Part shown: positions 1 to 64,000 of the stretch, in pieces
Position numbering within the stretch: the stretch's first letter is position 1
Layout: every line of letters starts with the position of its first letter
Assembly (NCBI GenBank): GCA_012729015.1
Contig: JAAYDY010000042.1
Coordinates: 77,608-141,607 of the forward strand
From: Phycisphaerae bacterium
GTDB lineage: Bacteria > Planctomycetota > Phycisphaerae > FEN-1346 > JAACEH01
Length of the DNA: 64,000 nt
Direction: 5' to 3'
Program-made: the position numbers and the translations under genes
The notes under the pieces: generated by a model
The model's input: the letters and a program-made list of their open reading frames with translations, nothing else
What the model was told of the DNA's origin: nothing
The model's database searches: none

Positions 1-337
1 CGTAGTGAGCCAGGGCAATCTTGTAGAGGCTGTCGCCGGGCTGGACCTCGTAGCCGCCCCGCGCCGCCGCATCGCGCTGTGAAGGCGGCGAGATTTCCTG
101 TCCGCGGGGCTCGTGAGGGCGAAGCACCAGGCCATCCACCCGAGGGCCAACCGACGGAGAACTCGTGTCCGGCGTCCGAACCACCGCGGGCAGAGTCCGC
201 GACGACGGCTGCTCAGCCACCGTGGAGGACGAATCCGCGCCGCCGTGGCCCCAGAGACCTGTGGCGAAGTAGACCACCACGCCGACAATGGCCGAGGCCA
301 CAAGCACAATGGCGACAATTGCCAGAAGACGTTTCAA
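1..337 (-). CDS. LysM domain-containing membrane protein, 3' end of gene lies off the left edge
   Basis: Minus-strand reading frame with no ATG, so it is absent from the ORF track. It translates as VPLKRLLAIVAIVLVASAIVGVVVYFATGLWG (one TM helix) ... GGYEVQPGDSLYKIALAHY, a canonical LysM N-terminus. TTG at 335-337 is preceded by GAGG about 7 nt upstream; GTG at 341-343 is an alternative start. Confidence 0.45.
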   Translation of the reverse strand, partial: MKRLLAIVAIVLVASAIVGVVVYFATGLWGHGGADSSSTVAEQPSSRTLPAVVRTPDTSSPSVGPRVDGLVLRPHEPRGQEISPPSQRDAAARGGYEVQPGDSLYKIALAHY

Positions 338-500
338 GGGCACCCTCGCAGACCTGATCGGCACAAACCTTCCACCGCCCCATATTATCGACTTTCGAGA
401 CCGATGACTACAGTCGTGACGGGGATTTCCGCGAGGTCGCCCTGCCGGCGGCGAACGCTCCTGGCGACCCGCCGGCCGAGCACCCCAAGTCGGGCCGGAC

Positions 501-533
501 AAAGAAACGGGCGGCCCGTTCAGGACCGCCCGT
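501..533 (-). terminator. Putative rho-independent terminator downstream of secDF
   Basis: The minus strand reads acgggcggtcc-tgaa-cgggccgcccgt (GC-rich imperfect hairpin) followed by ttcttt, just after the secDF stop at 564. Confidence 0.35.
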
Positions 534-563
534 CATATGCTGCCGGATAAAAACATCCGCCCA

Positions 564-3500
564 TCAGATCGCCGACGATCCGGTCTTCTGTGCGGCCGCA
601 GCCTTCCGCTTGCGAAGCAGCAGGAGCAGCGGACTGGCGATGGCAATCGAGGAGTAGGTGCCCCAGATAACGCCGAACATCAGGACGAAGGCGAAACCGT
701 GGACCGCAGACTGCACGCCGCCGAACAGGTACAGGATGAAGACGACGATGAACGTCGTAAACGACGTCATGATCGTTCGAGTCAGCGTCTGGTTGATGGA
801 CGCGTCGATGACGGACTCGGACAACTCGCCGAACTTGCCGCGGATCTCGCGGATACGGTCGAAGACGACGATCGTGTCGTTGAGCGAGTAGCCGATCAGC
901 GTCAGGAAGGCGCCGATCATGGGCAGGTCGATCTTCATCTCGCCGATCAGCGGCACGTTGCGGCCGAACCAGGAGAAGACGACGACCATGCCCAGGACGA
1001 TCGCGACGTCGTGGACCAGGGACAACACGGCCGCCAGGCCATAGCTGATGCGGGCGAACCGGAACCAGATGTAGAGGATGATGATGGCCAGCGACGCCGC
1101 GGCCGCATAGAGGGCCTGCCCCTTGGCCTCGTCGCCGATGCTCTTGGCGACCTTGGTGCTGATCAGGGCCGGGGCCTTGGCGATGCCGTTGCGAAGCGCC
1201 ACCTGCCATGCCTCGCGCGTGCGTTCAACGACCGCCTGATCGGTGGTGCCGAGCCGCGGGTCGTAGACATGGACAAGGAACTTCGAGTAGCCCCTGTCTC
1301 CCCTGGCAAGGCCGGGATAGGGCAGGATCTCCCGGGCCACCGACGCCTTGTCCGGCTCCTGATTCCTCAGGTACTCGTCGAGGCGCTTGGCAACATCCCG
1401 CACCGGACGCTCGTCGCCGACCAGGTCGATGGTGGCCTGAATGGACCCGACGTATTTCAGGTACTCGTTGAGGATCAGCTTGCTGCCGGCGGTGGAGGCG
1501 TCCAGGCCGCGGTTCTGCATCTGGAGCACCATGTCCTTGTCGAGGATGCGCGTCTCGACTTTGACCTGAAGCTCGCTGGTCTTGGCCAGCACGTCCCGGA
1601 ACCGCTGCCTGAGGGTCTCCTTGACGATTTCGTCGTCGCTGCTCAGGACACGGACGCTGTAGCGGCGATCGGCGAACTCGCCATCCCGATAGATGATCGG
1701 CTGGACAACAGCGCTGCCGTATCCCATGCTGAGAGTCGACGCCGGGACGGGGGCATTCTGGAGGGTCGTGGCGAAAGCCCCCGCCAGGTCCGCCGCCACC
1801 TTGGCAGTGTCGGCCGAGAAGACCTGAATCCGGTAACCGTGCCCCGTCACGACGCCTTCTTCGTCGGGCAACCCGATCACGAGGGCGTCGGCGTACTCGC
1901 CCGACAGGCCGGCCACCTTCTCACGGACCGCCGGAACGTCCGTGGCGTCTTTCAGCCACAGGGTCGCGACAACGCCGCTGTCGAGGCCTGCGACGCGGCT
2001 GCGGACGGCGTCAATCTGGACCGCCTCGGAGAAGTTGAGTTCGACGGCCGTGCCGCCACGGAACTCCATGGCGTACTTGTCCTCGCCGACGTAGGTGCTC
2101 ACGGCGATGCCCGTCACGACCAGGATGGCACTGAGGAAGATGCACGGCCTGGCCAGCCTCGTGAAACGAACCTGACCCGGCTTGACCAGCCGGGGCATCA
2201 TGCGCAGCGTCCGCAGCAGCCCGGCGCCCAGGAGCACGTCGAAGAGGACGCGCGTCACGAGCAGCGCCGTGAACATGCTGGTGACAAGACCGATGCAGAG
2301 CACGATGGCGAAGCCCTTGACTTCGGGGCTGCCGACGAAGGCCAGAATCACGCCCGTCAGGAACGTCGTCAGGTTGCCGTCGAAGATGGCCGGCAGAGCC
2401 CGCGAGTAGCCGTTGCGGATCGCCAGGCGGATGCTGCTGCCCCGCTCCAGTTCCTCGCGGATGCGCTCGAAGACCAGCACGTTGGCGTCCACGGACATAC
2501 CCACCGTAAGGATGAGGCCGGCGATGCCCGGCAACGTCCAGACGCCCTTCATCGTGTACATGATGACCACGATGATCACCAGGTTGAGCACCACGGCGAT
2601 GTCGGCCACCAGGCCGGCGAAGAAGTAGAAGAGAATCATGACCGCGATCACCGCCAGCAGAGCGATCCACGACGCAGTCAGGCCGCGGCTGATGTTGTCC
2701 TGGCCCAGTTCGGGGCCGACCTGCCGCTCCGACAGCAGCCGCAGATCCACGTCCAGCGAGCCCGACTGAAGCACGGTCAGGACTTCGTCGCGCTCCTGCG
2801 GGGAGTCGTAGCCTTCGATGATGCCGCCGGCATCCAGCTCAGCCCGGATGGACGGTGCGCTGGTCACTTTGCCGTCAAGCACGATGGCCATACGCTTGCC
2901 GATGTGGGGGCCGGTCAGGCCTCGCAGGTTGTTCCTGGCGCCCGGCTTCATGACGAAGTGGACAATGGGACGACCGTCCTGGGTATCTTTGGCCGTCTTG
3001 GCGAAATCCTCGCCCTCAACCACGGGAGTGTCACGCCGAACGAGCACCTCGACATCCGACAACTGCTCGGGCGCCGGTGCCGCCGCGGCGGTCTCAGCCG
3101 TCGCAGGCTCCGTCGCACTTTCAGCCGTCGTCGCCTCGCTACCGTCGTCGGGCTGGTCCGAGACCACCGTCGTGGCGGTTTCCGCCTTGCCGGCGTCGCC
3201 GGCCTGGTGAATGACGAAAATGGCCATTCCCTGGGCGGCCCCCGCAACGCCCGGGCGATAGAACGGGCTGACGTGGAGCTTCGCAGCCTCGTCGCGGCTG
3301 AGGTTGCCCAGGCTGAGGAATGCCGCGACGCGATCCCAGTCGGTCCTGGAGCTGTACTTCAGGGGCACCCATTCGAACCGGTCGAGCGGCTCACGCACGC
3401 CTTCGAGGCGGCGCTGGGCCAGTTCCTCAAAGTTCGGCACGTCCTCGGGGTCGGCCAGAAGGCGGAAGGTCAGGCGGCCGTTGCGGCCCAGCAGCCGCTT

Positions 3501-3824
3501 GACGGTCTGGACTTCCTCGGAATCGGAGCCCGCCATGCTGACTTCGATGCGGCCGGAGCCGATGCGACTGGTGATGGCGTAGTTCCGGGTGCCGGTCGGG
3601 TCAACGCGTCCCTTGAGCACCTTGATGATATCGTCCATGCGTTCCTGATCGGACTCGCCCACGACTTCGTACACCAGGTTGGTGCCGCCCTGGAGGTCGA
3701 TGCCCAGGCGGAAGTAGTCCTTGGCCGCCTTGAGCGGCTCGTCCTGGCGCGCCAAGTCGATGGCAGGAAGCGCGACGATCAGCGCCACAAACAGTATGGT
3801 GAACCAGAAGACCGTTCGATTCAT
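564..3824 (-). CDS. secDF: Protein translocase subunit SecDF (fused SecD-SecF)
   Basis: 1086 aa. N-terminal TM, large periplasmic domain and 12-TM SecD/SecF-type C-terminal halves (YEVVGESD..., ...GLVADIAVVLNLVIIV..., second half ...IGDEAKGQALYAAAASLAIIILYIWFRF...). yajC and tgt lie immediately upstream, the classic operon. Confidence 0.9.
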   Translation of the reverse strand: MNRTVFWFTILFVALIVALPAIDLARQDEPLKAAKDYFRLGIDLQGGTNLVYEVVGESDQERMDDIIKVLKGRVDPTGTRNYAITSRIGSGRIEVSMAGSDSEEVQTVKRLLGRNGRLTFRLLADPEDVPNFEELAQRRLEGVREPLDRFEWVPLKYSSRTDWDRVAAFLSLGNLSRDEAAKLHVSPFYRPGVAGAAQGMAIFVIHQAGDAGKAETATTVVSDQPDDGSEATTAESATEPATAETAAAAPAPEQLSDVEVLVRRDTPVVEGEDFAKTAKDTQDGRPIVHFVMKPGARNNLRGLTGPHIGKRMAIVLDGKVTSAPSIRAELDAGGIIEGYDSPQERDEVLTVLQSGSLDVDLRLLSERQVGPELGQDNISRGLTASWIALLAVIAVMILFYFFAGLVADIAVVLNLVIIVVIMYTMKGVWTLPGIAGLILTVGMSVDANVLVFERIREELERGSSIRLAIRNGYSRALPAIFDGNLTTFLTGVILAFVGSPEVKGFAIVLCIGLVTSMFTALLVTRVLFDVLLGAGLLRTLRMMPRLVKPGQVRFTRLARPCIFLSAILVVTGIAVSTYVGEDKYAMEFRGGTAVELNFSEAVQIDAVRSRVAGLDSGVVATLWLKDATDVPAVREKVAGLSGEYADALVIGLPDEEGVVTGHGYRIQVFSADTAKVAADLAGAFATTLQNAPVPASTLSMGYGSAVVQPIIYRDGEFADRRYSVRVLSSDDEIVKETLRQRFRDVLAKTSELQVKVETRILDKDMVLQMQNRGLDASTAGSKLILNEYLKYVGSIQATIDLVGDERPVRDVAKRLDEYLRNQEPDKASVAREILPYPGLARGDRGYSKFLVHVYDPRLGTTDQAVVERTREAWQVALRNGIAKAPALISTKVAKSIGDEAKGQALYAAAASLAIIILYIWFRFARISYGLAAVLSLVHDVAIVLGMVVVFSWFGRNVPLIGEMKIDLPMIGAFLTLIGYSLNDTIVVFDRIREIRGKFGELSESVIDASINQTLTRTIMTSFTTFIVVFILYLFGGVQSAVHGFAFVLMFGVIWGTYSSIAIASPLLLLLRKRKAAAAQKTGSSAI

Positions 3825-3942
3825 GGCTGTTGGCTATTCCCTTTTTCTAGAGTCGTCGGACCCGGCGGCGCCGGGCCGCGTGCGAGGGGCTTCGTCGCAC
3901 GTTCTGGAACTGCCGTCACACGTCACGTCCATGCACGGGCGA

Positions 3943-4434
3943 TCAGGCCTGCTTGGCGGCCTGGTCTTCTTCGTCGGTCAGCACCCGACCGACGTGCGTC
4001 TTCTCCACGCGGATGCGGACGTCGTTGCGCTCGTCGATCTTCAGCACGACGCCCGACTCGTCCACCGAGTAGACCACCCCGTGGATGCCGCCAATCGTCA
4101 CCACGTGGTCGTTCTTCTTCATGGCGCTGAGCATCTCGCGCCGCTTCTTCTCCTGCTTCTTCTGCGGGCGGAACATGACGAAGTACAGCACCACCAGCAT
4201 CACGCCCATCATCAGCAGCATCGACGGCTGGAACCCGCCCGGAGCGCTGTTCTGCGGACCGTTGCCGCCGTCGATTTCCTCGGCCACTTTGGTGCCGGTG
4301 ACGTGTTCTTCGCCGCCGGCAGCCCCTTCGGCCCCGTCGCCCGGGGCGGGCTGGGCAGTCGCTTCAGCAGCCGCCGGGGCGCTCGGCGCCGGAGTTTCCG
4401 TCGTTTCCTGAGCCAATATCACGAATCCGGACAT
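3943..4434 (-). CDS. yajC: Preprotein translocase subunit YajC
   Basis: 163 aa. Single TM, then MFRPQKKQEKKRREMLSAMKKNDHVVTIGGIHGVVYSV, the YajC signature. Sits between tgt and secDF. Confidence 0.85.
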   Translation of the reverse strand: MSGFVILAQETTETPAPSAPAAAEATAQPAPGDGAEGAAGGEEHVTGTKVAEEIDGGNGPQNSAPGGFQPSMLLMMGVMLVVLYFVMFRPQKKQEKKRREMLSAMKKNDHVVTIGGIHGVVYSVDESGVVLKIDERNDVRIRVEKTHVGRVLTDEEDQAAKQA

Positions 4435-4500
4435 GACACCTCCTTAGCATAGAGCATCTGCGCAGGCAGATGCAGACCGCGTACTATAGCTGCCGGGAAC

Positions 4501-5613
4501 CTATGAATCAACGCTTTTCAGGAACTCTTTTTCGTACTCGGCCAGCCGTCCGGCCCGGATGGCCTCGCGGATTCGGGCCATGAACCGCGCAAAAAACCGC
4601 AGGTTATGCAGGCTGGTCAGGATGGGGCCAAGCATCTCCCCCACCTGGAAGAAATGGCGAATCGCCCCACGGCTGAATCCGCGGCACGCCGGGCAATCGC
4701 AATCGGCCTCAATCGGGCCGCCGTCGCCCTCGTACTGCTGGTTACGCAGCCGCAGAATCCCCGAAAACGTGAACGCCGAGGCGTTGCGACCGTTCCGCGT
4801 CGGCAGGACGCAGTCGAACATGTCCACGCCGCGCCGGATAGCCCCGAGGATATCCCGCGGCTGGCCCACGCCCATCAGGTACCGCGGCCGGTCGGCCGGC
4901 AGTTCCGCCGCCGCCGAGTCCACGGCCCGCATCATGATCTCGTGCGGCTCGCCGACGCTCACCCCGCCGATGGCGTAGCCCGGCGACGGCACCTCGGCCA
5001 CCAGGCACCTGGCGGCCTGACGTCGCAGGTCGTCGAACTCGCCGCCCTGGACAATCGGAAACAGGGCCTGACGGTCGCTCGTCCGGTGGGCGTCGCGGCA
5101 TCGCCGAGCCCACAGCAGCGTCCGTTCCGTGGCCTCCTCCACCTCCGACCGCGACGCAGGATACGGCGGGCACTGGTCCAGCGCCATGACGATGTCGGCT
5201 CCGATGGCGGCTTGGGTTTCGATGCAGTTCTCGGGCGTCATCCGCAGGGCGGCCCCGTCGATGTGGCTGCGGAACTCGACGCCGTCGTCGTCCACGGTGC
5301 GCAGGTTCGACAGGCTGAAGACCTGGAACCCGCCGGAATCGGTCAGCACCGGACCATTCCACCCCATCATGGCCTGAATGCCGCCCAGGCGGCCGACCAC
5401 GTCGGCGCCCGGCCGCAGGGCCAGATGGTAGGTGTTGGCCAGGAGTATCTCCGCACCCAGGTCGCGCAGGTCCCGCGGCAGAAGACCTTTGACCGAGGCG
5501 CGGGTGCCCACGGGCATGAACGCCGGCGTCCGGAACGTGCCGTGAGGCGTCGAGAACTCGCCTGCCCTGGCGGCCGAGGAACCGTCGCGATGATGAATCT
5601 GAAAGTCGAACAT
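4501..5613 (-). CDS. tgt: Queuine tRNA-ribosyltransferase
   Basis: 370 aa. FSTPHGTFRTPAFMPVGTRASVKG..., LLANTYHL, C-terminal Zn site CDCPAC...H. Conserved tgt-yajC-secDF synteny. Confidence 0.9.
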   Translation of the reverse strand: MFDFQIHHRDGSSAARAGEFSTPHGTFRTPAFMPVGTRASVKGLLPRDLRDLGAEILLANTYHLALRPGADVVGRLGGIQAMMGWNGPVLTDSGGFQVFSLSNLRTVDDDGVEFRSHIDGAALRMTPENCIETQAAIGADIVMALDQCPPYPASRSEVEEATERTLLWARRCRDAHRTSDRQALFPIVQGGEFDDLRRQAARCLVAEVPSPGYAIGGVSVGEPHEIMMRAVDSAAAELPADRPRYLMGVGQPRDILGAIRRGVDMFDCVLPTRNGRNASAFTFSGILRLRNQQYEGDGGPIEADCDCPACRGFSRGAIRHFFQVGEMLGPILTSLHNLRFFARFMARIREAIRAGRLAEYEKEFLKSVDS

Positions 5614-5641
5614 GCGTCGCCGCTCCGCGCGCCGCGTGGCG

Positions 5642-6973
5642 TCAGTACACCCGAATCAGCTTGCTGCCCGGGTAGTAGTAATAGAGTATGCCCTCGGCGC
5701 GACGGCCGAGGCTGGCCTGCTTCTCGGCGCCGTACTGGCTCATGCCGATGCCATGACCGTAGCCGCGACCCGAGACCACCGCCACGCCGTCCTCGAGGCG
5801 AACGTCGAAGCGATCCGACCGGAACGGGGTTTCCGGCGGAAACTGCTTCTTGAACACGGAAACCGGGATTTCCCAAAGCCGGTCGGGCGACTCGGATGTC
5901 CAGAGGTTGACCCACCGGACGCGTCCGTCTTCGGTGCGGGCACGGTCGCCCGACTCGGCGACGGCAATCGCCTTCACGCCGCGCGCGGCCTCCATGACCT
6001 TGTTCGTGGCCCGCAGGTTCTTGAGCAACTGCTCGGCATCCTGGCGAATCTCCCACCGGTAGTTGGGCGCGTCGCTGCTGTAGCTGCAAGCCACGCCCAT
6101 CAGGGGCGGAATCCGCGGCGCCTTCGGGAAGAGCTGGTACGCCGCCACGGCCTGACCACCGCTGGTGCTGTGATAGAATGTCTCGAAGAGTCTGGGGCCG
6201 CTGCCGCCATCATAGGTCAGGACAACGCCTTGCGTCTGGCGGACGGCCTCGCGGGCCTTCTCGGTCTCGCTGGCGGCCCCTTCCTGGTACGCCTGGCTGC
6301 GGCCGCTGCTGTCATAGACGTCGAAGGACCGGCCCGACGGCACATTCTTCATGTGATAGAGGGCGAAGGTCCGGGCGGCAATGGCCTGGGCCTTGTGCGT
6401 CTCGATGTGCCATTTGCCCAGGAGCTCCTTGCCGACCACGCTGACCAGGTACTGCTCCAAGGGGAGGACATTCACCAGGGACACCTTGTCACTGTCGGCG
6501 CTGACGCGCAAGGTGCCGCGGAACACGGGTTGCCGGGCCGTCGGGCTCGGGGCGGGAAACACGATGCGGGCCTCCTCCACGTGGGCCGGCACAATAACCA
6601 CATGGCCGCTGTCGAGGGGCTGCTCGTTCAGGAAGAGCTTGCCACCCTTGACCGAGAAGCTCGCCCCGGCCAGTTCCTCCCCCTGCCCGAGCATCTTGCC
6701 GCTGAGGCGATCATACATCTGGTATCGATCCAGCACGTTCACGAGCCGCGAGGGCGTGTCCTCGCCGATCTTCACGCGGATGTACGGCCCCGCCAGGGAC
6801 GCCTCGCCTGGAATCTCGACGGACGGCTCGGGACGGCACCCCGTCAACCAGACACAGAGCCACACCAGAGCCGCCGGTCCCGCCAGATAGCGCAACCGCG
6901 ACGCGCTAGCCGCAGCCGTGACGCGATGGAACATCGAGAGAGCCTTTCCTGGGAATGGGGTTGCCGGGGGCAC
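5642..6973 (-). CDS. SpoIID/LytB domain protein (secreted)
   Basis: 443 aa. N-terminal signal/TM. C-terminal GRGYGHGIGMSQYGA motif typical of the SpoIID/LytB amidase-enhancer family. Confidence 0.75.
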   Translation of the reverse strand: MPPATPFPGKALSMFHRVTAAASASRLRYLAGPAALVWLCVWLTGCRPEPSVEIPGEASLAGPYIRVKIGEDTPSRLVNVLDRYQMYDRLSGKMLGQGEELAGASFSVKGGKLFLNEQPLDSGHVVIVPAHVEEARIVFPAPSPTARQPVFRGTLRVSADSDKVSLVNVLPLEQYLVSVVGKELLGKWHIETHKAQAIAARTFALYHMKNVPSGRSFDVYDSSGRSQAYQEGAASETEKAREAVRQTQGVVLTYDGGSGPRLFETFYHSTSGGQAVAAYQLFPKAPRIPPLMGVACSYSSDAPNYRWEIRQDAEQLLKNLRATNKVMEAARGVKAIAVAESGDRARTEDGRVRWVNLWTSESPDRLWEIPVSVFKKQFPPETPFRSDRFDVRLEDGVAVVSGRGYGHGIGMSQYGAEKQASLGRRAEGILYYYYPGSKLIRVY

Positions 6974-7008
6974 GGCCTTCGCGCCCGCATCGTTCCTGTC
7001 ATCGGCAA

Positions 7009-7596
7009 TCAGCCGGGCCGCACATCAGGACATTGGTCCGAATCGTGGCCCTGGCCGCGGTACACGTGCAGGCCGGTGTCCTTGTAGCGCTGGTACTCGC
7101 TGAAGATGCAGCCACAGTACTGCTGACGATAGAGGTTGCGCCGCCGGGCCTCCTCGTGGGCGGGTTCGGCCAGATGTCGCCAGTCGAAGTAGGCGAACGG
7201 CACGCCGACGGCGTCGGCCACCTCCTCCCCGACACGGCGCACCACGTCGTGCTGCTGGTGGCGGCTGACGAGCAACGTAGTGGTGAAAGCCTCGTCGCCT
7301 CGCCGGCGGGCAAGTTCGGCCGTCCGCAGCAGCCTCATGCGGTAGCACTGTTCGCAGCGACGGGCGGCACGGCGGTCCACCGTGTCGAGGAACGCGTCGA
7401 GCCCGTACTGCTCGTCGCAGACGGTCTCGATGCCCTCGCAATCGGCCAGAAGGCGGAACGCCTTGAGGCGACGGCGGAACTCGATCAGCGGATGGATGTT
7501 GGGATTGTAGAAGTAAGCGACAAGGCCCCGCTCGCGCAGCCCGTCGAGCGGGCCGAGCAGGCACTCCGCACAGCAGGCATGAACGAGCAGGGCCAT
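7009..7596 (-). CDS. queH: Epoxyqueuosine reductase QueH (DUF208)
   Basis: 195 aa. MALLVHACCAECLLGPL... YFYNPNIHP ... CEQCY ... YCGCIFS, the Cys-rich QueH/DUF208 pattern. Confidence 0.8.
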   Translation of the reverse strand: MALLVHACCAECLLGPLDGLRERGLVAYFYNPNIHPLIEFRRRLKAFRLLADCEGIETVCDEQYGLDAFLDTVDRRAARRCEQCYRMRLLRTAELARRRGDEAFTTTLLVSRHQQHDVVRRVGEEVADAVGVPFAYFDWRHLAEPAHEEARRRNLYRQQYCGCIFSEYQRYKDTGLHVYRGQGHDSDQCPDVRPG

Positions 7597-7604
7597 GAGA
7601 TCGG

Positions 7605-8639
7605 CTATTCTTTGAGCGACAGTCCGTAACGCCTGAGCTTCTGCTTGACCTCATTGAGCGATGTCTGGCCGAAATTCTTGGAGTTCAGCAGGTCGGCCTC
7701 GGTGATGCCCGCCAGGTCGCTCAGGGTATTCAGCGACAGCCGCTGGAAACACTTGCGGCAACGGATCGAAAAATCGATGGTTTCCAGGAGGATATCGGCC
7801 ACGGGCGACGTTGCGGCAGGCGCCTCGACGGCCACGGGGCGCTTGGGCGGCTGCTTGACGGTCTGCTGCTCCAGCCCCATGCCGAGATAGAGGCCCTTGG
7901 AGGCGAGCATCTCCTTGATCTCGGCCAGCGACGTTTCGCCGAAGTTCTTGTACGACAGCAGGTCGGCCTCCGTGTGCATGATGAGGTCGCCGAGGGTATG
8001 GACGTTCATCTTCTTGAGGCAGTTGCGGCTTCGGACCGAGAGCTCGAAATCGGTGACGGGGATTTCGAGCACCTGGTTGCGCCGGTCGCGGCGGCGTTCC
8101 TGCTCCTCGTCGTAGAACATGCCCATGGCAGCCTGGGCGTCGCGCAGGGCCAGTCGAGCCCGGGCGTGGTTGGGATTGAATTCGAGCACCTTGCGATAGC
8201 ACTCGACGGCCTTTTCGTAGGCGGCCGGATCGGCGTAGCCGCGCTCCTCGTAGAGCATGCCGAGGTTCAGCATGGCGGCATGGTCGCGCGGGTAGGCTTT
8301 GACGCAGGCGTCGTAGCATTCCATGGCCCTGGCTTCGTCGCCGCGCAGATCGCACAGGTAGCCGAGCCGGAACCGGGCCGCACGGAAATGCGGATTGGCC
8401 GCCAGGGACGCCTCGTAGGCGGCCAGCGCCTCGTCGTATCGTCCCAGGTCTTCCAGCGTGCGACCGAGCGCGTACTGGTGCCTGGCGACATCGTCGGCCT
8501 GCGGCTTGATCTTCGTAAGCACCTTCAGCGACGCCTCGGCATCGCCCTGGCTTCTCATCTGCTCGGCCTTCTGAAGCTCACTGTCAGCCATATTCGCCGG
8601 CTCCTCATGAAGGATGCGGTCATCGGTTATCACGAACAA
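7605..8639 (-). CDS. TPR-repeat protein with two C-terminal RNA polymerase alpha-subunit CTD-like (HhH) domains
   Basis: 344 aa. N-terminal half is TPR-like (AYEASLAANPHFRAARFRLGYL..., YEKAVECYRKVLEFNPNHARA). The sequence then carries two copies of an alpha-CTD-like module: IPVTDFELSVRSRNCLKKMNVHTLGDLIMHTEADLLSYKNFGETSLAEIKEMLASKGLYLGMG and ETIDFSIRCRKCFQRLSLNTLSDLAGITEADLLNSKNFGQTSLNEVKQKLRRYGLSL. Confidence 0.7.
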   Translation of the reverse strand: MFVITDDRILHEEPANMADSELQKAEQMRSQGDAEASLKVLTKIKPQADDVARHQYALGRTLEDLGRYDEALAAYEASLAANPHFRAARFRLGYLCDLRGDEARAMECYDACVKAYPRDHAAMLNLGMLYEERGYADPAAYEKAVECYRKVLEFNPNHARARLALRDAQAAMGMFYDEEQERRRDRRNQVLEIPVTDFELSVRSRNCLKKMNVHTLGDLIMHTEADLLSYKNFGETSLAEIKEMLASKGLYLGMGLEQQTVKQPPKRPVAVEAPAATSPVADILLETIDFSIRCRKCFQRLSLNTLSDLAGITEADLLNSKNFGQTSLNEVKQKLRRYGLSLKE

Positions 8640-8697
8640 GACCCGGCATTATACAGACGGCCTCCGAAAAATGCAACCCCGTCGCAGCCTGCCTCAC

Positions 8698-8797
8698 GGG
8701 GTGCATTGACGTTTTGGGGGCCGTACCGTGGCATGGGCATCCTGCCCATGAGTGGCAGGGGCATCTTGCCCCTGCTTCCCCAAAACGTTAATGCACC
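8698..8797. repeat. MITE/REP-like intergenic element, copy 1 (orientation A)
   Basis: Terminal inverted repeats ggtgcattgacgttttgggg / ccccaaaacgttaatgcacc. Two internal hairpins. Matches copies at 25861, 40865 and 49521. Confidence 0.8.
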
Positions 8798-8912
8798 GTG
8801 CCCCACGCAACAGCTTGACAGGCGGCGGCGGGCCTTCTAGACTCGGCCGGCTCGGCGGAGGAGGCCATGGGGGGCTTCTCCGAGGGCCAGCCGTACCCAG
8901 GAGGCCGTTGTC

Positions 8913-9596
8913 GTGACCGACCAGGACCCATGGCGCAGCCGCACCGAGGACTATACCGCCGAGGAACGCGTGCGGCTGGACAAGTGCGCCGACCTGCTGC
9001 GCAAGGTCCAGTCGGGTCGCCCGGGGCCACTGGAGGTTCTGGACATCGGGTGCGGGTGCGGGGCCATGGGCCAGCTTCTCTCGGGCCCGCAATTCAGGCT
9101 CTCGGGCATCGAGCTGGACAGCCGCTCGGCCGACGAGGCCCGCCGGCACTACGCCGAGGTGGCGGTGCAGGATCTGACGGCCCGGTGGCCGTTTGACGAC
9201 CACCGGTTCGACGCCCTGCTGGCCCTGGCGGTTCTGGAGCACGTGGTGGATTACCGGGCCCTGCTCTGCCAGGCCGCCCGCGTGCTGAAGCCCGGCGGCT
9301 GCCTCATCGTCGAGGTGCCCAACCTCGGCTACTGGAAAGAAGTCCGCAAACTCCTGTTCCGCAAGCAGCCGCACTGGCTCAAGCAGTACGACCACGTACG
9401 CGGCTGGACGCTTGGCTATCTCAAGGTCGCGCTGGCTGAGCACGGGTTCGTGGCGGTCCATGCCGAGTGCGACCGGCTGAATCTGCCGCTGGTGCCGGCG
9501 TCGCGATGGATGGAGCGGCACCTGGCCTCCTGGGGACGCGTGCTCATCGTGCAACTGGTCAAGGCCAACGGGACGCCCACGTCATGCCGCGAGTGA
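8913..9596 (+). CDS. Class I SAM-dependent methyltransferase
   Basis: 227 aa. VLDIGCGCGAMG (motif I) ... LKPGGCLIVEVPN. Confidence 0.75.
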   Translation: MTDQDPWRSRTEDYTAEERVRLDKCADLLRKVQSGRPGPLEVLDIGCGCGAMGQLLSGPQFRLSGIELDSRSADEARRHYAEVAVQDLTARWPFDDHRFDALLALAVLEHVVDYRALLCQAARVLKPGGCLIVEVPNLGYWKEVRKLLFRKQPHWLKQYDHVRGWTLGYLKVALAEHGFVAVHAECDRLNLPLVPASRWMERHLASWGRVLIVQLVKANGTPTSCRE

Positions 9597-10453
9597 CCGT
9601 AGCCATCCCCACCTTCAATCGGCGCGAGCTGCTGCGCGAGGCGCTCGACAGCGTGTTCGCGCAGACGTGGACCGATTTCGAGGTGCTGGTGGTCGATGAC
9701 GGCTCGACCGACGGCACCGGGGAGATGGTTGCCGCGTACGGGCGTCCGGTGCGCTACGTGTACCAGGAGAATCGCGGCGACGCGGCGGCCCGCAACCGGT
9801 TGATCGCCGAGGCGCAATCGCCCCTGATCGCGTGGCTCGACAGCGACGACCGCTGGCTCCCCGAGAAGCTCCAGAGGCAGATCGCCAGGCTGCAGGGGGC
9901 CGACGAGCGGACCGTCGTGTACGGTCCCAAGCTCAGCATCGAAACCGACGGGCGGATCGCACAGAGCCGGCGGCCCGCGCCACCGTCGGGCCGGATCACG
10001 GCGGCGCTGTTCGACAACATCTTCATTCCCACGCCGAGCGTCCTGATACCGACGGCGCTGCTGCGCGAGGCCGGCGGATTCGACGAGCAGTACAGGGTGT
10101 GCAGCGACTACCGGATGTGGCTGGTGCTGTCGCTGACATGCACATTTCTGGCGATCCCGGAGCCGCTGGTGGCCTGCCGGCGGCACGTGGCGAGCCTGTC
10201 CAGCGCATCGTCGGCCAGCCAGGGCGCCAAAGCGACGATGCTCGAGGAGTTTTACTTCGAGCTGGGAGGCAAGGACGCGGTGCCGCGGCGTCAGGCGATG
10301 CGACGGTTGGCCGACCAGTGCCGCAAGACGGCCGTTCTGGCCCATCGCGAGGGGCGTCGCGAGGAAGCGTTCGCGTGGTACCGCAGGTCGCTGGGGCACC
10401 GGCTGACGGCCCGGTCGTGCCTCGGCTATGCAGCCCGGAGGCTGGGTCTGTAG
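9584..10453 (+). CDS. Family 2 glycosyltransferase
   Basis: MPRVTVAIPTFNRRELLREALDSVFAQTWTDFEVLVVDDGSTDGT ... DSDD. The start was chosen at the internal ATG (9584), which overlaps the methyltransferase stop by 13 nt. The ORF-track entry from 9467 is an N-terminal over-extension. Confidence 0.8.
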   Translation: MPRVTVAIPTFNRRELLREALDSVFAQTWTDFEVLVVDDGSTDGTGEMVAAYGRPVRYVYQENRGDAAARNRLIAEAQSPLIAWLDSDDRWLPEKLQRQIARLQGADERTVVYGPKLSIETDGRIAQSRRPAPPSGRITAALFDNIFIPTPSVLIPTALLREAGGFDEQYRVCSDYRMWLVLSLTCTFLAIPEPLVACRRHVASLSSASSASQGAKATMLEEFYFELGGKDAVPRRQAMRRLADQCRKTAVLAHREGRREEAFAWYRRSLGHRLTARSCLGYAARRLGL

Positions 10454-10481
10454 CGGCTGGACGCAGCGAGGCCGGTGCGTC

Positions 10482-12467
10482 CTACGTTCCCCTGCCCAGC
10501 ACAGCGGCCACCGCCTGCGACAGGCGGGCCAGGTCGTAGGGCTTCTCGACGAAACCCGCCACGCCCTCGTCGAGTATCTTCTGTGCGGCTCCGTTCAATC
10601 CGTAGCCGGTCGAGAGCAACGCCAGGACGTTCGGGTTGATCTGCTGCATGGCCTTGAAACACTCGCGCCCCCCCATGGCGGGCATGATCATGTCGAGCAG
10701 CACCACGTCGATGTCGGACCAGGAGTCGCGGTAGATCTCCAGCGCCTCGACGCCGTCGCCGGCCACGAGCACGTCGTATCCGAGTTCGACGAGCATCCTC
10801 GCGGCCATCTGTCGCACCACGGGTTCGTCGTCGATCAGCAGAACGCGGCCCCGTCCGCGAATCACGCGCGGCGCCAGCGCGTGGGCCTGGTCGGACGAAG
10901 GCCGGGCCGTGACCGGCAGGTAGACGCGGAACGTGCTGCCGTGTCCCAGCTCGCTGTAGACCTGCACCGATCCGCCGTGGTTCTTGACGATGCCATAGAC
11001 CATCGACAGGCCCATGCCCGTCCCCTTGGACGGCTCCTTGGTGGTGAAGAACGGCTCGAAGATTCTCGGCAGGATGTCGCGCGGAATGCCGATGCCCGTG
11101 TCCATGACCGACAGGCACAGGTAGCGGCCGGGCGCCGCCTCGGCATGCACACGGCAATACGCTTCGTCCAGATCGACGCACTCGGTGCGGAACATCAACT
11201 GGCCGCCGTCGGGCATCGCGTCTCGGGCGTTGACCGCCAGGTTGAGCACCATCTGCTGCATCTGGCCCGGATCGCCGATGACGGTGCTCGGCGAAGCCTG
11301 GAGCATCGGCTGGATCTCGATGTTCTTGTCGAGGGTGCGACCAAGCAGATCGACGACCTCGCACACAACGCTGTGCAGGTCCACCGGGACAATCTGGTTC
11401 TTGCCTCTGCGGGCAAACCCCAGCAACTGACTGGTCAGGTGGGCGGCACGCCGGGCGGCCCCCTCGATGGAGTCGGCGATCTCGGCCGTCTCGGGGCACT
11501 TGCAGTCGCCCGTCTTCAGCAGGTTGGCGTATCCGATGATGCCCGTGAGCAGGTTGTTGAAGTCGTGAGCGACGCCGCCTGCAAGCTCGCCGATGGCTTC
11601 AAGCTTCTGCACCTGGAACAACTGCTCTTCCAGCCGATGATACTCCTGCTCGCCGCGGATGCGGTCGGTGACGTCGGCGATGAATCCCTCCAGGATGGCG
11701 GCGCCGTCGGCGGCGTCGCCCACTTTCCTGCCCTGTTCGTAGACCCACTTCTCGTCACCCTGGGCGGTGCGGATGCGGTACGTCAGACGAAACGGCTGTT
11801 CCCTGGAGACCCCCTCCTGAACCTGTCGCCACACGTCTTCCGCGTCCTCCGGGTGAACCAGGGCGGCATACGAGACTTCGCGGTTGTCCTGCAACGCCGC
11901 CTGCTCGTATCCGGTGAGCGCCTGGCACCCTTCACTGACATACTCCATGGTCCATTGCCGGTCGTTGCGGCAACGATAGGCCATGCCGGGCAGGTTGCTC
12001 AGCAGCGTCGAGAGCGTCCTCTCGCTCTCGCGCAGCGCTTTCTCGGACTGGCGGCGAGAGGTGACGTCCTGTCCTGTGGCAACCAGGCAGACAATGCGGC
12101 CGTCGCGATCACACAATGCGTTGGCCGACCAGGCGACCAGGCGGGCAACTCCGCCGGTGCCTGCCATCCGAGTCTCGTGAGGGCCGCTGCTGCCTCGCTG
12201 CACAGCCTCGGCCAGGCATGCACGAATTTGCTCCGACTGTGTCTCATCCTGGCCAAAACGCGAGAAGTCGCTTCCAGCGACTGCCTCCGACGAGAGGCCG
12301 CTCCATGCCTCCGAGGCAAGGTTGAAATCGATGATGCGCCCCTGGGGATCCAGCAGGACCACCATCGCCTCAATGGCGTTCAGGATCGTCTGGATCAGGC
12401 GACCGTCCTGGCCGCACCTGACCCACAGTGATTCCAGTTTCTCGACCTGCGGATCGCGATCTGCCAT
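10482..12467 (-). CDS. Hybrid sensor histidine kinase/response regulator with two PAS domains
   Basis: 661 aa. PAS segments, HisKA ([20 protein letters not shown]), HATPase ([18 protein letters not shown]), C-terminal receiver ([10 protein letters not shown]...[11 protein letters not shown]). Confidence 0.85.
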
Positions 12468-12675
12468 AGCAACGCCCCCCCGAAGAGTGCGGCATGGACT
12501 ACGCCCGGCAACGGAGCATGACTACAGATGTGCCCAATCCACCCGTATTATTAGCTCGGCATAGGCAATGGGCAAACTTAATCCGGACTTGCGACACCTT
12601 CATACGACGAGGGCGAAACGGGCCACAAGGCCGGTTCCGCCCCCTGTTCGCGCCATGAAGCCCGTCGGTCGCCTG

Positions 12676-15600
12676 TCAGTGCGTCTCGCCGCCGGGCGAA
12701 TCGCCGGACGGCGGCTCGGTCTCGGCCGACGACGAATCGCCAGCCGTCGCCGGCTCGCTGCCGGACGACGCGTCCCCAGCGGTCGCCGGGACCGCCCGGA
12801 GCACCCTGGGCGCGGTCGTGGCCGCGCGGCGCCAGGCCGCAAACCGCGTGCCGAGGTCTCGCAACAGCTGCCAGACGCCCAGGACGACCGCCACCCCCGC
12901 GAGCAGCCAGATCAGATCCGTCAGATAGTCCGCGAAGCTATAGCCCAACAACGTCCGCACGGCCAGCAACAGTGCCGCCAGACAGAGCATTGCGAGGAAC
13001 TTGCCCACGGCTCCGGTCTTGCTCCTGGTCCACCACCACACGGCGGCCGCCAGCACCAGGACCACCGCGAGGCCGCGCGTCACCGAATGGAGGGCCGATG
13101 TCATGCAAAGCACATTGAGTTCCGGCGGCGTGCCCAGAGCCACCAGCGTCTGGAAGCAATAGCGGTTCATGGCGATGCCGGGAGCCGCGGCCCCAGGGTC
13201 GCGCAGGCGACGTTCGCCTGCCACCGCTTCGATCGGTGGCGCCGCGCTGGGCGCTTGCGACTCCCAGGATCCCACGTTGTCGCCGACACGGCGGTTGTGC
13301 TCCACCTGAATGCTCTGCATGTCGGCCATCTCGGCGGCCGAGCTGCTCAGCACCACCGCACGCTGAGGCGGAACAAACGACAGCCGCACCAGCCCATCGT
13401 CCAGCCGATCCACGCGGTTCAGGGTGCCGCCGTTGTAGACGATCACGTAGTCGTCCGGAAGCGAGAGCTCCCACCCGACGCGAAGGCTCGGCACCTCCGT
13501 CTGCGGCACCATCAGCGATAGGTTGCGCACGCTCCCGAGGGCCGACAGGCTGTAGCTGTAGCGGATGCGGACCTGGAATTCCTGCTGGCCGCGCCCGTGC
13601 CCGATGATGGGGATCATGGTGACGGTGCGACCGTCCTTCTGGCTGGTCACTGGGGTCTTCTGCTCGTCGTCCACGAAGGCGTGCCAGATGCGGGAGTCGG
13701 CGGGCAGGTAGAGTTCCAGATACTGCTTACGGAGGTTTCGCATCGAGTAGGCGGCGTCCGTGACGACGTTGCCGTCGTCGGTGATGACGGTGCTGAGGCG
13801 GCAGGTGCTGATGACGGCTACAAGCACCTCGGCCGGGTCGCGACGCACCGTCGTCAGGTGAAGCTCGAACGGCGCCGTCGGGTACCGGAAGCTCAGGGCC
13901 ATGGAACTGGTGATGCCCTGGGTGTAGTCGGACGGAATCTCGCGTTCGTCGATGGGGCGGACGCCCTTGGACTCCTCGGCGGCGCTGACCTCCAGGTCGG
14001 TCCGCGGCGCGACGGCCACGTAGCCGCGCTCGTGCTTGACGTCCAGCGCCCGGACGCCCACGAAGGTCAGCCGGTCGGCCGTCTTGTCGTCGGTCTTGAT
14101 CTGGTAACTGACGTTGACGCGAACCTGTCCCTTCTTCTTCGCCTGGAACGTCAGCGTCCAGACCGACGGCCTGGCGGGATCCTTCTCCTTGCTCTTGAGG
14201 TCGGCCGCGGTGATGTCCACGTTGTCGGCCCCGGCGGGCAACTCGACCCGCACGGTCTGGATGCCGGCGTACTGCACGAAGTACTTCACCGTGGCCCCGG
14301 CCTGGAGGTACGCCTCGCCGAGGGAGATGAAGTTGAAGACCTCGGCCGTGACATACGGCTCCACGCTCTCGACCTGCACGGCCGTCTTCCACGGCTGGAG
14401 GAAGTACTTGTAAGCCAGTGTGACGCCGCTCTGCTGCAACCGCTGCGGCAGTTCCTTCACGTCGATCTCGCGGATGTTCTCGGTGGCGGCCTCGGACGGC
14501 AGAAGCCTCATGCCTTCCTCGGGGCGGACGGCGACGTAGCCCGTCTCGCGACGGACGTCGAGGCAGCGGATGTTGGGCAGCGCGACGGGCTTGCCGGGCG
14601 CGGCCTCGGTGCGCATCTCGCCGACCATTTTCAGGGCATACGCCCCTTCGGTCTTGCTCAGCAGCACCACTTCGACGGTCCCTGCGGCCCGGTCGTGTTT
14701 CCAGTCGTCGATGCCGGCGCCTTCGAGGGTCAGCACCTGGAAGTCCTGCGGCACGTTGAGCCGCAGGGTGAAGACGCCCGCCTTGCGGATGTCGTAGGTC
14801 ACGGCGTAGTCCACCCGTGTGACGGCGGACTCGATGTCAACGAGGGTCTCGGCAGCGGCGACGATCTCGCTCTGGACCGAACTGATGTCCACCTCGAGCT
14901 GATAGGGATGCCGGATGTAGCGATAGGCCAGCGTGGCGGCCTGACGGTCGGGCATGGTCTCGGGCAGGTCGCGGAGGTTGATCTGCGTGATGCCCTCGCC
15001 GAGGGCCGGCTTGACGTTGGCGCCCGAGAGGGCCTCGATGGCGATGTAGCCGCGCTCGCGCTGCACGTCGAGCAGTTCGAGCCGCGGAATCGCCAGCCGC
15101 TCGCCCTGCATGGGCTTCTCGGTGGTCAATTGCAGAGTGTACTGCCGCTCGGCCTTGCTTCGCAGGTCCACGCTCAGCACCTGGTCGGTCAGGCTCCAGT
15201 TGTTGATGTCGGGGCCGTCGAGGTCGGCCAGCCGCACGTCGGGCCCGAGGCGGATACGGAAGCGGAAGACACCGGCGTCCTTGATCTGGTAGTTGACGGT
15301 CGTGACGGCGCGAACCGACTCGGCGGACACCTTGACCACAGAGAGGACTTCACCGGAGACCTTGGCCTCGACGACGCTGAGCCGCACGACAATGTCGATG
15401 GGGCGCTTGACGTACTTGAAGCCCAGGTGCAGTTGCTCGATCTGGACGCCGGCCGCCACGGCCGGCATCTCGCGCACGTCGATCTGCGACACGCCTTCGG
15501 CGCGGCCGGCCTCGGCCTTCAGCCCCTTGTCGGCCGCGATGGCCACCCATCCCGTCTCGCGGCTGACATCCAGGGCCTCGGGCGTCGCGACAGCCACCTC

Positions 15601-16578
15601 CGTGGCGCCGCCGGCCGACGGCTGGTCGATGGCCTGCTCCGTGGCCAGCGACAGGACGTAACGGTCGCTGATCGGGCCGAGCAGTTCGACCTTGAGCACG
15701 CGGTCGGCCCCCTGCCCCTGGATGTCCCAGGAGCGGATGTCCTGCCCGTCCACCTTCAGCAGCGTGGCCCGCTCGGGCAGACGAAGCCGCAGGACGCTGA
15801 CCTTGCCCTGGACGACGGAATACTCCACCTGCGTGTAGAGCCGCATCACGCCCAGGGCGAGTTGGGCCGTGGTCTTCTGCTCGGCGAAGACCTTGGCCTC
15901 CAGCGTGACGTCCGGGGCCTTGGGCGACCACTCGACGGTGAGTTCGCCGGTCCGGCCGCCGAACACCGTCACAGTCGTCTGCCCCGCCTTCTCCTCGGTC
16001 CGGATCGGCAGTTGCGGCGACAAGGCCACCTCCAGCGACGTACCGGGCAGCGTCACGGCCATGGTGGCCACCGTGGCGCCAATCTGCGGCAGACGCAGAC
16101 TCTTCTTCAGGTCTTTGCCGTCTACTCCCGCGGCAAAGCGGATCTCCAGCTCGTGCGATCCCTTGCCGACGCTGAGCAGGTGGTAGCCGTCGGCCTGCCG
16201 CACCAGTTGCACGCCGTCGCGTCCTTTCTTGATGGCCATGTCGGTCACTGCGATGGACGCCGGCAGCACGAGAACCTCGCGCACGTCCGCGATGTCGCTC
16301 TCGACCCAGAGCCGCATGACGCCTTCGGCCACGGTGCCGGCGACGGTCACCTGCACGTCGCTTCGCGTGAGCACGACATCCGTCACAGGCACCGGCACGG
16401 GCGGCTCGACCGGCGGCACGCGCGAGACCGGCGCCGTCGGGGCGACGGCTTCCTCCGCAAGGACGGTCTCCTGCGTCTGCGGCGCAACCGGATCCTCCTG
16501 GGCCAGCCCCAGTCCAGGCAGGACAGCCACCGCCACCATCGCCACCAGCCACATCACGCCGCGTCTGACGCACCTCAT
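12676..16578 (-). CDS. Giant secreted/membrane-anchored repeat protein (paralog 1)
   Basis: 1300 aa. Signal peptide MRCVRRGVMWLVAMVAVAVLPGLGLAQE. Four internal repeats of about 170 aa, each beginning LDV(S/Q/R/K)RE(T/R)GY(V/I)A(V/I). C-terminal cluster of 3-4 TM helices, then an acidic Ser/Gly-rich tail. GGGAGGA RBS 7 nt before the ATG. Diverse amino-acid usage, unlike the antisense ORFs. Confidence 0.7.
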   Translation of the reverse strand: MRCVRRGVMWLVAMVAVAVLPGLGLAQEDPVAPQTQETVLAEEAVAPTAPVSRVPPVEPPVPVPVTDVVLTRSDVQVTVAGTVAEGVMRLWVESDIADVREVLVLPASIAVTDMAIKKGRDGVQLVRQADGYHLLSVGKGSHELEIRFAAGVDGKDLKKSLRLPQIGATVATMAVTLPGTSLEVALSPQLPIRTEEKAGQTTVTVFGGRTGELTVEWSPKAPDVTLEAKVFAEQKTTAQLALGVMRLYTQVEYSVVQGKVSVLRLRLPERATLLKVDGQDIRSWDIQGQGADRVLKVELLGPISDRYVLSLATEQAIDQPSAGGATEVAVATPEALDVSRETGWVAIAADKGLKAEAGRAEGVSQIDVREMPAVAAGVQIEQLHLGFKYVKRPIDIVVRLSVVEAKVSGEVLSVVKVSAESVRAVTTVNYQIKDAGVFRFRIRLGPDVRLADLDGPDINNWSLTDQVLSVDLRSKAERQYTLQLTTEKPMQGERLAIPRLELLDVQRERGYIAIEALSGANVKPALGEGITQINLRDLPETMPDRQAATLAYRYIRHPYQLEVDISSVQSEIVAAAETLVDIESAVTRVDYAVTYDIRKAGVFTLRLNVPQDFQVLTLEGAGIDDWKHDRAAGTVEVVLLSKTEGAYALKMVGEMRTEAAPGKPVALPNIRCLDVRRETGYVAVRPEEGMRLLPSEAATENIREIDVKELPQRLQQSGVTLAYKYFLQPWKTAVQVESVEPYVTAEVFNFISLGEAYLQAGATVKYFVQYAGIQTVRVELPAGADNVDITAADLKSKEKDPARPSVWTLTFQAKKKGQVRVNVSYQIKTDDKTADRLTFVGVRALDVKHERGYVAVAPRTDLEVSAAEESKGVRPIDEREIPSDYTQGITSSMALSFRYPTAPFELHLTTVRRDPAEVLVAVISTCRLSTVITDDGNVVTDAAYSMRNLRKQYLELYLPADSRIWHAFVDDEQKTPVTSQKDGRTVTMIPIIGHGRGQQEFQVRIRYSYSLSALGSVRNLSLMVPQTEVPSLRVGWELSLPDDYVIVYNGGTLNRVDRLDDGLVRLSFVPPQRAVVLSSSAAEMADMQSIQVEHNRRVGDNVGSWESQAPSAAPPIEAVAGERRLRDPGAAAPGIAMNRYCFQTLVALGTPPELNVLCMTSALHSVTRGLAVVLVLAAAVWWWTRSKTGAVGKFLAMLCLAALLLAVRTLLGYSFADYLTDLIWLLAGVAVVLGVWQLLRDLGTRFAAWRRAATTAPRVLRAVPATAGDASSGSEPATAGDSSSAETEPPSGDSPGGETH

Positions 16579-16626
16579 CGTTCCGTCCTCCCAATCAGCG
16601 TTCCACTGAGACTCGATTCGTATCCT

Positions 16627-19600
16627 CTACCGCGCCGCCGCACGACCACGACGCAACCGCCGGGCCGCGCCGACCGCCGCCGTCCCCACGAGCCCCGCCA
16701 CCGCCACGGCGGCCACGGCGTACACCGCGTAACCGCTGCCGCTGCGAACGGCCTCGATGCGGAAGTGGCCCATATCGCCGCCGCTGAACCCACGGCCGAC
16801 GCGGCTGAACATGTACGGCAGCCGGTCGCCCTGCGGCAATTGCAGCCCGATCGGCAGGCTGCCCCGGGTGCGTCCCTCGCGGACCGGAGACAGCGACACG
16901 GCCTCCACGCCGCCGGCGTCCCACGGACGCCACCCCTCATCGGCGGCAGCCGCCGAGGGCCCGTTGGCCTTGCCATGCGGCACGCCCTCGATCCCGCGAG
17001 CCTCTGACTCCGGCCCGGGCTGATCCGGCTTCGCGGTCGCGACGCCACCCGCCGCGGCAGCCGGCACATCTGTGGCGGCGCCATACCCGACCCCGGACCC
17101 GGTCTTGGTCCCGGCCTCCAGCTTGAAGACGAAACTCGACTGAGGCGTCGTCTGCACTTCCGTCTTCGTGACGCCGGCCGCTTCCTGGGCTTGGCGGAGC
17201 ACGTCGGCCGCCTGCCCCTTGAAGGCCTTGTCCAGATCCTTCTTCTCGTCGGCCCGCGTGATGTCATCCCGCGGCTCCTCCGCCGCGCCTGGCTGGGCCC
17301 CTTCTGGGGCCAGAGGCAGATCCTCGCCGCGCAGGGAGCGGGACGCTCTGCCGGAGTCCCGGTCCGCTTCGTCCCAGCCGTAGAACTTCTCGGCAAGCTT
17401 CATCCGCCGCTGGGCTTCCAGGTTCAGCAGGTTCGAGTCCTGCCGGGCGCGGCTCTTGCCGCCCAGCATCTTTGCCTTCTCGTAGCTCTCGGAGTAGGTT
17501 CTCAGGTCTTCTTCGGTGGGTTTCAGGTCTTCCTCGACGATGGGGTTGTTCACCTCGCCCTGCCGGTAAAGCTCGCGGGCCAGCTGGCGCCGCTGCCCCG
17601 GCTCCACGTGCTGCACCTCGTTTCCCGGTCGCACCACCGTATAGCCGTCAGCGCCCACGTCAGCCAGGAGCACGCCCGTCACGTCCTTCTGCTCCCCGGC
17701 CCTTCCCTGCGGTTGTCGCAGCGCCATGTTGAGGCTCTCGCCGAAGTAGTTGGTGCCCGATTTCTTGAGCCGCTCCACAACGCCCGACTCCACCAGTTTC
17801 TCGCGCTCAAGCTCCGCCAGGTCGGCCGGGTAGACATCAAAGGTGCTTCGGTATGCCTCCAGGGCCGCGCCGACCACCTCCAGGTCGCGTCGCGCCCAGA
17901 CGCCGGTCCAGCCGCCCTCGGCGGCGTCAACCGACACCTCACTGTACTCGACCCGCCCCATCATCGGCGGCGACTTCACCCCCAGCGCCGGCATCAAGAG
18001 CGCCGCGAGAATGAGCATGACCGGAATTGCCGCAAGCATCATGAGGGCTGCCCACCTCAGTCCGGGGCGTTTCCAGACGTAGCGGGCCGCGCGTGCCGGA
18101 GGCGATACCGCGCGGCGCAGCAGCCTGCCGCCGCGACGGACCATCAGCCAGACCGCCGCAGCCGCCACCGCCGTCGCCGCCACGACCGCCAGAACGGTCA
18201 GCACCACGTCCGCCACGGGCTGCACCGACGGCCACACCTGTTCCCATCGCCGGCTGTCGGGGCCGAGCATCTGTCGGCTCACCGGCACGTCGGCATCGGG
18301 CGGGCGGATCACCATCCGCATGTTGCCCTCGTCGCCGACCAGGTCCGGCCGCAGGGCGTACCCCTGCGGCATGAAGACCTCCCATCCCATGCTCCCCGTG
18401 GCGACTTCGACCGGCGGGGTCTGGAAATTCATGTCTACGGCGCGGCCCTCCAGGGGCGGCAGTTGCTCGGCGTAGACCACCGTCAATTCGAACGCCCCGT
18501 CGCGGCGTTCGCGCTGGAGCAGCGGAATCCGGTAGGCCCCGGGGCGGTCGCCTTCGACGGGCTTGACGGGCCGGCCGTCCACATAGGCGGCCCACAGTTG
18601 CCGACGGTCGGGCAACTCGATGGGGGCGAACTGCTGCCGCGTGCTCTGGACCGTCAGCGTCATGAACGTCATGGCGGTGCCGTCGCGGTTGATCATGGTT
18701 TGCAGGAGGCAGTCGCTCGCCTGGAGCTTCAGCACGTCTGCCTCGCCGAGCTGGGCCAACCGCAGCGACAGGCCCCAGTCCTGCGGCGAGAGGCCCGAGT
18801 ACTCGATCGTTCGGACCACCGGAACGTCGGCCGACATGGCCTCGGCCCCGCGTTCCACCGTTCGGGCGTGACCCGACGGCGCGACGGTCACGTCCACCTG
18901 ATCGCTCTGCTTGCCGACGTGGAGGACGCCCTTGTGTCCGGCGGCTTCCAGGACGCGCGGCTCCTCGTGGGTCACGTCCGTGGCCTCGCGGTCCACCAGG
19001 CGGTCGTACGTCACGCGCAGGCGGTACTGGCCCTTGCGGCGCGTCGCCAGCGCGATCGTCCACGTGTTGGAATCGGCGTCCAGGCGGCGGCCGCTGATGT
19101 CCTCGCCCTCGATCCACGAGTTGACGGCCCACGACGGGAGCTTGACGCGCAGGGACGACACCCCGGCTTCCTGAATGGTGCAGATCAGCTGGGTTTCGGC
19201 ACTGATGTCGCCCTGGCCAACCCGGAGCAGCGTCTCGGCCGCAACGGCCACCAGCGGCACGAGGGGTTCCACGTGGAACACTCCGGCCCACGGCTCCGTG
19301 AAATCGTAATGGAGGGCCCGCGACGCCGCGTCGCCGGCGCCTGCGCCGGGCAACGCCGGCGATTGCCGCCGGAATGAGCGGATGGCGGCCTCGGTCGATT
19401 CGCGAAGCGAACGCACTTCGACCACGCTCAGCTTGAGGTCGGACCCGGGCGTCAGCGCCACCTGCCCGCGCGTCCGCAGCGCCACGGGGACGTCAATCGA
19501 CTCGATCCGCAGGGGCCGCGTGTAATCCACCGCCTGGGTGGTCTCGACGATCAGCGAGGTGGTTCCCGTCAGGCCGTCGGTCAGGGTCACCGAAAGGGCG

Positions 19601-21354
19601 GCCTTGTCCTGCCCCGTGGCGGGCGTCAGCCGCCACGCAGCCACTCGCGGCCCGGTGACTCGCAACGGCGTCAGCGACGAAGGCACCAGCAGCACAAGGT
19701 CGAAAATCTGGTCGTCAGCGACAGCCAGATGAATCGTGGTGGCCCGCGTCAGGGCGTCCTGCTCCAGAATCACGAGGTCGTTCATGTCCGCCGTGACGCG
19801 GGCTCGAATCTGTTCGGTCTCGACCGCCAGCGTGCCGCCGCCCTGGCGATAGCGGTAGGCGAGCCTCGCTCCGCCGCGGCGCACCCACTCGGGCAGTTCG
19901 CTGATGTCGATCTGTTCGGTCAACGTGGCGTGGTGGTGGCGCAACTGGACGCCCTCGCCGGCCGAGACGCCGACAACGCCCTCCTGGGAGACCACGTCGG
20001 CCGGTTGCAACCGGGGAATGACCAGTCCGTTGATCTTGCGGACGTCCTGGTGGGTGCGGACGGAGAGCCGGGTCGGCCCGAGGCGCGAGTTGTCGAACCG
20101 CACGCGAAGCTGCCGGTCGTCGCCGACGTCCCAGTCGCGCACGGCATCGCCTGCGACGTCGAGCACCGCGGCGCCGTCGGGCAGGCCGATGACCACGCCG
20201 CGGATGGGGCGCCCCTGGACCTGGTACTCCATGTCGCTGTGCAGAGTAACGACGCCGGCTTCGATCACGGCCAGGCTCTGGACGGCGACTGTGACCCGGG
20301 GCTGACGCAGGCTGCCGCGAAGACGGATGTCCACCGGCAGACGGGAGTAGTCGTAGCTGAGGGCGGCGACGGCATCGCCCTGATTCATGCGCCGCGTGGC
20401 GCCGGTGACGGCGTCCTGCTCAAGTACCATCGCCTCGGCGGCAAGGAATCGCACCTGGCCTTCCTGGACCGCGGCTCCGGCGACGGCCACGGGCACATGG
20501 ACGAAGGCGGTCGGCAGCGGCGGGAGCAGTTCCTCGCTCTGGACCACCAGGACCATTTTGTCCAGCACCCTGGCCGCCAGGCGGACGTCGGCCGTGCGCC
20601 CGTCGCCGGCGACGGCCCACGAGAGGACGTTGCTGCCGGCGATGCTTCGCACGGCCACGCCTTCGGGAATCGCCAGCGAAAGGCGCTCGATGAGGCCGCG
20701 CTGCACGGTGCAGGTGATGACCTCGCGTCTGGAGGCCAGGCCGGGACGGACCTGGACGAGTGCCTTGTTGTGGGCGGAGAACGCGGAGCCGGCCGCCTCG
20801 GCGACGACCGCCCTGTCCCACTGAAGGGCGAAGGCGGGTGTCAGCGGCGCCAGCAGGCTCACGGTCCGAACGCCCTCGGCCACCGCATCGGACGTGACGA
20901 TACCCTCGGGCGAGGTGATCAGGCGGCCCGAATCGCCCGGCAATCGCAGTCGGACTGCCACACGGTTGGCGGGCACACTGGGCAGTTCAATGCGGCTCGT
21001 ACCCGGCGTCGGGGAAAGCCTGCGGGCGAGGAACTTCACGGTCAATCGATAATCGCCCGGCTCGCGGGCGACGAACACGTAGGTGTCGCCCTGGGCAACC
21101 ACGCGGCCGCCGTCGGCCTGCCAGTCGAGCAGCGCCGTGTCGCGCGGCAGCAGCGGCACGACCTGGTCGGCGGCGTGGCAAAAGATGCTGAACCCGGCGG
21201 TCACGTCGCACTGGGCCTGTTCGCCGGCGGCATCGACGGCGTAGTCGGCGGTGGCGATCACCTGCGGTCGGCCCGGCAGGCCGCCCATGGGGATACACGA
21301 ACAGACAGCGGTCAGGCCCAGCAGGGCCGCGGCGAGTCGGACGGGCACTCTCAT
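16627..21354 (-). CDS. Giant secreted/membrane-anchored repeat protein (paralog 2)
   Basis: 1575 aa. Lipoprotein-like N-terminus (LTAVCSC). Repeat modules homologous to paralog 1, for example the pre-TM block LWAAYVDGRPVKPVEG... versus IWHAFVDDEQKTPV... Two TM helices, then a charged coiled-coil-like tail of about 450 aa and a final hydrophobic segment ending RRLRRGRAAAR. GGAGGTG RBS 5 nt before the ATG. 48-nt gap to paralog 1. Confidence 0.7.
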   Translation of the reverse strand: MRVPVRLAAALLGLTAVCSCIPMGGLPGRPQVIATADYAVDAAGEQAQCDVTAGFSIFCHAADQVVPLLPRDTALLDWQADGGRVVAQGDTYVFVAREPGDYRLTVKFLARRLSPTPGTSRIELPSVPANRVAVRLRLPGDSGRLITSPEGIVTSDAVAEGVRTVSLLAPLTPAFALQWDRAVVAEAAGSAFSAHNKALVQVRPGLASRREVITCTVQRGLIERLSLAIPEGVAVRSIAGSNVLSWAVAGDGRTADVRLAARVLDKMVLVVQSEELLPPLPTAFVHVPVAVAGAAVQEGQVRFLAAEAMVLEQDAVTGATRRMNQGDAVAALSYDYSRLPVDIRLRGSLRQPRVTVAVQSLAVIEAGVVTLHSDMEYQVQGRPIRGVVIGLPDGAAVLDVAGDAVRDWDVGDDRQLRVRFDNSRLGPTRLSVRTHQDVRKINGLVIPRLQPADVVSQEGVVGVSAGEGVQLRHHHATLTEQIDISELPEWVRRGGARLAYRYRQGGGTLAVETEQIRARVTADMNDLVILEQDALTRATTIHLAVADDQIFDLVLLVPSSLTPLRVTGPRVAAWRLTPATGQDKAALSVTLTDGLTGTTSLIVETTQAVDYTRPLRIESIDVPVALRTRGQVALTPGSDLKLSVVEVRSLRESTEAAIRSFRRQSPALPGAGAGDAASRALHYDFTEPWAGVFHVEPLVPLVAVAAETLLRVGQGDISAETQLICTIQEAGVSSLRVKLPSWAVNSWIEGEDISGRRLDADSNTWTIALATRRKGQYRLRVTYDRLVDREATDVTHEEPRVLEAAGHKGVLHVGKQSDQVDVTVAPSGHARTVERGAEAMSADVPVVRTIEYSGLSPQDWGLSLRLAQLGEADVLKLQASDCLLQTMINRDGTAMTFMTLTVQSTRQQFAPIELPDRRQLWAAYVDGRPVKPVEGDRPGAYRIPLLQRERRDGAFELTVVYAEQLPPLEGRAVDMNFQTPPVEVATGSMGWEVFMPQGYALRPDLVGDEGNMRMVIRPPDADVPVSRQMLGPDSRRWEQVWPSVQPVADVVLTVLAVVAATAVAAAAVWLMVRRGGRLLRRAVSPPARAARYVWKRPGLRWAALMMLAAIPVMLILAALLMPALGVKSPPMMGRVEYSEVSVDAAEGGWTGVWARRDLEVVGAALEAYRSTFDVYPADLAELEREKLVESGVVERLKKSGTNYFGESLNMALRQPQGRAGEQKDVTGVLLADVGADGYTVVRPGNEVQHVEPGQRRQLARELYRQGEVNNPIVEEDLKPTEEDLRTYSESYEKAKMLGGKSRARQDSNLLNLEAQRRMKLAEKFYGWDEADRDSGRASRSLRGEDLPLAPEGAQPGAAEEPRDDITRADEKKDLDKAFKGQAADVLRQAQEAAGVTKTEVQTTPQSSFVFKLEAGTKTGSGVGYGAATDVPAAAAGGVATAKPDQPGPESEARGIEGVPHGKANGPSAAAADEGWRPWDAGGVEAVSLSPVREGRTRGSLPIGLQLPQGDRLPYMFSRVGRGFSGGDMGHFRIEAVRSGSGYAVYAVAAVAVAGLVGTAAVGAARRLRRGRAAAR

Positions 21355-21381
21355 AACCGCACCTCCATAGATGTGATATTA

Positions 21382-21406
21382 GACGAGGCAGCGGGGAATT
21401 GGTTCC
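21382..21406 (-). promoter_or_regulatory. Candidate ECF-sigma-type promoter for the giant-gene operon
   Basis: Minus strand reads TGGAAC-N16-CGTCTAA, about 30 nt upstream of the ATG at 21354. The GGAGGTG RBS follows. Confidence 0.3.
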
Positions 21407-21420
21407 AGGAATTGCGCCGG

Positions 21421-21449
21421 CACGTGACGGGACGGGTGCACGTCACGTG
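21421..21449. promoter_or_regulatory. Perfect 9-bp inverted repeat CACGTGACG-N11-CGTCACGTG (candidate operator)
   Basis: Seen directly. Lies immediately upstream of the putative -35 of the giant-gene operon. Confidence 0.3.
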
Positions 21450-21828
21450 GTGTGGGTGCGCGGGCTCTCGCACCGCAGAAGCGACGGTGCCATCGTTGGA
21501 GCAACGACAGAACCGGGGCCAAGGCGTGCTTCCCTCTCCGCCCGACCCGATGCTCACTCGGCACACCTTGGTCTCCGGCTTCGCAGGAGCCTCCAAGATG
21601 GCACCCCGCGGCAGCGCACTGCTGGCGACCGTTTTGCGAGGCCATGAAGGGCGGCTCGCCCCTCGACGAGGCTCGGGACTTGCAGCGAGCCGCTCCTACG
21701 GTGAGCGCGGCGGGAGGGGTCAAGGCGTTCGACCCTCACCGCCCCGAGCGGCGCTCGGGGCACCTCTCCCTGCAAGCAGGGCGAGGGGTGCAGGAGCGTG
21801 CTGCGCACGCAGGGTTGACAGAGGAACC

Positions 21829-21948
21829 GCGTGGGTCCGGGGGACCCACCCTACCCGTGTTCCTCGCCAGTCCGCGTGGGTCCGGGGGACCCACCCTACC
21901 CGTGTTCCTCGCCAGTCCGCGTGGGTCCGGGGGACCCACCCTGCCCGC
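21829..21948. repeat. 45-bp direct tandem repeat, about 2.6 copies, each with a GGGTCC-GGG-GGACCC hairpin
   Basis: gtgggtccgggggacccaccctacccgtgttcctcgccagtccgc repeated at 21831, 21876 and 21921. Intergenic, just downstream of the stop of the 21986..23059 gene. Confidence 0.7.
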
Positions 21949-21985
21949 GACCCGCGGTGTTCATGGCCGCCGGCTCTGTGTCGAG

Positions 21986-23059
21986 TCAGTTGACGAACAC
22001 GCCGAGAGCGGCCGCTTGCGTGATCTTCTGGTACCGGGCGTAGGCTCGGGCGGCGCGGTCGCGCAGCGTCGCGGCGCTCTGCCGTTCGGCGAAGGCCTCC
22101 AGCAGAGCGGCCAAGGTGTAGGCCTCGGGAGCCATGAACTGCCTGGTGGCCAGCAGCCGCACGGCGTGGGGGCGCGCCAGGTGCGGGGTGAAGTAGGCGT
22201 CGCTCTTGCAGGCCAGGACGAACCAGCCCACCGGCGGCGAGGCGACCGGACTGTTCACGGCGGCGAAGAGGTTCGTTTCGCGGACGGCTGCATTCATCAG
22301 GCTGTTGTGCCCGACGAACCCGACAACGTGGCCGGCGCCGCCGGCATCGATCGTGCGACCATCGGGCAGGGCGACGGTCCACGCTGCGCTGCCAAGGGCA
22401 TCGGCGGCGAACGCGCCGAGGGCATTTTCCATCGGCATGCCGCGCCAGGCTCGGGCTACAAGCAGCATCTCCACCTGCTGCGCCGCGGGCACGCCGGGCC
22501 ATCGCGAGGCGGCCGGCACACGATGACGGAACACCGCCTGTTCAAGCATCCCATCGGGGTCGCCGTCGCGGCGCTGCGACTCGATCAGGAGTTCCCACGC
22601 GCGGCTCTGTTTGAAGAACGTCTTGAGGCCGAACATCGCGCCCCAGTAGAGGTTCGTTCGCGGCGTGTCGCCGTCGCCGAGCGAGGCCGATACGGGGGCG
22701 ATGCCCTGTCGGTTGTCGCACAGGCAGACGTGAACCGTGACGACGATCGGCCTGCCTGCGCGAACGGCGTCGCCGGCGCGGGCGTAGAGGGTGTCGAGCG
22801 TGGCGGGTTCGCGCCGCGCGGGCGGCGGCGGCGCAGCCTGCGGCCCGGTTGCGGCGCGGGGCCCGCCGGAAGGTCCGTCGACTGACGAAGACGAGCCCTT
22901 GCCCGCGTGAGGATCGTCGATTCTCCCCCTCGCCTCAGGGGCCGGCCGAAACCACAGCAGGTAGCTCCCCCAGCCGGCCACCCCGAGGGCCGTGAGCACC
23001 AACACAAGGGCGAGTCGCGATCTGCCTTGCCTGCGAGGCGCTCGTGCGTCCGTCTGCAT
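21986..23059 (-). CDS. Hypothetical protein with N-terminal membrane anchor
   Basis: 357 aa. GGAGG RBS 9 nt upstream. TM helix LALVLVLTALGVAGWGSYLLWF, then a Pro/Ala-rich linker and a globular domain. No recognised motif. Confidence 0.5.
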   Translation of the reverse strand: MQTDARAPRRQGRSRLALVLVLTALGVAGWGSYLLWFRPAPEARGRIDDPHAGKGSSSSVDGPSGGPRAATGPQAAPPPPARREPATLDTLYARAGDAVRAGRPIVVTVHVCLCDNRQGIAPVSASLGDGDTPRTNLYWGAMFGLKTFFKQSRAWELLIESQRRDGDPDGMLEQAVFRHRVPAASRWPGVPAAQQVEMLLVARAWRGMPMENALGAFAADALGSAAWTVALPDGRTIDAGGAGHVVGFVGHNSLMNAAVRETNLFAAVNSPVASPPVGWFVLACKSDAYFTPHLARPHAVRLLATRQFMAPEAYTLAALLEAFAERQSAATLRDRAARAYARYQKITQAAALGVFVN

Positions 23060-23098
23060 GGTGCCCTGCCTCCATCACCTGATCGGAAAACCGTGGGC

Positions 23099-23890
23099 TC
23101 ACGACGCCATGAGGACGGCGACGGTGTTGAAGGCGGCGTGGGCGGTGGCGGCGGTGGCGAAGCCGCTGCGCAGGTAGACGGCGCCGAGGTAAATGCCCTG
23201 GGCGACGCGGTAAAGAAATTCCAGTTGTGCCCTGGCGGCGTTGCCGCTGCCTGGGGGATGGGCGATGGCGAACACGGCGGCGGCCAGGCAGATGGCGACG
23301 ATCTGGGCGGCGCCGGCGGGGGTGCGGAAGAGTTTCTGCATGAGCAGCAGGACGAGCGAGACCAGGACGAGGCGGAAGAGGAACTCCTCGAAGACCCCTG
23401 CTCCGACGCCGATGACGATTTCGCGGAAACCGCCGCCGCGGCCGACGTCGAACAGGCTGAGAGCGGCGGCCAGCATCTCGGCAAAGGGCAGCGTGAAGAG
23501 CAGGTAGAGGATGACCATCGGGACGGTCCAGAGGAGAGCCTGTCCCCAGAGTCGCCAGAGGTCGGCGGCCCGGAGTTGCCAGGGATCGCGCCGCCAGAGG
23601 TGGATGACCAGCAGGACCGCCAGAACCAGGACACCGGGCAGGAAATGGGCCGTCAGGCCCACGTGGCCGAGCAGTTTGGCGAACCAGGTGTCCAGGAGTG
23701 GCCTGCTGCGGTCGCTGATGCCGACGATGGCGAGGGCGACCTCGTAGAAGAGGATGATCGGGAGCAGGGCTGCCGCCTGGACCAGTGGCGGATAGGAGCC
23801 GGTCATGATCGGGCTGCCGGCGGCACCGGAACCGCCTGTCCCGCCGGAGGATGTCTTCTTGTCTGCCATGACCGGACTGTTTATCATGCC
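23099..23890 (-). CDS. CPBP-family intramembrane metalloprotease (CAAX protease / Abi-like)
   Basis: Multi-TM. Motifs EEFLFR, FAIAH and HAAFN match the CPBP EExxxR / FxxxH / HxxxN triad. The start is uncertain (MINSPV at 23890 or MADKK at 23869). The ORF track extends to 23944. Confidence 0.7.
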   Translation of the reverse strand, partial: GMINSPVMADKKTSSGGTGGSGAAGSPIMTGSYPPLVQAAALLPIILFYEVALAIVGISDRSRPLLDTWFAKLLGHVGLTAHFLPGVLVLAVLLVIHLWRRDPWQLRAADLWRLWGQALLWTVPMVILYLLFTLPFAEMLAAALSLFDVGRGGGFREIVIGVGAGVFEEFLFRLVLVSLVLLLMQKLFRTPAGAAQIVAICLAAAVFAIAHPPGSGNAARAQLEFLYRVAQGIYLGAVYLRSGFATAATAHAAFNTVAVLMAS

Positions 23891-24045
23891 GGTGCAGGAA
23901 AAGCAAGGGACTGCGATCCGACTACGGCTCCGAAGGCGGGGCACCGGTGACCCTCGTCACCAATCCCGCGCGCCAAGGGGGCTAGGATGACGTCGGGATG
24001 GAATCGGGGGGCCGGATTGATGCGCTGGGAGTTGGGGAGCCAATC

Positions 24046-25131
24046 ATGACTTCGAAGGAACGGATTCGGCGGCTGATCGTGGACAAGGAACCGGCGGACC
24101 GGGTGGGCCTGTACGATCACTACTGGCCGGAAACGCGTCGGGACTACTGGGTGAACGAGGGGTACCCGGACCCCGAGGTGGTGCCGACGGACTTCTTCGG
24201 GTACGACATCATCGAGACCTGGGCCGTGAACGACGCCGGCCCCCTGCGCGGGCAGGACGGCATGGTGGAGGAGACGGACGAGTGGAAGGTGTGGCGTGAC
24301 GGGTTCGGCGCGTCGCTGAAGACGTGGAAACGCAAGAGCGGCACGCCGGAGCACATGGATTTTGCGATCAAGACGCGGGAGGATTGGGACCGCGTGAAGG
24401 GGTCGCTGCTGGAGCTGGACCCGGGGCGGGTGAACGTGGCGGAGTCGCAGCGGGTGCTGGAGGTCGGGCGGCGGGATCAGCGGTTCACGTGCTTCGGGCA
24501 CCAGTTCTGCATCGAGCTGATGCGAGCGACGATCGGCGACATGGTGATGCTTCCGTCGCTGCTGCTGGAGCCGGAGTGGATTCACGACATGCTGCGGGTG
24601 TGGACGGACTTCTTCAAGCGGCATTACGTGTATGTGTTCGACACGGTCGGACGTCCGGACGGCATGTGGATTTATGAGGACCTGGGCTTTACGAACGGGC
24701 TGTTCGCGTCGCCGGCGACGATCCGCGAGCTGATGCTGCCGTACTACAAGGAGCTGATTCACCTGTACAAGCACGATTACGGGCTTCCGGTGCTGATCCA
24801 TTCGTGCGGCGACATCCGCAAGGCGGTGCCGCTCATGATCGAGGCCGGGTGGGACTGTTTGCAGCCGATGGAGGCGAAGGCGGGCGTGGACGTGCTGGAG
24901 CTGGCCGACACGTACGGCAACGCGCTGAGCTACATGGGCAACATCAACGTGCAGGTGCTGAACACGAACGACAAGGCGAAGGTGCGGGCGGAAGTCCAGC
25001 GGAAGATGGGCGGGATGATTGAGCGCCGGATGCCGTACATCCTGCACAGCGACCATTCGATTCCGCCGGACGTGAGGATGGAGACGTACCGGTACATGCT
25101 GGAGTTGCACGCCGAGCACGGGGCGTACTGA
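24046..25131 (+). CDS. Uroporphyrinogen decarboxylase (URO-D) family protein, MtaA/CmuA-like
   Basis: About 360 aa from MTSKERIRRLI. Carries LIHSCGD and other URO-D fold features. The ORF track starts at 23998. Confidence 0.7.
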   Translation: MTSKERIRRLIVDKEPADRVGLYDHYWPETRRDYWVNEGYPDPEVVPTDFFGYDIIETWAVNDAGPLRGQDGMVEETDEWKVWRDGFGASLKTWKRKSGTPEHMDFAIKTREDWDRVKGSLLELDPGRVNVAESQRVLEVGRRDQRFTCFGHQFCIELMRATIGDMVMLPSLLLEPEWIHDMLRVWTDFFKRHYVYVFDTVGRPDGMWIYEDLGFTNGLFASPATIRELMLPYYKELIHLYKHDYGLPVLIHSCGDIRKAVPLMIEAGWDCLQPMEAKAGVDVLELADTYGNALSYMGNINVQVLNTNDKAKVRAEVQRKMGGMIERRMPYILHSDHSIPPDVRMETYRYMLELHAEHGAY

Positions 25132-25839
25132 GTGCCGAAGCCGCAGGAGGAGCCTGAACCGGCCGTGACCGTCAACGAGAAGATACGCGCGTTCTACGAG
25201 GCGTTGTCGGCGTCCTACGGGCCGCAGCACTGGTGGCCGGCGCCGACGCCGTTTGAGGTCTGCGTCGGGGCGATTCTGACGCAGAACACCAGTTGGGGCA
25301 ACGTGGAGCGTGCACTTGCGAATCTGAAGCAGGCCGGCGTTCTGTCGCCGGAGGCGTTGTGGGCTCTGCCGCCGGAGGAACTGGCCGAGTTGATCCGCCC
25401 GGCCGGGTACTACCGGCTGAAGGCGGGACGGCTGCGGAACTTCCTCGACCTGGTGGTCAACAGCTATGGCGGGTCGCTTGAGCGGCTGTTCGAGTTGCCG
25501 ACGGACCGGTTGCGTCAGGAGGTGCTCGCCGTCAGCGGGATTGGGCCGGAGACGGCCGACTCGATGCTGCTCTATGCCGCCTCGCGGCCGGTGTTCGTTG
25601 TGGACGCCTACACGCTGCGGATCGCCTTCCGGCACGGGATCGTGGACCAGGAGTGCGACTACGATCTGCTCCAGGAGACGTTTGCCGGGGCGCTCGAGCC
25701 GGACGTGGCGTTGTTCAATGAGTACCACGGCCTGCTGGTGCAGGTGGGGAAGCTGCATTGCCGCAAACGCGAGCCGTCATGCGTTGGGTGCCCGCTGGAA
25801 CGCTTTCTGGAGCCCGGAGAGCCGTGCGAGCCACTGTGA
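25132..25839 (+). CDS. Endonuclease III-related HhH-GPD family protein
   Basis: 235 aa. ILTQNTSWGNVERA, the HhH-GPD motif LLAVSGIGPETADSMLLYA, and a C-terminal Cys cluster CRKREPSCVGCP. Confidence 0.8.
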   Translation: MPKPQEEPEPAVTVNEKIRAFYEALSASYGPQHWWPAPTPFEVCVGAILTQNTSWGNVERALANLKQAGVLSPEALWALPPEELAELIRPAGYYRLKAGRLRNFLDLVVNSYGGSLERLFELPTDRLRQEVLAVSGIGPETADSMLLYAASRPVFVVDAYTLRIAFRHGIVDQECDYDLLQETFAGALEPDVALFNEYHGLLVQVGKLHCRKREPSCVGCPLERFLEPGEPCEPL

Positions 25840-25860
25840 GCGACCCCGAGGCGGCACTCC

Positions 25861-25961
25861 TGGGGTGACTGAACGTTTCGGGGAAAGCGGGGGCAGGATG
25901 CCCCTGCCACTCACGGGCAAGATGCCCGTGCCACGGTACACCCCCAAAACGTTAATGCACC
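25861..25961. repeat. MITE/REP-like intergenic element, copy 2 (orientation B)
   Basis: gaacgtttcgggg...ggcaggatgcccctgcc...gggcaagatgcccgtgcc...ccccaaaacgttaatgcaccc. It is the reverse complement of copy 1. Confidence 0.8.
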
Positions 25962-26137
25962 CACACTCCTGGAGCAATTGACAGGCTCCGCTGATTCGCG
26001 CACAATCCCCGGCACCTCTTGAGCCTGACAGCGTTGAAGGCTAAACTCTCGACCATGGGATTGGCCGTGTGGGCCAAACGTGGTCGGATTTCGTAGTCTC
26101 CCTCTTCCGGGGGAGAAACCTTGAAAGGTCATCAGGG

Positions 26138-26911
26138 ATGGCGAAGCGAACGGTAGCGGTGCAGTTGATCATTTTCGGCAAGCGGAACAAGGAGGACCTG
26201 GCGGGGGTTCTGGACGACGTGGCGGCCGCCGGATACCAGGGTGTGGAGACGGGTTGCCTGGCGGACCAGGTGTCGGGCAAAGAGTTCAAGAAGATGCTCG
26301 ACGACCGCGGACTGGCGCATGTGGGAGCCCACTTCGGCGGGCCAACGCTGCTGAGCGATCTGGGCAAGGTGATTGACTGGCTGGGCGAGACGGGCGGCAC
26401 GGACGTGCCGATTTCGGATCTTCGCACCATCGACAAGCCGCTGGACGTGTACAAGCAGTGCGCCGACGAGTACAACGAGGCGGGGCGGCGATGCAACGAA
26501 GCGGGCCTCGTGTTGAGCTACCACAACCACAGTTGGGAACTGAAGCCGGCACAGGACGGATCCCTGCCGCTGGAATACCTGTATGCGCAGACGGACCCGA
26601 AGCTCGTGAAACTGTGCATCGACGCCTACTGGGTGCGCGACGGGCAGGTGGACCCTGCCGCCTTCGTGGCCAAGCATGCCTCTCGCCTGCGGATTCTCCA
26701 CGCCAAGGACTCGTACCTGGAGGAAGTCGGCAAACGGTCGTTCGCTCCGGTGGGCGAAGGCGTGCTGGACTTCCCAGCGATCTTCAAGGCAGCGGACAAG
26801 TCGCCGGCGCGGTGGATTGTCGTGGAACAGGACGTGCCGGACCACGACCGCCAGGCGGCGGAATGCATCGCGTCGAGCCGCAAGGCGATCAAGAAGATGA
26901 TCAAGCTGTAG
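26138..26911 (+). CDS. Sugar phosphate isomerase/epimerase (xylose isomerase-like TIM barrel)
   Basis: Starts at MAKRTVAVQLIIFG. Contains YQGVE and LSYHNHSWE motifs typical of the AP-endonuclease-2/TIM family. Confidence 0.75.
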   Translation: MAKRTVAVQLIIFGKRNKEDLAGVLDDVAAAGYQGVETGCLADQVSGKEFKKMLDDRGLAHVGAHFGGPTLLSDLGKVIDWLGETGGTDVPISDLRTIDKPLDVYKQCADEYNEAGRRCNEAGLVLSYHNHSWELKPAQDGSLPLEYLYAQTDPKLVKLCIDAYWVRDGQVDPAAFVAKHASRLRILHAKDSYLEEVGKRSFAPVGEGVLDFPAIFKAADKSPARWIVVEQDVPDHDRQAAECIASSRKAIKKMIKL

Positions 26912-27071
26912 GAGCCTGTCCGAGGCTCCAGTGACGGGTACAGCCAGGGGCGTCCTGCGTTGGCGGATCGGTGCATAGCCAGGCCAACGCGCGGCGCCCC
27001 TGGTCGCATTGCAGGGCCGTAGCAGCGGGCTGTCGGTTCAGGGGCCGAGATCGCAATGCGTGGCGAGCATC

Positions 27072-28157
<1,086 letters not shown>

Positions 28158-28205
28158 TCATCGACTGCCATGCTTGGCACCACCTGACGCCGGTACGAGC
28201 CGGCA

Positions 28206-28655
28206 TCAGGCATTCAGAAACAGGGACACCTCAACACGCCCACCGTCCAGAAGCAGCCCGGCCTGGGCGACGCACTGGCCGCCCGGCCCCGGGGCGTCCT
28301 GCCGGCAGATTTCCGGAGGATGCACGTCGAAGACAGCCTCCTGGCCGGCAATCCGCGGCAGGATGTTGCCGCAGATCACGTTGGCCATTTCCTTGAAGGC
28401 GTCGAGCTGCTGCTCGGCCGGCGCCTGATCGTCGGCGCCGGTCATGTTGGTCGCCAGGACGGCCGGCAACTGGGGCTCGACGGCCACCTTGAGGGCCCCG
28501 GACTGTGGTCCGCTGAAACAGACCTCGGCGACGACCGGGTCGGCCAGCGGCCCGGCGTCGGCGCTGTCGCCCTCGTCCATGGGGAACATGAACCCGAGCG
28601 TGCTGAAGGCCTCGGCAGCCACGTCCTGGAGCACCTGGTCATACCTGGTTGTCAT
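28206..28655 (-). CDS. cheX: CheX-family chemotaxis phosphatase
   Basis: 149 aa. CheC/CheX-like fold. Position within the che operon. Overlaps cheY by 17 nt. Confidence 0.65.
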   Translation of the reverse strand: MTTRYDQVLQDVAAEAFSTLGFMFPMDEGDSADAGPLADPVVAEVCFSGPQSGALKVAVEPQLPAVLATNMTGADDQAPAEQQLDAFKEMANVICGNILPRIAGQEAVFDVHPPEICRQDAPGPGGQCVAQAGLLLDGGRVEVSLFLNA

Positions 28656-29031
28656 TGGCCACCTCCGTCACGCCCTCGACAATCTGGCCGATGGTCTCGG
28701 GGGTGAATGGTTTGTGGATGAACTTGGCCCCCTTCTGCTGCAACCGCTCGATGCGGGTCTGGCTGCCTTCGGTCGAGACGACGATGATGGGCAGGTCGGC
28801 GATGGCGCTGCGGCGGCGGACCTCTTCGATGAGTTGCTCGCCGTTCATCACCGGCATGTTGATGTCCACCAGCGCCAGGTCGATCCAGTTGGCGTCGAGC
28901 TGTTGGAGGGCTTCCTCGCCGTTGGAGGCCTGGAACACCTGACCGATGTCCACGCCCGCCATTTCAAGCGTGCGGATGATCATCGACCGCATGACCGCGC
29001 TGTCGTCGACCACAAGGACATTGAGGGACAT
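28639..29031 (-). CDS. cheY: Chemotaxis response regulator CheY
   Basis: 130 aa single receiver domain. [10 protein letters not shown]...DLALVDINMPVMNG...KFIHKPF. Confidence 0.85.
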   Translation of the reverse strand: MSLNVLVVDDSAVMRSMIIRTLEMAGVDIGQVFQASNGEEALQQLDANWIDLALVDINMPVMNGEQLIEEVRRRSAIADLPIIVVSTEGSQTRIERLQQKGAKFIHKPFTPETIGQIVEGVTEVANDNQV

Positions 29032-29074
29032 TGCATTGACTCCTTTGTCTGCACCCTGGCCACTTCGGCGACGG

Positions 29075-29560
29075 CTAGAGAGCCGTCACTTGCCCGTCCG
29101 AACGAATCAGCACCTCGCCGGTGTTCATGTCCAACGACAACGTCCTGGGCCTCGTGCCGCCGACGTCGGCGGCCTTGCACATCAGGCCGTTCTTCCAGAG
29201 AATCTTGCGGAAGACCGTGACGTTGCGGCTGCCGATGGCGAAGAAGTCGCCGCTCTGGGCGGCCGCGCCAATCTTCGCGCCGCCGGCCACCTTGACCACG
29301 AGGTTGCCCTTCTTGGCGCCCATCTTGTAGCACTCGTTCAGAAGCCGCGGGACGCCGGTATCCACGAACATGTAGGGGTTGTCCACGGCCTTTTCCGGGT
29401 TGATCGTCGAGAGCGGCAGCATGACGTGCAGCAGCGCCCCGACGGAGGCCACCGCATCGTAGATGATGACGCCCAGGCAACTGCCGAGCGAGTGGGTGAT
29501 CAAGAGATCCTCCCCACTCGTCGTCAGCTTCATGTCGGCGACAGATACCGTGTGCCTCAC
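29075..29560 (-). CDS. cheD: Chemoreceptor glutamine deamidase CheD
   Basis: 161 aa. LGSCLGVIIYD ... HVMLP, the CheD signature. Confidence 0.85.
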   Translation of the reverse strand: MRHTVSVADMKLTTSGEDLLITHSLGSCLGVIIYDAVASVGALLHVMLPLSTINPEKAVDNPYMFVDTGVPRLLNECYKMGAKKGNLVVKVAGGAKIGAAAQSGDFFAIGSRNVTVFRKILWKNGLMCKAADVGGTRPRTLSLDMNTGEVLIRSDGQVTAL

Positions 29561-29622
29561 CTGCTCGTCTCCACAGCCGGCCTCGCCATCCCCCGATGCG
29601 GTGCCACAGAACTACCGTCCGC

Positions 29623-30507
29623 TCATGTCCGGTACACCGTCGGATAGACCTGCCGCAGCTTGTGCTGGATGCCGGACAGACTTTCGGAGTGGCCGATGAA
29701 CAGGACCCCTCCCGGCGACAGAATGTCGGTGAAGCGACCGATGATGCGTTCCTGGGTGGGCTTGTCGAAGTAGATCATCACGTTGCGGCAGAAGATGATG
29801 TCGAACGGCCCCTGCATGGGCCATGGCTCCATCAAGTTCAGCCTCGCGAAATGGACGATCTTTCTGAGCTGGTCGCAGACGCGGAACCGCTTGGGCGGCC
29901 CGGCGTCGGCCAGCTCGAAATAGCGTCCTCGCATTGCCGCCGGCATGTCACGAAAACGGGCCTCCTCGTAGACGCCCTGACGCGCCTTGGCGAGCACCTG
30001 GCCGCTGATGTCCGTGGCCAGAATCTTCACGTCCCAGCGGGACGGGTCCGGCAATGTCTCCATGAGCACGACGCCGATGGAATAGGGCTCCTCGCCGCTG
30101 CTGCAACCGGCACTCCAGACGCGGAGCTTCTTCGGGCCGCGACCGGCCGCCGCGATCATCTGCGGCAGGATGTCCTTGCTCAGATGATCCAGGTGCTGCG
30201 ACTCGCGGAAGAAGTACGTCAGGTTCGTGCTCAGAGCGTCGAGCATGTTCGCCAGCTCGACGCCGCTGGCGTCTTCCTCGACGTACTTCATGTACTCGGT
30301 GTAGCTGGACAGGCCGAGAAGGCGGAGCCGCTTGCCGAGCCTCGCCTTGACCAGCTCCCGCTTGCCGTTGTGCAGGTTGATGCCAGCCAGGTCGCCGACC
30401 ATGCGGCTGATCCGCTGGAACTCCTTCTCGCTGAGCTCGAAATGCGCAACACACATCCCCGCCATCGGCTGCATCCCCAGTCGTCTGGTTCCTCGATCCG
30501 TGGTCAT
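29623..30507 (-). CDS. cheR: Chemotaxis protein methyltransferase CheR
   Basis: Catalytic domain motifs LRVWSAGCSSGEEPYSIGV and FDIIFCRNVMIYF. The start was chosen at MTTDRG (30507, GGGAGGA upstream) and is uncertain: MQPMAG at 30474 is possible. The ORF-track entry to 30918 is over-extended. Confidence 0.8.
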   Translation of the reverse strand: MTTDRGTRRLGMQPMAGMCVAHFELSEKEFQRISRMVGDLAGINLHNGKRELVKARLGKRLRLLGLSSYTEYMKYVEEDASGVELANMLDALSTNLTYFFRESQHLDHLSKDILPQMIAAAGRGPKKLRVWSAGCSSGEEPYSIGVVLMETLPDPSRWDVKILATDISGQVLAKARQGVYEEARFRDMPAAMRGRYFELADAGPPKRFRVCDQLRKIVHFARLNLMEPWPMQGPFDIIFCRNVMIYFDKPTQERIIGRFTDILSPGGVLFIGHSESLSGIQHKLRQVYPTVYRT

Positions 30508-30653
30508 GGCCCGGCTCGACGTCCTCCCGGACGGCGGGTCGCCTCGGGCAACCCGGCGCACAGGGAGCGCCGCCACAGGCCGCATCATGTCTTCCAGCCC
30601 TCGTCCGCGCCGCTGACGTCCGGGACGCCCGGTGCGGACGGAAAGGCCGGGCC

Positions 30654-31178
30654 TCAGGCGCTCTCGCCGTCGTCGGCCTGCTTGTCGCCGAGACCGGCCA
30701 CCGTGGCTATCTGCTCGGTTGACAGCACGCGGCAGATGTCCAGCAGGACGGTCACCTGGCCCTCGCTTTTGGCGATGCCGAGGATGAAGTCCGTGTCCAC
30801 GGTCTGGCCGAAATCGGGCGTTTCCTCGATGTCGTCGCCGACGATGTCCTGGACCTCGGACACCTTGTCGACGATGATGCCCATCTCGATCCCCTGCACG
30901 TCCACGACGATGATGCACGTCTCCTCATTGCGCTCCACGGACGCCATATCGAACTTCTGTCGCAGGTCGATCACCGGAATGACCTTGCCGCGCAGGTTGA
31001 TCACGCCCTCGACAAACGCCGGGGTGCGTGGCACCGGGGTAATGCGCACCATGCCGATGATTTCGCGAACCTTCAGAATCTCGACGCCGTATTCCTGATC
31101 GCCGAGGAAGAAGGTCAGATACTTTCCCGCCCTGGCGGCTGCCAGATCGGCCACGGCTGCACTCTGCTCACTCGCCAT
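30654..31178 (-). CDS. cheW: Chemotaxis coupling protein CheW
   Basis: 174 aa. YLTFFLGDQEYGVEILKVREII ... VINLRGKVIPVIDLR. Confidence 0.85.
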   Translation of the reverse strand: MASEQSAAVADLAAARAGKYLTFFLGDQEYGVEILKVREIIGMVRITPVPRTPAFVEGVINLRGKVIPVIDLRQKFDMASVERNEETCIIVVDVQGIEMGIIVDKVSEVQDIVGDDIEETPDFGQTVDTDFILGIAKSEGQVTVLLDICRVLSTEQIATVAGLGDKQADDGESA

Positions 31179-31233
31179 TGTTCATCCTCCTGAAACAGTC
31201 GTCCTTACGCACGCCGGCTCCCCCAGTAGTCCG

Positions 31234-33975
31234 CTATTGCGAGACAGCCGCCAGTTCCTCGACCGGGGCGGCCCGCCACGATTGATCCATGCTCCGTGCC
31301 TGGGCCACCATCGTCTGCACGTCGATGATAAGCCCCACGCTGCCGTCGCCCATGATGGCGCCGCCGGAGATGCCCTTGACCTCGCCCAGCCCGTCGGACA
31401 GCGACTTCACCACGACCTGCTGCTGTCCGAGCAACGTGTCCACGAGCACCGCTACCGGGCGTCCGTCGTCCTCGACGATGACCAGCAACCCCTGGCCCGG
31501 CTCTGTGACGGCATCCTCGATGCCGAACAGGTGGTGGAGGCGGAACACAGGCAACAGGTCGCCGTGGAACATCACCATCTCGCCACGGTCCGTCACGTTC
31601 GATATCGCATCCGGCTCCGGCTTGAAGGTGGTCTTGATGTTGGCCGTCGGAATGATGTACCGCTGCGTTCCGACGCGAATGACCATGCCGTCGATGATGG
31701 CCAGCGTCAGGGGCAGACGCATGCTGAACGTGGACCCCTTACCCTGGACCGACGACACCTCGACGCGCCCGCGAAGGGCCTCGACGCCGCGCTTGACGAC
31801 GTCCATGCCCACGCCGCGGCCGGAAATCTCGCTGACCTGATCCTTCGTCGAGAATCCGGGACGGAAGATCAGGTCGAACACGTCGGCTTCGGTCATCCCG
31901 GCCTCGGACTCAATGATGCCGCGGTTGATGGCTTTCTCGATGATCTTCTGGCGGTTCAGGCCCTTGCCGTCGTCGACCAGGTCGATCACCACGCTGCCGG
32001 CCGCATGGTACGCCTGCAAGGTAACGGTGCCCTCCGGCTCCTTGCCCCCGGCCACGCGCTCATCGGCCGATTCGACGCCATGGTCCACGGCGTTGCGCAC
32101 CATGTGCACCAGCGGATCGCTGATGACCTCGACCATGTTGCGGTCGATCTCGGTGTCTTCGCCGGCGGTCACGAACCGCACCTTCTTGTGGCTCTTGCTG
32201 CTCAGGTCGCGGACCAGCCGGGCCATCTTCTGGAACGTGGACTTCAGGGGCACCATCCGCAACGACATGCTGAGATCCTGCAACTCGCGGACGATCTTTC
32301 CCATGTGGTTGACGTTGCGGCTGAGCTGCGACCCGCCGGCACTGCGGATAACATCGTCCTGCTCGACCATGGCATGGGCGATGACCAGTTCGCCGACCAT
32401 GTTGATGAGGTTATCCAAGCGTTCCAGGCGGACCTTGACGGATGAACTCTCGGTATCCTTGCCGGCGATGCGCTTCTGCTGGCGCAGGGCGCCGACCACG
32501 TCCTTCGGGCTGACGGCGCTGGATCTCACGAGGGCTTCGCCGATGGGCCTGCCGCCCTGCTCCGCGGCGGCCACTTCGACGTCCACGCGCGTGGCCTTCC
32601 CTTCGGCCACGAGCAGATCGCCCAACCGCGGCGGATCGGACTCGGCGGCGCTCTCGTCGCTGTAGCCGGCCGCTTCAGGATCGGCCAGCACGTTCAGCAG
32701 GCGGTCGAGCCCCTCGGGGCACTGGAACGGGTCGCCGCCCAGGGCGCCCTGGATACCGCGGATGGTGGCGCCCATCATGTCGGTGGCTTCAAGGATCAGG
32801 TCGGCGTAGCCGCCGGTCAGCACGATCTTGCCGGTCCTGGCCCGGTCGAGCATCGTTTCGGCGCGGTGGGCCAGTTCCTGTACGGCGGTCATGCCAAGGA
32901 ACCCGGAGGTGCCCTTGATGGTGTGGAACGCCCGGAAGACGGCATTGAGCGACTCGCTGTCCGAGGGGTTCTCTTCGAGTTGCAGGAGGGCCGCCTCGCT
33001 GTTCTCGATGTGGTCGAGGCTTTCGGTGACGAAGTCGGCAATTAGTTGAGAATCGTTAGCCAGGGCTGCGGCCACCTCGCCCCCGGCCGCCTCCAGCAGA
33101 TCACGCACTCGGTCGCTGGAAGACTTTGCGTCAGCGGCACTCGGTTTGGCCGCAGCCGCGGGCTTCGAGGCTTTCGGCTTGGGCTGAGCCGGCGCGGCGG
33201 CCTTGGGGGTCGGCGCGGACGGAGTCGGCGACGACACCCCCGCATCCAGCGCATCCTGCAATGTTTCGAACAGCGAGCCAAGCTCGCCGACGGCCGTGTC
33301 GTCGCCCGGCGTCCCGGCGGCGGCATCGAGCCGCTCGACAATCTGGTCCAGCACGCCCGAGGCCTCGGCGGACAGACCTCCCGCATCGGCCAGCGCAGCC
33401 ACATGCTGCCGCACGCGCACCAGGGCGTCGGCATCGCCCGGGGTCATGGTGGACAGCTCCATGGCCACGTCGTTGAGCGTTTCGCGGACCTTCTCGGGGT
33501 TGCCGGAGGCTGCTGCGGGACAGGCGGCTCCAGGCTCGGTCTTGTCGCAGATCGGTTCGGCACAGCTCTCCTGGAGGAGCGTCCCCGCCCCGGCCAGGGA
33601 CTCGGCATTGAGTTCGGCGCAACCGCTGTCGCGTTTCAGCGCATCGAGCAGGTCTGCGGCGGGGGCCGAGACAGACTGGTTCTGAGAAGTTGCCGTCACC
33701 ATCGCCCTGGCCCACTGAAGGGCTTCGCGAACGGTGGCCATGGCGGCGCCGGCGTCGGCCACGTCGCGCAGGACAATACGCTCGGCAACGACGGCGACGG
33801 TGCGCACATAGACGGCCAGGGGCGCCAGGACATCGCACTCGTCCATGGCCCGAGCCAGCGCAACGCACTCCTCGCCGAGAGTCACCAGGGCCTGGAGGTC
33901 GGCCGGTTCGGTCTGCTCCAGTTGCCCACTGACAATGTCCATTAGCGCGTCAACGGCCTGGTTTTTGGTATTCAT
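31234..33975 (-). CDS. cheA: Chemotaxis histidine kinase CheA with long N-terminal extension
   Basis: 913 aa. Hpt phosphoacceptor motif FRAFHTIKGTSG at about residue 350. HATPase (GRGVGMDVV). C-terminal CheW-like domain. The Hpt domain is preceded by about 310 aa of Ala-rich sequence. Confidence 0.9.
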   Translation of the reverse strand: MNTKNQAVDALMDIVSGQLEQTEPADLQALVTLGEECVALARAMDECDVLAPLAVYVRTVAVVAERIVLRDVADAGAAMATVREALQWARAMVTATSQNQSVSAPAADLLDALKRDSGCAELNAESLAGAGTLLQESCAEPICDKTEPGAACPAAASGNPEKVRETLNDVAMELSTMTPGDADALVRVRQHVAALADAGGLSAEASGVLDQIVERLDAAAGTPGDDTAVGELGSLFETLQDALDAGVSSPTPSAPTPKAAAPAQPKPKASKPAAAAKPSAADAKSSSDRVRDLLEAAGGEVAAALANDSQLIADFVTESLDHIENSEAALLQLEENPSDSESLNAVFRAFHTIKGTSGFLGMTAVQELAHRAETMLDRARTGKIVLTGGYADLILEATDMMGATIRGIQGALGGDPFQCPEGLDRLLNVLADPEAAGYSDESAAESDPPRLGDLLVAEGKATRVDVEVAAAEQGGRPIGEALVRSSAVSPKDVVGALRQQKRIAGKDTESSSVKVRLERLDNLINMVGELVIAHAMVEQDDVIRSAGGSQLSRNVNHMGKIVRELQDLSMSLRMVPLKSTFQKMARLVRDLSSKSHKKVRFVTAGEDTEIDRNMVEVISDPLVHMVRNAVDHGVESADERVAGGKEPEGTVTLQAYHAAGSVVIDLVDDGKGLNRQKIIEKAINRGIIESEAGMTEADVFDLIFRPGFSTKDQVSEISGRGVGMDVVKRGVEALRGRVEVSSVQGKGSTFSMRLPLTLAIIDGMVIRVGTQRYIIPTANIKTTFKPEPDAISNVTDRGEMVMFHGDLLPVFRLHHLFGIEDAVTEPGQGLLVIVEDDGRPVAVLVDTLLGQQQVVVKSLSDGLGEVKGISGGAIMGDGSVGLIIDVQTMVAQARSMDQSWRAAPVEELAAVSQ

Positions 33976-34028
33976 GGTCGCTTCCGTCTTCCGTTTTCAT
34001 GGCCCAAGAAACGAAGACACACGGCGAT

Positions 34029-34042
34029 GTGCAGGTCTGCAC
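34029..34042. promoter_or_regulatory. 14-bp palindrome GTGCAGgtCTGCAC about 65 bp upstream of cheA
   Basis: Perfect inverted repeat in the cheA / HDOD divergent promoter region. Confidence 0.2.
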
Positions 34043-34516
34043 CCGCGGCCAATAACTGAGGTATCGAGTGATTCCCCCCTCGCCCCCAATGGGGTATCTA
34101 CCCTAGCATCCATCCGGCGACGGCCGCACAATGGCCGCAAAACCCACATTTCCCGCTTTTTGGGGTGTTCAGGGGCGTTCTGGGCGCCAGTCGCCCCGGA
34201 CCGGGCGTTGCAGCCACCCATAAAAAAACATGGCCCATTTCCACATGGCACGCCCGGATGGGGTGGCAATGCGACACACGCCCGGCAAGCTGCCCCCTCC
34301 GCAGGCCCCGGTGAGCCCACGGCGGGGCCTCGATGCACTTCGGCCATATCCAGAACGGGGACCGGCCAGAGGAAAACTCCCTATTCCGAAGTGGGCTTCA
34401 TATGCCGATGAAACCCAACGGCATGTGCGTCGGCGATGTCCGGCCGGCTGATGCGGCGCTGCTGCGCACTGCCCCGGGGGGCTGTCGGAGGCTCGACCCA
34501 GGAAGGACTTACGCTG

Positions 34517-35467
34517 ATGGATGCTGTGTTGATGGAGCGAATCAACCGATCGAAGAGCCTGCCCACGATTCCGGCGGTGGCGCTGGAAGTGCTGCGCATG
34601 TGCCGGTCGCCGAACACAAACGTTCGGGACATCGCGGACGTGATCTGCCGCGATCCTGCGATGTCCAGCCGCATCCTGAAGCTGTCCAACTCGTCACTCT
34701 TCGGAGCTCCGACGAAGGCCACGACGGTGGCGCAGGCGCTGGTTCGGATGGGACTGCGCAACGCCCGGATCCTGGCTCTGAGCTTCAGCGTGGTCAATCT
34801 GAAGCCGTCGGGCGAAGGCCGCTCGACGTTCGACCTGGCGGCGTTCTGGCGTTCGTCGCTCATCACGGCCGTGGTGGCCAAGACGATCGAGGACTGGACG
34901 CGGCGTCGCGCCGTCGGCGAAGCGTTCACGGCCGGACTGCTCCAGGACATCGGGATTCTGACCTTGCACAACGTGTTGCAGGACGAATACGCGACGGTTC
35001 GCCAGGAGACCAGGCAGAGCGGTCGCGAACTGGACGAGGTGGAGCGGCAGTTCCTGGACGCGGACCACGCGGAGGTGGCCGGCTACATGCTCGGCATGTG
35101 GAGCATTCCGGACTGCATCGTGATTCCGGTCAGCGCACACCATCGTCCGGAGCTGCTGGAGGACGACGGCTCGGAGGACACGCGGATGGCCCGCGTGCTG
35201 CACGCCGCCGACGCCTTCATGCGGATTTTCTGCGAGGGCGTCAATGCGCCCAACGCGCAGCGTTGCTGTCACCTGTGCGCTCAGTACCTGAGCTGGAGCC
35301 CGCAGAAGGTCATGAAACTGATTCGCGAGGTGGCCCCGGCCGTGCAGGAGGCTGCCCAGATGCTGTCGCTGGAGATACCCACGGACGTCCTGGCCAATGC
35401 GGCCAAGGCGGAGTTGACGGGAATGGTCGATCAGGCGTCCTCGCACGTGGCGGGACCGGCGCGGTGA
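34517..35467 (+). CDS. HDOD domain-containing signalling protein
   Basis: Start at MDAVLMERINRSKSLPTIPAVALEVL, with GGAAGGA 9 nt upstream. This is the typical HDOD opening; the domain continues ...RILKLSNSSLFG... Confidence 0.75.
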   Translation: MDAVLMERINRSKSLPTIPAVALEVLRMCRSPNTNVRDIADVICRDPAMSSRILKLSNSSLFGAPTKATTVAQALVRMGLRNARILALSFSVVNLKPSGEGRSTFDLAAFWRSSLITAVVAKTIEDWTRRRAVGEAFTAGLLQDIGILTLHNVLQDEYATVRQETRQSGRELDEVERQFLDADHAEVAGYMLGMWSIPDCIVIPVSAHHRPELLEDDGSEDTRMARVLHAADAFMRIFCEGVNAPNAQRCCHLCAQYLSWSPQKVMKLIREVAPAVQEAAQMLSLEIPTDVLANAAKAELTGMVDQASSHVAGPAR

Positions 35468-35507
35468 CCTGTTCCCAGGGAAAGCCAAGGAAAGGAGTCC
35501 TTACGCA

Positions 35508-35984
35508 ATGCCCACCACCATGAAGGTCGATTACATCAACGCCTTTATCGGCGCGACGCAGAATGTGTTCACGTCGATGCTGCGCAGCCAGGTGACGCTC
35601 GGCCAGGTCTCGGTGAAGACGAGCCACGTGACGGCCTACGACATTTCGGGCATCATCGGCCTCAGCGGCGACGCCATCGGCTGCGTCGTGGTCAGTTTTC
35701 CCATGGACACTGCCCTGGCCGCCTACAAGGCATTCGCCGGCGAGGAAGTGGACCCCATGGATCCGAACTTCCTGGACGCCATCGGCGAGGTGACCAACAT
35801 GATCGCCGGCAACGCCAAGGCCGCCCTGGAGGGCATGTCGATCAGCATCGGTCTGCCGACGACGATCATGGGACGCCAGCACTGCGTCAGCGCGCCCCAG
35901 AACGTGCCGTTCATCGTGGTGCCGTGCCACTGCGAGCTGGGCAACTTCGCCATCGAAGTCGCATTCCGGTGCGTCAAGGACTGA
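35508..35984 (+). CDS. CheX-family chemotaxis phosphatase (second copy)
   Basis: 158 aa. YINAFIGATQNVFTSML ... GIIGLSGDAIGCVVVSFP ... EVTNMIAGNAKAAL. Confidence 0.7.
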   Translation: MPTTMKVDYINAFIGATQNVFTSMLRSQVTLGQVSVKTSHVTAYDISGIIGLSGDAIGCVVVSFPMDTALAAYKAFAGEEVDPMDPNFLDAIGEVTNMIAGNAKAALEGMSISIGLPTTIMGRQHCVSAPQNVPFIVVPCHCELGNFAIEVAFRCVKD

Positions 35985-36007
35985 AGACAGCGAGGTAAGG
36001 AGACCCG

Positions 36008-36400
36008 ATGATGAAAGTCTTGCTGGTGGACGACTCGAAGGTGATGAGACAGATTCAGCGCCGCTCGCTGGAGGGGTTCGGTTTCACGGACATTGTCGAG
36101 GCCGGCGACGGCGTGGAAGGGTTGCAGCAGATGGCCGGCTCTCCCAAGCCGGACATCGTGATCCTGGACTGGAACATGCCTCGCCTGGACGGGCTGAGCA
36201 CCCTGCGCAAGATTCGCGAGACGGACAAGAAGACCATCGTGATCATGTGCACGACGGAGGCCGAGAAACCGCGCGTCGTCGAGGCGGTGAAGGCGGGCGT
36301 GACGAACTACATCGTCAAGCCGTTCACGCCGAGCGTGCTCCAGGAGAAGCTGGACGAGACGCTGACCCGGATGGGCCTGTCGATGCCGACAGCCCAGTAG
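36008..36400 (+). CDS. CheY-like single-domain response regulator
   Basis: 130 aa. MMKVLLVDDSKVMR ... DIVILDWNMPRLDG ... NYIVKPF. Confidence 0.85.
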   Translation: MMKVLLVDDSKVMRQIQRRSLEGFGFTDIVEAGDGVEGLQQMAGSPKPDIVILDWNMPRLDGLSTLRKIRETDKKTIVIMCTTEAEKPRVVEAVKAGVTNYIVKPFTPSVLQEKLDETLTRMGLSMPTAQ

Positions 36401-36415
36401 TCGGAGGTCGGACGC

Positions 36416-37816
36416 GTGCAGAAGGCAGCCGCCAAGGACACTTCAGGCCGGATGGACATCAGGATCGGCGACGACCTCCTGGAGGCGTACCTGATCTTCC
36501 GCAGCGGCGCGAAGCTGTCGCCTCCGACCAGTCTCGAAGTGATGGCCCTGCTGGGCGAGCACTGCATCTCGATCGACCGGGACGCGATGGCCCGAGTCAA
36601 GGACGCACTGACGGAGTGCCGGCGGGGCAACCTCCCTCGCGGCGGCACGCTGCTGGTTCGAGGCACGCCCCCCACCGAGAGCATCGACGAGCACCTGGAA
36701 TGGGCCGTGGAGGCCGATCCGGCGTCGGCCGACACTCCCCTGCCCATTCGGCGCGTCAGTCGCGGCCAGGCGTTTGCGAAGGTGTGCCCCGCGGCGCCGG
36801 GTACGCCGGGGACGGACGTTCATGGGCGTCCTCTGCCGCCGCGCGAGCCGGAGAATCTCACACTGACCTTCGCCGACAGCGTCCGCCGCGACGGGGACGG
36901 CAACGTGACGGCTGAGGCCGACGGCGTGGCGCTGATCGAGGACAACGCCCTGAAGGTGGCGCCGCTGAGGGAGATCGACGGCGCGTCGATCGAGCCCGAC
37001 AAGAGCATCGAGGCCGAGGGGCTCCTGCTCGTTCGCGGCAATGTGCCGGAAGGGGCGTTTCTCCAGGCCCAGGCCGGCATGTTCATCGACGGCAGCGTCG
37101 CCGGCGGCATGTTCTACACCGGAGGCAGTCTGGTCTGCACCAAGGGTATCGAGGCCAAGACGTCCAAGGCCCGGCTCGCGGTGCGCGGCGACGTTCATGC
37201 GCCGCACATCTTCGAGGCCCAACTGAACGTCCAGGGCAACTTGGTGGTCCTGAACGAGATGCACGGCGTGGACGCCTGCGTCCTGGGGTGCATCGAGGCC
37301 ACCCAGGCGCCGTTTTCGCTCGGGCACATCGTATGCCGGGGCACGGCCTGCCTGGCGGTGCTCGGGTCGCCGCGCAACGAGGAAACGCACCTGCTGGTCG
37401 GCGTACACCATGAGTTGCAGAAGGAGTTCGAGAAGCTGAACGACCTGTTCACGAAGGTGGGACGGGCGTCTCAGATCGTGGAGAAGGCATGCTTCATGGC
37501 CACCCTCAGGAAGGCCGGCGCCTCGACGCGCGAGAAGGCCTGCCAGTGGGAGATGGCCAAGCACGAACTCAGCCGCGTCCAGACGTCGGTCAAGCAGCGA
37601 CTCGACCAGCTCAGCCAGTCGATGCACGCCTTCGATCATGCCAGCATCCGCGTGGGCGAGTACATGTATCCGCGATGCCGGGTAGGCATCGGCAACGTGC
37701 GCGGACAGGTGGACGCGGGCTGGAACGGCCCGCTGCGCATCGTCGCCCAGCGCATCAACAGCGTGGAGTCGCTCGTCATCGAGAGCGACTCCGGCCGCAA
37801 GATGGTCATTCGATAG
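36416..37816 (+). CDS. DUF342/FapA-like protein
   Basis: 466 aa. Its size, beta-helix-like repetitive middle region (GNLVVLNEMHGVDACVLGCIEA..) and coiled-coil C-terminus, together with adjacency to cheY, resemble FapA/DUF342 proteins. The assignment is by architecture only. Confidence 0.45.
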   Translation: MQKAAAKDTSGRMDIRIGDDLLEAYLIFRSGAKLSPPTSLEVMALLGEHCISIDRDAMARVKDALTECRRGNLPRGGTLLVRGTPPTESIDEHLEWAVEADPASADTPLPIRRVSRGQAFAKVCPAAPGTPGTDVHGRPLPPREPENLTLTFADSVRRDGDGNVTAEADGVALIEDNALKVAPLREIDGASIEPDKSIEAEGLLLVRGNVPEGAFLQAQAGMFIDGSVAGGMFYTGGSLVCTKGIEAKTSKARLAVRGDVHAPHIFEAQLNVQGNLVVLNEMHGVDACVLGCIEATQAPFSLGHIVCRGTACLAVLGSPRNEETHLLVGVHHELQKEFEKLNDLFTKVGRASQIVEKACFMATLRKAGASTREKACQWEMAKHELSRVQTSVKQRLDQLSQSMHAFDHASIRVGEYMYPRCRVGIGNVRGQVDAGWNGPLRIVAQRINSVESLVIESDSGRKMVIR

Positions 37817-37853
37817 CGACAGTCCCCACATCAACCATCGTGGCCGCGGGCGG

Positions 37854-38504
37854 CTACACGACGGCGAGTTCCTCGCGAATGGCATACCGGACCAACTCGG
37901 CGCGGCTGTGGATGTCGAGCTTCCTCATCAGGCTCGAGGCCTGATTGTCCACCGTCTTGTAGCTGACCCCGAGGCTTCGGGCGGCCTGCTTCACGCTCTG
38001 CCCCTCGGCCAGGAGCCGGAGCACCTCCACCTCGCGCGGCGTGAGCTGGGACAATCGCGTCTGGGGGGATTCCTTCAGTGAGAGCGTGTCTCCCTGGACC
38101 ACCATGCGGCAGAGGACCTCGGGCACGAAGTGCCACTGCCCCGCGGCCACGTCGCGGATCGCCGTAACCAGGCTGCGCACGTCGTGGCTTTTGAGGATGA
38201 AGCCGCGTGCGCCCACATCGATGCAACGGGCAATATGGCGATCGGCATGACGATCGCTCAGGAAGATGACCTTCGTGGACGGGCTTCGCCGCGCGATCTC
38301 TCCGGCGGCCACGAACGGGCTTCCCGGCATGTCGATGTCCAGCAGAACGACGTCCGGATTGATGTCGCGCACCAACATCGCCGTCTCGGCGGCGTCGCCC
38401 ACGTGAGCCTGCACCTGAAGGTCGGGCTCCTGGTTGAGCCGCTCCACCAGGCACTCGCGAAACATCTCATGATCGTCGGCCACTACGATGCGAATGGAAT
38501 CCAT
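37854..38504 (-). CDS. LuxR/NarL-family response regulator
   Basis: 216 aa. Receiver IVVADDHEMFRE...VVLLDIDMPG and C-terminal HTH LTPREVEVLRLLAEGQSVKQAARSLGVSYKTVDNQ. Confidence 0.85.
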   Translation of the reverse strand: MDSIRIVVADDHEMFRECLVERLNQEPDLQVQAHVGDAAETAMLVRDINPDVVLLDIDMPGSPFVAAGEIARRSPSTKVIFLSDRHADRHIARCIDVGARGFILKSHDVRSLVTAIRDVAAGQWHFVPEVLCRMVVQGDTLSLKESPQTRLSQLTPREVEVLRLLAEGQSVKQAARSLGVSYKTVDNQASSLMRKLDIHSRAELVRYAIREELAVV

Positions 38505-38840
38505 GCTACCACCTTTCTTCGGTCAGGTGGCCGGTCCCCCCTGAGGACCTGACTGCGTCTGTGAGCGCAGTCGCATCCCAGCGCTGCGCTGCCCGCCCCC
38601 ACCCTGCCCTCCGGGAGTCCTGGGGCCGGATGATGGGTTCACCCTACACTATCGGCACGCACATGCCGATTCTGAAGCCCGATTCATCATTTCTCCAGCC
38701 ATACCGACCGGTCGCCCGATCAGTGGCCCCGCACACAATGCCTCGGGATACCGGTTGCCAAGTCCCCCGAACGAGTGTAAAAGAGACCTCCAGAGAAACC
38801 GGCGGGCACGACAACGACCCCCCTCAGGAGGCAACACGCC

Positions 38841-39407
38841 ATGGCATCCGGAATCCGCAGGTTCATCCAGTCGCCGCTCAGGGTGGTGCTGACGGCCCAC
38901 ATGCTGTGCGTGCTGGCGTCGTGGGGCGTTCTGGCAGCGGGTGTCGCAGCGGACGGTGCCACCGGAGGGCCGGGCTCCGTGCTGGAGAGCATCGGCATTG
39001 CCGTCACCAGCCACTCGGGCGAGGGCGGCATGACCCTCTTCTGGATTCTGGTCATCCCGCTGGCAGTACTGATGCTCTTCTCCCTGGTGTGCGGCCTGGT
39101 GTACGGCAGGTGGGGATTGCCGGGATATCTGCAAGGCCGTACGGTGCTTGTGGCGCCGGTGCTGTCGGCGGCCTGCTTCGTCATCGGATGGTCCACGCTG
39201 ATGTGGATCGAGGAAGGCACCGTTGGCGCGGCCTGGCAGGCTGCCTGCGGACTGCTGTCGGGTTGGGCCGGGGCGTCGCTGGTGCTCCTCTACGCGGCCA
39301 TGTCCACATCAGCGGTGGGATTGGGCTGGGCGGCGTCGCTGGCGGTCACGCATTTCAAGCGACAGCACGGCAAGTGGGAGACGGTTGGCTACGTCGAGCA
39401 GCCGTAG
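38841..39407 (+). CDS. Hypothetical integral membrane protein
   Basis: 188 aa. Four or five hydrophobic helices. GGAGG 9 nt upstream. The antisense ORFs here are Arg-rich junk. Confidence 0.4.
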   Translation: MASGIRRFIQSPLRVVLTAHMLCVLASWGVLAAGVAADGATGGPGSVLESIGIAVTSHSGEGGMTLFWILVIPLAVLMLFSLVCGLVYGRWGLPGYLQGRTVLVAPVLSAACFVIGWSTLMWIEEGTVGAAWQAACGLLSGWAGASLVLLYAAMSTSAVGLGWAASLAVTHFKRQHGKWETVGYVEQP

Positions 39408-39458
39408 CCGCCAAGGCGCCGTCATGGCAATGCGCAGTGCGGTCCATACAGTTTTCTC

Positions 39459-39488
39459 TTGACGTTTGATCGTTGGGAAAACTAGGAT
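39459..39488 (+). promoter_or_regulatory. Sigma-70-like promoter TTGACG-N18-TAGGAT
   Basis: About 90 bp upstream of the ATG at 39579. Confidence 0.3.
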
Positions 39489-39578
39489 ACGGTGGAGTGT
39501 GAGTGGAAGTTCCCATGGGCGGTCTTCGCATCGATTTCCCGGCATCGAGAGCCGAGTCATTTCCGAGAGGAGTCTGAG

Positions 39579-40766
39579 ATGAGACACGTCACGTGCCCCC
39601 TTGCCCTGGTTCTATGCGTTGTCGCTCTGGCGGCGAGCGTCATGGCCCAGACCGACGCCGCCCCCCCCGTGCCTCCGCAGCGGCTTCACGACATGGGCGA
39701 CGTGGTGATCGAGAAGGGAGCCGAGGTGGCGGCCGAGAATGGCACCGCCACGGCGCCGGCTGCGGCACCTGCCACCGAGACGGCGACGCCGACGGCTGCC
39801 CCTGCCCCGGACATGGTTCCCATGCAGCCGGCTCGCGTCCCTGCTCCCGCTCCGACGCCGACTCCGGCGACAACCGAAACCGCACCGGCCGAGACGCCCG
39901 TGGAGACGTCGGCCGTGGAGAGCACGCGCAACCTTGCGGCTCGCGACATCGAAACGCCCACGACGACCCAGCCGGCCGGAGTCAGCGAACAGGTGCCGAC
40001 CCCCAGCGTGTCGCAGATGCACGCGGCAACGCCGGCAGTCGTTCCTGCCGAAGCCGCCCCGGCCGTCGAGCCGGCCCCGGCCATGGCCACCAAACCGTAT
40101 GAGGTGCAGGTGCCCCCGGCCCGCCCGGTCTCGGCAGCCACCAGCGAGGTGATGGCCGTGGAGCGTGTCGCCGTGGCTCGCGAGACCTATCGCCTGGCCC
40201 TGGAATCGCTCAAGCAGTTCTACGTGTCCAACGGCAACGCCACGAAGCTCGAATGGGTCAGCAAGGAGTTGATGGGGCTGAACAGCATCGAGCAGTACCA
40301 CTACCTGAGCGAGATGGAACTGGCGGGGCCGAACCTGCGGCCCACCGACTCGATTCCGGCCGCCGACCAGTTGTACCAGGAAGGTCTTGATTTCAAGAAT
40401 TACCCGGCGTTCCCGGATGAGAAACGCGAGAAGCTGAAGGTCGCGGTGCAGAAGTTCCGGACGATCATCAGCGATTACCCGAGGAGTGACAAGATCGACG
40501 ACGCCGCCTACATGCTGGGCGAGATTTACGAGGGGTGGTATTACAACGACTTCTCCCGAGCCGCCCTGGCCTTCGAGCGGTGTTTCCAGTGGAACCCGAA
40601 GACGATTCTGCCGGCCCGGATCAAGGCCGCGCGGCTCTATGACCAGAAGCTCATGCAACGCGACAAAGCGGTGGTTCTGTACAACCTCGTGATTTCCGAG
40701 AGCACCAACGAGGAGCACCGCCGCGAGGCGGCGCAGCGGCTGAACCAGTTGGCTCCGAGGCCGTAG
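39579..40766 (+). CDS. Secreted protein with Ala/Pro/Thr-rich low-complexity region and C-terminal TPR-like domain (YbgF-like)
   Basis: Start MRHVTCPLALVLCVVALAASVMA (signal peptide), with GAGAGGAG RBS. C-terminal YMLGEIYEGWYYNDFSRAALAFERCFQWNP. The ORF track starts earlier, at 39492. Confidence 0.6.
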   Translation: MRHVTCPLALVLCVVALAASVMAQTDAAPPVPPQRLHDMGDVVIEKGAEVAAENGTATAPAAAPATETATPTAAPAPDMVPMQPARVPAPAPTPTPATTETAPAETPVETSAVESTRNLAARDIETPTTTQPAGVSEQVPTPSVSQMHAATPAVVPAEAAPAVEPAPAMATKPYEVQVPPARPVSAATSEVMAVERVAVARETYRLALESLKQFYVSNGNATKLEWVSKELMGLNSIEQYHYLSEMELAGPNLRPTDSIPAADQLYQEGLDFKNYPAFPDEKREKLKVAVQKFRTIISDYPRSDKIDDAAYMLGEIYEGWYYNDFSRAALAFERCFQWNPKTILPARIKAARLYDQKLMQRDKAVVLYNLVISESTNEEHRREAAQRLNQLAPRP

Positions 40767-40864
40767 GCAAACACATTCCCCTGACCAGGGGCGTCGTTCT
40801 CACGGGCCGCGCGGCAAGCACCGCGCGGCCCGGCTGTTGCGCCCTGCGGCGACGACGGCCCGAA

Positions 40865-40963
40865 ACGCATTAACGTTTCGGGGGCCGTACCGTGGCACGG
40901 GCATCTTGCCCGTGAGTGGCAGGAGCATCGTGCCCCTGCTCTCCGCGTAACATTGGTGCACCC
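40865..40963. repeat. MITE/REP-like intergenic element, copy 3 (orientation A, right end degenerate)
   Basis: gcattaacgtttcgggggccgtaccgtggcacgggcatcttgcccgtgagtggcagg... Confidence 0.75.
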
Positions 40964-41048
40964 GTTCGCCCTTGAAGTCGGCAGGCGGCTCGGATAGACT
41001 GGCACGAATCGTGGGCCGTTGTGGGCGACGGCCGCCGGAGAAACGGCC

Positions 41049-41528
41049 ATGAAGACAGTGCCGCGCGTCGGGTTCGGGTACGACATTCACCGCCTCTCGT
41101 CGGGCCGGCTGCTGGTACTGGGCGGCGTGCGGATCGAGTCGGACCGCGGCCTGCTGGGCCACAGCGACGGCGACGCCGTGCTGCACGCGCTGAGCGACGC
41201 GATCTTCGGAGCCATCGGCTCGGGCGACATCGGCGAGCACTTTCCCGACAACGACCCGCAGACCGAGGGGCTGGACAGCCGCGTCATCCTGCGCACGGCC
41301 GTGGACGAGGCGCGGGCCGCCGGATACGCGGTTCGTTCGGTGGATATCACGATCCTGGCGGAGCGGCCGAAGCTCGGGCCGGTGAAACAGGAGATTCGCG
41401 ACAGCCTGGCCGATCTGCTGGGATTGCCGGTCGAGGCCGTGGGCGTCAAGGCTCGCACCAACGAAGGGCTGGACGCCGTCGGCCGCCGCGAGGCCATTGC
41501 CTGTCACGCCGTGGTCGTCCTGGCCTGA
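41049..41528 (+). CDS. ispF: 2-C-methyl-D-erythritol 2,4-cyclodiphosphate synthase
   Basis: MKTVPRVGFGYDIHRL ... LGHSDGDAVLHAL ... a canonical IspF. Confidence 0.9.
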   Translation: MKTVPRVGFGYDIHRLSSGRLLVLGGVRIESDRGLLGHSDGDAVLHALSDAIFGAIGSGDIGEHFPDNDPQTEGLDSRVILRTAVDEARAAGYAVRSVDITILAERPKLGPVKQEIRDSLADLLGLPVEAVGVKARTNEGLDAVGRREAIACHAVVVLA

Positions 41529-41574
41529 GCAGCGCGAGACATTCAACGGAGCAGTCTGGAGTTCGAGGAGTCTG

Positions 41575-43029
41575 ATGGCACTGCGAGTGTATAACAGTCT
41601 GAGCCGCGAGCACGAAGCGTTCGAGCCGCTGAATCCCCCGTACGTGGGCGTCTACGTGTGCGGGCCGACGGTCTACGGCGACGCCCACATCGGCCACGCC
41701 AAGAGCTACATTGCGTTCGACCTGGTGGTCCGGTACCTTCGGTTTCTGGGCTACAAGGTTCGCTACGTCCAGAACATTACCGACGTGGGTCATCTGACCG
41801 ACGACGCCGACGAGGGTGAAGACAAGATCGCGCGGCGGGCGGCCCTGGAACAGGTCCATCCGCTGCAACTGGCCGAGACCTACGCGCGGCGGTATTTCGA
41901 GGACATGGACCGCCTGAACGTCCTGCGGCCGGACATCTCGCCGCGCGCCTCGGGTCACATCCCCGAGCAGATCGCCCTGACCGAGCAGCTTCTGAAGACC
42001 GGCCACGCCTACGAGGTGAACGGGAACGTCTACTTTGACGTGTCGAGTTTCCCGGAGTACGGGAAGCTGTCGCGGCGGCGCATCGAAGAGGCCGAGTCGG
42101 GCACGCGCGTCGAGATTCGCGGCGACAAGCGCCACGCCGCCGACTTCGCCCTGTGGAAACGGGCCGAGCCGGGGCACATTCTCCAGTGGGACTCGCCCTG
42201 GGGCCGCGGCTATCCGGGTTGGCACATCGAATGCTCGTGCATGAGCCAGAAGTACCTGGGCGAGACGTTCGACATTCACGGCGGCGGGCTGGAGAATATG
42301 TTCCCGCACCACGAGGACGAGATTGCCCAGAGCGAGGCGGCCTACGGTCATCCGTTCGCCAAGTACTGGCTGCACAACAACATGGTGACCGTTGGCGGCC
42401 AGAAGATGGGCAAGAGCCTGGGCAACTTCACGACGTGCCGCGATGCCTTCACGCGGTACGATCCGCTGGTGCTGCGGATGGTGATTCTCCAGGGCCATTA
42501 CCGCCGGCCGTTCGACTATACGGAAGAGTCGCTCGCCGCCGGCCAGACGGGCTACGAGCGTCTGGTGGGGGCCGTGAAGGCCGTCCGCCGCGCGATGGAC
42601 AAGGCCCCGGCCGGCGAAGCCGACGACAACGTGAAGCGGCTTGCCGAGGAAACGGAGAAGCGTTTCCGGGCAGCCATGGACGACGATTTCAACTCAGCCG
42701 GGGCCTTGGCGGCCCTGTTCGACCTGGTGGGCGACGCCAATACGCTGGCCCGCGACCCGAAGGCCACACGCGGCTCGCTGGAACGGGTGGACGACCTGTT
42801 CCGCCGGTTGGGCGGCGACGTGCTGGGGCTGGTTCAGGACCGGTACGCGGACGACGCCTCGGGCACCAGGCAGGTCATCGACCAGTTGATCGGCACCATG
42901 CTCGACATGCGAGCCCAGGCCCGCAAGAACAAGGATTTCGCCATGGCCGACCGCATCCGCGATCAGTTGACCGGCATGGGCATCGTGCTGGAAGACGGCC
43001 CCGGCGGCACCACGTGGCGGATGGAGTGA
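41575..43029 (+). CDS. cysS: Cysteine--tRNA ligase
   Basis: [12 protein letters not shown]...[16 protein letters not shown] (HIGH motif) ... KMGKSLGN (KMSKS). GAGGAG RBS. Confidence 0.9.
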
Positions 43030-43523
43030 CCTTGCGCATACTCGGCATCGATCCTGGATTGCAGCGGACGGGTTACGGGCTGGTGGACGTGACCGGCCGC
43101 GGGCTGAAGCTGGTCGAGGCCGGCGTGATCCGCGCCGACGCGAAGGCCCCCCTCGAGCAGCGCGTCCGGGAGATTCACGACGGCATCGCCGAGGTGTTTC
43201 GAGAGTTCAAGCCGGACGTGGCGGTGGTGGAGCAGTTGTTCTCGACGTACTCGCACCCGAAGACGGCGATCCTGATGGGCCACGCGCGAGGAGTGATCTT
43301 CCTGGCGGCGGCCGAGGCCGAGGTGCCCGTCGAGGGCTATGCGCCGAACCGTATCAAGCAGGCCGTGACCAACAGCGGTCACGCCGGCAAACAGCAGGTG
43401 CAGCGGGCGGTGCAGGCGGCGTTCGGGCTGGCTCAGCCGCCGGAGCCGCCCGACGTGGCCGACGCGCTGGCCATCGCCCTGTGTCACGCCCAATCGTTGA
43501 GCAGCCGGAGACTGAGAGCATGA
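43026..43523 (+). CDS. ruvC: Crossover junction endodeoxyribonuclease RuvC
   Basis: (V/M)[17 protein letters not shown] ... the RuvC fold. The GTG start overlaps the cysS stop. The long ORF-track entry from 42153 is an artefactual extension. Confidence 0.85.
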   Translation: MTLRILGIDPGLQRTGYGLVDVTGRGLKLVEAGVIRADAKAPLEQRVREIHDGIAEVFREFKPDVAVVEQLFSTYSHPKTAILMGHARGVIFLAAAEAEVPVEGYAPNRIKQAVTNSGHAGKQQVQRAVQAAFGLAQPPEPPDVADALAIALCHAQSLSSRRLRA

Positions 43524-44137
43524 TCGCCCGCATTCGCGGCACCGTCGCGGAAGTTCGAGCCACCAGCGTGTACCTGGACCTCGGCGACCTGACGTACGAG
43601 GTGTTCGTTCCGGCCGTGAGCCTGCCGGAGCTTCACACCCGCATCGGCCAGCGCGTCACGCTGCACACCATCGAGTACATCGAGGGCAACACGTCGTTCG
43701 GCAACCTGGCCTCGCGGCTCGTGGGGTTTCTGAACGAGGCCGAGCGCGACTTCTTCGTGCGGTTCATCACCGTGCCGGGCATCGGCGTGAACAAGGGCCT
43801 GAAGGCCATGACGATGCCCATGGCGGACATTGCCGGGGCCATCGAAGCCCGCAACGTGGCCTTGCTGGCCCAGTTGCCGGGCATCGGGAAGCGCACGGCC
43901 GAGAAGGCCATTGCCGAGCTGAACGGCAAGCTCAAGACCTTCGGCGTTGGTGCGGCCGCAGCCCCCCTGCCCGTGGCCGGCCAGGGCGTGCAGGCCGAGG
44001 TACTGGGCGCCCTGATGGCCCTGGGGTACCGTCGCGGCGAGGCCGAGGACCTGATCGGCCGCACGCTGGCCGCCGGGGCCAAGGGCGAGTCCGTCGAGCA
44101 GTTGCTCCAGGAATGCTTCCGACACGCAGCACCGTAA
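43520..44137 (+). CDS. ruvA: Holliday junction DNA helicase RuvA
   Basis: MIARIRGTVAEV ... FITVPGIGVNKGLKAM ... LAQLPGIGKRTAEK. ATGA overlap with the ruvC stop. Confidence 0.85.
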   Translation: MIARIRGTVAEVRATSVYLDLGDLTYEVFVPAVSLPELHTRIGQRVTLHTIEYIEGNTSFGNLASRLVGFLNEAERDFFVRFITVPGIGVNKGLKAMTMPMADIAGAIEARNVALLAQLPGIGKRTAEKAIAELNGKLKTFGVGAAAAPLPVAGQGVQAEVLGALMALGYRRGEAEDLIGRTLAAGAKGESVEQLLQECFRHAAP

Positions 44138-44146
44138 GGACAAACC

Positions 44147-45205
44147 ATGCCTCGCGAACGAATCGTCAGCCCGGAATCGGACGGCCCGGCCGAAGACCAC
44201 TTCAACTGGTCGCTGCGCCCGCAGAGCCTGGGCGAGTGCATCGGCCAGAAGAAGCTGATCGAGAAGCTGCGCATCGCCATTGAAGCGGCGAAGAAGCGGC
44301 AGGAACCACTCGAGCACATTCTGTTCTACGGCCCGCCCGGGCTGGGCAAGACCACCGTGGCGCACATCGTGGCAAAGGAGATGAATGCGCCGCTGCGCGT
44401 CTCCAGCGGCCCTGCCCTGACCCGGCCGGCCGACCTGGTGGGCATCCTGACGAACCTGAAGCGCGGCGAGGTGCTCTTCATCGACGAGATCCACCGCCTC
44501 AGCCCGATGGTCGAGGAGTACATCTACCCGGCCATGGAAGACTTCAAGATCGACATCACGATGGACCGCGGCAGCTTCGCGCGGGCCTTCAACTTCAACC
44601 TCGAACCGTTCACGCTGATCGGCGCCACGACGCGGGCCGGGTCGCTCTCGGCGCCGCTCAGGGCACGGTTCGGCCTGTTCCACCATTTCGAGTTCTATCC
44701 CGAGGAGGATCTGGCCGAGATTTGCCGTCGGGCGGCGCACCTGCTGGAACTGAACGTCACGCCCGACGCCCTGGGCGAAATCACCCGGCGCAGCCGCGGC
44801 ACGCCGCGCATCGCCAACCGCCTGATGCGTCGCGTGCGCGACTTCGCCCAGGTCCGGGCCGACGGCAAGGCCGACCTCGGCGTCGTCGGCCAGGCGCTGG
44901 CGATGGAAGGCATTGACGCCAACGGACTTGACGATCTGGACCGCCGGTTCCTGTCCACGATCGTGGACTACTACCACGGCGGCCCCGTGGGCATCGAGGC
45001 CCTGGCCGCGACGCTCAACGAAGAAGTGGACACGCTGGTGGACATGGTGGAGCCGTACCTGTTGAAAGAGGGCCTCGTGGGCCGCACGCGACAGGGCCGC
45101 ATCGCCATGGACCGAGCCTTCAACGTCCTCGGCAAGAAGGCCCCGCGGCGGCGTGCGGCCGCGACCGACGAGCCGGACCTGTTTGCCGAAGAAGAGACGC
45201 CATGA
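44147..45205 (+). CDS. ruvB: Holliday junction DNA helicase RuvB
   Basis: ILFYGPPGLGKTT (Walker A) ... FIDEIHRL. Confidence 0.9.
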   Translation: MPRERIVSPESDGPAEDHFNWSLRPQSLGECIGQKKLIEKLRIAIEAAKKRQEPLEHILFYGPPGLGKTTVAHIVAKEMNAPLRVSSGPALTRPADLVGILTNLKRGEVLFIDEIHRLSPMVEEYIYPAMEDFKIDITMDRGSFARAFNFNLEPFTLIGATTRAGSLSAPLRARFGLFHHFEFYPEEDLAEICRRAAHLLELNVTPDALGEITRRSRGTPRIANRLMRRVRDFAQVRADGKADLGVVGQALAMEGIDANGLDDLDRRFLSTIVDYYHGGPVGIEALAATLNEEVDTLVDMVEPYLLKEGLVGRTRQGRIAMDRAFNVLGKKAPRRRAAATDEPDLFAEEETP

Positions 45206-46140
45206 ATGTCCTCGTCACCGGCGCTGCCGGGTTTGTCGGGTCGCACCTGGTGGATCGGCTGCTGGCCGACGGACACGCCGTGGTCGGCCTGGACAACCTC
45301 TGCACGGGCAACGCCGCCAGCCTCCAGCACCTCCACGGCCACCAGCGGTTCGCGTTCCATGAAGTGGACATCTGCGACGGATTCGAGCCGACCATGTCGG
45401 TGGACCGCGTCTACAACCTGGCGTCCCCTGCCTCGCCGGTGGACTACCATCGCCTGGGACTGGAGACGCTGGCCGTGGGGTCGCGCGGCATGCAGGCGAT
45501 GCTTGACCTGGCGCGGGCCGCCGGCGCGCGGCTGCTACAGGCCTCGACCAGCGAGTGCTACGGCGACCCGCTGGTGCATCCGCAGACCGAGGACTACTTC
45601 GGCAACGTCAATCCCGTGGGCCCGCGAAGCGTGTACGACGAGTCGAAACGGTTCGCCGAGGCCCTCGTGACCGCCTATCACCGGTACCACAAGACCGACG
45701 TGCGGATCGCCCGCATCTTCAACACCTACGGCCCCCGCATGCGGCTGGACGACGGGCGCGTGCTGCCCAGCTTCATCGCCCAGGCCCTGCGCGGCGAGCC
45801 GCTGACTGTCTTCGGTGATGGGTCGCAGACGCGGAGTTTCTGCTACGTGTCCGACCTCGTGGACGGCCTCGTGCGGCTGATGGAGAGCGACGCGGGCCCC
45901 GGCCCGGTGAACCTCGGCAACCCCGAGGAAGTCACCGTGCTGGAGTTTGCCCGGGAAGTGCTGGTCCTCACCGGGTCACAGTCGAAGCTGGAGCATCGCG
46001 AGTTGCCGCAGGACGATCCACTGAGGCGCCGGCCGGACATCTCGCGGGCCCGACGCCTGCTCGGTTGGGAGCCCACGGTCTCGCGGCGGGAAGGGCTGCG
46101 GATGACGCTGGAGTACTTCAGGTCCGTCGTCGGCAAGTAA
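45202..46140 (+). CDS. UDP-glucuronate decarboxylase (UDP-xylose synthase)-like NAD-dependent epimerase/dehydratase
   Basis: MNVLVTGAAGFVGSHL ... YDESKR ... a UXS-type SDR. The start overlaps the ruvB stop (ATGA). Confidence 0.8.
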   Translation: MNVLVTGAAGFVGSHLVDRLLADGHAVVGLDNLCTGNAASLQHLHGHQRFAFHEVDICDGFEPTMSVDRVYNLASPASPVDYHRLGLETLAVGSRGMQAMLDLARAAGARLLQASTSECYGDPLVHPQTEDYFGNVNPVGPRSVYDESKRFAEALVTAYHRYHKTDVRIARIFNTYGPRMRLDDGRVLPSFIAQALRGEPLTVFGDGSQTRSFCYVSDLVDGLVRLMESDAGPGPVNLGNPEEVTVLEFAREVLVLTGSQSKLEHRELPQDDPLRRRPDISRARRLLGWEPTVSRREGLRMTLEYFRSVVGK

Positions 46141-46259
46141 CGCTTCTGCGTTTAGGAACGCGCAGCTCACGCTTTGGGCCGAGGTGTGGGGCCGACAACG
46201 GGTGGCCCCGGCCGCAAGAGTGCGAGACACTTGCACGAGCAATCGAGAGGACACGTCCC

Positions 46260-47243
46260 ATGAATGTTTTCGTCGCAGGCGGCGCGGGGTACATCGGATC
46301 GCACACGGTGCGGCTGCTGCTGGAGGCCGGCCACGAGGTAACGGTCTACGACAACCTGTCGGAGGGCCACGCGTCGTCGGTGCCCGTGGCGCGTCTGGTG
46401 CGCGGCGACCTTGCCGACCTCGACACCCTGACGGCAGCGATGAGGGCGAAGCCCTACGATGCCGCGATGCACTTCGCCGCCAACTGCTACGTGGGCGAGT
46501 CCGTGACGGAACCGCAGAAGTACTACGTCAACAACGTCTCGAACGCGCTGAACCTGTTGCGCGCGATGCGGGCGGCCGACGTGGGGAAGATCGTCTTTTC
46601 GTCCACGGCGGCCACCTACGGCACCCCCGTCGCCACGCCGATCACCGAGAGCCACCCGCAGCAGCCGATCAATCCTTACGGCCGCACGAAGCTCATGTTC
46701 GAGCAGGCCCTGGCCGACTACTCGCGTGCCTATGGCATCGGGTACGCGGCGCTGCGATACTTCAACGCCGCCGGCGCCGCGCCCGACGGCACCCTGGGCG
46801 AGGACCACGACCCGGAAACGCACCTGATTCCGCTGGTGCTCTATGCGGCCATGGGCAAACGCGACCAGGTGTCCATCTTCGGCACGGACTACGATACGCC
46901 GGACGGGACGTGCGTTCGCGACTACATCCACATCTACGACCTGGCCCAGGCCCACATCCTGGCCCTGGAAGCCATGAGGCCCGGCGACCGTCGCACGTAT
47001 AACCTGGGCAACGGCAGCGGCTACTCGGTGCGCGAGGTGATCGACACGGCGGCAAAGGTTACGGGCAGGGAGATTCCCCACAACGAGGCCCCTCGCCGGC
47101 CCGGCGACCCGGCCGTCCTCGTGGCGTCGAGCGAGAAGATCGTCCGCGAACTGGGCTGGAAGCCGCGATTCCCGCACCTGGAGTCGATCATCGAAACCGC
47201 CTGGCGCTGGCACCGCGAACATCCCGACGGGTATGGCGACTGA
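46260..47243 (+). CDS. galE: UDP-glucose 4-epimerase
   Basis: MNVFVAGGAGYIGSH ... YGRTK ... DGTCVRDYIH. GAGAGGA RBS. Confidence 0.85.
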   Translation: MNVFVAGGAGYIGSHTVRLLLEAGHEVTVYDNLSEGHASSVPVARLVRGDLADLDTLTAAMRAKPYDAAMHFAANCYVGESVTEPQKYYVNNVSNALNLLRAMRAADVGKIVFSSTAATYGTPVATPITESHPQQPINPYGRTKLMFEQALADYSRAYGIGYAALRYFNAAGAAPDGTLGEDHDPETHLIPLVLYAAMGKRDQVSIFGTDYDTPDGTCVRDYIHIYDLAQAHILALEAMRPGDRRTYNLGNGSGYSVREVIDTAAKVTGREIPHNEAPRRPGDPAVLVASSEKIVRELGWKPRFPHLESIIETAWRWHREHPDGYGD

Positions 47244-47332
47244 TCGCCGCCGCCTCCGGCGACCGACGCGGCAACACGCCGTCGGGTGGCTGGGGGGCAT
47301 GGCCGTGGGCCCGTGTCGCGTGGCCTCGCCCC

Positions 47333-48406
47333 CTACTCCGTTTGGCCCCGCGCCACGATCTGCCGGGGACTGAAGGGCTCCTTCAAACCCCACTCCAGGA
47401 ACGTTTCGATCACCGTGTAGTGAATCTCCAGCACCTCGTCGAAGGACCACTCAGCGGCGGCCGACTGCTCGAACGTCACGGTCAGGCCGCCCGAAGCCAT
47501 CACACAGGCCGTATTCAGGTTGATGCCGCCGCGCTGCTCGATCGGGTAGACCGGCGCAGGACGCAGGCCCTTCGCCTCCAGGGCATCGAAGACGCGCTGC
47601 TTGTAGACGTGGACGCGATGGACATGCAGCGGATAGGCCAGCAGCGAATCACCGAGCACCTGCCCGCCGATGGTGTGCGAGTGAAGATTGAGGACCAGGT
47701 CGGCCTGCTCGTCGGCCACGAGCTTCAGCACGCCGCGGGCCTCCGGCGTCCGCAGGTCGCCCGGACAACAGTCGTGCTGGATGTTGTACCCGTCGGCGTT
47801 CGGATAGCCGCCGGGGTGCCCCACCCGCTCCAGCGGCAATGGAGCATATTCCTTGCACGCCGGGTAGCCGATCTCGGTTCCGTCGGTCCAGTAGCCCTGG
47901 CTGGCACGGCGGAACTGGTCGAGGTCGGCGCCGCGCAGATGATCCGGGCTGACCGCGCGGCCGTCCATGTTCACGCATGGCAGGATCACCACGCGGTACC
48001 GCGACATCAGGTCCAGCAGATGCGGCCGGGGGTTGCCCTTCAGATCGCGTCCCGTCTCCAGCAGCGAGAGCATGTTGACAGCGCCGGCGACCGATTCGGT
48101 CTCCGCTCCATGCACGCCGCACAGGAGCATGACCACCTGCGGATCGTTCTCGCTGGTTCGGTACGACGCCATGGTGCGCGAGTTCGACCCGATGCCCCAC
48201 GTGGCCGTGCCCGGCCGCGCCTGCGGCGGCCCGTAGGCCACCGCCCACACGGGAAACCCTCCCGGCGTCGTGGCAATCCGGCGGACCTCTCCTTTCGCGG
48301 CGGCCTCCACTGCGGTCGTGACCTCCTCCGGACGGACCTGCCACCAGTCCGGACGCCTTTGGAGGCCGGGAATCTCAAATCGATCGTATCTCTGCCCTGC
48401 GCTCAT
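47333..48406 (-). CDS. M14-family zinc carboxypeptidase-like protein
   Basis: Start MSAGQRYD, with a perfect AAGGAG RBS 8 nt upstream. HGAETE Zn-binding motif. The ORF track extends to 48664. Confidence 0.65.
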   Translation of the reverse strand: MSAGQRYDRFEIPGLQRRPDWWQVRPEEVTTAVEAAAKGEVRRIATTPGGFPVWAVAYGPPQARPGTATWGIGSNSRTMASYRTSENDPQVVMLLCGVHGAETESVAGAVNMLSLLETGRDLKGNPRPHLLDLMSRYRVVILPCVNMDGRAVSPDHLRGADLDQFRRASQGYWTDGTEIGYPACKEYAPLPLERVGHPGGYPNADGYNIQHDCCPGDLRTPEARGVLKLVADEQADLVLNLHSHTIGGQVLGDSLLAYPLHVHRVHVYKQRVFDALEAKGLRPAPVYPIEQRGGINLNTACVMASGGLTVTFEQSAAAEWSFDEVLEIHYTVIETFLEWGLKEPFSPRQIVARGQTE

Positions 48407-49389
48407 TCGAAGTACTCCTTGATGACTTCCGCCAGATCGTCGCGCGATGCGACCTTGCCCATCGCCATGCGCGACTCGCGCGCACGGTCGATGCCTTTGC
48501 TGTAGAACATCCCGAAACGTCGCATGATGCGGATCGCGCTGTAATCGCCCAACTCGTCGCGGAGCATCTCGTAGTGTTGCCACATGCACTCGACTCGCTC
48601 GGCTGGCGACACCGGTTCGACGGGCAGGCCGGCATCCAGGGCCATGGCCTCGCGGAAGATCCACGGATGCCCCACCGCTCCGCGAGCCACGGCCACCCCC
48701 ACGATCCCGCCGCCGCGCAGGCGATCGAGAATGGACGGCGCGTCGAGAAGGTCGCCGCTGCCGAAGACGGGCATCCTCAGCCGTCCGGCCATCTCGACCG
48801 CAAACGACCAGTCGGCCTGGCCGTGATACAACTGATCGACCGTGCGGCCATGGATCGTGGCGGCATCCACGCCCAGCTCGTCCGCCCCCGCCAGCAGCCG
48901 CTCCACCTGCTCGCGGCCGGCCGCGGACGCGTCGTACCCGCGCCGAACCTTCACCGTCAGCGGCAGCCTGGTGGCACGACGCATGCCAGCGAGAATCTCC
49001 AGGCCAAGGTCGGGCGTCCGGAGCATCGCCCCGCCGTTGCCCTTGGCAATCATCTTCCGCACCGGGCAGGCCATGTTCACGTCGATCAGGTCGAAGCAGC
49101 CCATTTGTTCGATGCGGGCCGCCGCGTCGGCCATCATCAACGGGTCGGCCCCGAACACCTGGACGCCAAGGGGATGATCGTCCTGGGCGATTCGGATCAT
49201 CCGGCGCGTCTTCCTGCTGGGACGCAGGATCTCATAGGCGCTGATCATCTCCGTCACGGCCATCGCGGCGCCCTGCTGCCGCGCGAGCATCCGCAGGCCG
49301 CGCTGCGTGTAGCCGGCCATCGGAGCCATGACGAGATTGTTCTTCAGGGCCAGTGTTCCGATGCTCACCGGCCGTATCAGGCGATTCAT
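48403..49389 (-). CDS. dusB: tRNA-dihydrouridine synthase
   Basis: LVMAPMAGYTQRGLR ... DLIDVNMACP ... a Dus TIM barrel. The stop overlaps the downstream carboxypeptidase start (ATGA). Confidence 0.85.
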   Translation of the reverse strand: MNRLIRPVSIGTLALKNNLVMAPMAGYTQRGLRMLARQQGAAMAVTEMISAYEILRPSRKTRRMIRIAQDDHPLGVQVFGADPLMMADAAARIEQMGCFDLIDVNMACPVRKMIAKGNGGAMLRTPDLGLEILAGMRRATRLPLTVKVRRGYDASAAGREQVERLLAGADELGVDAATIHGRTVDQLYHGQADWSFAVEMAGRLRMPVFGSGDLLDAPSILDRLRGGGIVGVAVARGAVGHPWIFREAMALDAGLPVEPVSPAERVECMWQHYEMLRDELGDYSAIRIMRRFGMFYSKGIDRARESRMAMGKVASRDDLAEVIKEYFE

Positions 49390-49520
49390 AGGGCAAGGTT
49401 TTGCCCGAGCGACGGTCCTTTGTCAAGCACCGAACATCAAATCTCACACGAGCAGGCGCCCGCATGACGCCACGGACCAGCCGCCGCCAGCCAACACTCG
49501 ACCGCAAAGGCAAGGCGGGC

Positions 49521-49616
49521 GCATGAACGTCTCGGGGAAAGCAGGGGCAGGATGCCCCTGCCACTCACGGGCAAGATGCCCGTGCCACGGGACAGCCCCA
49601 GAACGTTAATGCACCC
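49521..49616. repeat. MITE/REP-like intergenic element, copy 4 (orientation B)
   Basis: gcatgaacgtctcggggaaagcaggggcaggatgcccctgccactcacgggcaagatgcccgtgccacggg...gaacgttaatgcaccc. Confidence 0.8.
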
Positions 49617-49748
49617 AGGCAAGGCAAAGGCTTTGACACGCGGGGGCCGACGGCGTTACAATTCCGGCTCAATGGGTCGGTCGCCTCGCCTCGAAAAACT
49701 GAGGGCACCGCCTTCTCGCAACACACTCGTCACCAAGGAGCACAGACG

Positions 49749-50723
49749 ATGTCCAAACGAACTGCTGTGCTGACGGCCGTCGCAGTTCTGGCGACGGCGC
49801 TCGCAACCGGCTGTCACGAACAGGAAGCGCTGAAGCATGCCGGGCTCGGATACATGCTGATGGACGAGCAGAAGACGCAGGAGGCGTTGCGCGAGTTCGA
49901 GGACGCCGTCCGCATGGACGACTCGCTGGCCATCGCCTACGGCGAAATCGGCAACATCTACCGCGAACAGGGAAAGTCCGATCCACAGAAACTGACCCTG
50001 GCCATCGGACCGTACAGGCGTGCCATCGAGCTGCTGCCCTACGAATTTGAGTATCGCTACAACCTCGGCACGGTGTACCAGTCGCTGGATCGCAACAGCG
50101 AGGCGGCCGAGACCTACGAGGGGGCCGCCGAGTTGCGGCCGCGCAGCGTCCCCACGCGGATCAACATGAGCGTCTGTTATTATCATCTGAAGGATTACGA
50201 GAAGGCGCTCAGTCACTGCGAGAAAGCCGTCGAGCTGGACCCCAATCAGCCGTTCGCCTGGAGCAACCTCGGGGCGATCTACGACGTCATGGGGCGGTCC
50301 TACGACGCCATCCGGGCCTACAAGAAGGCCCTGGAGCTGGACCCGTCGCAGCAGGACGTGCACATCAACCTCGGCACGCTCTACTGGAAGCAGAACCGCA
50401 TGAACGACTCGATCGAGGCGCTGAAGCGCGCCGTCGAGTTGAACCCCAACAGCGCCCTGGCCCACAAACGGCTGGCCTTCGCCTACAGCAGCAACGGCCG
50501 CCACACCGTGGCCATCGAGGAGTTGCAGCGCTGCCTCGAACTGGCGCCGCAGGACTGGCAGGCCATGAACGCGCTGGCGGCCATCTACATGATCTTCTTC
50601 CTGAAGGACTCCAACCAGCACGAGCTGCGGCAGAATGCCGTGGACATGTGGCACCGCAGCCTCGAAGTGAATTCCGACCAGCCGGCCATCAAGCAGAAGA
50701 TCAAGGAATGGGGCATGATGTGA
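49749..50723 (+). CDS. TPR-repeat lipoprotein
   Basis: Lipobox LATGC, followed by at least six TPR units (AIAYGEIGNIY..., FAWSNLGAIY..., VHINLGTLYW...). Confidence 0.7.
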   Translation: MSKRTAVLTAVAVLATALATGCHEQEALKHAGLGYMLMDEQKTQEALREFEDAVRMDDSLAIAYGEIGNIYREQGKSDPQKLTLAIGPYRRAIELLPYEFEYRYNLGTVYQSLDRNSEAAETYEGAAELRPRSVPTRINMSVCYYHLKDYEKALSHCEKAVELDPNQPFAWSNLGAIYDVMGRSYDAIRAYKKALELDPSQQDVHINLGTLYWKQNRMNDSIEALKRAVELNPNSALAHKRLAFAYSSNGRHTVAIEELQRCLELAPQDWQAMNALAAIYMIFFLKDSNQHELRQNAVDMWHRSLEVNSDQPAIKQKIKEWGMM

Positions 50724-50842
50724 TGCCGCGAAGCGTTCGCGGGCTGAATCAGCAGGATACGCGTTAGCCCCCGGCCCGGTCGGCCCTTCGTCAGGTCCGC
50801 ACGTTCGCCTCGGGGACAACCCACCCACAACGGAGGAGTGTC

Positions 50843-51865
50843 ATGACGATCAATTTCGGAATTGTCGGTTTCGGGCGCATGGCTGGACTGGCTCACAAGC
50901 CGAACATCGACGCCACGGCCGGCGCGAAACTGCTGGCCGTGTGCGACATCACGCCAGCTCGCCGCGATGCCGCCAGGGAAGCCGGGATTCCGCGCGTTTA
51001 CGCCTCCCTGGCCGAACTGCTCGCCGACAAGGACATCGACGCCGTCAGCGTGGCCACGCCGTCGCACAACCACTGCAAGATCGCGCTCGAAATCGCCAGG
51101 GCCGGCAAGCACGTCCTGTCCGAGAAGCCCGTCGCGCGCAGCGCCGACGAGTTGAAGAAGACCATCGCCGCGATCCGCAAGACCCGCAAGCTGTTCACGG
51201 TCTACCACAACCGCCGCTTCGATGCCGACTTTCTGGCCGCGAAGAAGATCGTCCATCAGAAGCTCGTCGGCGACGTCGTTCTGTTCGAGGGACGTTGGCA
51301 CCTGTACGGCTCGGCTGCCGGATTCGGCGTGAAGGAGTACAACCAGAAGTGGCGCGAGACGAAGCGCTTCGGCGGCGGCATCCTGCTGGACCTCGGCGTC
51401 CACATGCTCGACCAGCTCAACCAGCTCGCCATCGGCAAGCCCACCGATGTCTTCGCCACGACGTTCGGCGGCGTCTGGGCCAAGGACTGCGACGACCTGG
51501 CCACGGGCATGATCAAGTTCGACGACGGCATGACGGCCCTGATCGAAACCAGCGGCCTGACCAAGGCGAAGCTGCCGCGCTACCGCATCACCGGCACCAA
51601 GGGCATGGCGGTGTTCAATGCCGAGAAGAAGTGCTTCGACCTCTACCTGGGCAACACCGACACCCCGACCAAGACCGTCCCGGCCGACAAGCCGAACATG
51701 GGCATCAACGTGTACAAGGGCTTCGTGGCGGCCATCAGGGGCGACCGCAGCAAGCTGGCGGTGACTCCCGAAAGCGTCGTGACGACCATGCAGTTGATCG
51801 ACGCCTACGTCAAGAGCAACCGCACCGGCAAGAGCGTGGCCATCACCGGCCCGCGCGTGAAGTAG
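50843..51865 (+). CDS. Gfo/Idh/MocA-family oxidoreductase
   Basis: MTINFGIVGFGRMAG (Rossmann fold) ... EKP. Confidence 0.85.
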   Translation: MTINFGIVGFGRMAGLAHKPNIDATAGAKLLAVCDITPARRDAAREAGIPRVYASLAELLADKDIDAVSVATPSHNHCKIALEIARAGKHVLSEKPVARSADELKKTIAAIRKTRKLFTVYHNRRFDADFLAAKKIVHQKLVGDVVLFEGRWHLYGSAAGFGVKEYNQKWRETKRFGGGILLDLGVHMLDQLNQLAIGKPTDVFATTFGGVWAKDCDDLATGMIKFDDGMTALIETSGLTKAKLPRYRITGTKGMAVFNAEKKCFDLYLGNTDTPTKTVPADKPNMGINVYKGFVAAIRGDRSKLAVTPESVVTTMQLIDAYVKSNRTGKSVAITGPRVK

Positions 51866-51872
51866 GCCGACG

Positions 51873-53354
51873 ATGGGAAACTCACCGATGAACGGCAAGG
51901 CAAGGCCTGTTCGCGTTCGCATTGCGCCAAGCCCGACGGGCGATCCGCACGTCGGGACGGCGTACATCGCACTGTTCAACCTGTGCTTCGCCCGGCACTG
52001 CGGCGGCCGATTTGTCCTGCGCATCGAGGACACCGACCAGGCCCGCAGCACGCGCGAAAGCGAACAGGCCATCTTCGACGCCCTGCACTGGCTCGGCCTC
52101 GACTATGACGAAGGGCCGGACGTGGGCGGCGATTGCGGCCCTTACCGCCAGAGCGAACGGCTGGACATCTATCGCCGCGAGGTCCAGAAACTCCTGGACT
52201 CCGGCCACGCCTACTACTGCTTCTGCACGGCCGAGCGACTGGCCGAAGTCCGCGCCGCCCAGCAGCAACGCAAGGACCGCATCGGCTACGACGGCCATTG
52301 CCGCACGCTCGACCGCGATGAGGCGGCCCGTCGGGCCGCCGCCGGTGAGCCGCACGTGATCCGCCTGGCGGTGCCGACTGAGGGCGAGACGACGTTTCAC
52401 GACCAGCTGCGCGGGCCGATCACGTTCCAGAATTCCACGATCGACGACCAGGTGCTCCTGAAGAGCGACGGGTTTCCCACCTACCACCTGGCCAACGTCG
52501 TGGACGATCACCTCATGGGAATCACTCATGTCTGCCGGGCCGAGGAATGGATCACCTCGACGCCCAAGCACGTCCTGCTCTACGGCGCGTTCGGCTGGGA
52601 GTTTCCCGAGTTTGTCCACATGCCCCTGCTGAGGAACCAGGACCGCAGCAAGATCTCCAAGCGCAAGAACCCCACGAGCCTCGACTGGTACCGCGAGCAG
52701 GGCTTCCTGCCCGAGGCGCTGCTGAACTTCCTGGGCCTGATGGGCTACTCGATGCCCGACGGCCGCGAGGTGTTCTCGCTCCAGGAGATGATCGACTCGT
52801 TCTCCTGGGACCGCGTGAAAACCGGCGGCCCGGTGTTCGACCTGGAGAAGCTCGACTGGCTCAACGGCGAGTACATCCGGGCGATGCCGGCCGAGGCCTT
52901 TGCAGCGAGGATGGCCGCGGACCGCCTGGTTCCGGAGGGCACACCCGACACGACCCTGCTGGCCATGGCCCCGATGGTGCAGCAGCGCGTCAAACGTCTC
53001 TGCGAAGTGCCCGACGCCACGGCGTACTTCTGGCGCGAACTGGACTATCCTGCCACGGACCTGCTGCCGTCGAAGAAGGGCCAGCCGGTTCACGATGCCG
53101 TCGAAACGCGGGCCGTGCTGGAACAGGTCCGTAGCGTCTTCGAGCAATTGCCGCAGTGGACGACCGAGGCTATGGAGTCGGCCATGCGGGCTCTGTGTGA
53201 CGAGTCCGAATGGAAACCCCGCGACCTGTTCATGACGCTGCGCATCGCCGCCACGGGCCGGGCGGTCTCCACGCCGCTCTTCGAAACGATGGAAGTGCTC
53301 GGCCGCGAGGAATCTCTGAAGCGGCTCTCCACGGCGATCGGCAGGCTGAGTTGA
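51873..53354 (+). CDS. gltX: Glutamate--tRNA ligase
   Basis: RVRIAPSPTGDPHVGT (HIGH motif) ... KISKRK (KMSKS). The start may be the internal ATG at 51888. Confidence 0.9.
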   Translation: MGNSPMNGKARPVRVRIAPSPTGDPHVGTAYIALFNLCFARHCGGRFVLRIEDTDQARSTRESEQAIFDALHWLGLDYDEGPDVGGDCGPYRQSERLDIYRREVQKLLDSGHAYYCFCTAERLAEVRAAQQQRKDRIGYDGHCRTLDRDEAARRAAAGEPHVIRLAVPTEGETTFHDQLRGPITFQNSTIDDQVLLKSDGFPTYHLANVVDDHLMGITHVCRAEEWITSTPKHVLLYGAFGWEFPEFVHMPLLRNQDRSKISKRKNPTSLDWYREQGFLPEALLNFLGLMGYSMPDGREVFSLQEMIDSFSWDRVKTGGPVFDLEKLDWLNGEYIRAMPAEAFAARMAADRLVPEGTPDTTLLAMAPMVQQRVKRLCEVPDATAYFWRELDYPATDLLPSKKGQPVHDAVETRAVLEQVRSVFEQLPQWTTEAMESAMRALCDESEWKPRDLFMTLRIAATGRAVSTPLFETMEVLGREESLKRLSTAIGRLS

Positions 53355-53485
53355 AGCCTCGCTGAAGCCCGCGCGGGAGTATCCCCCCGCACGTCCCCCG
53401 CGAGGGCGGCGACGCCTGAGGCATTGCCCCACATCAGCCAACGAACAAGGGCCACAACGCCGTGCGTTGTGGCCCTATCGCATAC

Positions 53486-53561
<76 letters not shown>

Positions 53562-53575
53562 AACGGTGGAATGTC

Positions 53576-53652
53576 TGGTACGCCCGGCAGGACTCGAACC
53601 TGCAACCTTTGGGTTCGAAGCCCAACGCTCTATCCAATTGAGCTACGAGCGC
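53576..53652 (-). tRNA. tRNA-Arg (anticodon TCG)
   Basis: Hand-folded: GCGCTCG/TA/GCTC-AATTGGATA-GAGC/G/TTGGG-CTTCGAA-CCCAA/AGGTT/GCAGG-TTCGAGT-CCTGC/CGGGCGT-A-CCA. Confidence 0.7.
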
Positions 53653-53677
53653 CCCGTTTTTTCAGTCAACGCGGGGT

Positions 53678-53705
53678 ATTATAGGCCCTCGCGATCCAAT
53701 GTCAA
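53678..53705 (-). promoter_or_regulatory. Sigma-70 promoter for the tRNA genes (TTGACA-N16-TATAAT on the minus strand)
   Basis: The -10 box sits about 30 nt upstream of the tRNA-Arg 5' end. Confidence 0.4.
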
Positions 53706-53763
53706 CAAAAAGCGCATCCCAGTTCTCCAGCTTCCACGCGTTCCGGCGCGTGGGGCTTTGCGC

Positions 53764-53792
53764 TTGCATTAAGGTGGCCGTGCGACTATACT
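53764..53792 (+). promoter_or_regulatory. Sigma-70 promoter for rpsO (TTGCAT-N17-TATACT)
   Basis: About 125 nt upstream of the rpsO ATG. An AAGGAGAG RBS follows. Confidence 0.45.
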
Positions 53793-53917
53793 TTCGCCCA
53801 AGGTTTAGCCGCGACTGACCGATCTGTGTCGGTGGGGGAAGCGTTCCCTGCCGCAAATCAGGAACAGGAGAGCGGCCTCCTGCTCCCATGTGTAGCAGAC
53901 ATTAAGGAGAGGCAGTC

Positions 53918-54181
53918 ATGTCGGACGCAGCAAAGACGGGTCTGATCAAGGACTATGCGATTCACGAGGGCGACACGGGCAGCCCCGAGGTGCAGATTGC
54001 CCTGCTGACCCAGCGCATCGGGCACCTGACGGAGCACCTGAAGGACAACAAGAAAGACTTCTCGTCGCGTCGCGGTTTGCTTCGGATGGTGGGTCGTCGC
54101 AGCAGCCTTCTGAAGTACTTGCAGCAGAACGATTTCGAGCGTTACCAGGCCATCGTCAAGCGCCTGGGGCTGCGCAAGTAG
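53918..54181 (+). CDS. rpsO: 30S ribosomal protein S15
   Basis: 87 aa. ...[51 protein letters not shown]... Confidence 0.9.
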
Positions 54182-54195
54182 CCAACGAAACGACC

Positions 54196-54234
54196 ACGGG
54201 GGCACCGGCGTCGCATGGCCGTGCCCCTTTTTTG
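54196..54234 (+). terminator. rpsO terminator/attenuator hairpin with T-tract
   Basis: cgggggcaccgg-(loop)-ccgtgcccc followed by TTTTTTGTG, between rpsO and pnp. Confidence 0.6.
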
Positions 54235-54398
54235 TGCAGGCGATGATGTCGGGGGATGTCCGACGTGCCTGCCGCGGCAGATGGGTTGTCGGGTCGGGAC
54301 AGAGACGGATAGAGCCAGGCGAAAACAGAACGAGACTGGATCCTGAACGGACGCATGTGTGTTTGAATCGGGTCGGGTCGGAATAGTAGGAGAGGACA

Positions 54399-56522
54399 AT
54401 GGAAGGCAGTGCAATGTCGGGCAAGGAGCACGTGGTTGTACGGGAAATTGGCGGTCGGAAGCTGATTCTGAAGACGGGCAAGCTGGCCAAACAGGCTTCC
54501 GGGGCGGTGTGGGTGCAGTACGGCGACACGGTGGTGCTGGTGGCCACGACGATTGCCGAGCTGAAGCGCGAGATCGATTTCTTCCCCCTGTTCATGGACT
54601 ATCGCGAGAAGCAATACGCGGCCGGCAAGGTGCCGCGCGGCTTCTTCAAGCGCGAAGGGCGTCCGACGGACAAGGAGATTCTGACGATGCGGCTGATGGA
54701 CCGTCCGGTCCGGCCGCTGTTCCCCGAGGGATACAAGGACGAGGTGCAGATTCAGGCCATCGTCCTGAGTTTCGACCAGCAGAACGAGTCGGACGTACTG
54801 GCGATGATCGGCGCCAGCGCGTCGCTGTGCGTCTCCCCTGCCCCGTTCAACGGGCCGGTGGGGTCGGTTCGCATCGGGCGGCTCAACGGTGAGTTGATCG
54901 CGTTCCCGACGATCGAGCAGACCGGGCAGTGCGACCTCGAAATCATCATGTCGGGTACCGACACGGTGGTCAACATGCTGGAGGTCGGCGCGGGCGAGGT
55001 GAGCGACGACGACCTGATGGCGGCGTTCGAGTTCGGGCACAAGGTGATCCGCGAGATCGTCCAGATGCAGCGTGAGCTGGCGACGATGGCGGGGGTCGAG
55101 AAGTCGTGGACGCCGCCGGAGCCGGACACGGCCCTTGCGGCCGAGGTGGCCAAGTACGAGGGCCAGTTGCTGGCCTGCCTGGACGTCAGCGGCAAGGCGG
55201 CGCAAATGCAGGCGCTGGACGAGGTCAGGACAACGATTCTGGACACGTTGAGCCCGGAGGACGTCGAGGAGCCGCGATTTGCGCGCGAGGCGGTGTCGGC
55301 GGCCGTCAGCGAACTGAAGAAGAAGATCATCCGCGAGCGGATCCTGGGCGGCGTGCGTCCGGACGGTCGCAAGCCGGCGCAGTTGCGGCCGGTGACGGGC
55401 GAAGTGGGCGTGCTGCCTCGGACGCACGGGTCGGCGCTGTTCACACGCGGCGAGACGCAGGCTCTGGTGGCGACGACGCTGGGCACCAGCGAAGACCAGC
55501 AGGTGATCGACGGCCTGGCGCCGGAGTACAAGAAACGGTTCATGCTTCAGTACAACTTCCCGCCGTTCTCGGTGGGCGAGGTGCGTCCGATCCGCGGCCC
55601 GAGCCGTCGCGACATCGGTCACGGCAACCTGGCGGAACGGTGTCTTGTTCCGGTGATGCCGGCGGCGGACCAGTTCGCGTACACGGTGCTGGCGGTGAGC
55701 GAGATTCTGGAGTCGAACGGTTCGAGCAGCATGGCGACCGTGTGCGGCGCGACGCTGGCGTTGATGGACGCGGGGGTGCCGATCAAGGATCCGGTGGCGG
55801 GCATCTCGATCGGCCTGGTGAAAGAGGGCGACCGCGAGATGCTGCTGACGGATATCCAGGGCGCCGAAGACCACTACGGCGACATGGACTTCAAGGTGGC
55901 CGGCACGCAGAAGGGAATCACGGGCGTTCAGTTGGACGTGAAGATCGACGGGCTGTCGCTGGGCACGTTGCGCAAGGCACTGATCCAGGCCCGCGAGGCG
56001 AGGATCGAACTGCTGCGTATCATGCTCGAGACGCTGAGCTCGCCTCGTCCGCAGATCAGCGACTACGCGCCGCGTCTGCTGCTGATTCACATCGACCCGG
56101 ACAAGATCGGCAAGGTGATCGGACCGGGCGGCAAGATCATCAAGGCGATCCAGGAAGAGACCGGCGCCCGGATCGAGATCGAAGACGATGGCAGCGTGAT
56201 GATCAGCTGCGTCGAGATGAAGGGCGCCGAGGCTGCCCGCGAGAAGATCGAGCAGATCGCCGAAGAGGTGAAGATCGGCAAGATCTACACGGGCAAGGTC
56301 ATGAGCATCAAGGAGTTCGGCGCGTTCATCGAGGTGACGCCGGGCCAGGACGGCCTCTGCCACGTTTCGGAGCTGGACGAGAAGTACGTGAAGAACATCG
56401 AGGACGTGATCAAGGTGGGCGACACGGTGCGCGTGAAGGTCATTCAGATCGATCCTCAGGGCCGCATCAAGTTGTCGCGTAAGGCCGCGATGAAAGACGA
56501 GAAGGACGAGAGCCAGAAGTAG
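54399..56522 (+). CDS. pnp: Polyribonucleotide nucleotidyltransferase (PNPase)
   Basis: 707 aa. Two RNase PH domains, KH (IGKVIGPGGK) and S1 (GKIYTGKVMSIKEFGAFIEV). AGGAGA RBS. Confidence 0.9.
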   Translation: MEGSAMSGKEHVVVREIGGRKLILKTGKLAKQASGAVWVQYGDTVVLVATTIAELKREIDFFPLFMDYREKQYAAGKVPRGFFKREGRPTDKEILTMRLMDRPVRPLFPEGYKDEVQIQAIVLSFDQQNESDVLAMIGASASLCVSPAPFNGPVGSVRIGRLNGELIAFPTIEQTGQCDLEIIMSGTDTVVNMLEVGAGEVSDDDLMAAFEFGHKVIREIVQMQRELATMAGVEKSWTPPEPDTALAAEVAKYEGQLLACLDVSGKAAQMQALDEVRTTILDTLSPEDVEEPRFAREAVSAAVSELKKKIIRERILGGVRPDGRKPAQLRPVTGEVGVLPRTHGSALFTRGETQALVATTLGTSEDQQVIDGLAPEYKKRFMLQYNFPPFSVGEVRPIRGPSRRDIGHGNLAERCLVPVMPAADQFAYTVLAVSEILESNGSSSMATVCGATLALMDAGVPIKDPVAGISIGLVKEGDREMLLTDIQGAEDHYGDMDFKVAGTQKGITGVQLDVKIDGLSLGTLRKALIQAREARIELLRIMLETLSSPRPQISDYAPRLLLIHIDPDKIGKVIGPGGKIIKAIQEETGARIEIEDDGSVMISCVEMKGAEAAREKIEQIAEEVKIGKIYTGKVMSIKEFGAFIEVTPGQDGLCHVSELDEKYVKNIEDVIKVGDTVRVKVIQIDPQGRIKLSRKAAMKDEKDESQK

Positions 56523-56561
56523 GCTTCTCCGCGTCCGGTTGCACCCTACAGAGTGGGAATC

Positions 56562-56599
56562 CAAGACCCGCACGTCCGCGAGGACCTCTGCGGGTCTTG
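56562..56599 (+). terminator. GC-rich 11-bp-stem hairpin downstream of pnp
   Basis: caagacccgca-N16-tgcgggtcttg. No T-tract follows, so this may be a transcript 3' stabiliser. Confidence 0.3.
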
Positions 56600-56703
56600 A
56601 CCATTCACCCGTAGAACGTGTTGAACGCAGCGGTGCCGCGTGTCCCGACGAGCACGGGCGCGGCGTCCGTGCCGGGGCAAGGCCGCTTTGAGGAGTCCGA
56701 CGC

Positions 56704-57537
56704 GTGTCGGTATCGATCGTGTTGGCAGCGATGGTCGGCTTCGGTGCCGGCGCTGCGCTGGGAGCCATCCTGGCGGCGCGTCGCGTGCGACGGCTTTACG
56801 TCCGAAGCGAGCAACTCGAGAAACAGGTCGCCGAGTCGGAGCGAATGGCCTACGTGGGTCGCCTGACAAGCGGCCTGGCCCACGAACTGAAGAATCCGCT
56901 GTCCACGCTGAACCTGAATCTGCAACTGCTGGCCGAGGATCTGAGCCTCCCGCAGACCGAGGCCGAGCGACGCACGGCGCGGAAGCTGACGATTCTTCAA
57001 TCGGAGACGCGTCGGCTGGAGGAGATTCTGGAGGCGTTTCTGCGGTTCGCCGGCCGGATGGAGCTGCGGCGGAAGCGTCTGGATGTGGGCTCGCTGGTGG
57101 GCGACCTGCTGGCATTCTACGAGCCGCAGGCCGTCCAGCACGGAATCACGTTACGCGAACAGGTGGACGCCGGGCTGCCTTGGGTGGACGCCGACGCGGA
57201 CCTCTTGAAACAGGCCCTCTTGAACATTATCCTGAACGCCCAGGCCGTCATGACCGAGGGCGGCGAACTGATGGTGGCGGTGCGGTCGGCCGACGGGGGC
57301 GTGGCCATAAGCGTGACGGACACGGGACCGGGGATACCGGCGGATCGGCAGGATCGGATTTTCGACGCCTACTATTCGTCGCGGCCGGGGGGCATGGGGC
57401 TGGGCTTGCCGACGGTCAAGCGAATCGTGACCGAGCACGGCGGCAAGGTCACCGTCAACAGCGAACTGGGCCGGGGGACGCAGTTCGTCCTCTGGTTGCC
57501 GGCAGCAGCCGAGGATGCGGGAAAGACCCATGAGTGA
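56704..57537 (+). CDS. Sensor histidine kinase (single TM, NtrB/AtoS-like)
   Basis: GTG start with GAGGAG RBS. HisKA LAHELKNPL. HATPase DTGPGIPAD...GGMGLGL. Confidence 0.8.
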   Translation: MSVSIVLAAMVGFGAGAALGAILAARRVRRLYVRSEQLEKQVAESERMAYVGRLTSGLAHELKNPLSTLNLNLQLLAEDLSLPQTEAERRTARKLTILQSETRRLEEILEAFLRFAGRMELRRKRLDVGSLVGDLLAFYEPQAVQHGITLREQVDAGLPWVDADADLLKQALLNIILNAQAVMTEGGELMVAVRSADGGVAISVTDTGPGIPADRQDRIFDAYYSSRPGGMGLGLPTVKRIVTEHGGKVTVNSELGRGTQFVLWLPAAAEDAGKTHE

Positions 57538-58894
57538 CGAGCAGCAGCGAGCGGCGATTCTGATTGTCGAGGACGACCGCAACCAGGCCGACGCGGTCAG
57601 CGAGGCGCTCCAGCGCGTCGGGCACGAGTGCGTCGTGGTGACGGCGCCGCGTCGTGCCTCGGCGATTCTCGAGTCGCGGTCGTTCGACCTGGTGATCACC
57701 GATCTGATGATGCAGGACCTCGACGGGATGGATATCCTCAGGGCCGTCAAATCGATCAACCCGACGACAGAGGTCATCGTCATCACGGGCCACGCGAGCA
57801 TCGAGACGGCCGTGGGCGCCATCCGCCAGGGGGCATACGACTACATCGAGAAGCCGCTGAACGTGGAGGTGCTTCGAGACCGCGTGTCGAAGGCGCTGGA
57901 GCGTCGGCGTCTGGTGGCTCAGACGAAGGAACTGTCGGCGCAACTGGACGAGCGGTTCGGCTTCGCCGGGGTGGTCGGGAACAATCCACAGATGCGTCGC
58001 GTGGTGGAAATCGCCCGCCAGATCGCGCCGACCAACACCACCGTGCTGATTACCGGCGAGAGCGGCACGGGCAAGGAACTGATCGCCAGGGCGATTCACA
58101 ACAACTCGCCCCGGCGTCATCGGAACTTCGTGGCGCTGAACTGTGCCGCGTTGTCCGAGGGCATCCTGGAGAGCGAGCTGTTCGGCCACGAGAAAGGCGC
58201 GTTCACGGGTGCCGCGGCCCTCCGCCGCGGGCGGTTCGAGTACGCGGACGGCGGGACGCTGTTCCTGGACGAGGTCGGCGACATGCCGATGAGCACGCAG
58301 ATCAAGTTGCTTCGCGTGCTGGAAGACGGCGAGATCATGCGCGTCGGGTCGAACGATCCGATCCGCGTGGATGTGCGGCTGATCAGCGCGACGAATCGGG
58401 ACTTGAACGCGGCGATCGCGGAGAAGGCATTTCGCGAGGACCTGTATTTCCGGCTCAAGGTGGTGACGCTCGCCCTGCCTCCGCTGCGGGAACGCGCCGA
58501 GGACATCGCCCTCCTGGCGGACTACTTCATGAAGGAGTTCTCGCGGCAACACGGCAAGACCATCACGGCCCTGTCGCCGGCGGCGCTTCAGGCGCTTCAG
58601 GCATACACGTGGCCGGGCAACGTCCGTGAGCTGCGCAACGCCGTCGAGACCATGGTGGCGCTGGCCCAGGGCGACACGCTCGACGTGCAGCAATTGCCGC
58701 CGGAGATTCCGGGGGCCGTGCGCCCCGGGCCGTCGGCAGCCAGCCTGGGCACGATGACCCTCGAAGAGGCCGAGCGTCAGCTCATCGCCAACGCCCTGCG
58801 CGCTACCGAAGGCAATCGCCAGGAAGCGGCGCGACGCCTGGGCATCGGCGAACGCACGTTGTACCGGAAGATCAAGGACTACGGGCTTTCGTAG
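57530..58894 (+). CDS. Sigma-54-dependent NtrC-family response regulator
   Basis: Receiver ILIVEDD...DLVITDLMMQDLDG. AAA+ sigma-54 interaction domain GESGTGKELIARAIH ... GAFTGA ... C-terminal HTH. 8-nt overlap with the upstream kinase. Confidence 0.85.
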   Translation: MSDEQQRAAILIVEDDRNQADAVSEALQRVGHECVVVTAPRRASAILESRSFDLVITDLMMQDLDGMDILRAVKSINPTTEVIVITGHASIETAVGAIRQGAYDYIEKPLNVEVLRDRVSKALERRRLVAQTKELSAQLDERFGFAGVVGNNPQMRRVVEIARQIAPTNTTVLITGESGTGKELIARAIHNNSPRRHRNFVALNCAALSEGILESELFGHEKGAFTGAAALRRGRFEYADGGTLFLDEVGDMPMSTQIKLLRVLEDGEIMRVGSNDPIRVDVRLISATNRDLNAAIAEKAFREDLYFRLKVVTLALPPLRERAEDIALLADYFMKEFSRQHGKTITALSPAALQALQAYTWPGNVRELRNAVETMVALAQGDTLDVQQLPPEIPGAVRPGPSAASLGTMTLEEAERQLIANALRATEGNRQEAARRLGIGERTLYRKIKDYGLS

Positions 58895-61448
58895 CGGTGG
58901 CCTGCTCGATCCGCTCGGCGTAGTCGCGGTGGCGTCGGGCGTCGTCCGGGCGATGCACTGCCTCCAGCACCGTGGCCAGTTGACGGTGCGTCAGCGGATC
59001 GTAGGGATTCACACGCAGGGCTTCGCGCAGCACCTCCACGGCATCCCCCAGTTTCCGCTCATGGACCAGCAGCAGGCTTCGGAACTGCCATGCCAGAACG
59101 CAGTCGGGATCGGCTTCGGTCGCCAGGCGGGTCTGCTCGAGGGCCCCGCCAAGATCCCCGCGTGCATTGAGCAGAATCGCCAGATTGACGCGGCACTCGG
59201 CAAACCCGGGGCTACGCTGGAGGGCCTTGCGATAGGCGGCCTCGGCCTTGCCGGTCTGGCGCAGAACGGCCAGCACCCGTCCGTACTCGAACAGCACGTC
59301 GGGATTGTCCGGGGCCAGCCTGGCGGCTGCCTCGGCACGGGGCAGCGCCTCGGCCACCCGACCTGCCCCGGCGAGCAGGGCCGCATGCACGCGATGGGTC
59401 TCGGCGGCATCGCCGCGTATCCAGAACGAGGCAACGGCGCACCCGCCCAGAGTCAGGACGAACCACCAGAGAGCGGCCCTGGCGACCGGCCGGCGGCCGG
59501 CGATCAGGTCGAGCCCCCAGACGATGCAGGCGACGATCGGAACGACAGCGGCCATGCCGTAGAAGGCTTTGGCCTGGCCGTAATACGGCAGTCGGAGCGT
59601 AATGTAGACCAGGGCCAGGAGCGTGACGGCCCCTGCCCCGAGCACGAGCATCCATGCCGCCGTCGGACGACGGACCACGCGCACCACTGCAGCCGCCAGA
59701 CCGACCACTCCCGCCACGACGAGCACCATCGCCGGCAGAGACAGCGCGGTCATGAGTTCCCAATTCCACGGAGGGCCGTACCGCACGGCCGTGTTGCCGC
59801 CGGCGAAGCCGTCGGCCCAGAACGTGGAGTAGATCGCGTCGGCGAAGCCCGACAGGCCGGCGAAGAGCGGCTGGACGAGCGAGCGACCGAAGCCCAGGTA
59901 GTAATCGGCCGTGTGGCATCCCGGGGCCTGCCACCAGGGGCGTCCGGCTTCGGCGTCCCAGTTGCCGACAATCGGGCGTCCGTAGCGTGCCCAGACACGG
60001 GCGAAATGCCATCCGCACACCAGCAGGCCGACGAGGCAAGTCAGGCCGACGGTGCGTGCCCAGACGGCAAGCCGGCGCTGGCGGCCGACGACGAGGCGCC
60101 CGATGAGAACAACGAGAATCACCGGCAGCACGATCAGGGCGGAGAACTTGGCGAGCATCGCGCCGCCAAGGCACGCGCCAAGGGCGGCATAGTGGCGCCA
60201 CGAGGCGTCCGGCGTGCGGACGATGCGCAGCGTGACATAGAGAGAAGCCGTGATCAGCGTCGCGGCGAGCCCCTCATTGGTGACGTACTGGTAGAGGTAC
60301 AGGTGCACCGGCAGTGTCGCGGCCAGGACGAGTCCAAGCAAGTGCCGTCGCGGATGCTCCGGGAAGAGTTGCCGCACGCAGCCAAACACGAGCAGCACCT
60401 GGGCGATGCCGAACGCCATGGTCAACATGCGGACGGCCTGCTGTGCCTGGTCCGTGCCGGCGGCCAGCGCCTTGAGTTTGAGCACAGCGGCGGCAAGGAG
60501 GTAGAAGAGCGGCGGCTGATAGGCCTGCCATCCGTCCTCGGCCAGGGGAAGGCGACCCTCCTCAAGCAGAATCCGCAGGTACTGGACGTGACCGTTGACA
60601 TCGAAGCCGACTTCCGCAGGGAGACCCTCGCGGTTGTGGAGGAACAGGACAGCCCAGACAGCCGCAATGGCCATCGCGAGCACGGCGATACGGCGCTCGG
60701 TGCCGACGAGAAACGCCTCGACCTCCATAGCGCCGCCCCATCGGTGCCGCACGGCCGCCGCCGCAGCGACGACCACGACCGCCATGACGCCGATGGCCGC
60801 GACGATGGGCCACTGCCGGCGAAGCGATTCGACCGCGGTGGGTCTGGGTGGTGCGGAAGGATCGCCCGTGGCGTCGGCCATGGCATGGCGCGGCACGGCA
60901 TCGGCCGGACGCGCAGGACGCCAGGCGGCGCCGGCGCAGGAGGCCTCCCAGCGGTCGTCGCTGCCCAGTGAACACCCCTGCCCTTGGAGTCGCAGCCAGA
61001 GAGCCGGCGGGCCGCGGTCACTGAAGACGGTGACGGTGATGTCGTTGTCGCCGGGCCGCAGATGGGCGGCCACACCGACGAAGCGGAGTTCGCGCCGCCA
61101 TGACGCGGGGCCGGACGGGCGATTCTCATCGGTATCGAGGCGTTGACCGTTCACGCGGACTTCCTGGAGCCCGCGGAAGGCCCGGATTTGCAGGTCGACC
61201 TCGCCGGGGACTGCGTCGAGCGTCACGCGGCGGCGAAAGACGGTGTCCATGCGGACGGCAGGCCGCGGCCGTAGGTCCACCGGCACCGGAGCGACAATCC
61301 ACTGAGCCCCGGAGTGCTCGGGAAGAAACGCAATCGCCTTGCTGTGCCTCGCGAGCCACCAGAATCCGGCGGCCGGGACGGTCACCGTCGTCAGGATCAG
61401 CACGAGGACGAGAGTCGATGGGGTCCGCATCGAGGCCATGGCTGGCAT
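58872..61448 (-). CDS. Polytopic membrane protein, GT39/ArnT-PMT-like glycosyltransferase N-terminal region with C-terminal TPR repeats
   Basis: About 860 aa. At least ten TM helices. The conserved AKFSALIVLP-type segment is typical of PMT/ArnT-fold (GT-C) enzymes. C-terminal TPRs (AAYRKALQRSPGFAECRVNLAILL..). The start is uncertain (three ATGs at 61448, 61439 and 61430). The ORF track extends to 61547. Confidence 0.55.
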   Translation of the reverse strand: MPAMASMRTPSTLVLVLILTTVTVPAAGFWWLARHSKAIAFLPEHSGAQWIVAPVPVDLRPRPAVRMDTVFRRRVTLDAVPGEVDLQIRAFRGLQEVRVNGQRLDTDENRPSGPASWRRELRFVGVAAHLRPGDNDITVTVFSDRGPPALWLRLQGQGCSLGSDDRWEASCAGAAWRPARPADAVPRHAMADATGDPSAPPRPTAVESLRRQWPIVAAIGVMAVVVVAAAAAVRHRWGGAMEVEAFLVGTERRIAVLAMAIAAVWAVLFLHNREGLPAEVGFDVNGHVQYLRILLEEGRLPLAEDGWQAYQPPLFYLLAAAVLKLKALAAGTDQAQQAVRMLTMAFGIAQVLLVFGCVRQLFPEHPRRHLLGLVLAATLPVHLYLYQYVTNEGLAATLITASLYVTLRIVRTPDASWRHYAALGACLGGAMLAKFSALIVLPVILVVLIGRLVVGRQRRLAVWARTVGLTCLVGLLVCGWHFARVWARYGRPIVGNWDAEAGRPWWQAPGCHTADYYLGFGRSLVQPLFAGLSGFADAIYSTFWADGFAGGNTAVRYGPPWNWELMTALSLPAMVLVVAGVVGLAAAVVRVVRRPTAAWMLVLGAGAVTLLALVYITLRLPYYGQAKAFYGMAAVVPIVACIVWGLDLIAGRRPVARAALWWFVLTLGGCAVASFWIRGDAAETHRVHAALLAGAGRVAEALPRAEAAARLAPDNPDVLFEYGRVLAVLRQTGKAEAAYRKALQRSPGFAECRVNLAILLNARGDLGGALEQTRLATEADPDCVLAWQFRSLLLVHERKLGDAVEVLREALRVNPYDPLTHRQLATVLEAVHRPDDARRHRDYAERIEQATATKARSP

Positions 61449-61558
61449 TATAGCCCGGCGGCGACGACGGTCGAGGTGAAACCCTCCCCCCGGACGGTCG
61501 CGGCGCTTGCCGCTGAAGGCGGTGCGCCCTATAATGGCCCGGCACACAGGGAGAAGCC

Positions 61559-63475
61559 ATGGGAGTCATCCGGAAACTCGATCCGCACCTGGTCAACCAG
61601 ATTGCCGCCGGCGAAGTGATCGAGCGGCCGGCCAGCGTGGTCAAGGAACTCATCGAGAATGCCCTGGACGCCGAGGCCTCGCGCCTGGAGATCGACGTCG
61701 AGGAGGGCGGCCGGAAACTGATCCGCGTGACCGACGACGGCGTGGGGATGGAGGCCGAGGACCTGGCCCTGGCGGTGGCGAGCCACGCCACGAGCAAGCT
61801 GCTGACGAGCGATGACCTGGACCACATCACGACGTTCGGTTTCCGCGGGGAGGCGTTGCCGTCGATCGGGTCGGTGAGCCAGATGACGGTGACGACGCGG
61901 CGGGCCGAGGCGGTCGAGGGTCACAGCGTCCGCGTCGAGGGCGGATGCATCGAACCGGTGCGCGTGGCCGGAGCGGCGCCCGGCACGAGCATTGAGGTGC
62001 GGAACCTGTTCTACAGTATTCCAGCGCGGCGGAAGTTTCTGAAGGCCGACGCCACGGAGTTGGGGCACATCGTGGACGTGGTGGCGCGGACGGCCCTGGC
62101 CTACCCGCAGGTGGCGATACGGCTGCGGCACAACGGGCGGCTCGTTCACGATCTGCCGCACGGCCAGAGCCTTCGCGACCGGGTGTCCACGTTCTACGGT
62201 CGCGACATGGCCGAGAGCCTGATTGAGATCAGGCACGACTCGGCGGGGTGCGGACTCTGGGGACTGATCGCTGCGCCGTCGCAGACGCGCACCTCGACGC
62301 GATGGCAGTTCCTCTACATCAACGGCCGCTACATCCGCGACCGCAGCCTGCTGCACGCCGTCCGCGAGGCGTACCGCGGCCTCGTCGAGATCAACCGCCA
62401 ACCGGTGGTGTTTCTGTTCCTCACGGTGCCGCACGATGCGGTGGACGTGAATGTTCACCCGACGAAAATCGAAGTGCGTCTGCGGCACGCGCAGCAGGTG
62501 TATCACGAGGTGCTGACCACGCTGCGAGAGAAACTGCTCGGAACCGATCTGACGCCGCACGTGGGCCAGAACCTGGCGTCGCCGGGCGGATACGCAGCAG
62601 ACGGCGAAGCGGGCGGCGGGGACCGTGAGCAGCGCATACGCCAGTCGCTGGCCGACTTCCTTCGCGCGCCGCCGGCAGGGTCGAATCAGAGTCGGTTCGC
62701 GTACTCGCCACCCTCGCGCGGCACGGGAGCGTCGCTCGGGTCGCCGTCGCCGGCGGGCGAGACTCTGCGGAGGCCCGCAGACACACAGTGGCCGGACCGG
62801 GAGCCGCCCGCCGGGCAGAGTGCCCCCGGGAGTGCGGCCGACCGCGACACCGCGGCCCCGGTGGCCAGGGCGTTCCAGTTGCACAACACGTACCTCGTGG
62901 CCGAGACCGAGGACGGCATGATCATCGTCGATCAGCACGCGCTGCACGAGCGCGTCCTGTACGAGGAACTGCGCGCCAGGCTGTCGGCCGGGCCGCTGGA
63001 GAGCCAGCGGCTCCTGATCCCGGCCGTGGTGGACGTGACCGAAACCGAGATGGCGTTTCTGAACCAACATCGCGAGGCGCTGGCGCGCCTGGGCGTCGAG
63101 TTCGAGGCATTCGGCAGCCGCTCCGTCGGGGTCCAGGCGTTTCCGTCGATGCTCGGCCAGCGTGCGCAGCCGGAGCGAGTCCTGCGCGACCTGCTGGACT
63201 GGATGGCCGAGAACCCCGTGCAGCCGGCGGTGGAGGATCTGCTGGACGAGTTGCTTCACCGGATGGCGTGCCGCGCGGCGGTCAAGGCCGGCGACGTGTT
63301 GTCACAGGACGAGATGCAGGCGCTGCTGTCCCACCGCGGGGGCGATCAGCCGTCCGCCACGTGCCCGCACGGGCGGCCGACGTCGCTGATGCTGACGCGC
63401 GACGAGATCGAGCGTTCGTTCAAGCGCAACTACCCCACGTCGCGTCCGACCGAGGACGAGACCATCCCCTTCTGA
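61559..63475 (+). CDS. mutL: DNA mismatch repair protein MutL
   Basis: LDPHLVNQIAAGEVIERPASVVKELIENALDA ... canonical GHKL N-terminus and C-terminal dimerisation domain. Confidence 0.9.
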   Translation: MGVIRKLDPHLVNQIAAGEVIERPASVVKELIENALDAEASRLEIDVEEGGRKLIRVTDDGVGMEAEDLALAVASHATSKLLTSDDLDHITTFGFRGEALPSIGSVSQMTVTTRRAEAVEGHSVRVEGGCIEPVRVAGAAPGTSIEVRNLFYSIPARRKFLKADATELGHIVDVVARTALAYPQVAIRLRHNGRLVHDLPHGQSLRDRVSTFYGRDMAESLIEIRHDSAGCGLWGLIAAPSQTRTSTRWQFLYINGRYIRDRSLLHAVREAYRGLVEINRQPVVFLFLTVPHDAVDVNVHPTKIEVRLRHAQQVYHEVLTTLREKLLGTDLTPHVGQNLASPGGYAADGEAGGGDREQRIRQSLADFLRAPPAGSNQSRFAYSPPSRGTGASLGSPSPAGETLRRPADTQWPDREPPAGQSAPGSAADRDTAAPVARAFQLHNTYLVAETEDGMIIVDQHALHERVLYEELRARLSAGPLESQRLLIPAVVDVTETEMAFLNQHREALARLGVEFEAFGSRSVGVQAFPSMLGQRAQPERVLRDLLDWMAENPVQPAVEDLLDELLHRMACRAAVKAGDVLSQDEMQALLSHRGGDQPSATCPHGRPTSLMLTRDEIERSFKRNYPTSRPTEDETIPF

Positions 63476-64000
63476 TCACCGATCGGCTGCGTGGCCATTG
63501 ACAGGAACGAGGATGTCGGCGGCCTTGGCGGCAGGCAACCCCAGGGCGGCACAGAACTCCTCGGCGATGCGGCGAGGCAGGCCGGGGGCCGCCAGGGCCT
63601 CGGGCGCAACGAAGACGAAGGCCTTCCACAGAGCACGATACTTGCGATTGAGCAGTTCGGCCTCGTCGCGGAACTCCGGGTGGCGAGCCAGCGGCACGAT
63701 GCGATTCAGTTCGAATCGCACCGGTGTGGAGATGGCCTTGGCCTGCATCTTGATCGGGGGACAGTAGACCAGCGCGCCGTGGCGGCCGAGGCCGGTCATG
63801 GCGGCCAGGCGTTCCTCGATAGCCGCGAGACGCTGCCGCCCGCCGGGCCGGCCACGGAGCAGGTCCACCACCCTCTCGGCGCCTCCGGCATCGCGTACGG
63901 CCGCTTCGGTCAGGACCACGACCGGCGTACAGAGTCGCCGGTGGTAGATCGCGCGGCCCAGGTCGCGTGCCTCGGCGGCCGAGAGCACCTCGGAAGCAGC
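63476..64000 (-). CDS. Hypothetical protein, may continue past the window end
   Basis: The ORF runs to the right edge. No recognised motif. The stop abuts the mutL stop tail-to-tail with zero spacer. Confidence 0.35.
   Translation of the reverse strand, partial: AASEVLSAAEARDLGRAIYHRRLCTPVVVLTEAAVRDAGGAERVVDLLRGRPGGRQRLAAIEERLAAMTGLGRHGALVYCPPIKMQAKAISTPVRFELNRIVPLARHPEFRDEAELLNRKYRALWKAFVFVAPEALAAPGLPRRIAEEFCAALGLPAAKAADILVPVNGHAADR

Follow-up and report, generated by a model that had tools for sequence, protein, structure and literature searches.

What kind of element is repeated four times, always between genes, in a 64-kb stretch of Phycisphaerae DNA (the window), and what determines where its copies lie? 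With the outermost G/C of the terminal inverted repeats (TIRs) included, the copies of this ~100-bp element are bounded at 8699-8798, 25863-25962, 40863-40963 and 49517-49616, which shifts by only 1-3 nt the positions given for the four copies in an earlier note on this DNA. An nhmmer profile built from the four copies recovers exactly these four from the 64-kb window (E values of 1e-29 to 1e-31), with no further copy above noise, and a repeat search of the window finds the same four independently (repeats D1, D5 and I1-I4). As the earlier note had described, two copies lie in each orientation (8699-8798 and 40863-40963 one way, 25863-25962 and 49517-49616 the opposite way) and all four are intergenic, two of them between divergent genes (7605-8639(-)/8913-9596(+) and 48403-49389(-)/49749-50723(+)) and two between co-directional genes. 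The element measures 98-103 bp across copies and contains no plausible ORF. Its copies, with the parts of copy 1 given in full, are as follows:

8699..8798, + strand: MITE copy 1, 100 bp, with the left TIR at 8699-8719 (GGGTGCATTGACGTTTTGGGG) and the right TIR at 8778-8798
8728-8731 (tag GTGG) and 8732-8750 (hairpin), + strand: REP unit 1, within MITE copy 1
8752-8755 (tag GTGG) and 8756-8774 (hairpin), + strand: REP unit 2, within MITE copy 1
25863..25962, - strand: MITE copy 2, 100 bp, inverted relative to copy 1
40863..40963, + strand: MITE copy 3, 101 bp, the most decayed, with the left terminus AAACGCATT and not GGGTGCATT
49517..49616, - strand: MITE copy 4, 100 bp

The TIRs are 21 bp long (GGGTGCATTAACGTTTTGGGG and CCCCGAAACGTTAATGCACCC) and enclose two hairpins, much as first described (a TIR of about 20 bp, here 20/21 bp, around one 8-bp and one 9-bp stem, each with a 3-nt loop). 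Pairing is maintained in 84% of TIR cells across 29 distinct copies, and in 99.6% and 96.5% for the two hairpins across 30 unique copies, that is, the four window copies together with metagenome loci. When folded as single strands, three of the four window copies give z values of -3.7 to -8.1 relative to shuffled sequences, none of which equals them; the decayed copy 3 reaches only -2.1 and -2.3. Mean identity is lower in the TIRs (0.88 and 0.83) than in the REP core (0.95). Recently active MITEs usually show the opposite pattern, and this one suggests that the core is constrained or homogenised. Across the whole window, Rfam covariance models recover only two tRNAs at gathering score, and at copy 1 the strongest hit (E<=10) reaches 18 bits, where the threshold is 58.6 bits.

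The element is a MITE, a non-autonomous mobile element with TIRs, target-site duplications (TSDs), and filled and empty alleles. The TSD is 9 bp long: direct repeats abutting GGGTGC...GCACCC agree at 8 or more of the 9 positions in 15 of the 30 unique copies, whereas mismatched pairs of left and right flanks reach this level in only 6 of 870 cases. The duplications around the window copies are listed here; the left TSD of copy 3 is not recognisable.

8690..8698, unstranded: copy 1 left TSD, TGCCTCACG, an 8/9 match with the right TSD
8799..8807, unstranded: copy 1 right TSD, TGCCCCACG
25854..25862, unstranded: copy 2 left TSD, GCACTCCTG, which matches its partner at 9/9 when the register is moved by 1 nt
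25963..25971, unstranded: copy 2 right TSD, ACACTCCTG
40964..40972, unstranded: copy 3 right TSD, GTTCGCCCT; the empty allele of L140/L141 has GTGCGCCCT once
49508..49516, unstranded: copy 4 left TSD, AGGCAAGGC, 9/9 with its partner; the empty allele of L140/L141 has AGGCGGGGC once
49617..49625, unstranded: copy 4 right TSD, a 9/9 match to the left TSD

A relative with 98% IspF identity (L140/L141) is cleanly without copies 3 and 4, its flanks aligning at ~90% identity, and the ispF site occupied by copy 3 is element-free in five graded relatives with IspF identities of 98-87%. The copy 1 site is empty in another relative, L142, where the left flank is not alignable; DNA homology between the window and L142 (86% over 12.6 kb) breaks off where copy 1 ends on its right side. 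The element junctions show no conserved tetra- or pentanucleotide. The earlier note had suggested a non-autonomous mobile element, to be checked by looking for insertion polymorphism and TSDs, and both were found, in the clean empty sites of the 98%-IspF relative and in the 9-bp duplications that mark half of the unique copies.

At least 26 further insertion sites lie in metagenome contigs beyond the window, which bears out the idea of a multi-copy family as opposed to a local duplication. Full copies were absent from 185,579 GTDB representative genomes in a core-pattern search, and from ~146 kb of fetched loci of close relatives (some of them duplicate contigs); the family therefore looks lineage-specific, in agreement with the genome-specific family first envisaged. 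The bioreactor metagenomes that contain L138, a contig that shares the ispF region of the window, also supplied many of the 30 sites; these are independent as sites, yet many or most of the copies may belong to one lineage.

The hairpin pair inside the TIRs is a head-to-tail dimer of REP units that carry GTAG or GTGG tags, all on one strand. In total, 163 units fit the pattern GT[AG]G + CA[CTG]GG[GC]C[AG] + TC[TC] + complement, with the tag GTGG in 90 and GTAG in 71 and its strand constant relative to the TCY loop. Stems are of 8-9 bp and loops are TCT or TCC, within the range for GTAG-type REPs (stems of 6-13 bp, loops of 2-4 nt), and 11 perfectly complementary stem variants occur among the 163 units; within the family, a U-A to C-G stem swap splits 17:11. 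Every TIR pair examined encloses REP units. TIR-less dimers of the same units are also found, after stop codons in other metagenome contigs, some of which share samples with full element copies. The internal units match the definition of the GTAG superfamily, for which GTGG is listed as an accepted variant (PMC3733652). Judged by their tags and stem-loops, the internal hairpins are GTAG-type REPs, and the REP label fits the interior only: the earlier idea of a REP family stands for the tagged units and falls for the element as a whole, which has TIRs and 9-bp TSDs. A REPIN was rejected, as the two units lie in tandem, head-to-tail, and not as an inverted pair in one long hairpin. No RAYT gene, the partner with which such units would form a REPtron, was seen among the window genes scanned.

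The main feature of the element, absent from the earlier note's reading, is its link to promoters. About two thirds of copies sit at one fixed distance upstream of a promoter-like site, in the layout TIR end, 9-bp TSD, 7 nt, -35 hexamer (TTGnnn), 16-18 nt and -10 hexamer, promoters being called by match to the sigma-70 consensus only. Among the 60 flanks of the 30 unique copies, TTG is found at offset 17 from the element end in 17, against a background of ~0.6 per offset (P ~2e-20), and TAnnnT at offsets 38-41 in 21, against ~0.1 per offset (P ~7e-30). Elsewhere in the flanks, and within the TSD, no position is informative. Within the window, four sites match the sigma-70 consensus at 10 or more of 12 positions; three adjoin an element and the fourth is a tRNA promoter. 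The promoter-like sites beside the window copies are:

8815..8843, + strand: TTGACA-17-TAGACT, 7 nt after the copy 1 TSD; element-free but conserved in L142
8648..8676, - strand: divergent TTGCAT-17-TATAAT, at offset 23 from the opposite end of copy 1
25978..26006, + strand: TTGACA-17-CACAAT, 6 nt after the copy 2 TSD
40972..41000, + strand: TTGAAG-17-TAGACT, promoter-like site of the ispF-cysS-ruvCAB cluster; conserved and element-free in the five graded relatives
49633..49662, + strand: TTGACA-18-TACAAT, 7 nt after the copy 4 TSD; unchanged in the empty allele

The site at 8815..8843 precedes a methyltransferase gene (8913-9596) and a GT2 glycosyltransferase, its divergent counterpart at 8648..8676 a TPR/RNA-polymerase-alpha-CTD-domain gene (7605-8639(-)), that at 25978..26006 a sugar-phosphate isomerase/epimerase-like gene (ORF 26069-26911), and that at 49633..49662 a TPR-protein gene (49749-50723).

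Copy 3 sits 8 nt closer to its promoter-like site than is usual, and about 5-6 copies have no promoter in register. At the canonical offsets, -35 and/or -10 features occur in about 13 of the 15 copies with a TSD of at least 8/9, and no population of young, randomly placed copies is present among these 15. Each element end faces a promoter twice in the window and metagenome copies split similarly; this lack of orientation bias fits symmetric TIR ends combined with a one-sided target signal. A second MITE-like family, with other TIRs and the same REP units (n = 8), shows no promoter peak, which ties the promoter effect to this one TIR type. Relatives have the same -35 and -10 hexamers in their empty alleles, and the promoters thus predate the element.

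On this sequence evidence, the element is a MITE of an uncultured Phycisphaerae lineage that is probably mobilised in trans by a DDE-type transposase and directed to sigma-70-type promoters. The 21-bp TIRs would be the ends recognised by this putative enzyme, encoded elsewhere, whose class is suggested by the 9-bp TSD, and which would make a 9-bp staggered cut in a target that spans about -51 to -43 and is separated from the -35 hexamer downstream by 7 bp. The REP dimer is carried as cargo, either element end can face the promoter, and the core promoter is left intact. The transpososome may read the promoter through the bound RNA-polymerase holoenzyme, with sigma region 4, the alpha-CTD or an upstream DNA bend as possible contacts, or by direct recognition of the -35 hexamer. 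No transposase with matching TIRs was found among 30 window proteins scanned for transposase domains or in the fetched loci, where all TIR pairs lie ~80 or ~135 bp apart and none wider. Promoter targeting, if true, would let the element insert without harm in a gene-dense genome, and would be an unusual behaviour for a bacterial transposon.

A fixed spacing could also be the work of selection, if copies inserted at random between genes and those at the exact distance survived or were favoured since the element serves the promoter. The element might, for example, provide an UP-like or activator-binding site in its A/T-rich TIR stretch AAAACGTTAAT (about -58 to -68), or its palindrome might shield the promoter from transcription or supercoiling that comes from upstream. 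Insertion does put the region's only A/T-rich stretch just upstream of the alpha-CTD zone, three of the four best consensus promoters in the window carry the element, and the strong conservation of the REP core (99.6% and 96.5% paired; identity of 0.95 against 0.83-0.88 in the TIRs) suggests constraint at the level of the host. However, single-nucleotide precision, with 17 of the 20 flanks that have TTG at offsets 16-18 having it exactly at 17, is hard to obtain from randomly placed insertions, and secondary peaks at a distance of one helical turn are missing. The presumably youngest copies, those with perfect TSDs, already show the register; neutral insertions elsewhere between genes ought to survive, yet few are found; and relatives manage without the element at the same promoters. 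Selection is an unlikely source of the register, and the spacing more probably reflects target choice.

Two readings that start from the hairpins fare worse against the ends and the setting of the element. One is a REP/BIME-type unit moved by a RAYT or an IS200-family tyrosine (HUH) transposase, with the palindrome as a preferred target or structural accessory. The internal hairpins do have the tag and stem-loop format of RAYT-associated REPs, and according to PMC3733652 the REP dimers of Anabaena variabilis and Halothiobacillus neapolitanus lie in long palindromes of which, as here, there are no 'empty' ones. Yet empty alleles are without the whole 100-bp unit, TIRs included, the TIRs are flanked by 9-bp direct duplications, which HUH transposition does not make, the TIR-less REP dimers occur in a different context, after stop codons, and the head-to-tail REPs differ from a REPIN, in which the pair is inverted. 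This origin is very improbable, and the proposal that the whole element is a TnpB/IS200/RAYT substrate is not supported, as those systems use neither TIRs nor target duplications. An IS200/IS605-type or TnpB-associated palindromic element (PATE) was likewise rejected: such elements have no TIRs, make no target duplication, carry sub-terminal hairpins and insert 3' of a short specific motif, whereas here there are TIRs, 9-bp TSDs and no conserved junction motif. It is scarcely credible that the element is a transcription terminator or mRNA-stabilising 3' structure whose proximity to promoters is a by-product of short intergenic regions, despite the high stability of the hairpins, the position of two window copies after co-directional genes and that of TIR-less REP dimers directly after stop codons. 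Neither hairpin is followed by a T-run on either strand and the terminator scan omits both, which also tells against the termination signal suggested earlier; no transcript should run through the two window copies, out of four, that separate divergent genes and lie upstream of both promoters; at the ispF site, terminator-like hairpins are already present upstream in filled and empty alleles alike; and short intergenic regions cannot explain a fixed 17-nt offset.

Insertion at promoters, as favoured here, would have parallels in the IS1202 family, REP-targeting IS and Ty3, which share a fixed distance from a protein-bound landmark and a harmless landing site. In eukaryotes, Ty3 integrates at Pol III start sites. 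The IS1202 family inserts 5 bp from the XerC site of dif/pdif (PMC10132070), and REP-targeting IS are target-specific insertion sequences (PMC1525189). What sets the present element apart is that its landmark would be the sigma-70 promoter, with insertion at about -51 to -43, for which a literature search found no bacterial precedent.

The element resembles bacterial MITEs such as Correia/NEMIS of Neisseria, ERIC, RUP, Nezha and MITEAba12 (70-300 bp, with TIRs of 15-30 bp) in being non-coding, multi-copy and intergenic, in its TSD and long-hairpin fold, and in the mobilisation in trans by a TIR-recognising transposase proposed here. It differs in that its interior is a REP dimer, more conserved than its TIRs. 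Correia elements create promoters at their own ends and do not home to existing ones, and none of these MITEs is known, from our literature search or otherwise, to hold a fixed base-pair register to a host -35 hexamer. Bacterial MITEs are described in general terms in PMC3733652 and PMC3184786.

The palindromes of Anabaena variabilis and Halothiobacillus neapolitanus likewise hold a REP dimer within a long inverted repeat, with no REP-less palindromes; the sections of PMC3733652 that treat them give consensus sequences only, read them as REPs inserted in a palindromic target, and mention no TSDs, empty sites or promoter relationship. With GTAG REPs, BIMEs and REPINs and their RAYTs (Nunvar 2010, PMC2817692; Bertels and Rainey 2011; Di Nocera 2013, PMC3733652), the element's hairpins share GC-rich stems of 8-9 bp, complementary stem variants, a 3-nt TCY loop and a 5' GT(A/G)G tag, GTGG being the variant reported for Opitutus terrae, also of the PVC group. 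Like most REPs, the TIR-less dimers are found downstream of genes. Unlike REPs, the units here travel as cargo in a TIR/TSD transposon, in a head-to-tail arrangement reported as rare among REPs, and the MITE copies lie upstream of promoters, divergent regions included, whereas REPs are found mostly between convergent or co-directional genes.

Each of the four copies in the window, whose sites were read and aligned, is a unit of approximately 100 bp in which a terminal inverted repeat (TIR) is followed by a short linker, hairpin 1, hairpin 2 and a second TIR. The TIRs are 21 bp long (GGGTGCATTAACGTTTTGGGG) and begin GGGTGCATTAACG..., hairpin 1 has the form CA(C/T)GGGCA-TCY-TGCCC(G/A)TG and hairpin 2 the form GCAGGGGCA-TCY-TGCCCCTGC.

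Copies of the element in the window
8699-8798, (+) strand, MITE copy 1
25863-25962, (-) strand, MITE copy 2
40863-40963, (+) strand, MITE copy 3
49517-49616, (-) strand, MITE copy 4

Run against the 64-kb window, an nhmmer profile of the four copies recovers them (E 1e-29 to 1e-31) and no other copy above noise, and a repeat search recovered the same four independently. All are intergenic on a GC3-based gene map supplemented with Pfam matches, two lying between divergent and two between co-directional gene pairs, so that the copy number, the TIRs with two hairpins and the intergenic placement described in the earlier note are borne out. Compared with shuffled sequence, three copies give much more stable folds on either strand (z -3.7 to -8.1), and none of their shuffles is as stable; for the decayed copy 3, z is only -2.1 and -2.3, and 4-5 of 200 shuffles equal it. 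The G+C content of the window is 66.6%. No Rfam family matches the element, whether at gathering or at permissive thresholds.

When 185,579 GTDB representative genomes, a set that does not include the source genome, were scanned for exact matches to a hairpin-junction pattern, only one locus matched: L001, from a Planctomycetia MAG, which has the two hairpins without TIRs. A looser junction pattern found more than 120 metagenome contigs among the matches listed, and these fall into four groups. Group A is the full TIR element, with 30 unique insertion sites among the matches listed, the window's four included; many come from the bioreactor metagenomes Ga0123328/9, also the source of contig L138, on which the ispF region of the window is found, and many or most of the 30 may derive from one lineage. 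Group B is a separate MITE-like family from sediment metagenomes, with the TIR GCCCGTTGAAAAAG and four hairpin units of the same type. Group C comprises tandem arrays and TIR-less dimers, and group D chance matches within coding DNA, including all 14 viral matches. The viral contigs (L122-L135) were rejected as carriers because 14 of 14 matches share a flank unrelated to the element (...TTCGACCCCTGCAACTCATGGGCTGATGCCGGGCCGAT...), which resembles a conserved coding stretch (...FDPCNSWADAGPI..., translated by eye).

Orthologous regions, taken via graded IspF homologues, provide filled and empty alleles. Copy 3 is present in the contigs with 100% identical IspF (L136-L139), as is copy 4 in the two that reach far enough (L136, L137). 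Both are cleanly absent from L140/L141 (IspF 98% identical; 120-kb contig), where the intergenic surroundings align at ~90%, and the ispF site also lacks the element in relatives at 92, 91, 88 and 87% IspF identity. In L142, a relative with 86% DNA identity over 12.6 kb, collinearity ends where copy 1 has its right edge (8801), and at this site the promoter is kept and the element is absent; since the upstream flank does not align, the empty site gives partial support only. For copy 2 no empty site was found: the nearest adjacent-gene homologue outside the source lineage is 70% identical, and an 84% partial match ends at a contig end exactly at the site. No MITE copies or REP units of the searched form were found in ~146 kb of the relatives' loci (some of them duplicate contigs), and copies are present in the source lineage; the family therefore appears to have expanded within the window's own lineage.

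The insertions also left target-site duplications (TSDs). Copy 4 has the 9-mer AGGCAAGGC on both sides, and the empty allele holds AGGCGGGGC once; the pairs for copies 1 and 2 are TGCCTCACG/TGCCCCACG and GCACTCCTG/ACACTCCTG. In 15 of the 30 unique copies, 9-bp direct repeats matching at 8 or more positions directly abut GGGTGC...GCACCC, a level reached by only 6 of 870 mismatched flank pairs. The earlier note had read the element as a MITE and proposed comparing strains for insertion polymorphism and searching for TSDs; the TIRs, the TSDs and the empty alleles, with copies 3 and 4 polymorphic between the source lineage and L140/L141, bear this reading out, and the 30 sites among the matches listed, on metagenome contigs as well as in the window, speak against the local duplication that it had named as grounds for refutation.

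The combination of TIRs and a 9-bp TSD is the hallmark of DDE transposases, and to our knowledge IS200/IS605 and RAYT enzymes use neither TIRs nor TSDs. The best-supported reading is therefore that the MITE is moved by a DDE-type transposase; DDE families known for 9-bp duplications, such as IS1, IS4 or IS256, would be candidates. The RAYT, IS200 or TnpB partner put forward in the earlier note finds no support where the complete element is concerned, given its TIRs and 9-bp TSDs, and mobilisation by a RAYT fails the tests run here. Pfam finds no transposase or RAYT domains in 30 window proteins. A search of all loci for TIR pairs at long spacing gave no autonomous IS with the MITE's TIRs; the pairs lie ~80 bp apart, or ~135 bp in a few longer variants with extra hairpin units. 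A terminator role, likewise suggested for the whole element, also fails the tests run here.

The main finding, which the earlier note missed, is the fixed placement of the element relative to promoters, which are defined here by consensus matches only. In a sigma-70 consensus scan, four sites in the window score at least 10/12, and copies 1, 2 and 4 each have one of these directly on their right.

Promoter-like sites in the window
8815, TTGACA-17-TAGACT, promoter-like site right of copy 1
25978, TTGACA-17-CACAAT, promoter-like site right of copy 2
after copy 3, TTGAAG-17-TAGACT, promoter-like site
49633, TTGACA-18-TACAAT, promoter-like site right of copy 4
53678-53705, (-) strand, perfect consensus TTGACA-16-TATAAT before tRNA-Arg(TCG) and tRNA-Lys(CTT)

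The last of these is the only top-scoring site in the window without an element, and the occurrence of a perfect consensus before tRNA genes indicates that the canonical sigma-70 consensus applies in the source organism. Across the 30 unique copies the geometry is constant: the TIR end is followed by the 9-bp TSD, 7 nt, the -35 hexamer, 16-18 nt and the -10 hexamer. In 17 of the 60 flanks, TTG starts precisely 17 nt beyond the ...GCACC end, against a background of ~0.6 per offset (binomial P 2e-20; 1e-18 when corrected for 55 offsets), and TAnnnT is found at offsets 38-41 from the element end in 21 of 60 flanks as against 5 at the other 46 offsets (P ~7e-30). There is no information at the remaining flank positions of the 30 copies, TSD included. 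Judged from these hexamers, the element sits at a fixed place, 7 bp upstream of the -35 of pre-existing predicted promoters. Either of its ends may face the promoter (twice each in the window, with a similar split among metagenome copies), and a crude ORF scan mostly places an ORF start within ~60-200 nt on the promoter side. Group B, which has the same REP units and other TIRs, has no promoter-offset peak (n=8). In the open-access literature we found no report of a bacterial MITE, IS or other transposon that keeps a constant distance from the -35 hexamer. At the metagenomic locus L056 (4682-4780), the element lies in register upstream of a promoter which, judged by eye, seems to be followed by the start of a tRNA gene.

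The promoter could in principle be a part of the element, a possibility that was rejected because the TSD separates the -35 hexamer from the TIR, because the 7-nt and spacer sequences are unrelated among copies, and because empty alleles retain the promoter. Empty alleles have the same hexamers at three sites, those of ispF (five relatives), the TPR gene and the methyltransferase gene. The predicted promoters are therefore older than the insertions, and were neither brought nor created by the element. The genes downstream of copies 1-4 (a methyltransferase/GT2 pair, a sugar-phosphate isomerase-like gene, ispF-cysS-ruvCAB and a TPR protein gene) share no functional theme, which makes a shared regulon unlikely. 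In pre-insertion coordinates the 9-bp target lies at about -51 to -43, a zone that in E. coli promoter complexes is taken up by the alpha-CTDs, next to sigma region 4 on its upstream side. Insertion displaces everything upstream of ~-52, and an A/T-rich stretch of the TIR now occupies ~-58 to -68.

Such a register could reflect either the choice of target or selection for a promoter function that depends on spacing. Selection would explain a preferred distance; against it stand the precision of the spacing to a single nucleotide, the lack of secondary peaks one helical turn away, the small number of off-target intergenic copies, and the fact that copies with perfect or near-perfect TSDs, presumably young ones, are already in register. 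On these grounds target choice is favoured, and the reading best supported overall is of a DDE-type MITE that carries REPs as cargo and is directed to promoters when it inserts. How it might be directed is more speculative. The transposase would dock on promoter-bound RNA polymerase holoenzyme, through sigma region 4 or the alpha-CTD, or on a DNA bend that the holoenzyme induces, and would be guided to integrate at -51 to -43; we regard this guidance by the transcription machinery as possible but rather doubtful. Four in-register copies (metagenomic loci L048, L050, L009 and L104) have a good -10 and a -35 without TTG, which mildly favours the polymerase-promoter complex as the signal over direct reading of TTGACA. 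A clue to direct reading might have been that the target mimics the element's own end, TTRACG lying 7 nt from the TIR tip and TTGACA 7 nt from the TSD. This was discounted because the 7-nt segments are dissimilar and the motif in the TIR varies among copies (TTAACG, TCAGCG, TTCACG). A polymerase-guided MITE transposase would parallel, in bacteria, the way in which Ty3/Ty1 are targeted to Pol III genes.

Because bacterial genomes are gene-dense, the landing site decides whether a transposon survives, and the known safe-site strategies in bacteria are attTn7, dif, REP, attC and terminators. If the present reading is true, a family that settles at a set distance ahead of sigma-70 promoters would add a new one. 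It would also mean that one palindrome has re-wired the upstream control regions of many genes at once, the DNA beyond ~-52 being shifted by 100 bp with the same palindrome in its place, and that the element marks promoters in an uncultured phylum lacking mapped promoters. The filled and empty alleles provide a natural test of the effect of a REP-bearing palindrome beside a promoter.

On the same strand, a GTGG or GTAG tag stands directly before each internal hairpin, and the 163 units in the loci follow GT[AG]G + CA[CTG]GG[GC]C[AG] + TC[TC] + exact complement, with 11 complementary stem variants. The hairpins thus classify as REPs by tag and stem-loop form, which fit the GTAG superfamily definition of Di Nocera et al. 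(2013; PMC3733652). The same paper records Planctomycetes among the taxa with REPs, GTGG as a tag variant in Opitutus terrae, head-to-tail dimers as rare, and, for Anabaena variabilis and Halothiobacillus neapolitanus, long palindromes that enclose REP dimers, none of which was found empty (PMC3733652). All REP units in the window lie within the four MITE copies, where they are seen riding as cargo of a TIR transposon; such cargo may account for the older reports of REP dimers within long palindromes. TIR-less head-to-tail dimers directly follow stop codons at metagenomic loci L065, L068 and L107, the classical REP position being just past the stop codon.

In the 30-copy alignment mean identity is 0.95 in the REP core as against 0.88 and 0.83 in the TIRs, opposite to what MITEs usually show. 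Pairing is 99.6% in hairpin 1, which has a U-A/C-G swap at 17:11, 96.5% in hairpin 2 and 84% in the TIR stem. Conservation and pairing in excess of those of the TIRs suggest that constraint or homogenisation acts on the hairpins. A few copies (L107 3151-3252 and L009) have the same substitutions in the left and right TIR. TIR elements with REP cargo may be a recurring theme in Planctomycetota.

The group B elements come from freshwater sediment (L004, L017, L032, L058, L059, L109, L111, L119; for example, L004 1473-1619) and are ~147-153 bp long, with one 235-bp variant; their TIRs (GCCCGTTGAAAAAG / CTTTTTCAACGGGC) enclose four GTAG-tagged REP hairpins of the MITE's type. Spacer-free tandem REP pairs form BIME-like clusters in other metagenomic Planctomycetota-like contigs, with a 49-bp period and at least 3 copies at L010 648-780 and a ~135-bp period at L006 6168-6340. 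In L001 (CAIYVX010000037.1) the TIR-less GTAG REP dimers lie at 5771-5837 and 6676-6724, in purine-rich (aagaag) spacers of co-directional genes and ~15-20 nt short of the next start codon; a G-C pair replaces A-T at the loop-closing position, a compensatory change.

The product of 7605-8639 (-), beside copy 1, is a protein of 344 aa that has TPR repeats at its N-terminus together with two RNA-polymerase alpha-CTDs (PF03118, E 1.6e-39, two stretches), and is alpha-CTD-like and not RpoA; its position is curious in that the element's landing zone in promoters is the alpha-CTD zone. Collinearity with the relatives L142, L143 and L144 ends at 21426, where a lineage-specific segment of the window therefore starts. 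Some 400 bp past this point, at 21827-21961, is a perfect 45-bp tandem repeat (CCGCGTGGGTCCGGGGGACCCACCCTACCCGTGTTCCTCGCCAGT) with two identical copies, one at 80% and its own hairpin. Two adjacent giant genes, 12676-16578 (-) and 16627-21354 (-), encode proteins of 1300 and 1575 aa, neither of which matches Pfam; the first gene has an internal periodicity of ~510 bp, with repeats at 14010, 14526, 15036 and 15537. Homologues are ~39% identical and bear the JGI name 'prepilin-type processing-associated H-X9-DG protein'.

Follow-up and report, generated by a model that had tools for sequence, protein, structure and literature searches.

What do two giant adjacent genes of a Phycisphaerae bacterium (Planctomycetota) encode, and do they form an envelope-sensing trio with the hybrid kinase gene that follows them? 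The locus lies in a 64,000-nt stretch of DNA (the window; GCA_012729015.1, contig JAAYDY010000042.1, positions 77,608 to 141,607), and we refer to its two large genes as A and B.

16627..21354, minus strand: gene A (ORF), the large paralogue, 1575 aa, with an ectodomain, two transmembrane (TM) helices, a pilin-like module, a linker and a last TM helix
12676..16578, minus strand: gene B (ORF), the small paralogue, 1300 aa
10482..12467, minus strand: hybrid kinase, PAS-PAS-HisKA-HATPase-REC by Pfam, a neighbour rather than a conserved part of the module

A preliminary description of this DNA had placed A and B as consecutive ORFs separated by 48 nt, which is exactly where we find them. It had also judged artefacts unlikely from strong ribosome-binding sites and ordinary codon usage; GGAGG precedes A and GGGAGG precedes B, and their GC3 (0.87 and 0.90, respectively) is comparable to that of the window's other real genes. 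Each product has an identical database entry, P0034 for A ('hypothetical protein GXY74_04800, Phycisphaerae bacterium') and P0001 for B ('hypothetical protein GXY74_04795'). BLASTP aligns the two at 25% identity across 1000 aa (E 2e-58), bearing out their proposed paralogy. Judged by sequence, A and B are genuine genes for paralogous, predicted envelope proteins.

Both proteins are dominated by an ectodomain of ~1000 aa, differentiated as follows.

18235..21291, minus strand: A ectodomain (aa 22–1040), degenerate beta modules, placed by BLASTP homology to the B ectodomain (E 2e-58) and by module HMM matches at aa 329–414, 453–581, 627–787 and 862–962
15574..16500, minus strand: B N-terminal part (aa 27–335), a disordered Pro-rich stretch and then beta-sandwich domains including a half-module (AF2 secondary structure, pLDDT, module HMM)
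15073..15573, minus strand: B module 1 (aa 336–502), starting LDVSRETGWVAI
14563..15072, minus strand: B module 2 (aa 503–672), starting LDVQRERGYIAI
14047..14562, minus strand: B module 3 (aa 673–844), starting LDVRRETGYVAV
13399..14046, minus strand: B module 4 and terminal beta domain (aa 845–1060), starting LDVKHERGYVAV

Repeats of ~170 aa opening on LDVxRExGY(V/I)A(V/I) had been ascribed to both paralogues. B fits this precisely, with exact motifs at aa 336, 503, 673 and 845 (spacing 167–172 aa), pairwise module matches of E down to 2e-21 and a half-module located at aa 226–317 by the module HMM. A fits it in part: its modules are still recognizable (E 1e-15 to 5e-12), with a degenerate version of the motif. 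Across the family, module 4 and the terminal beta domain of B hold the most invariant or near-invariant columns of the ectodomain. The AF2 model of B aa 28–1160 is an all-beta chain of modules (pLDDT 81.8) whose pTM of 0.36 makes the arrangement between domains unreliable. Foldseek matched this model to the OST1 subunit in seven OST structures (E 1e-8 to 1e-6, probability 1.00) and to the M1 aminopeptidase N-domain and ITIH1 (probability 1.00); these fold matches cover one or two modules and carry no function. As modelled, the ectodomains of A and B are tandem arrays of ~170-aa beta modules with the fold of ribophorin I/OST1, the M1 N-domain and VIT.

Ribophorin I/OST1, subunit 1 of the eukaryotic oligosaccharyltransferase, resembles an A/B-type protein in its tandem beta domains and C-terminal TM helix; there is no sequence similarity, and PF04597 (Ribophorin_I) matches neither A nor B. 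Where OST1 has two modules, the B-type protein has four to six; it also has three TM helices and a conserved paralogous partner, and its host is a bacterium. A convergent GT2 and a methyltransferase are all that the scanned neighbours offer, and no catalytic partner of the STT3/PglB type is among them. Similarity to M1 aminopeptidases/LTA4H is confined to the fold of their non-catalytic N-terminal beta domain; in A/B this domain is found in tandem and membrane-anchored, and Pfam detects no Peptidase_M1 catalytic domain. The modules also share the fold of the VIT domain (ITIH heavy chains, bacterial VIT-VWA proteins), yet the VIT profiles PF08487 and PF13757 do not match A or B and, unlike in VIT-VWA proteins, no VWA domain is present in the same chain or window.

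Beta-rich exported proteins of this size might also act as protease traps or in aerotolerance, in the manner of alpha-2-macroglobulin or BatD. BatD/Bat operon proteins are likewise exported, beta-rich and anchored in the membrane at the C terminus, and VWA and TPR proteins are found in association with relatives of A/B. A and B are, however, much larger than BatD, form a paralogue pair and have no MoxR, DUF58, BatA or BatB neighbours; PF13584 (BatD) has no match in either at E ≤ 1 and only a sub-threshold one (0.034) in a distant member, P0075. A regular-expression search found no CxEQ thioester in A or B, as had been noted before, there is no A2M match in Pfam, and Foldseek probabilities for A2M/TEP are only 0.15–0.44, the best fold matches being of a different domain type. 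This reading is largely refuted and we regard it as extremely improbable. Neither profile nor fold revealed MG, A2M or TED domains. AsmA/TamB was rejected as well, with no AsmA, TamB or DUF490 profile match and no N-terminal anchor or beta-taco groove. A clear match to alpha-2-macroglobulin, BatD or AsmA/TamB had been named as grounds for abandoning the idea of a new system; Pfam and Foldseek gave none that was confident.

Membrane segments were assigned from hydropathy, and topology from hydropathy and charge alone.

21292..21354, minus strand: A signal peptide (aa 1–21, ending LTAVCSC), with a possible but non-canonical lipobox (hydropathy)
18151..18207, minus strand: A TM1 (aa 1050–1068), followed by an Arg-rich loop of net charge +10 (hydropathy, charge)
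17575..18048, minus strand: A TM2 and pseudopilin-like head (~aa 1103–1260), an alpha1 helix of pilin type that stays uncleaved, and a degenerate GspG/H-X9-DG-like domain (profile search, AF2)
16903..17574, minus strand: A charged low-complexity linker (~aa 1261–1484), predicted periplasmic from the TM2–TM3 charge, mostly of pLDDT <50 and poorly conserved
16630..16902, minus strand: A conserved pre-TM block, TM3 (aa 1543–1561) and basic tail, GRTRGSLPIGLQLP...LPYMFSR (tblastn, hydropathy)
16501..16578, minus strand: B signal peptide (aa 1–26), ending GLGLA with QE following (sequence, hydropathy)
12862..13095, minus strand: B three-TM cluster (~aa 1162–1239; hydropathy)
12679..12861, minus strand: B predicted cytoplasmic tail (aa 1240–1300), Ser/Pro/acidic (sequence, odd TM count)

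A and B are each predicted to be exported via their signal peptide, and C-terminal TM helices to hold both in the cytoplasmic membrane. The lipobox Cys of A is not kept in the L002 and L003 orthologues. A cluster of TM helices with a charged cytoplasmic tail, attributed earlier to both proteins, applies to B, whose three TM helices form such a cluster; since this number is odd and the ectodomain external, the tail is predicted to be cytoplasmic, and it is short (61 aa) and the only one so predicted. It does not apply to A, where TM1 (1050–1068), TM2 (1103–1121) and TM3 (1543–1561) form no single cluster. Net charge in A is +10 for the TM1–TM2 loop, −11 for the TM2–TM3 stretch (aa 1122–1542, ~420 aa) and +6 for the C-terminal tail. 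The pilin-like TM2 puts its head in the periplasm; together with this charge distribution, it makes the charged TM2–TM3 stretch probably periplasmic and not cytoplasmic. The pre-TM block, TM3 and tail are the part of the C-terminal half still matched by tblastn in the distant orthologues L003 and L009–L012.

The membrane anchor bears on whether A/B could instead be cell-surface adhesins or S-layer-like structural proteins outside the cell. A long beta-sandwich array would suit such a role, and Foldseek matches include integrin-leg and mastigoneme-like arrays, but C-terminal alpha-helical TM segments are typical of the cytoplasmic membrane, and no outer-membrane, sortase, T9SS or autotransporter signal and no adhesin domain was found, leaving this placement very unlikely. 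The Pfam scan of A and B yielded no significant match, consistent with the earlier failure to recognize a catalytic or known adhesin motif.

The second TM helix of A opens a segment with pilin homology. A profile of this segment from ten A-type proteins matches GspG (5wda, E 5.8e-7) and geopilin, PilE1 and PilA (1e-5 to 1e-6), identifying a hydrophobic alpha1 helix with Pro22 in A aa 1103–1260. Pfam assigns SBP_bac_10/DUF1559 to six of the ten A-type segments and T2SSG to five; TIGR04294 passes its cut-off in the A orthologue P0043 (23.6 bits vs 19). JGI annotation has H-X9-DG protein for P0037 and P0042 and PulG for P0164, and 'NVLYNDGHVEW' is found in P0037–P0042. The AF2 model of the A segment has a long helix and three strands (pLDDT 76–89). 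Both the Glu5 and Pro22 positions of pilins are kept in P0043, which alone keeps Glu5. The window's copy, KRPGLRWAALMML, has neither Glu5 nor a prepilin-peptidase site (G before F/M), its head is degenerate and A itself has no NCBIfam match; Foldseek with the low-confidence model of the A C terminus also gave no match. Likeness to GspG-type pseudopilins and DUF1559/H-X9-DG proteins lies in alpha1 and the next helix (by profile) and in the DUF1559, T2SSG and TIGR04294 signatures of orthologues. Unlike those proteins, the segment lies within a chain of 1575 aa, with another TM helix ahead of it and ~300 further residues plus a TM helix behind, and in A the peptidase site is absent and the H-X9-DG motif degenerate.

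These signatures, the annotations and the residues retained in P0043 would fit an accessory of a pilus or of type II secretion, in which the helix of A is built into, or docks on, a pseudopilus or type IV pilus platform and tethers a large beta-rich structure. The absence of the processing site and Glu5 from the window's A speaks against this, as do the lack of the module in B and in the large paralogue of L006 and the absence of T2SS or T4P genes among the scanned window ORFs; we consider it unlikely.

Searches returned 11,172 family representatives (50% identity) at E ≤ 1e-3 and 4,397 at E ≤ 1e-30, hosted by Planctomycetota and Verrucomicrobiota, so that the A/B family, as delineated by sequence, is very large and not rare. 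All nine orthologous loci that include upstream DNA have A ahead of B. Among the best 150 family matches, 67 are at least 1796 aa long, and the long forms contain two full ectodomain copies with an even number of TM helices between them. Every family locus examined has at least two ~1000-aa ectodomain copies, as adjacent genes or as one 2100–2700-aa fusion; in L006, L015, L016 and the P0029 contig, a single-copy gene adjoins a double-copy gene. This pairing is conserved, and A and B therefore very probably work together. Neither has a significant Pfam, NCBIfam, PADLOC or PDB-sequence match (the few found are chance, sub-threshold hits with E ≥ 0.04), the PADLOC anti-phage defence models also miss the upstream 357-aa protein, and we found no curated model of the family and no paper on it. 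The suggestion that this is not a described system stands in these resources.

We favour, at roughly even odds, the reading that a 'double-ectodomain' envelope protein is split here into two subunits, A and B, which form an inner-membrane-anchored periplasmic scaffold and belong to a large Planctomycetota/Verrucomicrobiota family. The conserved adjacency and the fused relatives suggest that the two ectodomains would be neighbours in the periplasm, paired as a heterodimer or, in fused forms, as a pseudo-dimer. Their joint role may be that of an elongated scaffold or binding platform without enzymatic activity, with the pilin-like module of A as a membrane anchor that possibly docks to pseudopilin or T2SS/T4P-like components.

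Regulatory genes accompany many distant members. An ECF sigma factor gene lies directly upstream of a family member in five of eight distant contexts; in three of these (L004, L014, L017) a VWA/YfbK_C protein, occupying the anti-sigma position, is encoded between the two, and this place is taken by a single-TM or small protein in L005 and on the P0029 contig. VIT and VWA domains co-occur in ITIH proteins, and the modules are VIT-like in fold. VWA-type anti-sigma factors could accordingly have the pair as their periplasmic partner or ligand, in an envelope-stress or surface-signalling circuit whose ECF part was lost in this clade. Against this, the link is one of gene order only, and no ECF sigma factor or VWA gene adjoins A/B in the window or in nine orthologous loci; it seems to us distinctly unlikely.

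Does the kinase beside A/B fill a comparable role? Its gene starts 208 nt downstream of B on the same strand, and ORF and Pfam analyses agree with the hybrid PAS-HK-REC gene described earlier. Two elements lie between.

12608..12646, minus strand: GC-rich hairpin ~30 nt past the B stop, without a U-tract, a possible terminator or RNA end (fold of 12590–12680: −45.3 kcal/mol, z −2.45)
12547..12575, minus strand: promoter-like site preceding the kinase gene, TTGCCC-17-AATAAT (consensus match only)

A trio in which A/B are the extracytoplasmic sensing arm and the PAS-HisKA-HATPase-REC kinase the output, for example through contact with the B tail, would account for this proximity and for its retention in L001 and L007, the closest two relatives, whose B proteins share 77% and 88% identity with that of the window. 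With ECF sigma factors linked to its distant members, the family seems connected with signalling. But the kinase is missing from the available DNA downstream of B in seven other orthologous loci (L002, L003, L008, L010, L011, L012 and L013), its PAS begins at residue 24, leaving no room for a membrane anchor, and no TM segment is present. The strong hairpin and the sole promoter-like site of its kind in 10300–23200 separate it from B, and its ribosome-binding site is weaker. The proposed trio does not hold up as a unit: on gene-order evidence the kinase is not part of the conserved A/B module, and we rate the sensing-arm arrangement as quite improbable.

For the split scaffold that we favour, expression or signalling may be tied to lineage-specific envelope regulators, which in many distant members would be an ECF sigma factor with a VWA protein in the anti-sigma position; in the narrow clade of the window, the neighbouring cytoplasmic PAS hybrid kinase may play this part. 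A more far-reaching proposal, which we offer as a long shot, is that A and B represent the divided version of a machine that works in the periplasm of Planctomycetota and Verrucomicrobiota alike. Exported or glycosylated envelope proteins would find a receptor or holdase scaffold in its ribophorin-I-like modules, and the machine would be physically linked to components of pseudopilin type and report to ECF sigma/VWA anti-sigma circuits. Such a machine could be an evolutionary relative of the eukaryotic OST1/VIT domains.

Two giant genes, A and B, and the PAS hybrid sensor kinase gene after B lie on the minus strand. The genes concerned, placed by ORF list and translation for A, B and the kinase, are as follows:

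10482-12467, minus strand: kinase gene, 661 aa
12676-16578, minus strand: gene B, the smaller paralogue, 1,300 aa
16627-21354, minus strand: gene A, the larger paralogue, 1,575 aa
21986-23059, minus strand: 357-aa protein with an N-terminal membrane anchor, directly upstream of A
23099-23944: CAAX/Rce1-like protease, preceding the 357-aa gene

A and B are separated by 48 nt, and B and the kinase gene by 208 nt. A and B have third-position GC values of 0.87 and 0.90, similar to the other coding ORFs of the window (GC 65–70%), and ribosome-binding sites (GGAGG for A, GGGAGG for B) stand 7–8 nt ahead of the start codons. The proteins give a single collinear BLASTP alignment over 1,000 residues (25% identity, E 2e-58), so the ORFs, spacing and paralogy of the preliminary description are borne out. 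Long antisense ORFs over the pair (for example 13597-17007 and 19729-21993, plus strand) fall outside the coding-like GC3 set and were therefore treated as high-GC artefacts. The repeats of ~170 aa are likewise real in B: the motif [LIVM]D[VIL]x[RHK]ExG[YW][VI]A[VI] recurs at residues 336, 503, 673 and 845, its four modules match one another (E 3e-07 to 2e-21), and a half-module occupies 226–317. Four to five weaker copies are detected in A using B's module profile. The kinase is PAS-PAS-HisKA-HATPase_c-REC by Pfam.

Neither A nor B has a match better than chance in Pfam, NCBIfam, PADLOC or the sequences of all PDB chains, and Pfam finds nothing in five diverse family members. We modelled the B ectodomain (the exported part of ~1,000 aa; residues 28–1160) using 23 aligned family members. 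The result is all beta, with a mean pLDDT of 81.8 and 964 of 1,133 residues at 70 or above; its pTM of 0.36 makes relative domain placement unreliable. Foldseek matches it to OST1 from seven OST complexes (E 1.4e-8 to 1.4e-6, probability 1.00) across 410–510 alignment columns, spanning several modules, and to the M1 N-domain and ITIH1 (probability 1.00 each). Because of these matches, each ~170-aa module is assigned, on the model, as a ribophorin-I/M1-N/VIT-type beta domain. B follows the plan of OST1 (ribophorin I) on a larger scale, with a signal peptide, tandem beta domains and a C-terminal TM helix, but its resemblance to OST1, the M1 N-domain and VIT is at the fold level only, no sequence profile connecting them. 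For A2M and TEP the Foldseek probability is 0.15–0.44. Alpha-2-macroglobulin, BatD and AsmA/TamB, named beforehand as families whose detection would refute the preliminary description, are not found by sequence in A or B and gain no support from structure searches; the CxEQ thioester motif, previously reported missing, is indeed absent from both proteins. We regard an A2M- or BatD-like identity as extremely improbable.

Hydropathy gives B a signal peptide, three TM helices at ~1162–1239 and a 61-aa tail. For A it predicts a signal peptide and helices at 1050–1068 (TM1), 1103–1121 (TM2) and 1543–1561 (TM3). A cluster of helices followed by a charged cytoplasmic tail had been described; the charged stretch exists, but the three helices of A are separate and the stretch is predicted to be periplasmic. 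This follows from the positive-inside rule, the TM1–TM2 loop carrying a net charge of +10 and the last 14 residues +6, against −11 for the 420-residue stretch from TM2 to TM3. That these exported, membrane-anchored proteins serve as surface adhesins seems to us very unlikely.

After TM2, orthologues of A share the consensus LLPA-(x)-NL-Q-G-A--Y----G-YP-S---L ... NVLYNDGHVEW, a sequence signature characteristic of both GspG-type pseudopilins and planctomycetal DUF1559/H-X9-DG proteins. A profile of this segment from ten A-type proteins finds GspG (5wda, E 5.8e-7) in the PDB, as well as geopilin, PilE1 and PilA. Of the ten segments, six match Pfam SBP_bac_10 and five T2SSG, and TIGR04294 exceeds its cut-off in one A orthologue (P0043). 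JGI names point the same way: family proteins P0037 and P0042 are each a 'prepilin-type processing-associated H-X9-DG protein', and P0164 is 'pseudopilin PulG'. The likeness to GspG/DUF1559 is limited to this one segment. A G|F cleavage site is lacking, the pilin Glu5 is kept in P0043 only among those compared, and the head in the window's A is degenerate, reading GYTVVRPGNEVQHV, with nothing detected by NCBIfam. That A and B are accessories of a pilus or T2SS, a reading that draws on this segment, is unlikely. An AF2 model of A's second half has a pLDDT of 57 overall and is confident (76–89) at ~1149–1329, a long helix and three strands; Foldseek returned no match for this weak C-terminal model. 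The last conserved element of A is a block, GRTRGSLPIGLQLP...LPYMFSR, directly ahead of TM3. In the relative's locus L002, the A-type orthologue (3849-9212) has gained a BatC-like TPR region at aa ~1450–1540 (NF047507, E 1.2e-9) and, in the C-terminal part on the periplasmic side, a second GspG/H-X9-DG-like repeat.

Word-indexed searches found just 33 and 41 relatives, all 'hypothetical' bar two with H-X9-DG labels and nearly all without Pfam domains. With a trimmed alignment (A2), an exhaustive profile search recovered 11,172 cluster representatives (E <= 1e-3), of which 4,397 reach E <= 1e-30; a closer alignment (A6) was used for the genome scan. Where a source is named, members come from Phycisphaerae and Planctomycetota MAGs, one Brocadiaceae-labelled MAG and Rariglobus (Verrucomicrobiota); two 'Anaerolineaceae' MAGs that also carry members are probably mis-binned. 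Family lengths are bimodal, at about 1,100–1,400 aa and about 2,100–2,700 aa, and 67 of the best 150 matches are at least 1,796 aa long. Proteins of the long class hold two complete ectodomain copies of ~1,000 aa, joined by an even number of TM helices, which places both on the same side of the membrane. At least two copies, fused or split, are present at every locus examined, as A–B pairs, fused double copies or a single-copy member beside a double-copy neighbour.

In each of the nine orthologous loci with upstream DNA (L001, L002, L003, L007, L009, L010, L011, L012 and L013), the B-type gene has an A-type gene directly upstream; B identity across these loci runs from 88% down to 30%. At L002 the two are separated by an inserted gene (9214-9999), whose 261-aa product has three TM helices and matches nothing in Pfam. 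Apart from the pair, no neighbour is conserved around these loci. Only in the two closest relatives, L001 and L007, is B followed by the PAS kinase, and no kinase was found in the downstream DNA of L002, L003, L008, L010, L011, L012 or L013. In the window, the interval between B and the kinase gene contains a hairpin (12608-12646; −45 kcal/mol, z −2.45) and the sole sigma-70-like site of the 13-kb region. The proposal that A, B and the kinase form one module, founded on their adjacency, is thus not supported, and we consider such a trio quite unlikely.

Among more distant family members, an ECF sigma factor is encoded immediately upstream in five of eight. Three of these have a large VWA/YfbK_C protein between the sigma gene and the member, one with a weak zf-HC2 match; the remaining two have a single-TM or small protein in that place. 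A single-copy member adjoins a double-copy member in four of the eight contexts. A search upstream of A in the window found no ECF sigma or anti-sigma factor; the family-less 357-aa membrane protein and then the CAAX protease are found there. A role for A and B as partners of VWA anti-sigma factors, suggested by the distant loci, is unlikely. The 357-aa protein has no Pfam or PADLOC match, and tblastn located neither it nor the protease in the fetched loci L001–L013. The ~630-nt gap between its gene and A contains a near-perfect 45-nt tandem repeat (21827-21947; 2.7 copies, 98% matches), which may be a regulatory or recombination-prone element. At L004, a fused double-ectodomain member sits after an ECF sigma factor and a zf-HC2/VWA/YfbK_C protein, and directly downstream of it is a DUF4140/DUF4139 protein (16534-18297) with no solved relative by sequence; hhalign detected no relation between this neighbour and the family profile (probability 1.3%).

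Elsewhere in the window, a methyltransferase and a GT2 glycosyltransferase (8913-10453, plus strand) converge on the kinase gene, with no evidence of a relation to A or B. In a 344-aa protein (7605-8639, minus strand), TPR repeats are fused to a pair of RNA-polymerase alpha C-terminal domains (PF03118, E 1.6e-39, in two stretches), which is unusual for an alpha-CTD. A housekeeping block (564-7596, minus strand) encodes a SecDF fusion (1,086 aa), YajC, tRNA-guanine transglycosylase, a SpoIID-domain protein and QueH. A chemotaxis cluster (27072-33975, minus strand) comprises CheA (913 aa), CheW, CheD, a CheY-like receiver, CheX and CheB, and is followed on the plus strand by HDOD and FapA-like genes.

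A and B are two exported, membrane-anchored paralogues composed of ribophorin-I/VIT/M1-N-type modules; ectodomain duplication is obligatory at each locus examined, and a pilin-type helix lies inside A. We propose that the two ectodomains associate in the periplasm, giving a heterodimer here and a pseudo-dimer where relatives are fused. Together they would build a long scaffold or binding platform that is non-catalytic and held in the cytoplasmic membrane. The pilin-like module of A would be an anchor and may touch pseudopilin or T2SS/T4P-type components. Regulation would be lineage-specific: many relatives would rely on an ECF sigma factor together with a VWA protein placed as an anti-sigma factor would be, and the narrow clade of the window may use the adjacent cytoplasmic kinase. 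To paralogue architecture, paired periplasmic scaffold, anchor and lineage-specific regulation as a whole we give about an even chance, the weight lying mostly on the architecture.

Family-level sequence membership tests all failed but for the pilin-helix profile match, and the nearest known things, OST1/ribophorin I, the M1 N-domain and VIT, with GspG/DUF1559 for one segment of A, are near at the fold or module level only. Since, in addition, no curated model covers the family and no solved relative or paper was found in the resources and literature searched, we class A/B as an undescribed family and gene module and not a variant of a named one, in keeping with the general idea of an undescribed envelope module. 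'New' here denotes absence from the searched resources, not a demonstrated new mechanism, and the module fold itself is known.

Planctomycetota and Verrucomicrobiota have unusual, poorly understood envelopes and many giant unannotated genes, and giant unannotated envelope proteins are in themselves no surprise there. This family is now concrete: its sequence clusters number more than 11,000, its fold is modelled and its topology predicted, the loci follow a rule of two or more ectodomain copies each, and regulatory neighbours recur. These data could serve as the basis of a curated family model, and 'hypothetical proteins' become testable hypotheses: that a heterodimer forms, that the proteins lie in the periplasm, and that they are linked to pseudopilins and ECF sigma/VWA circuits.
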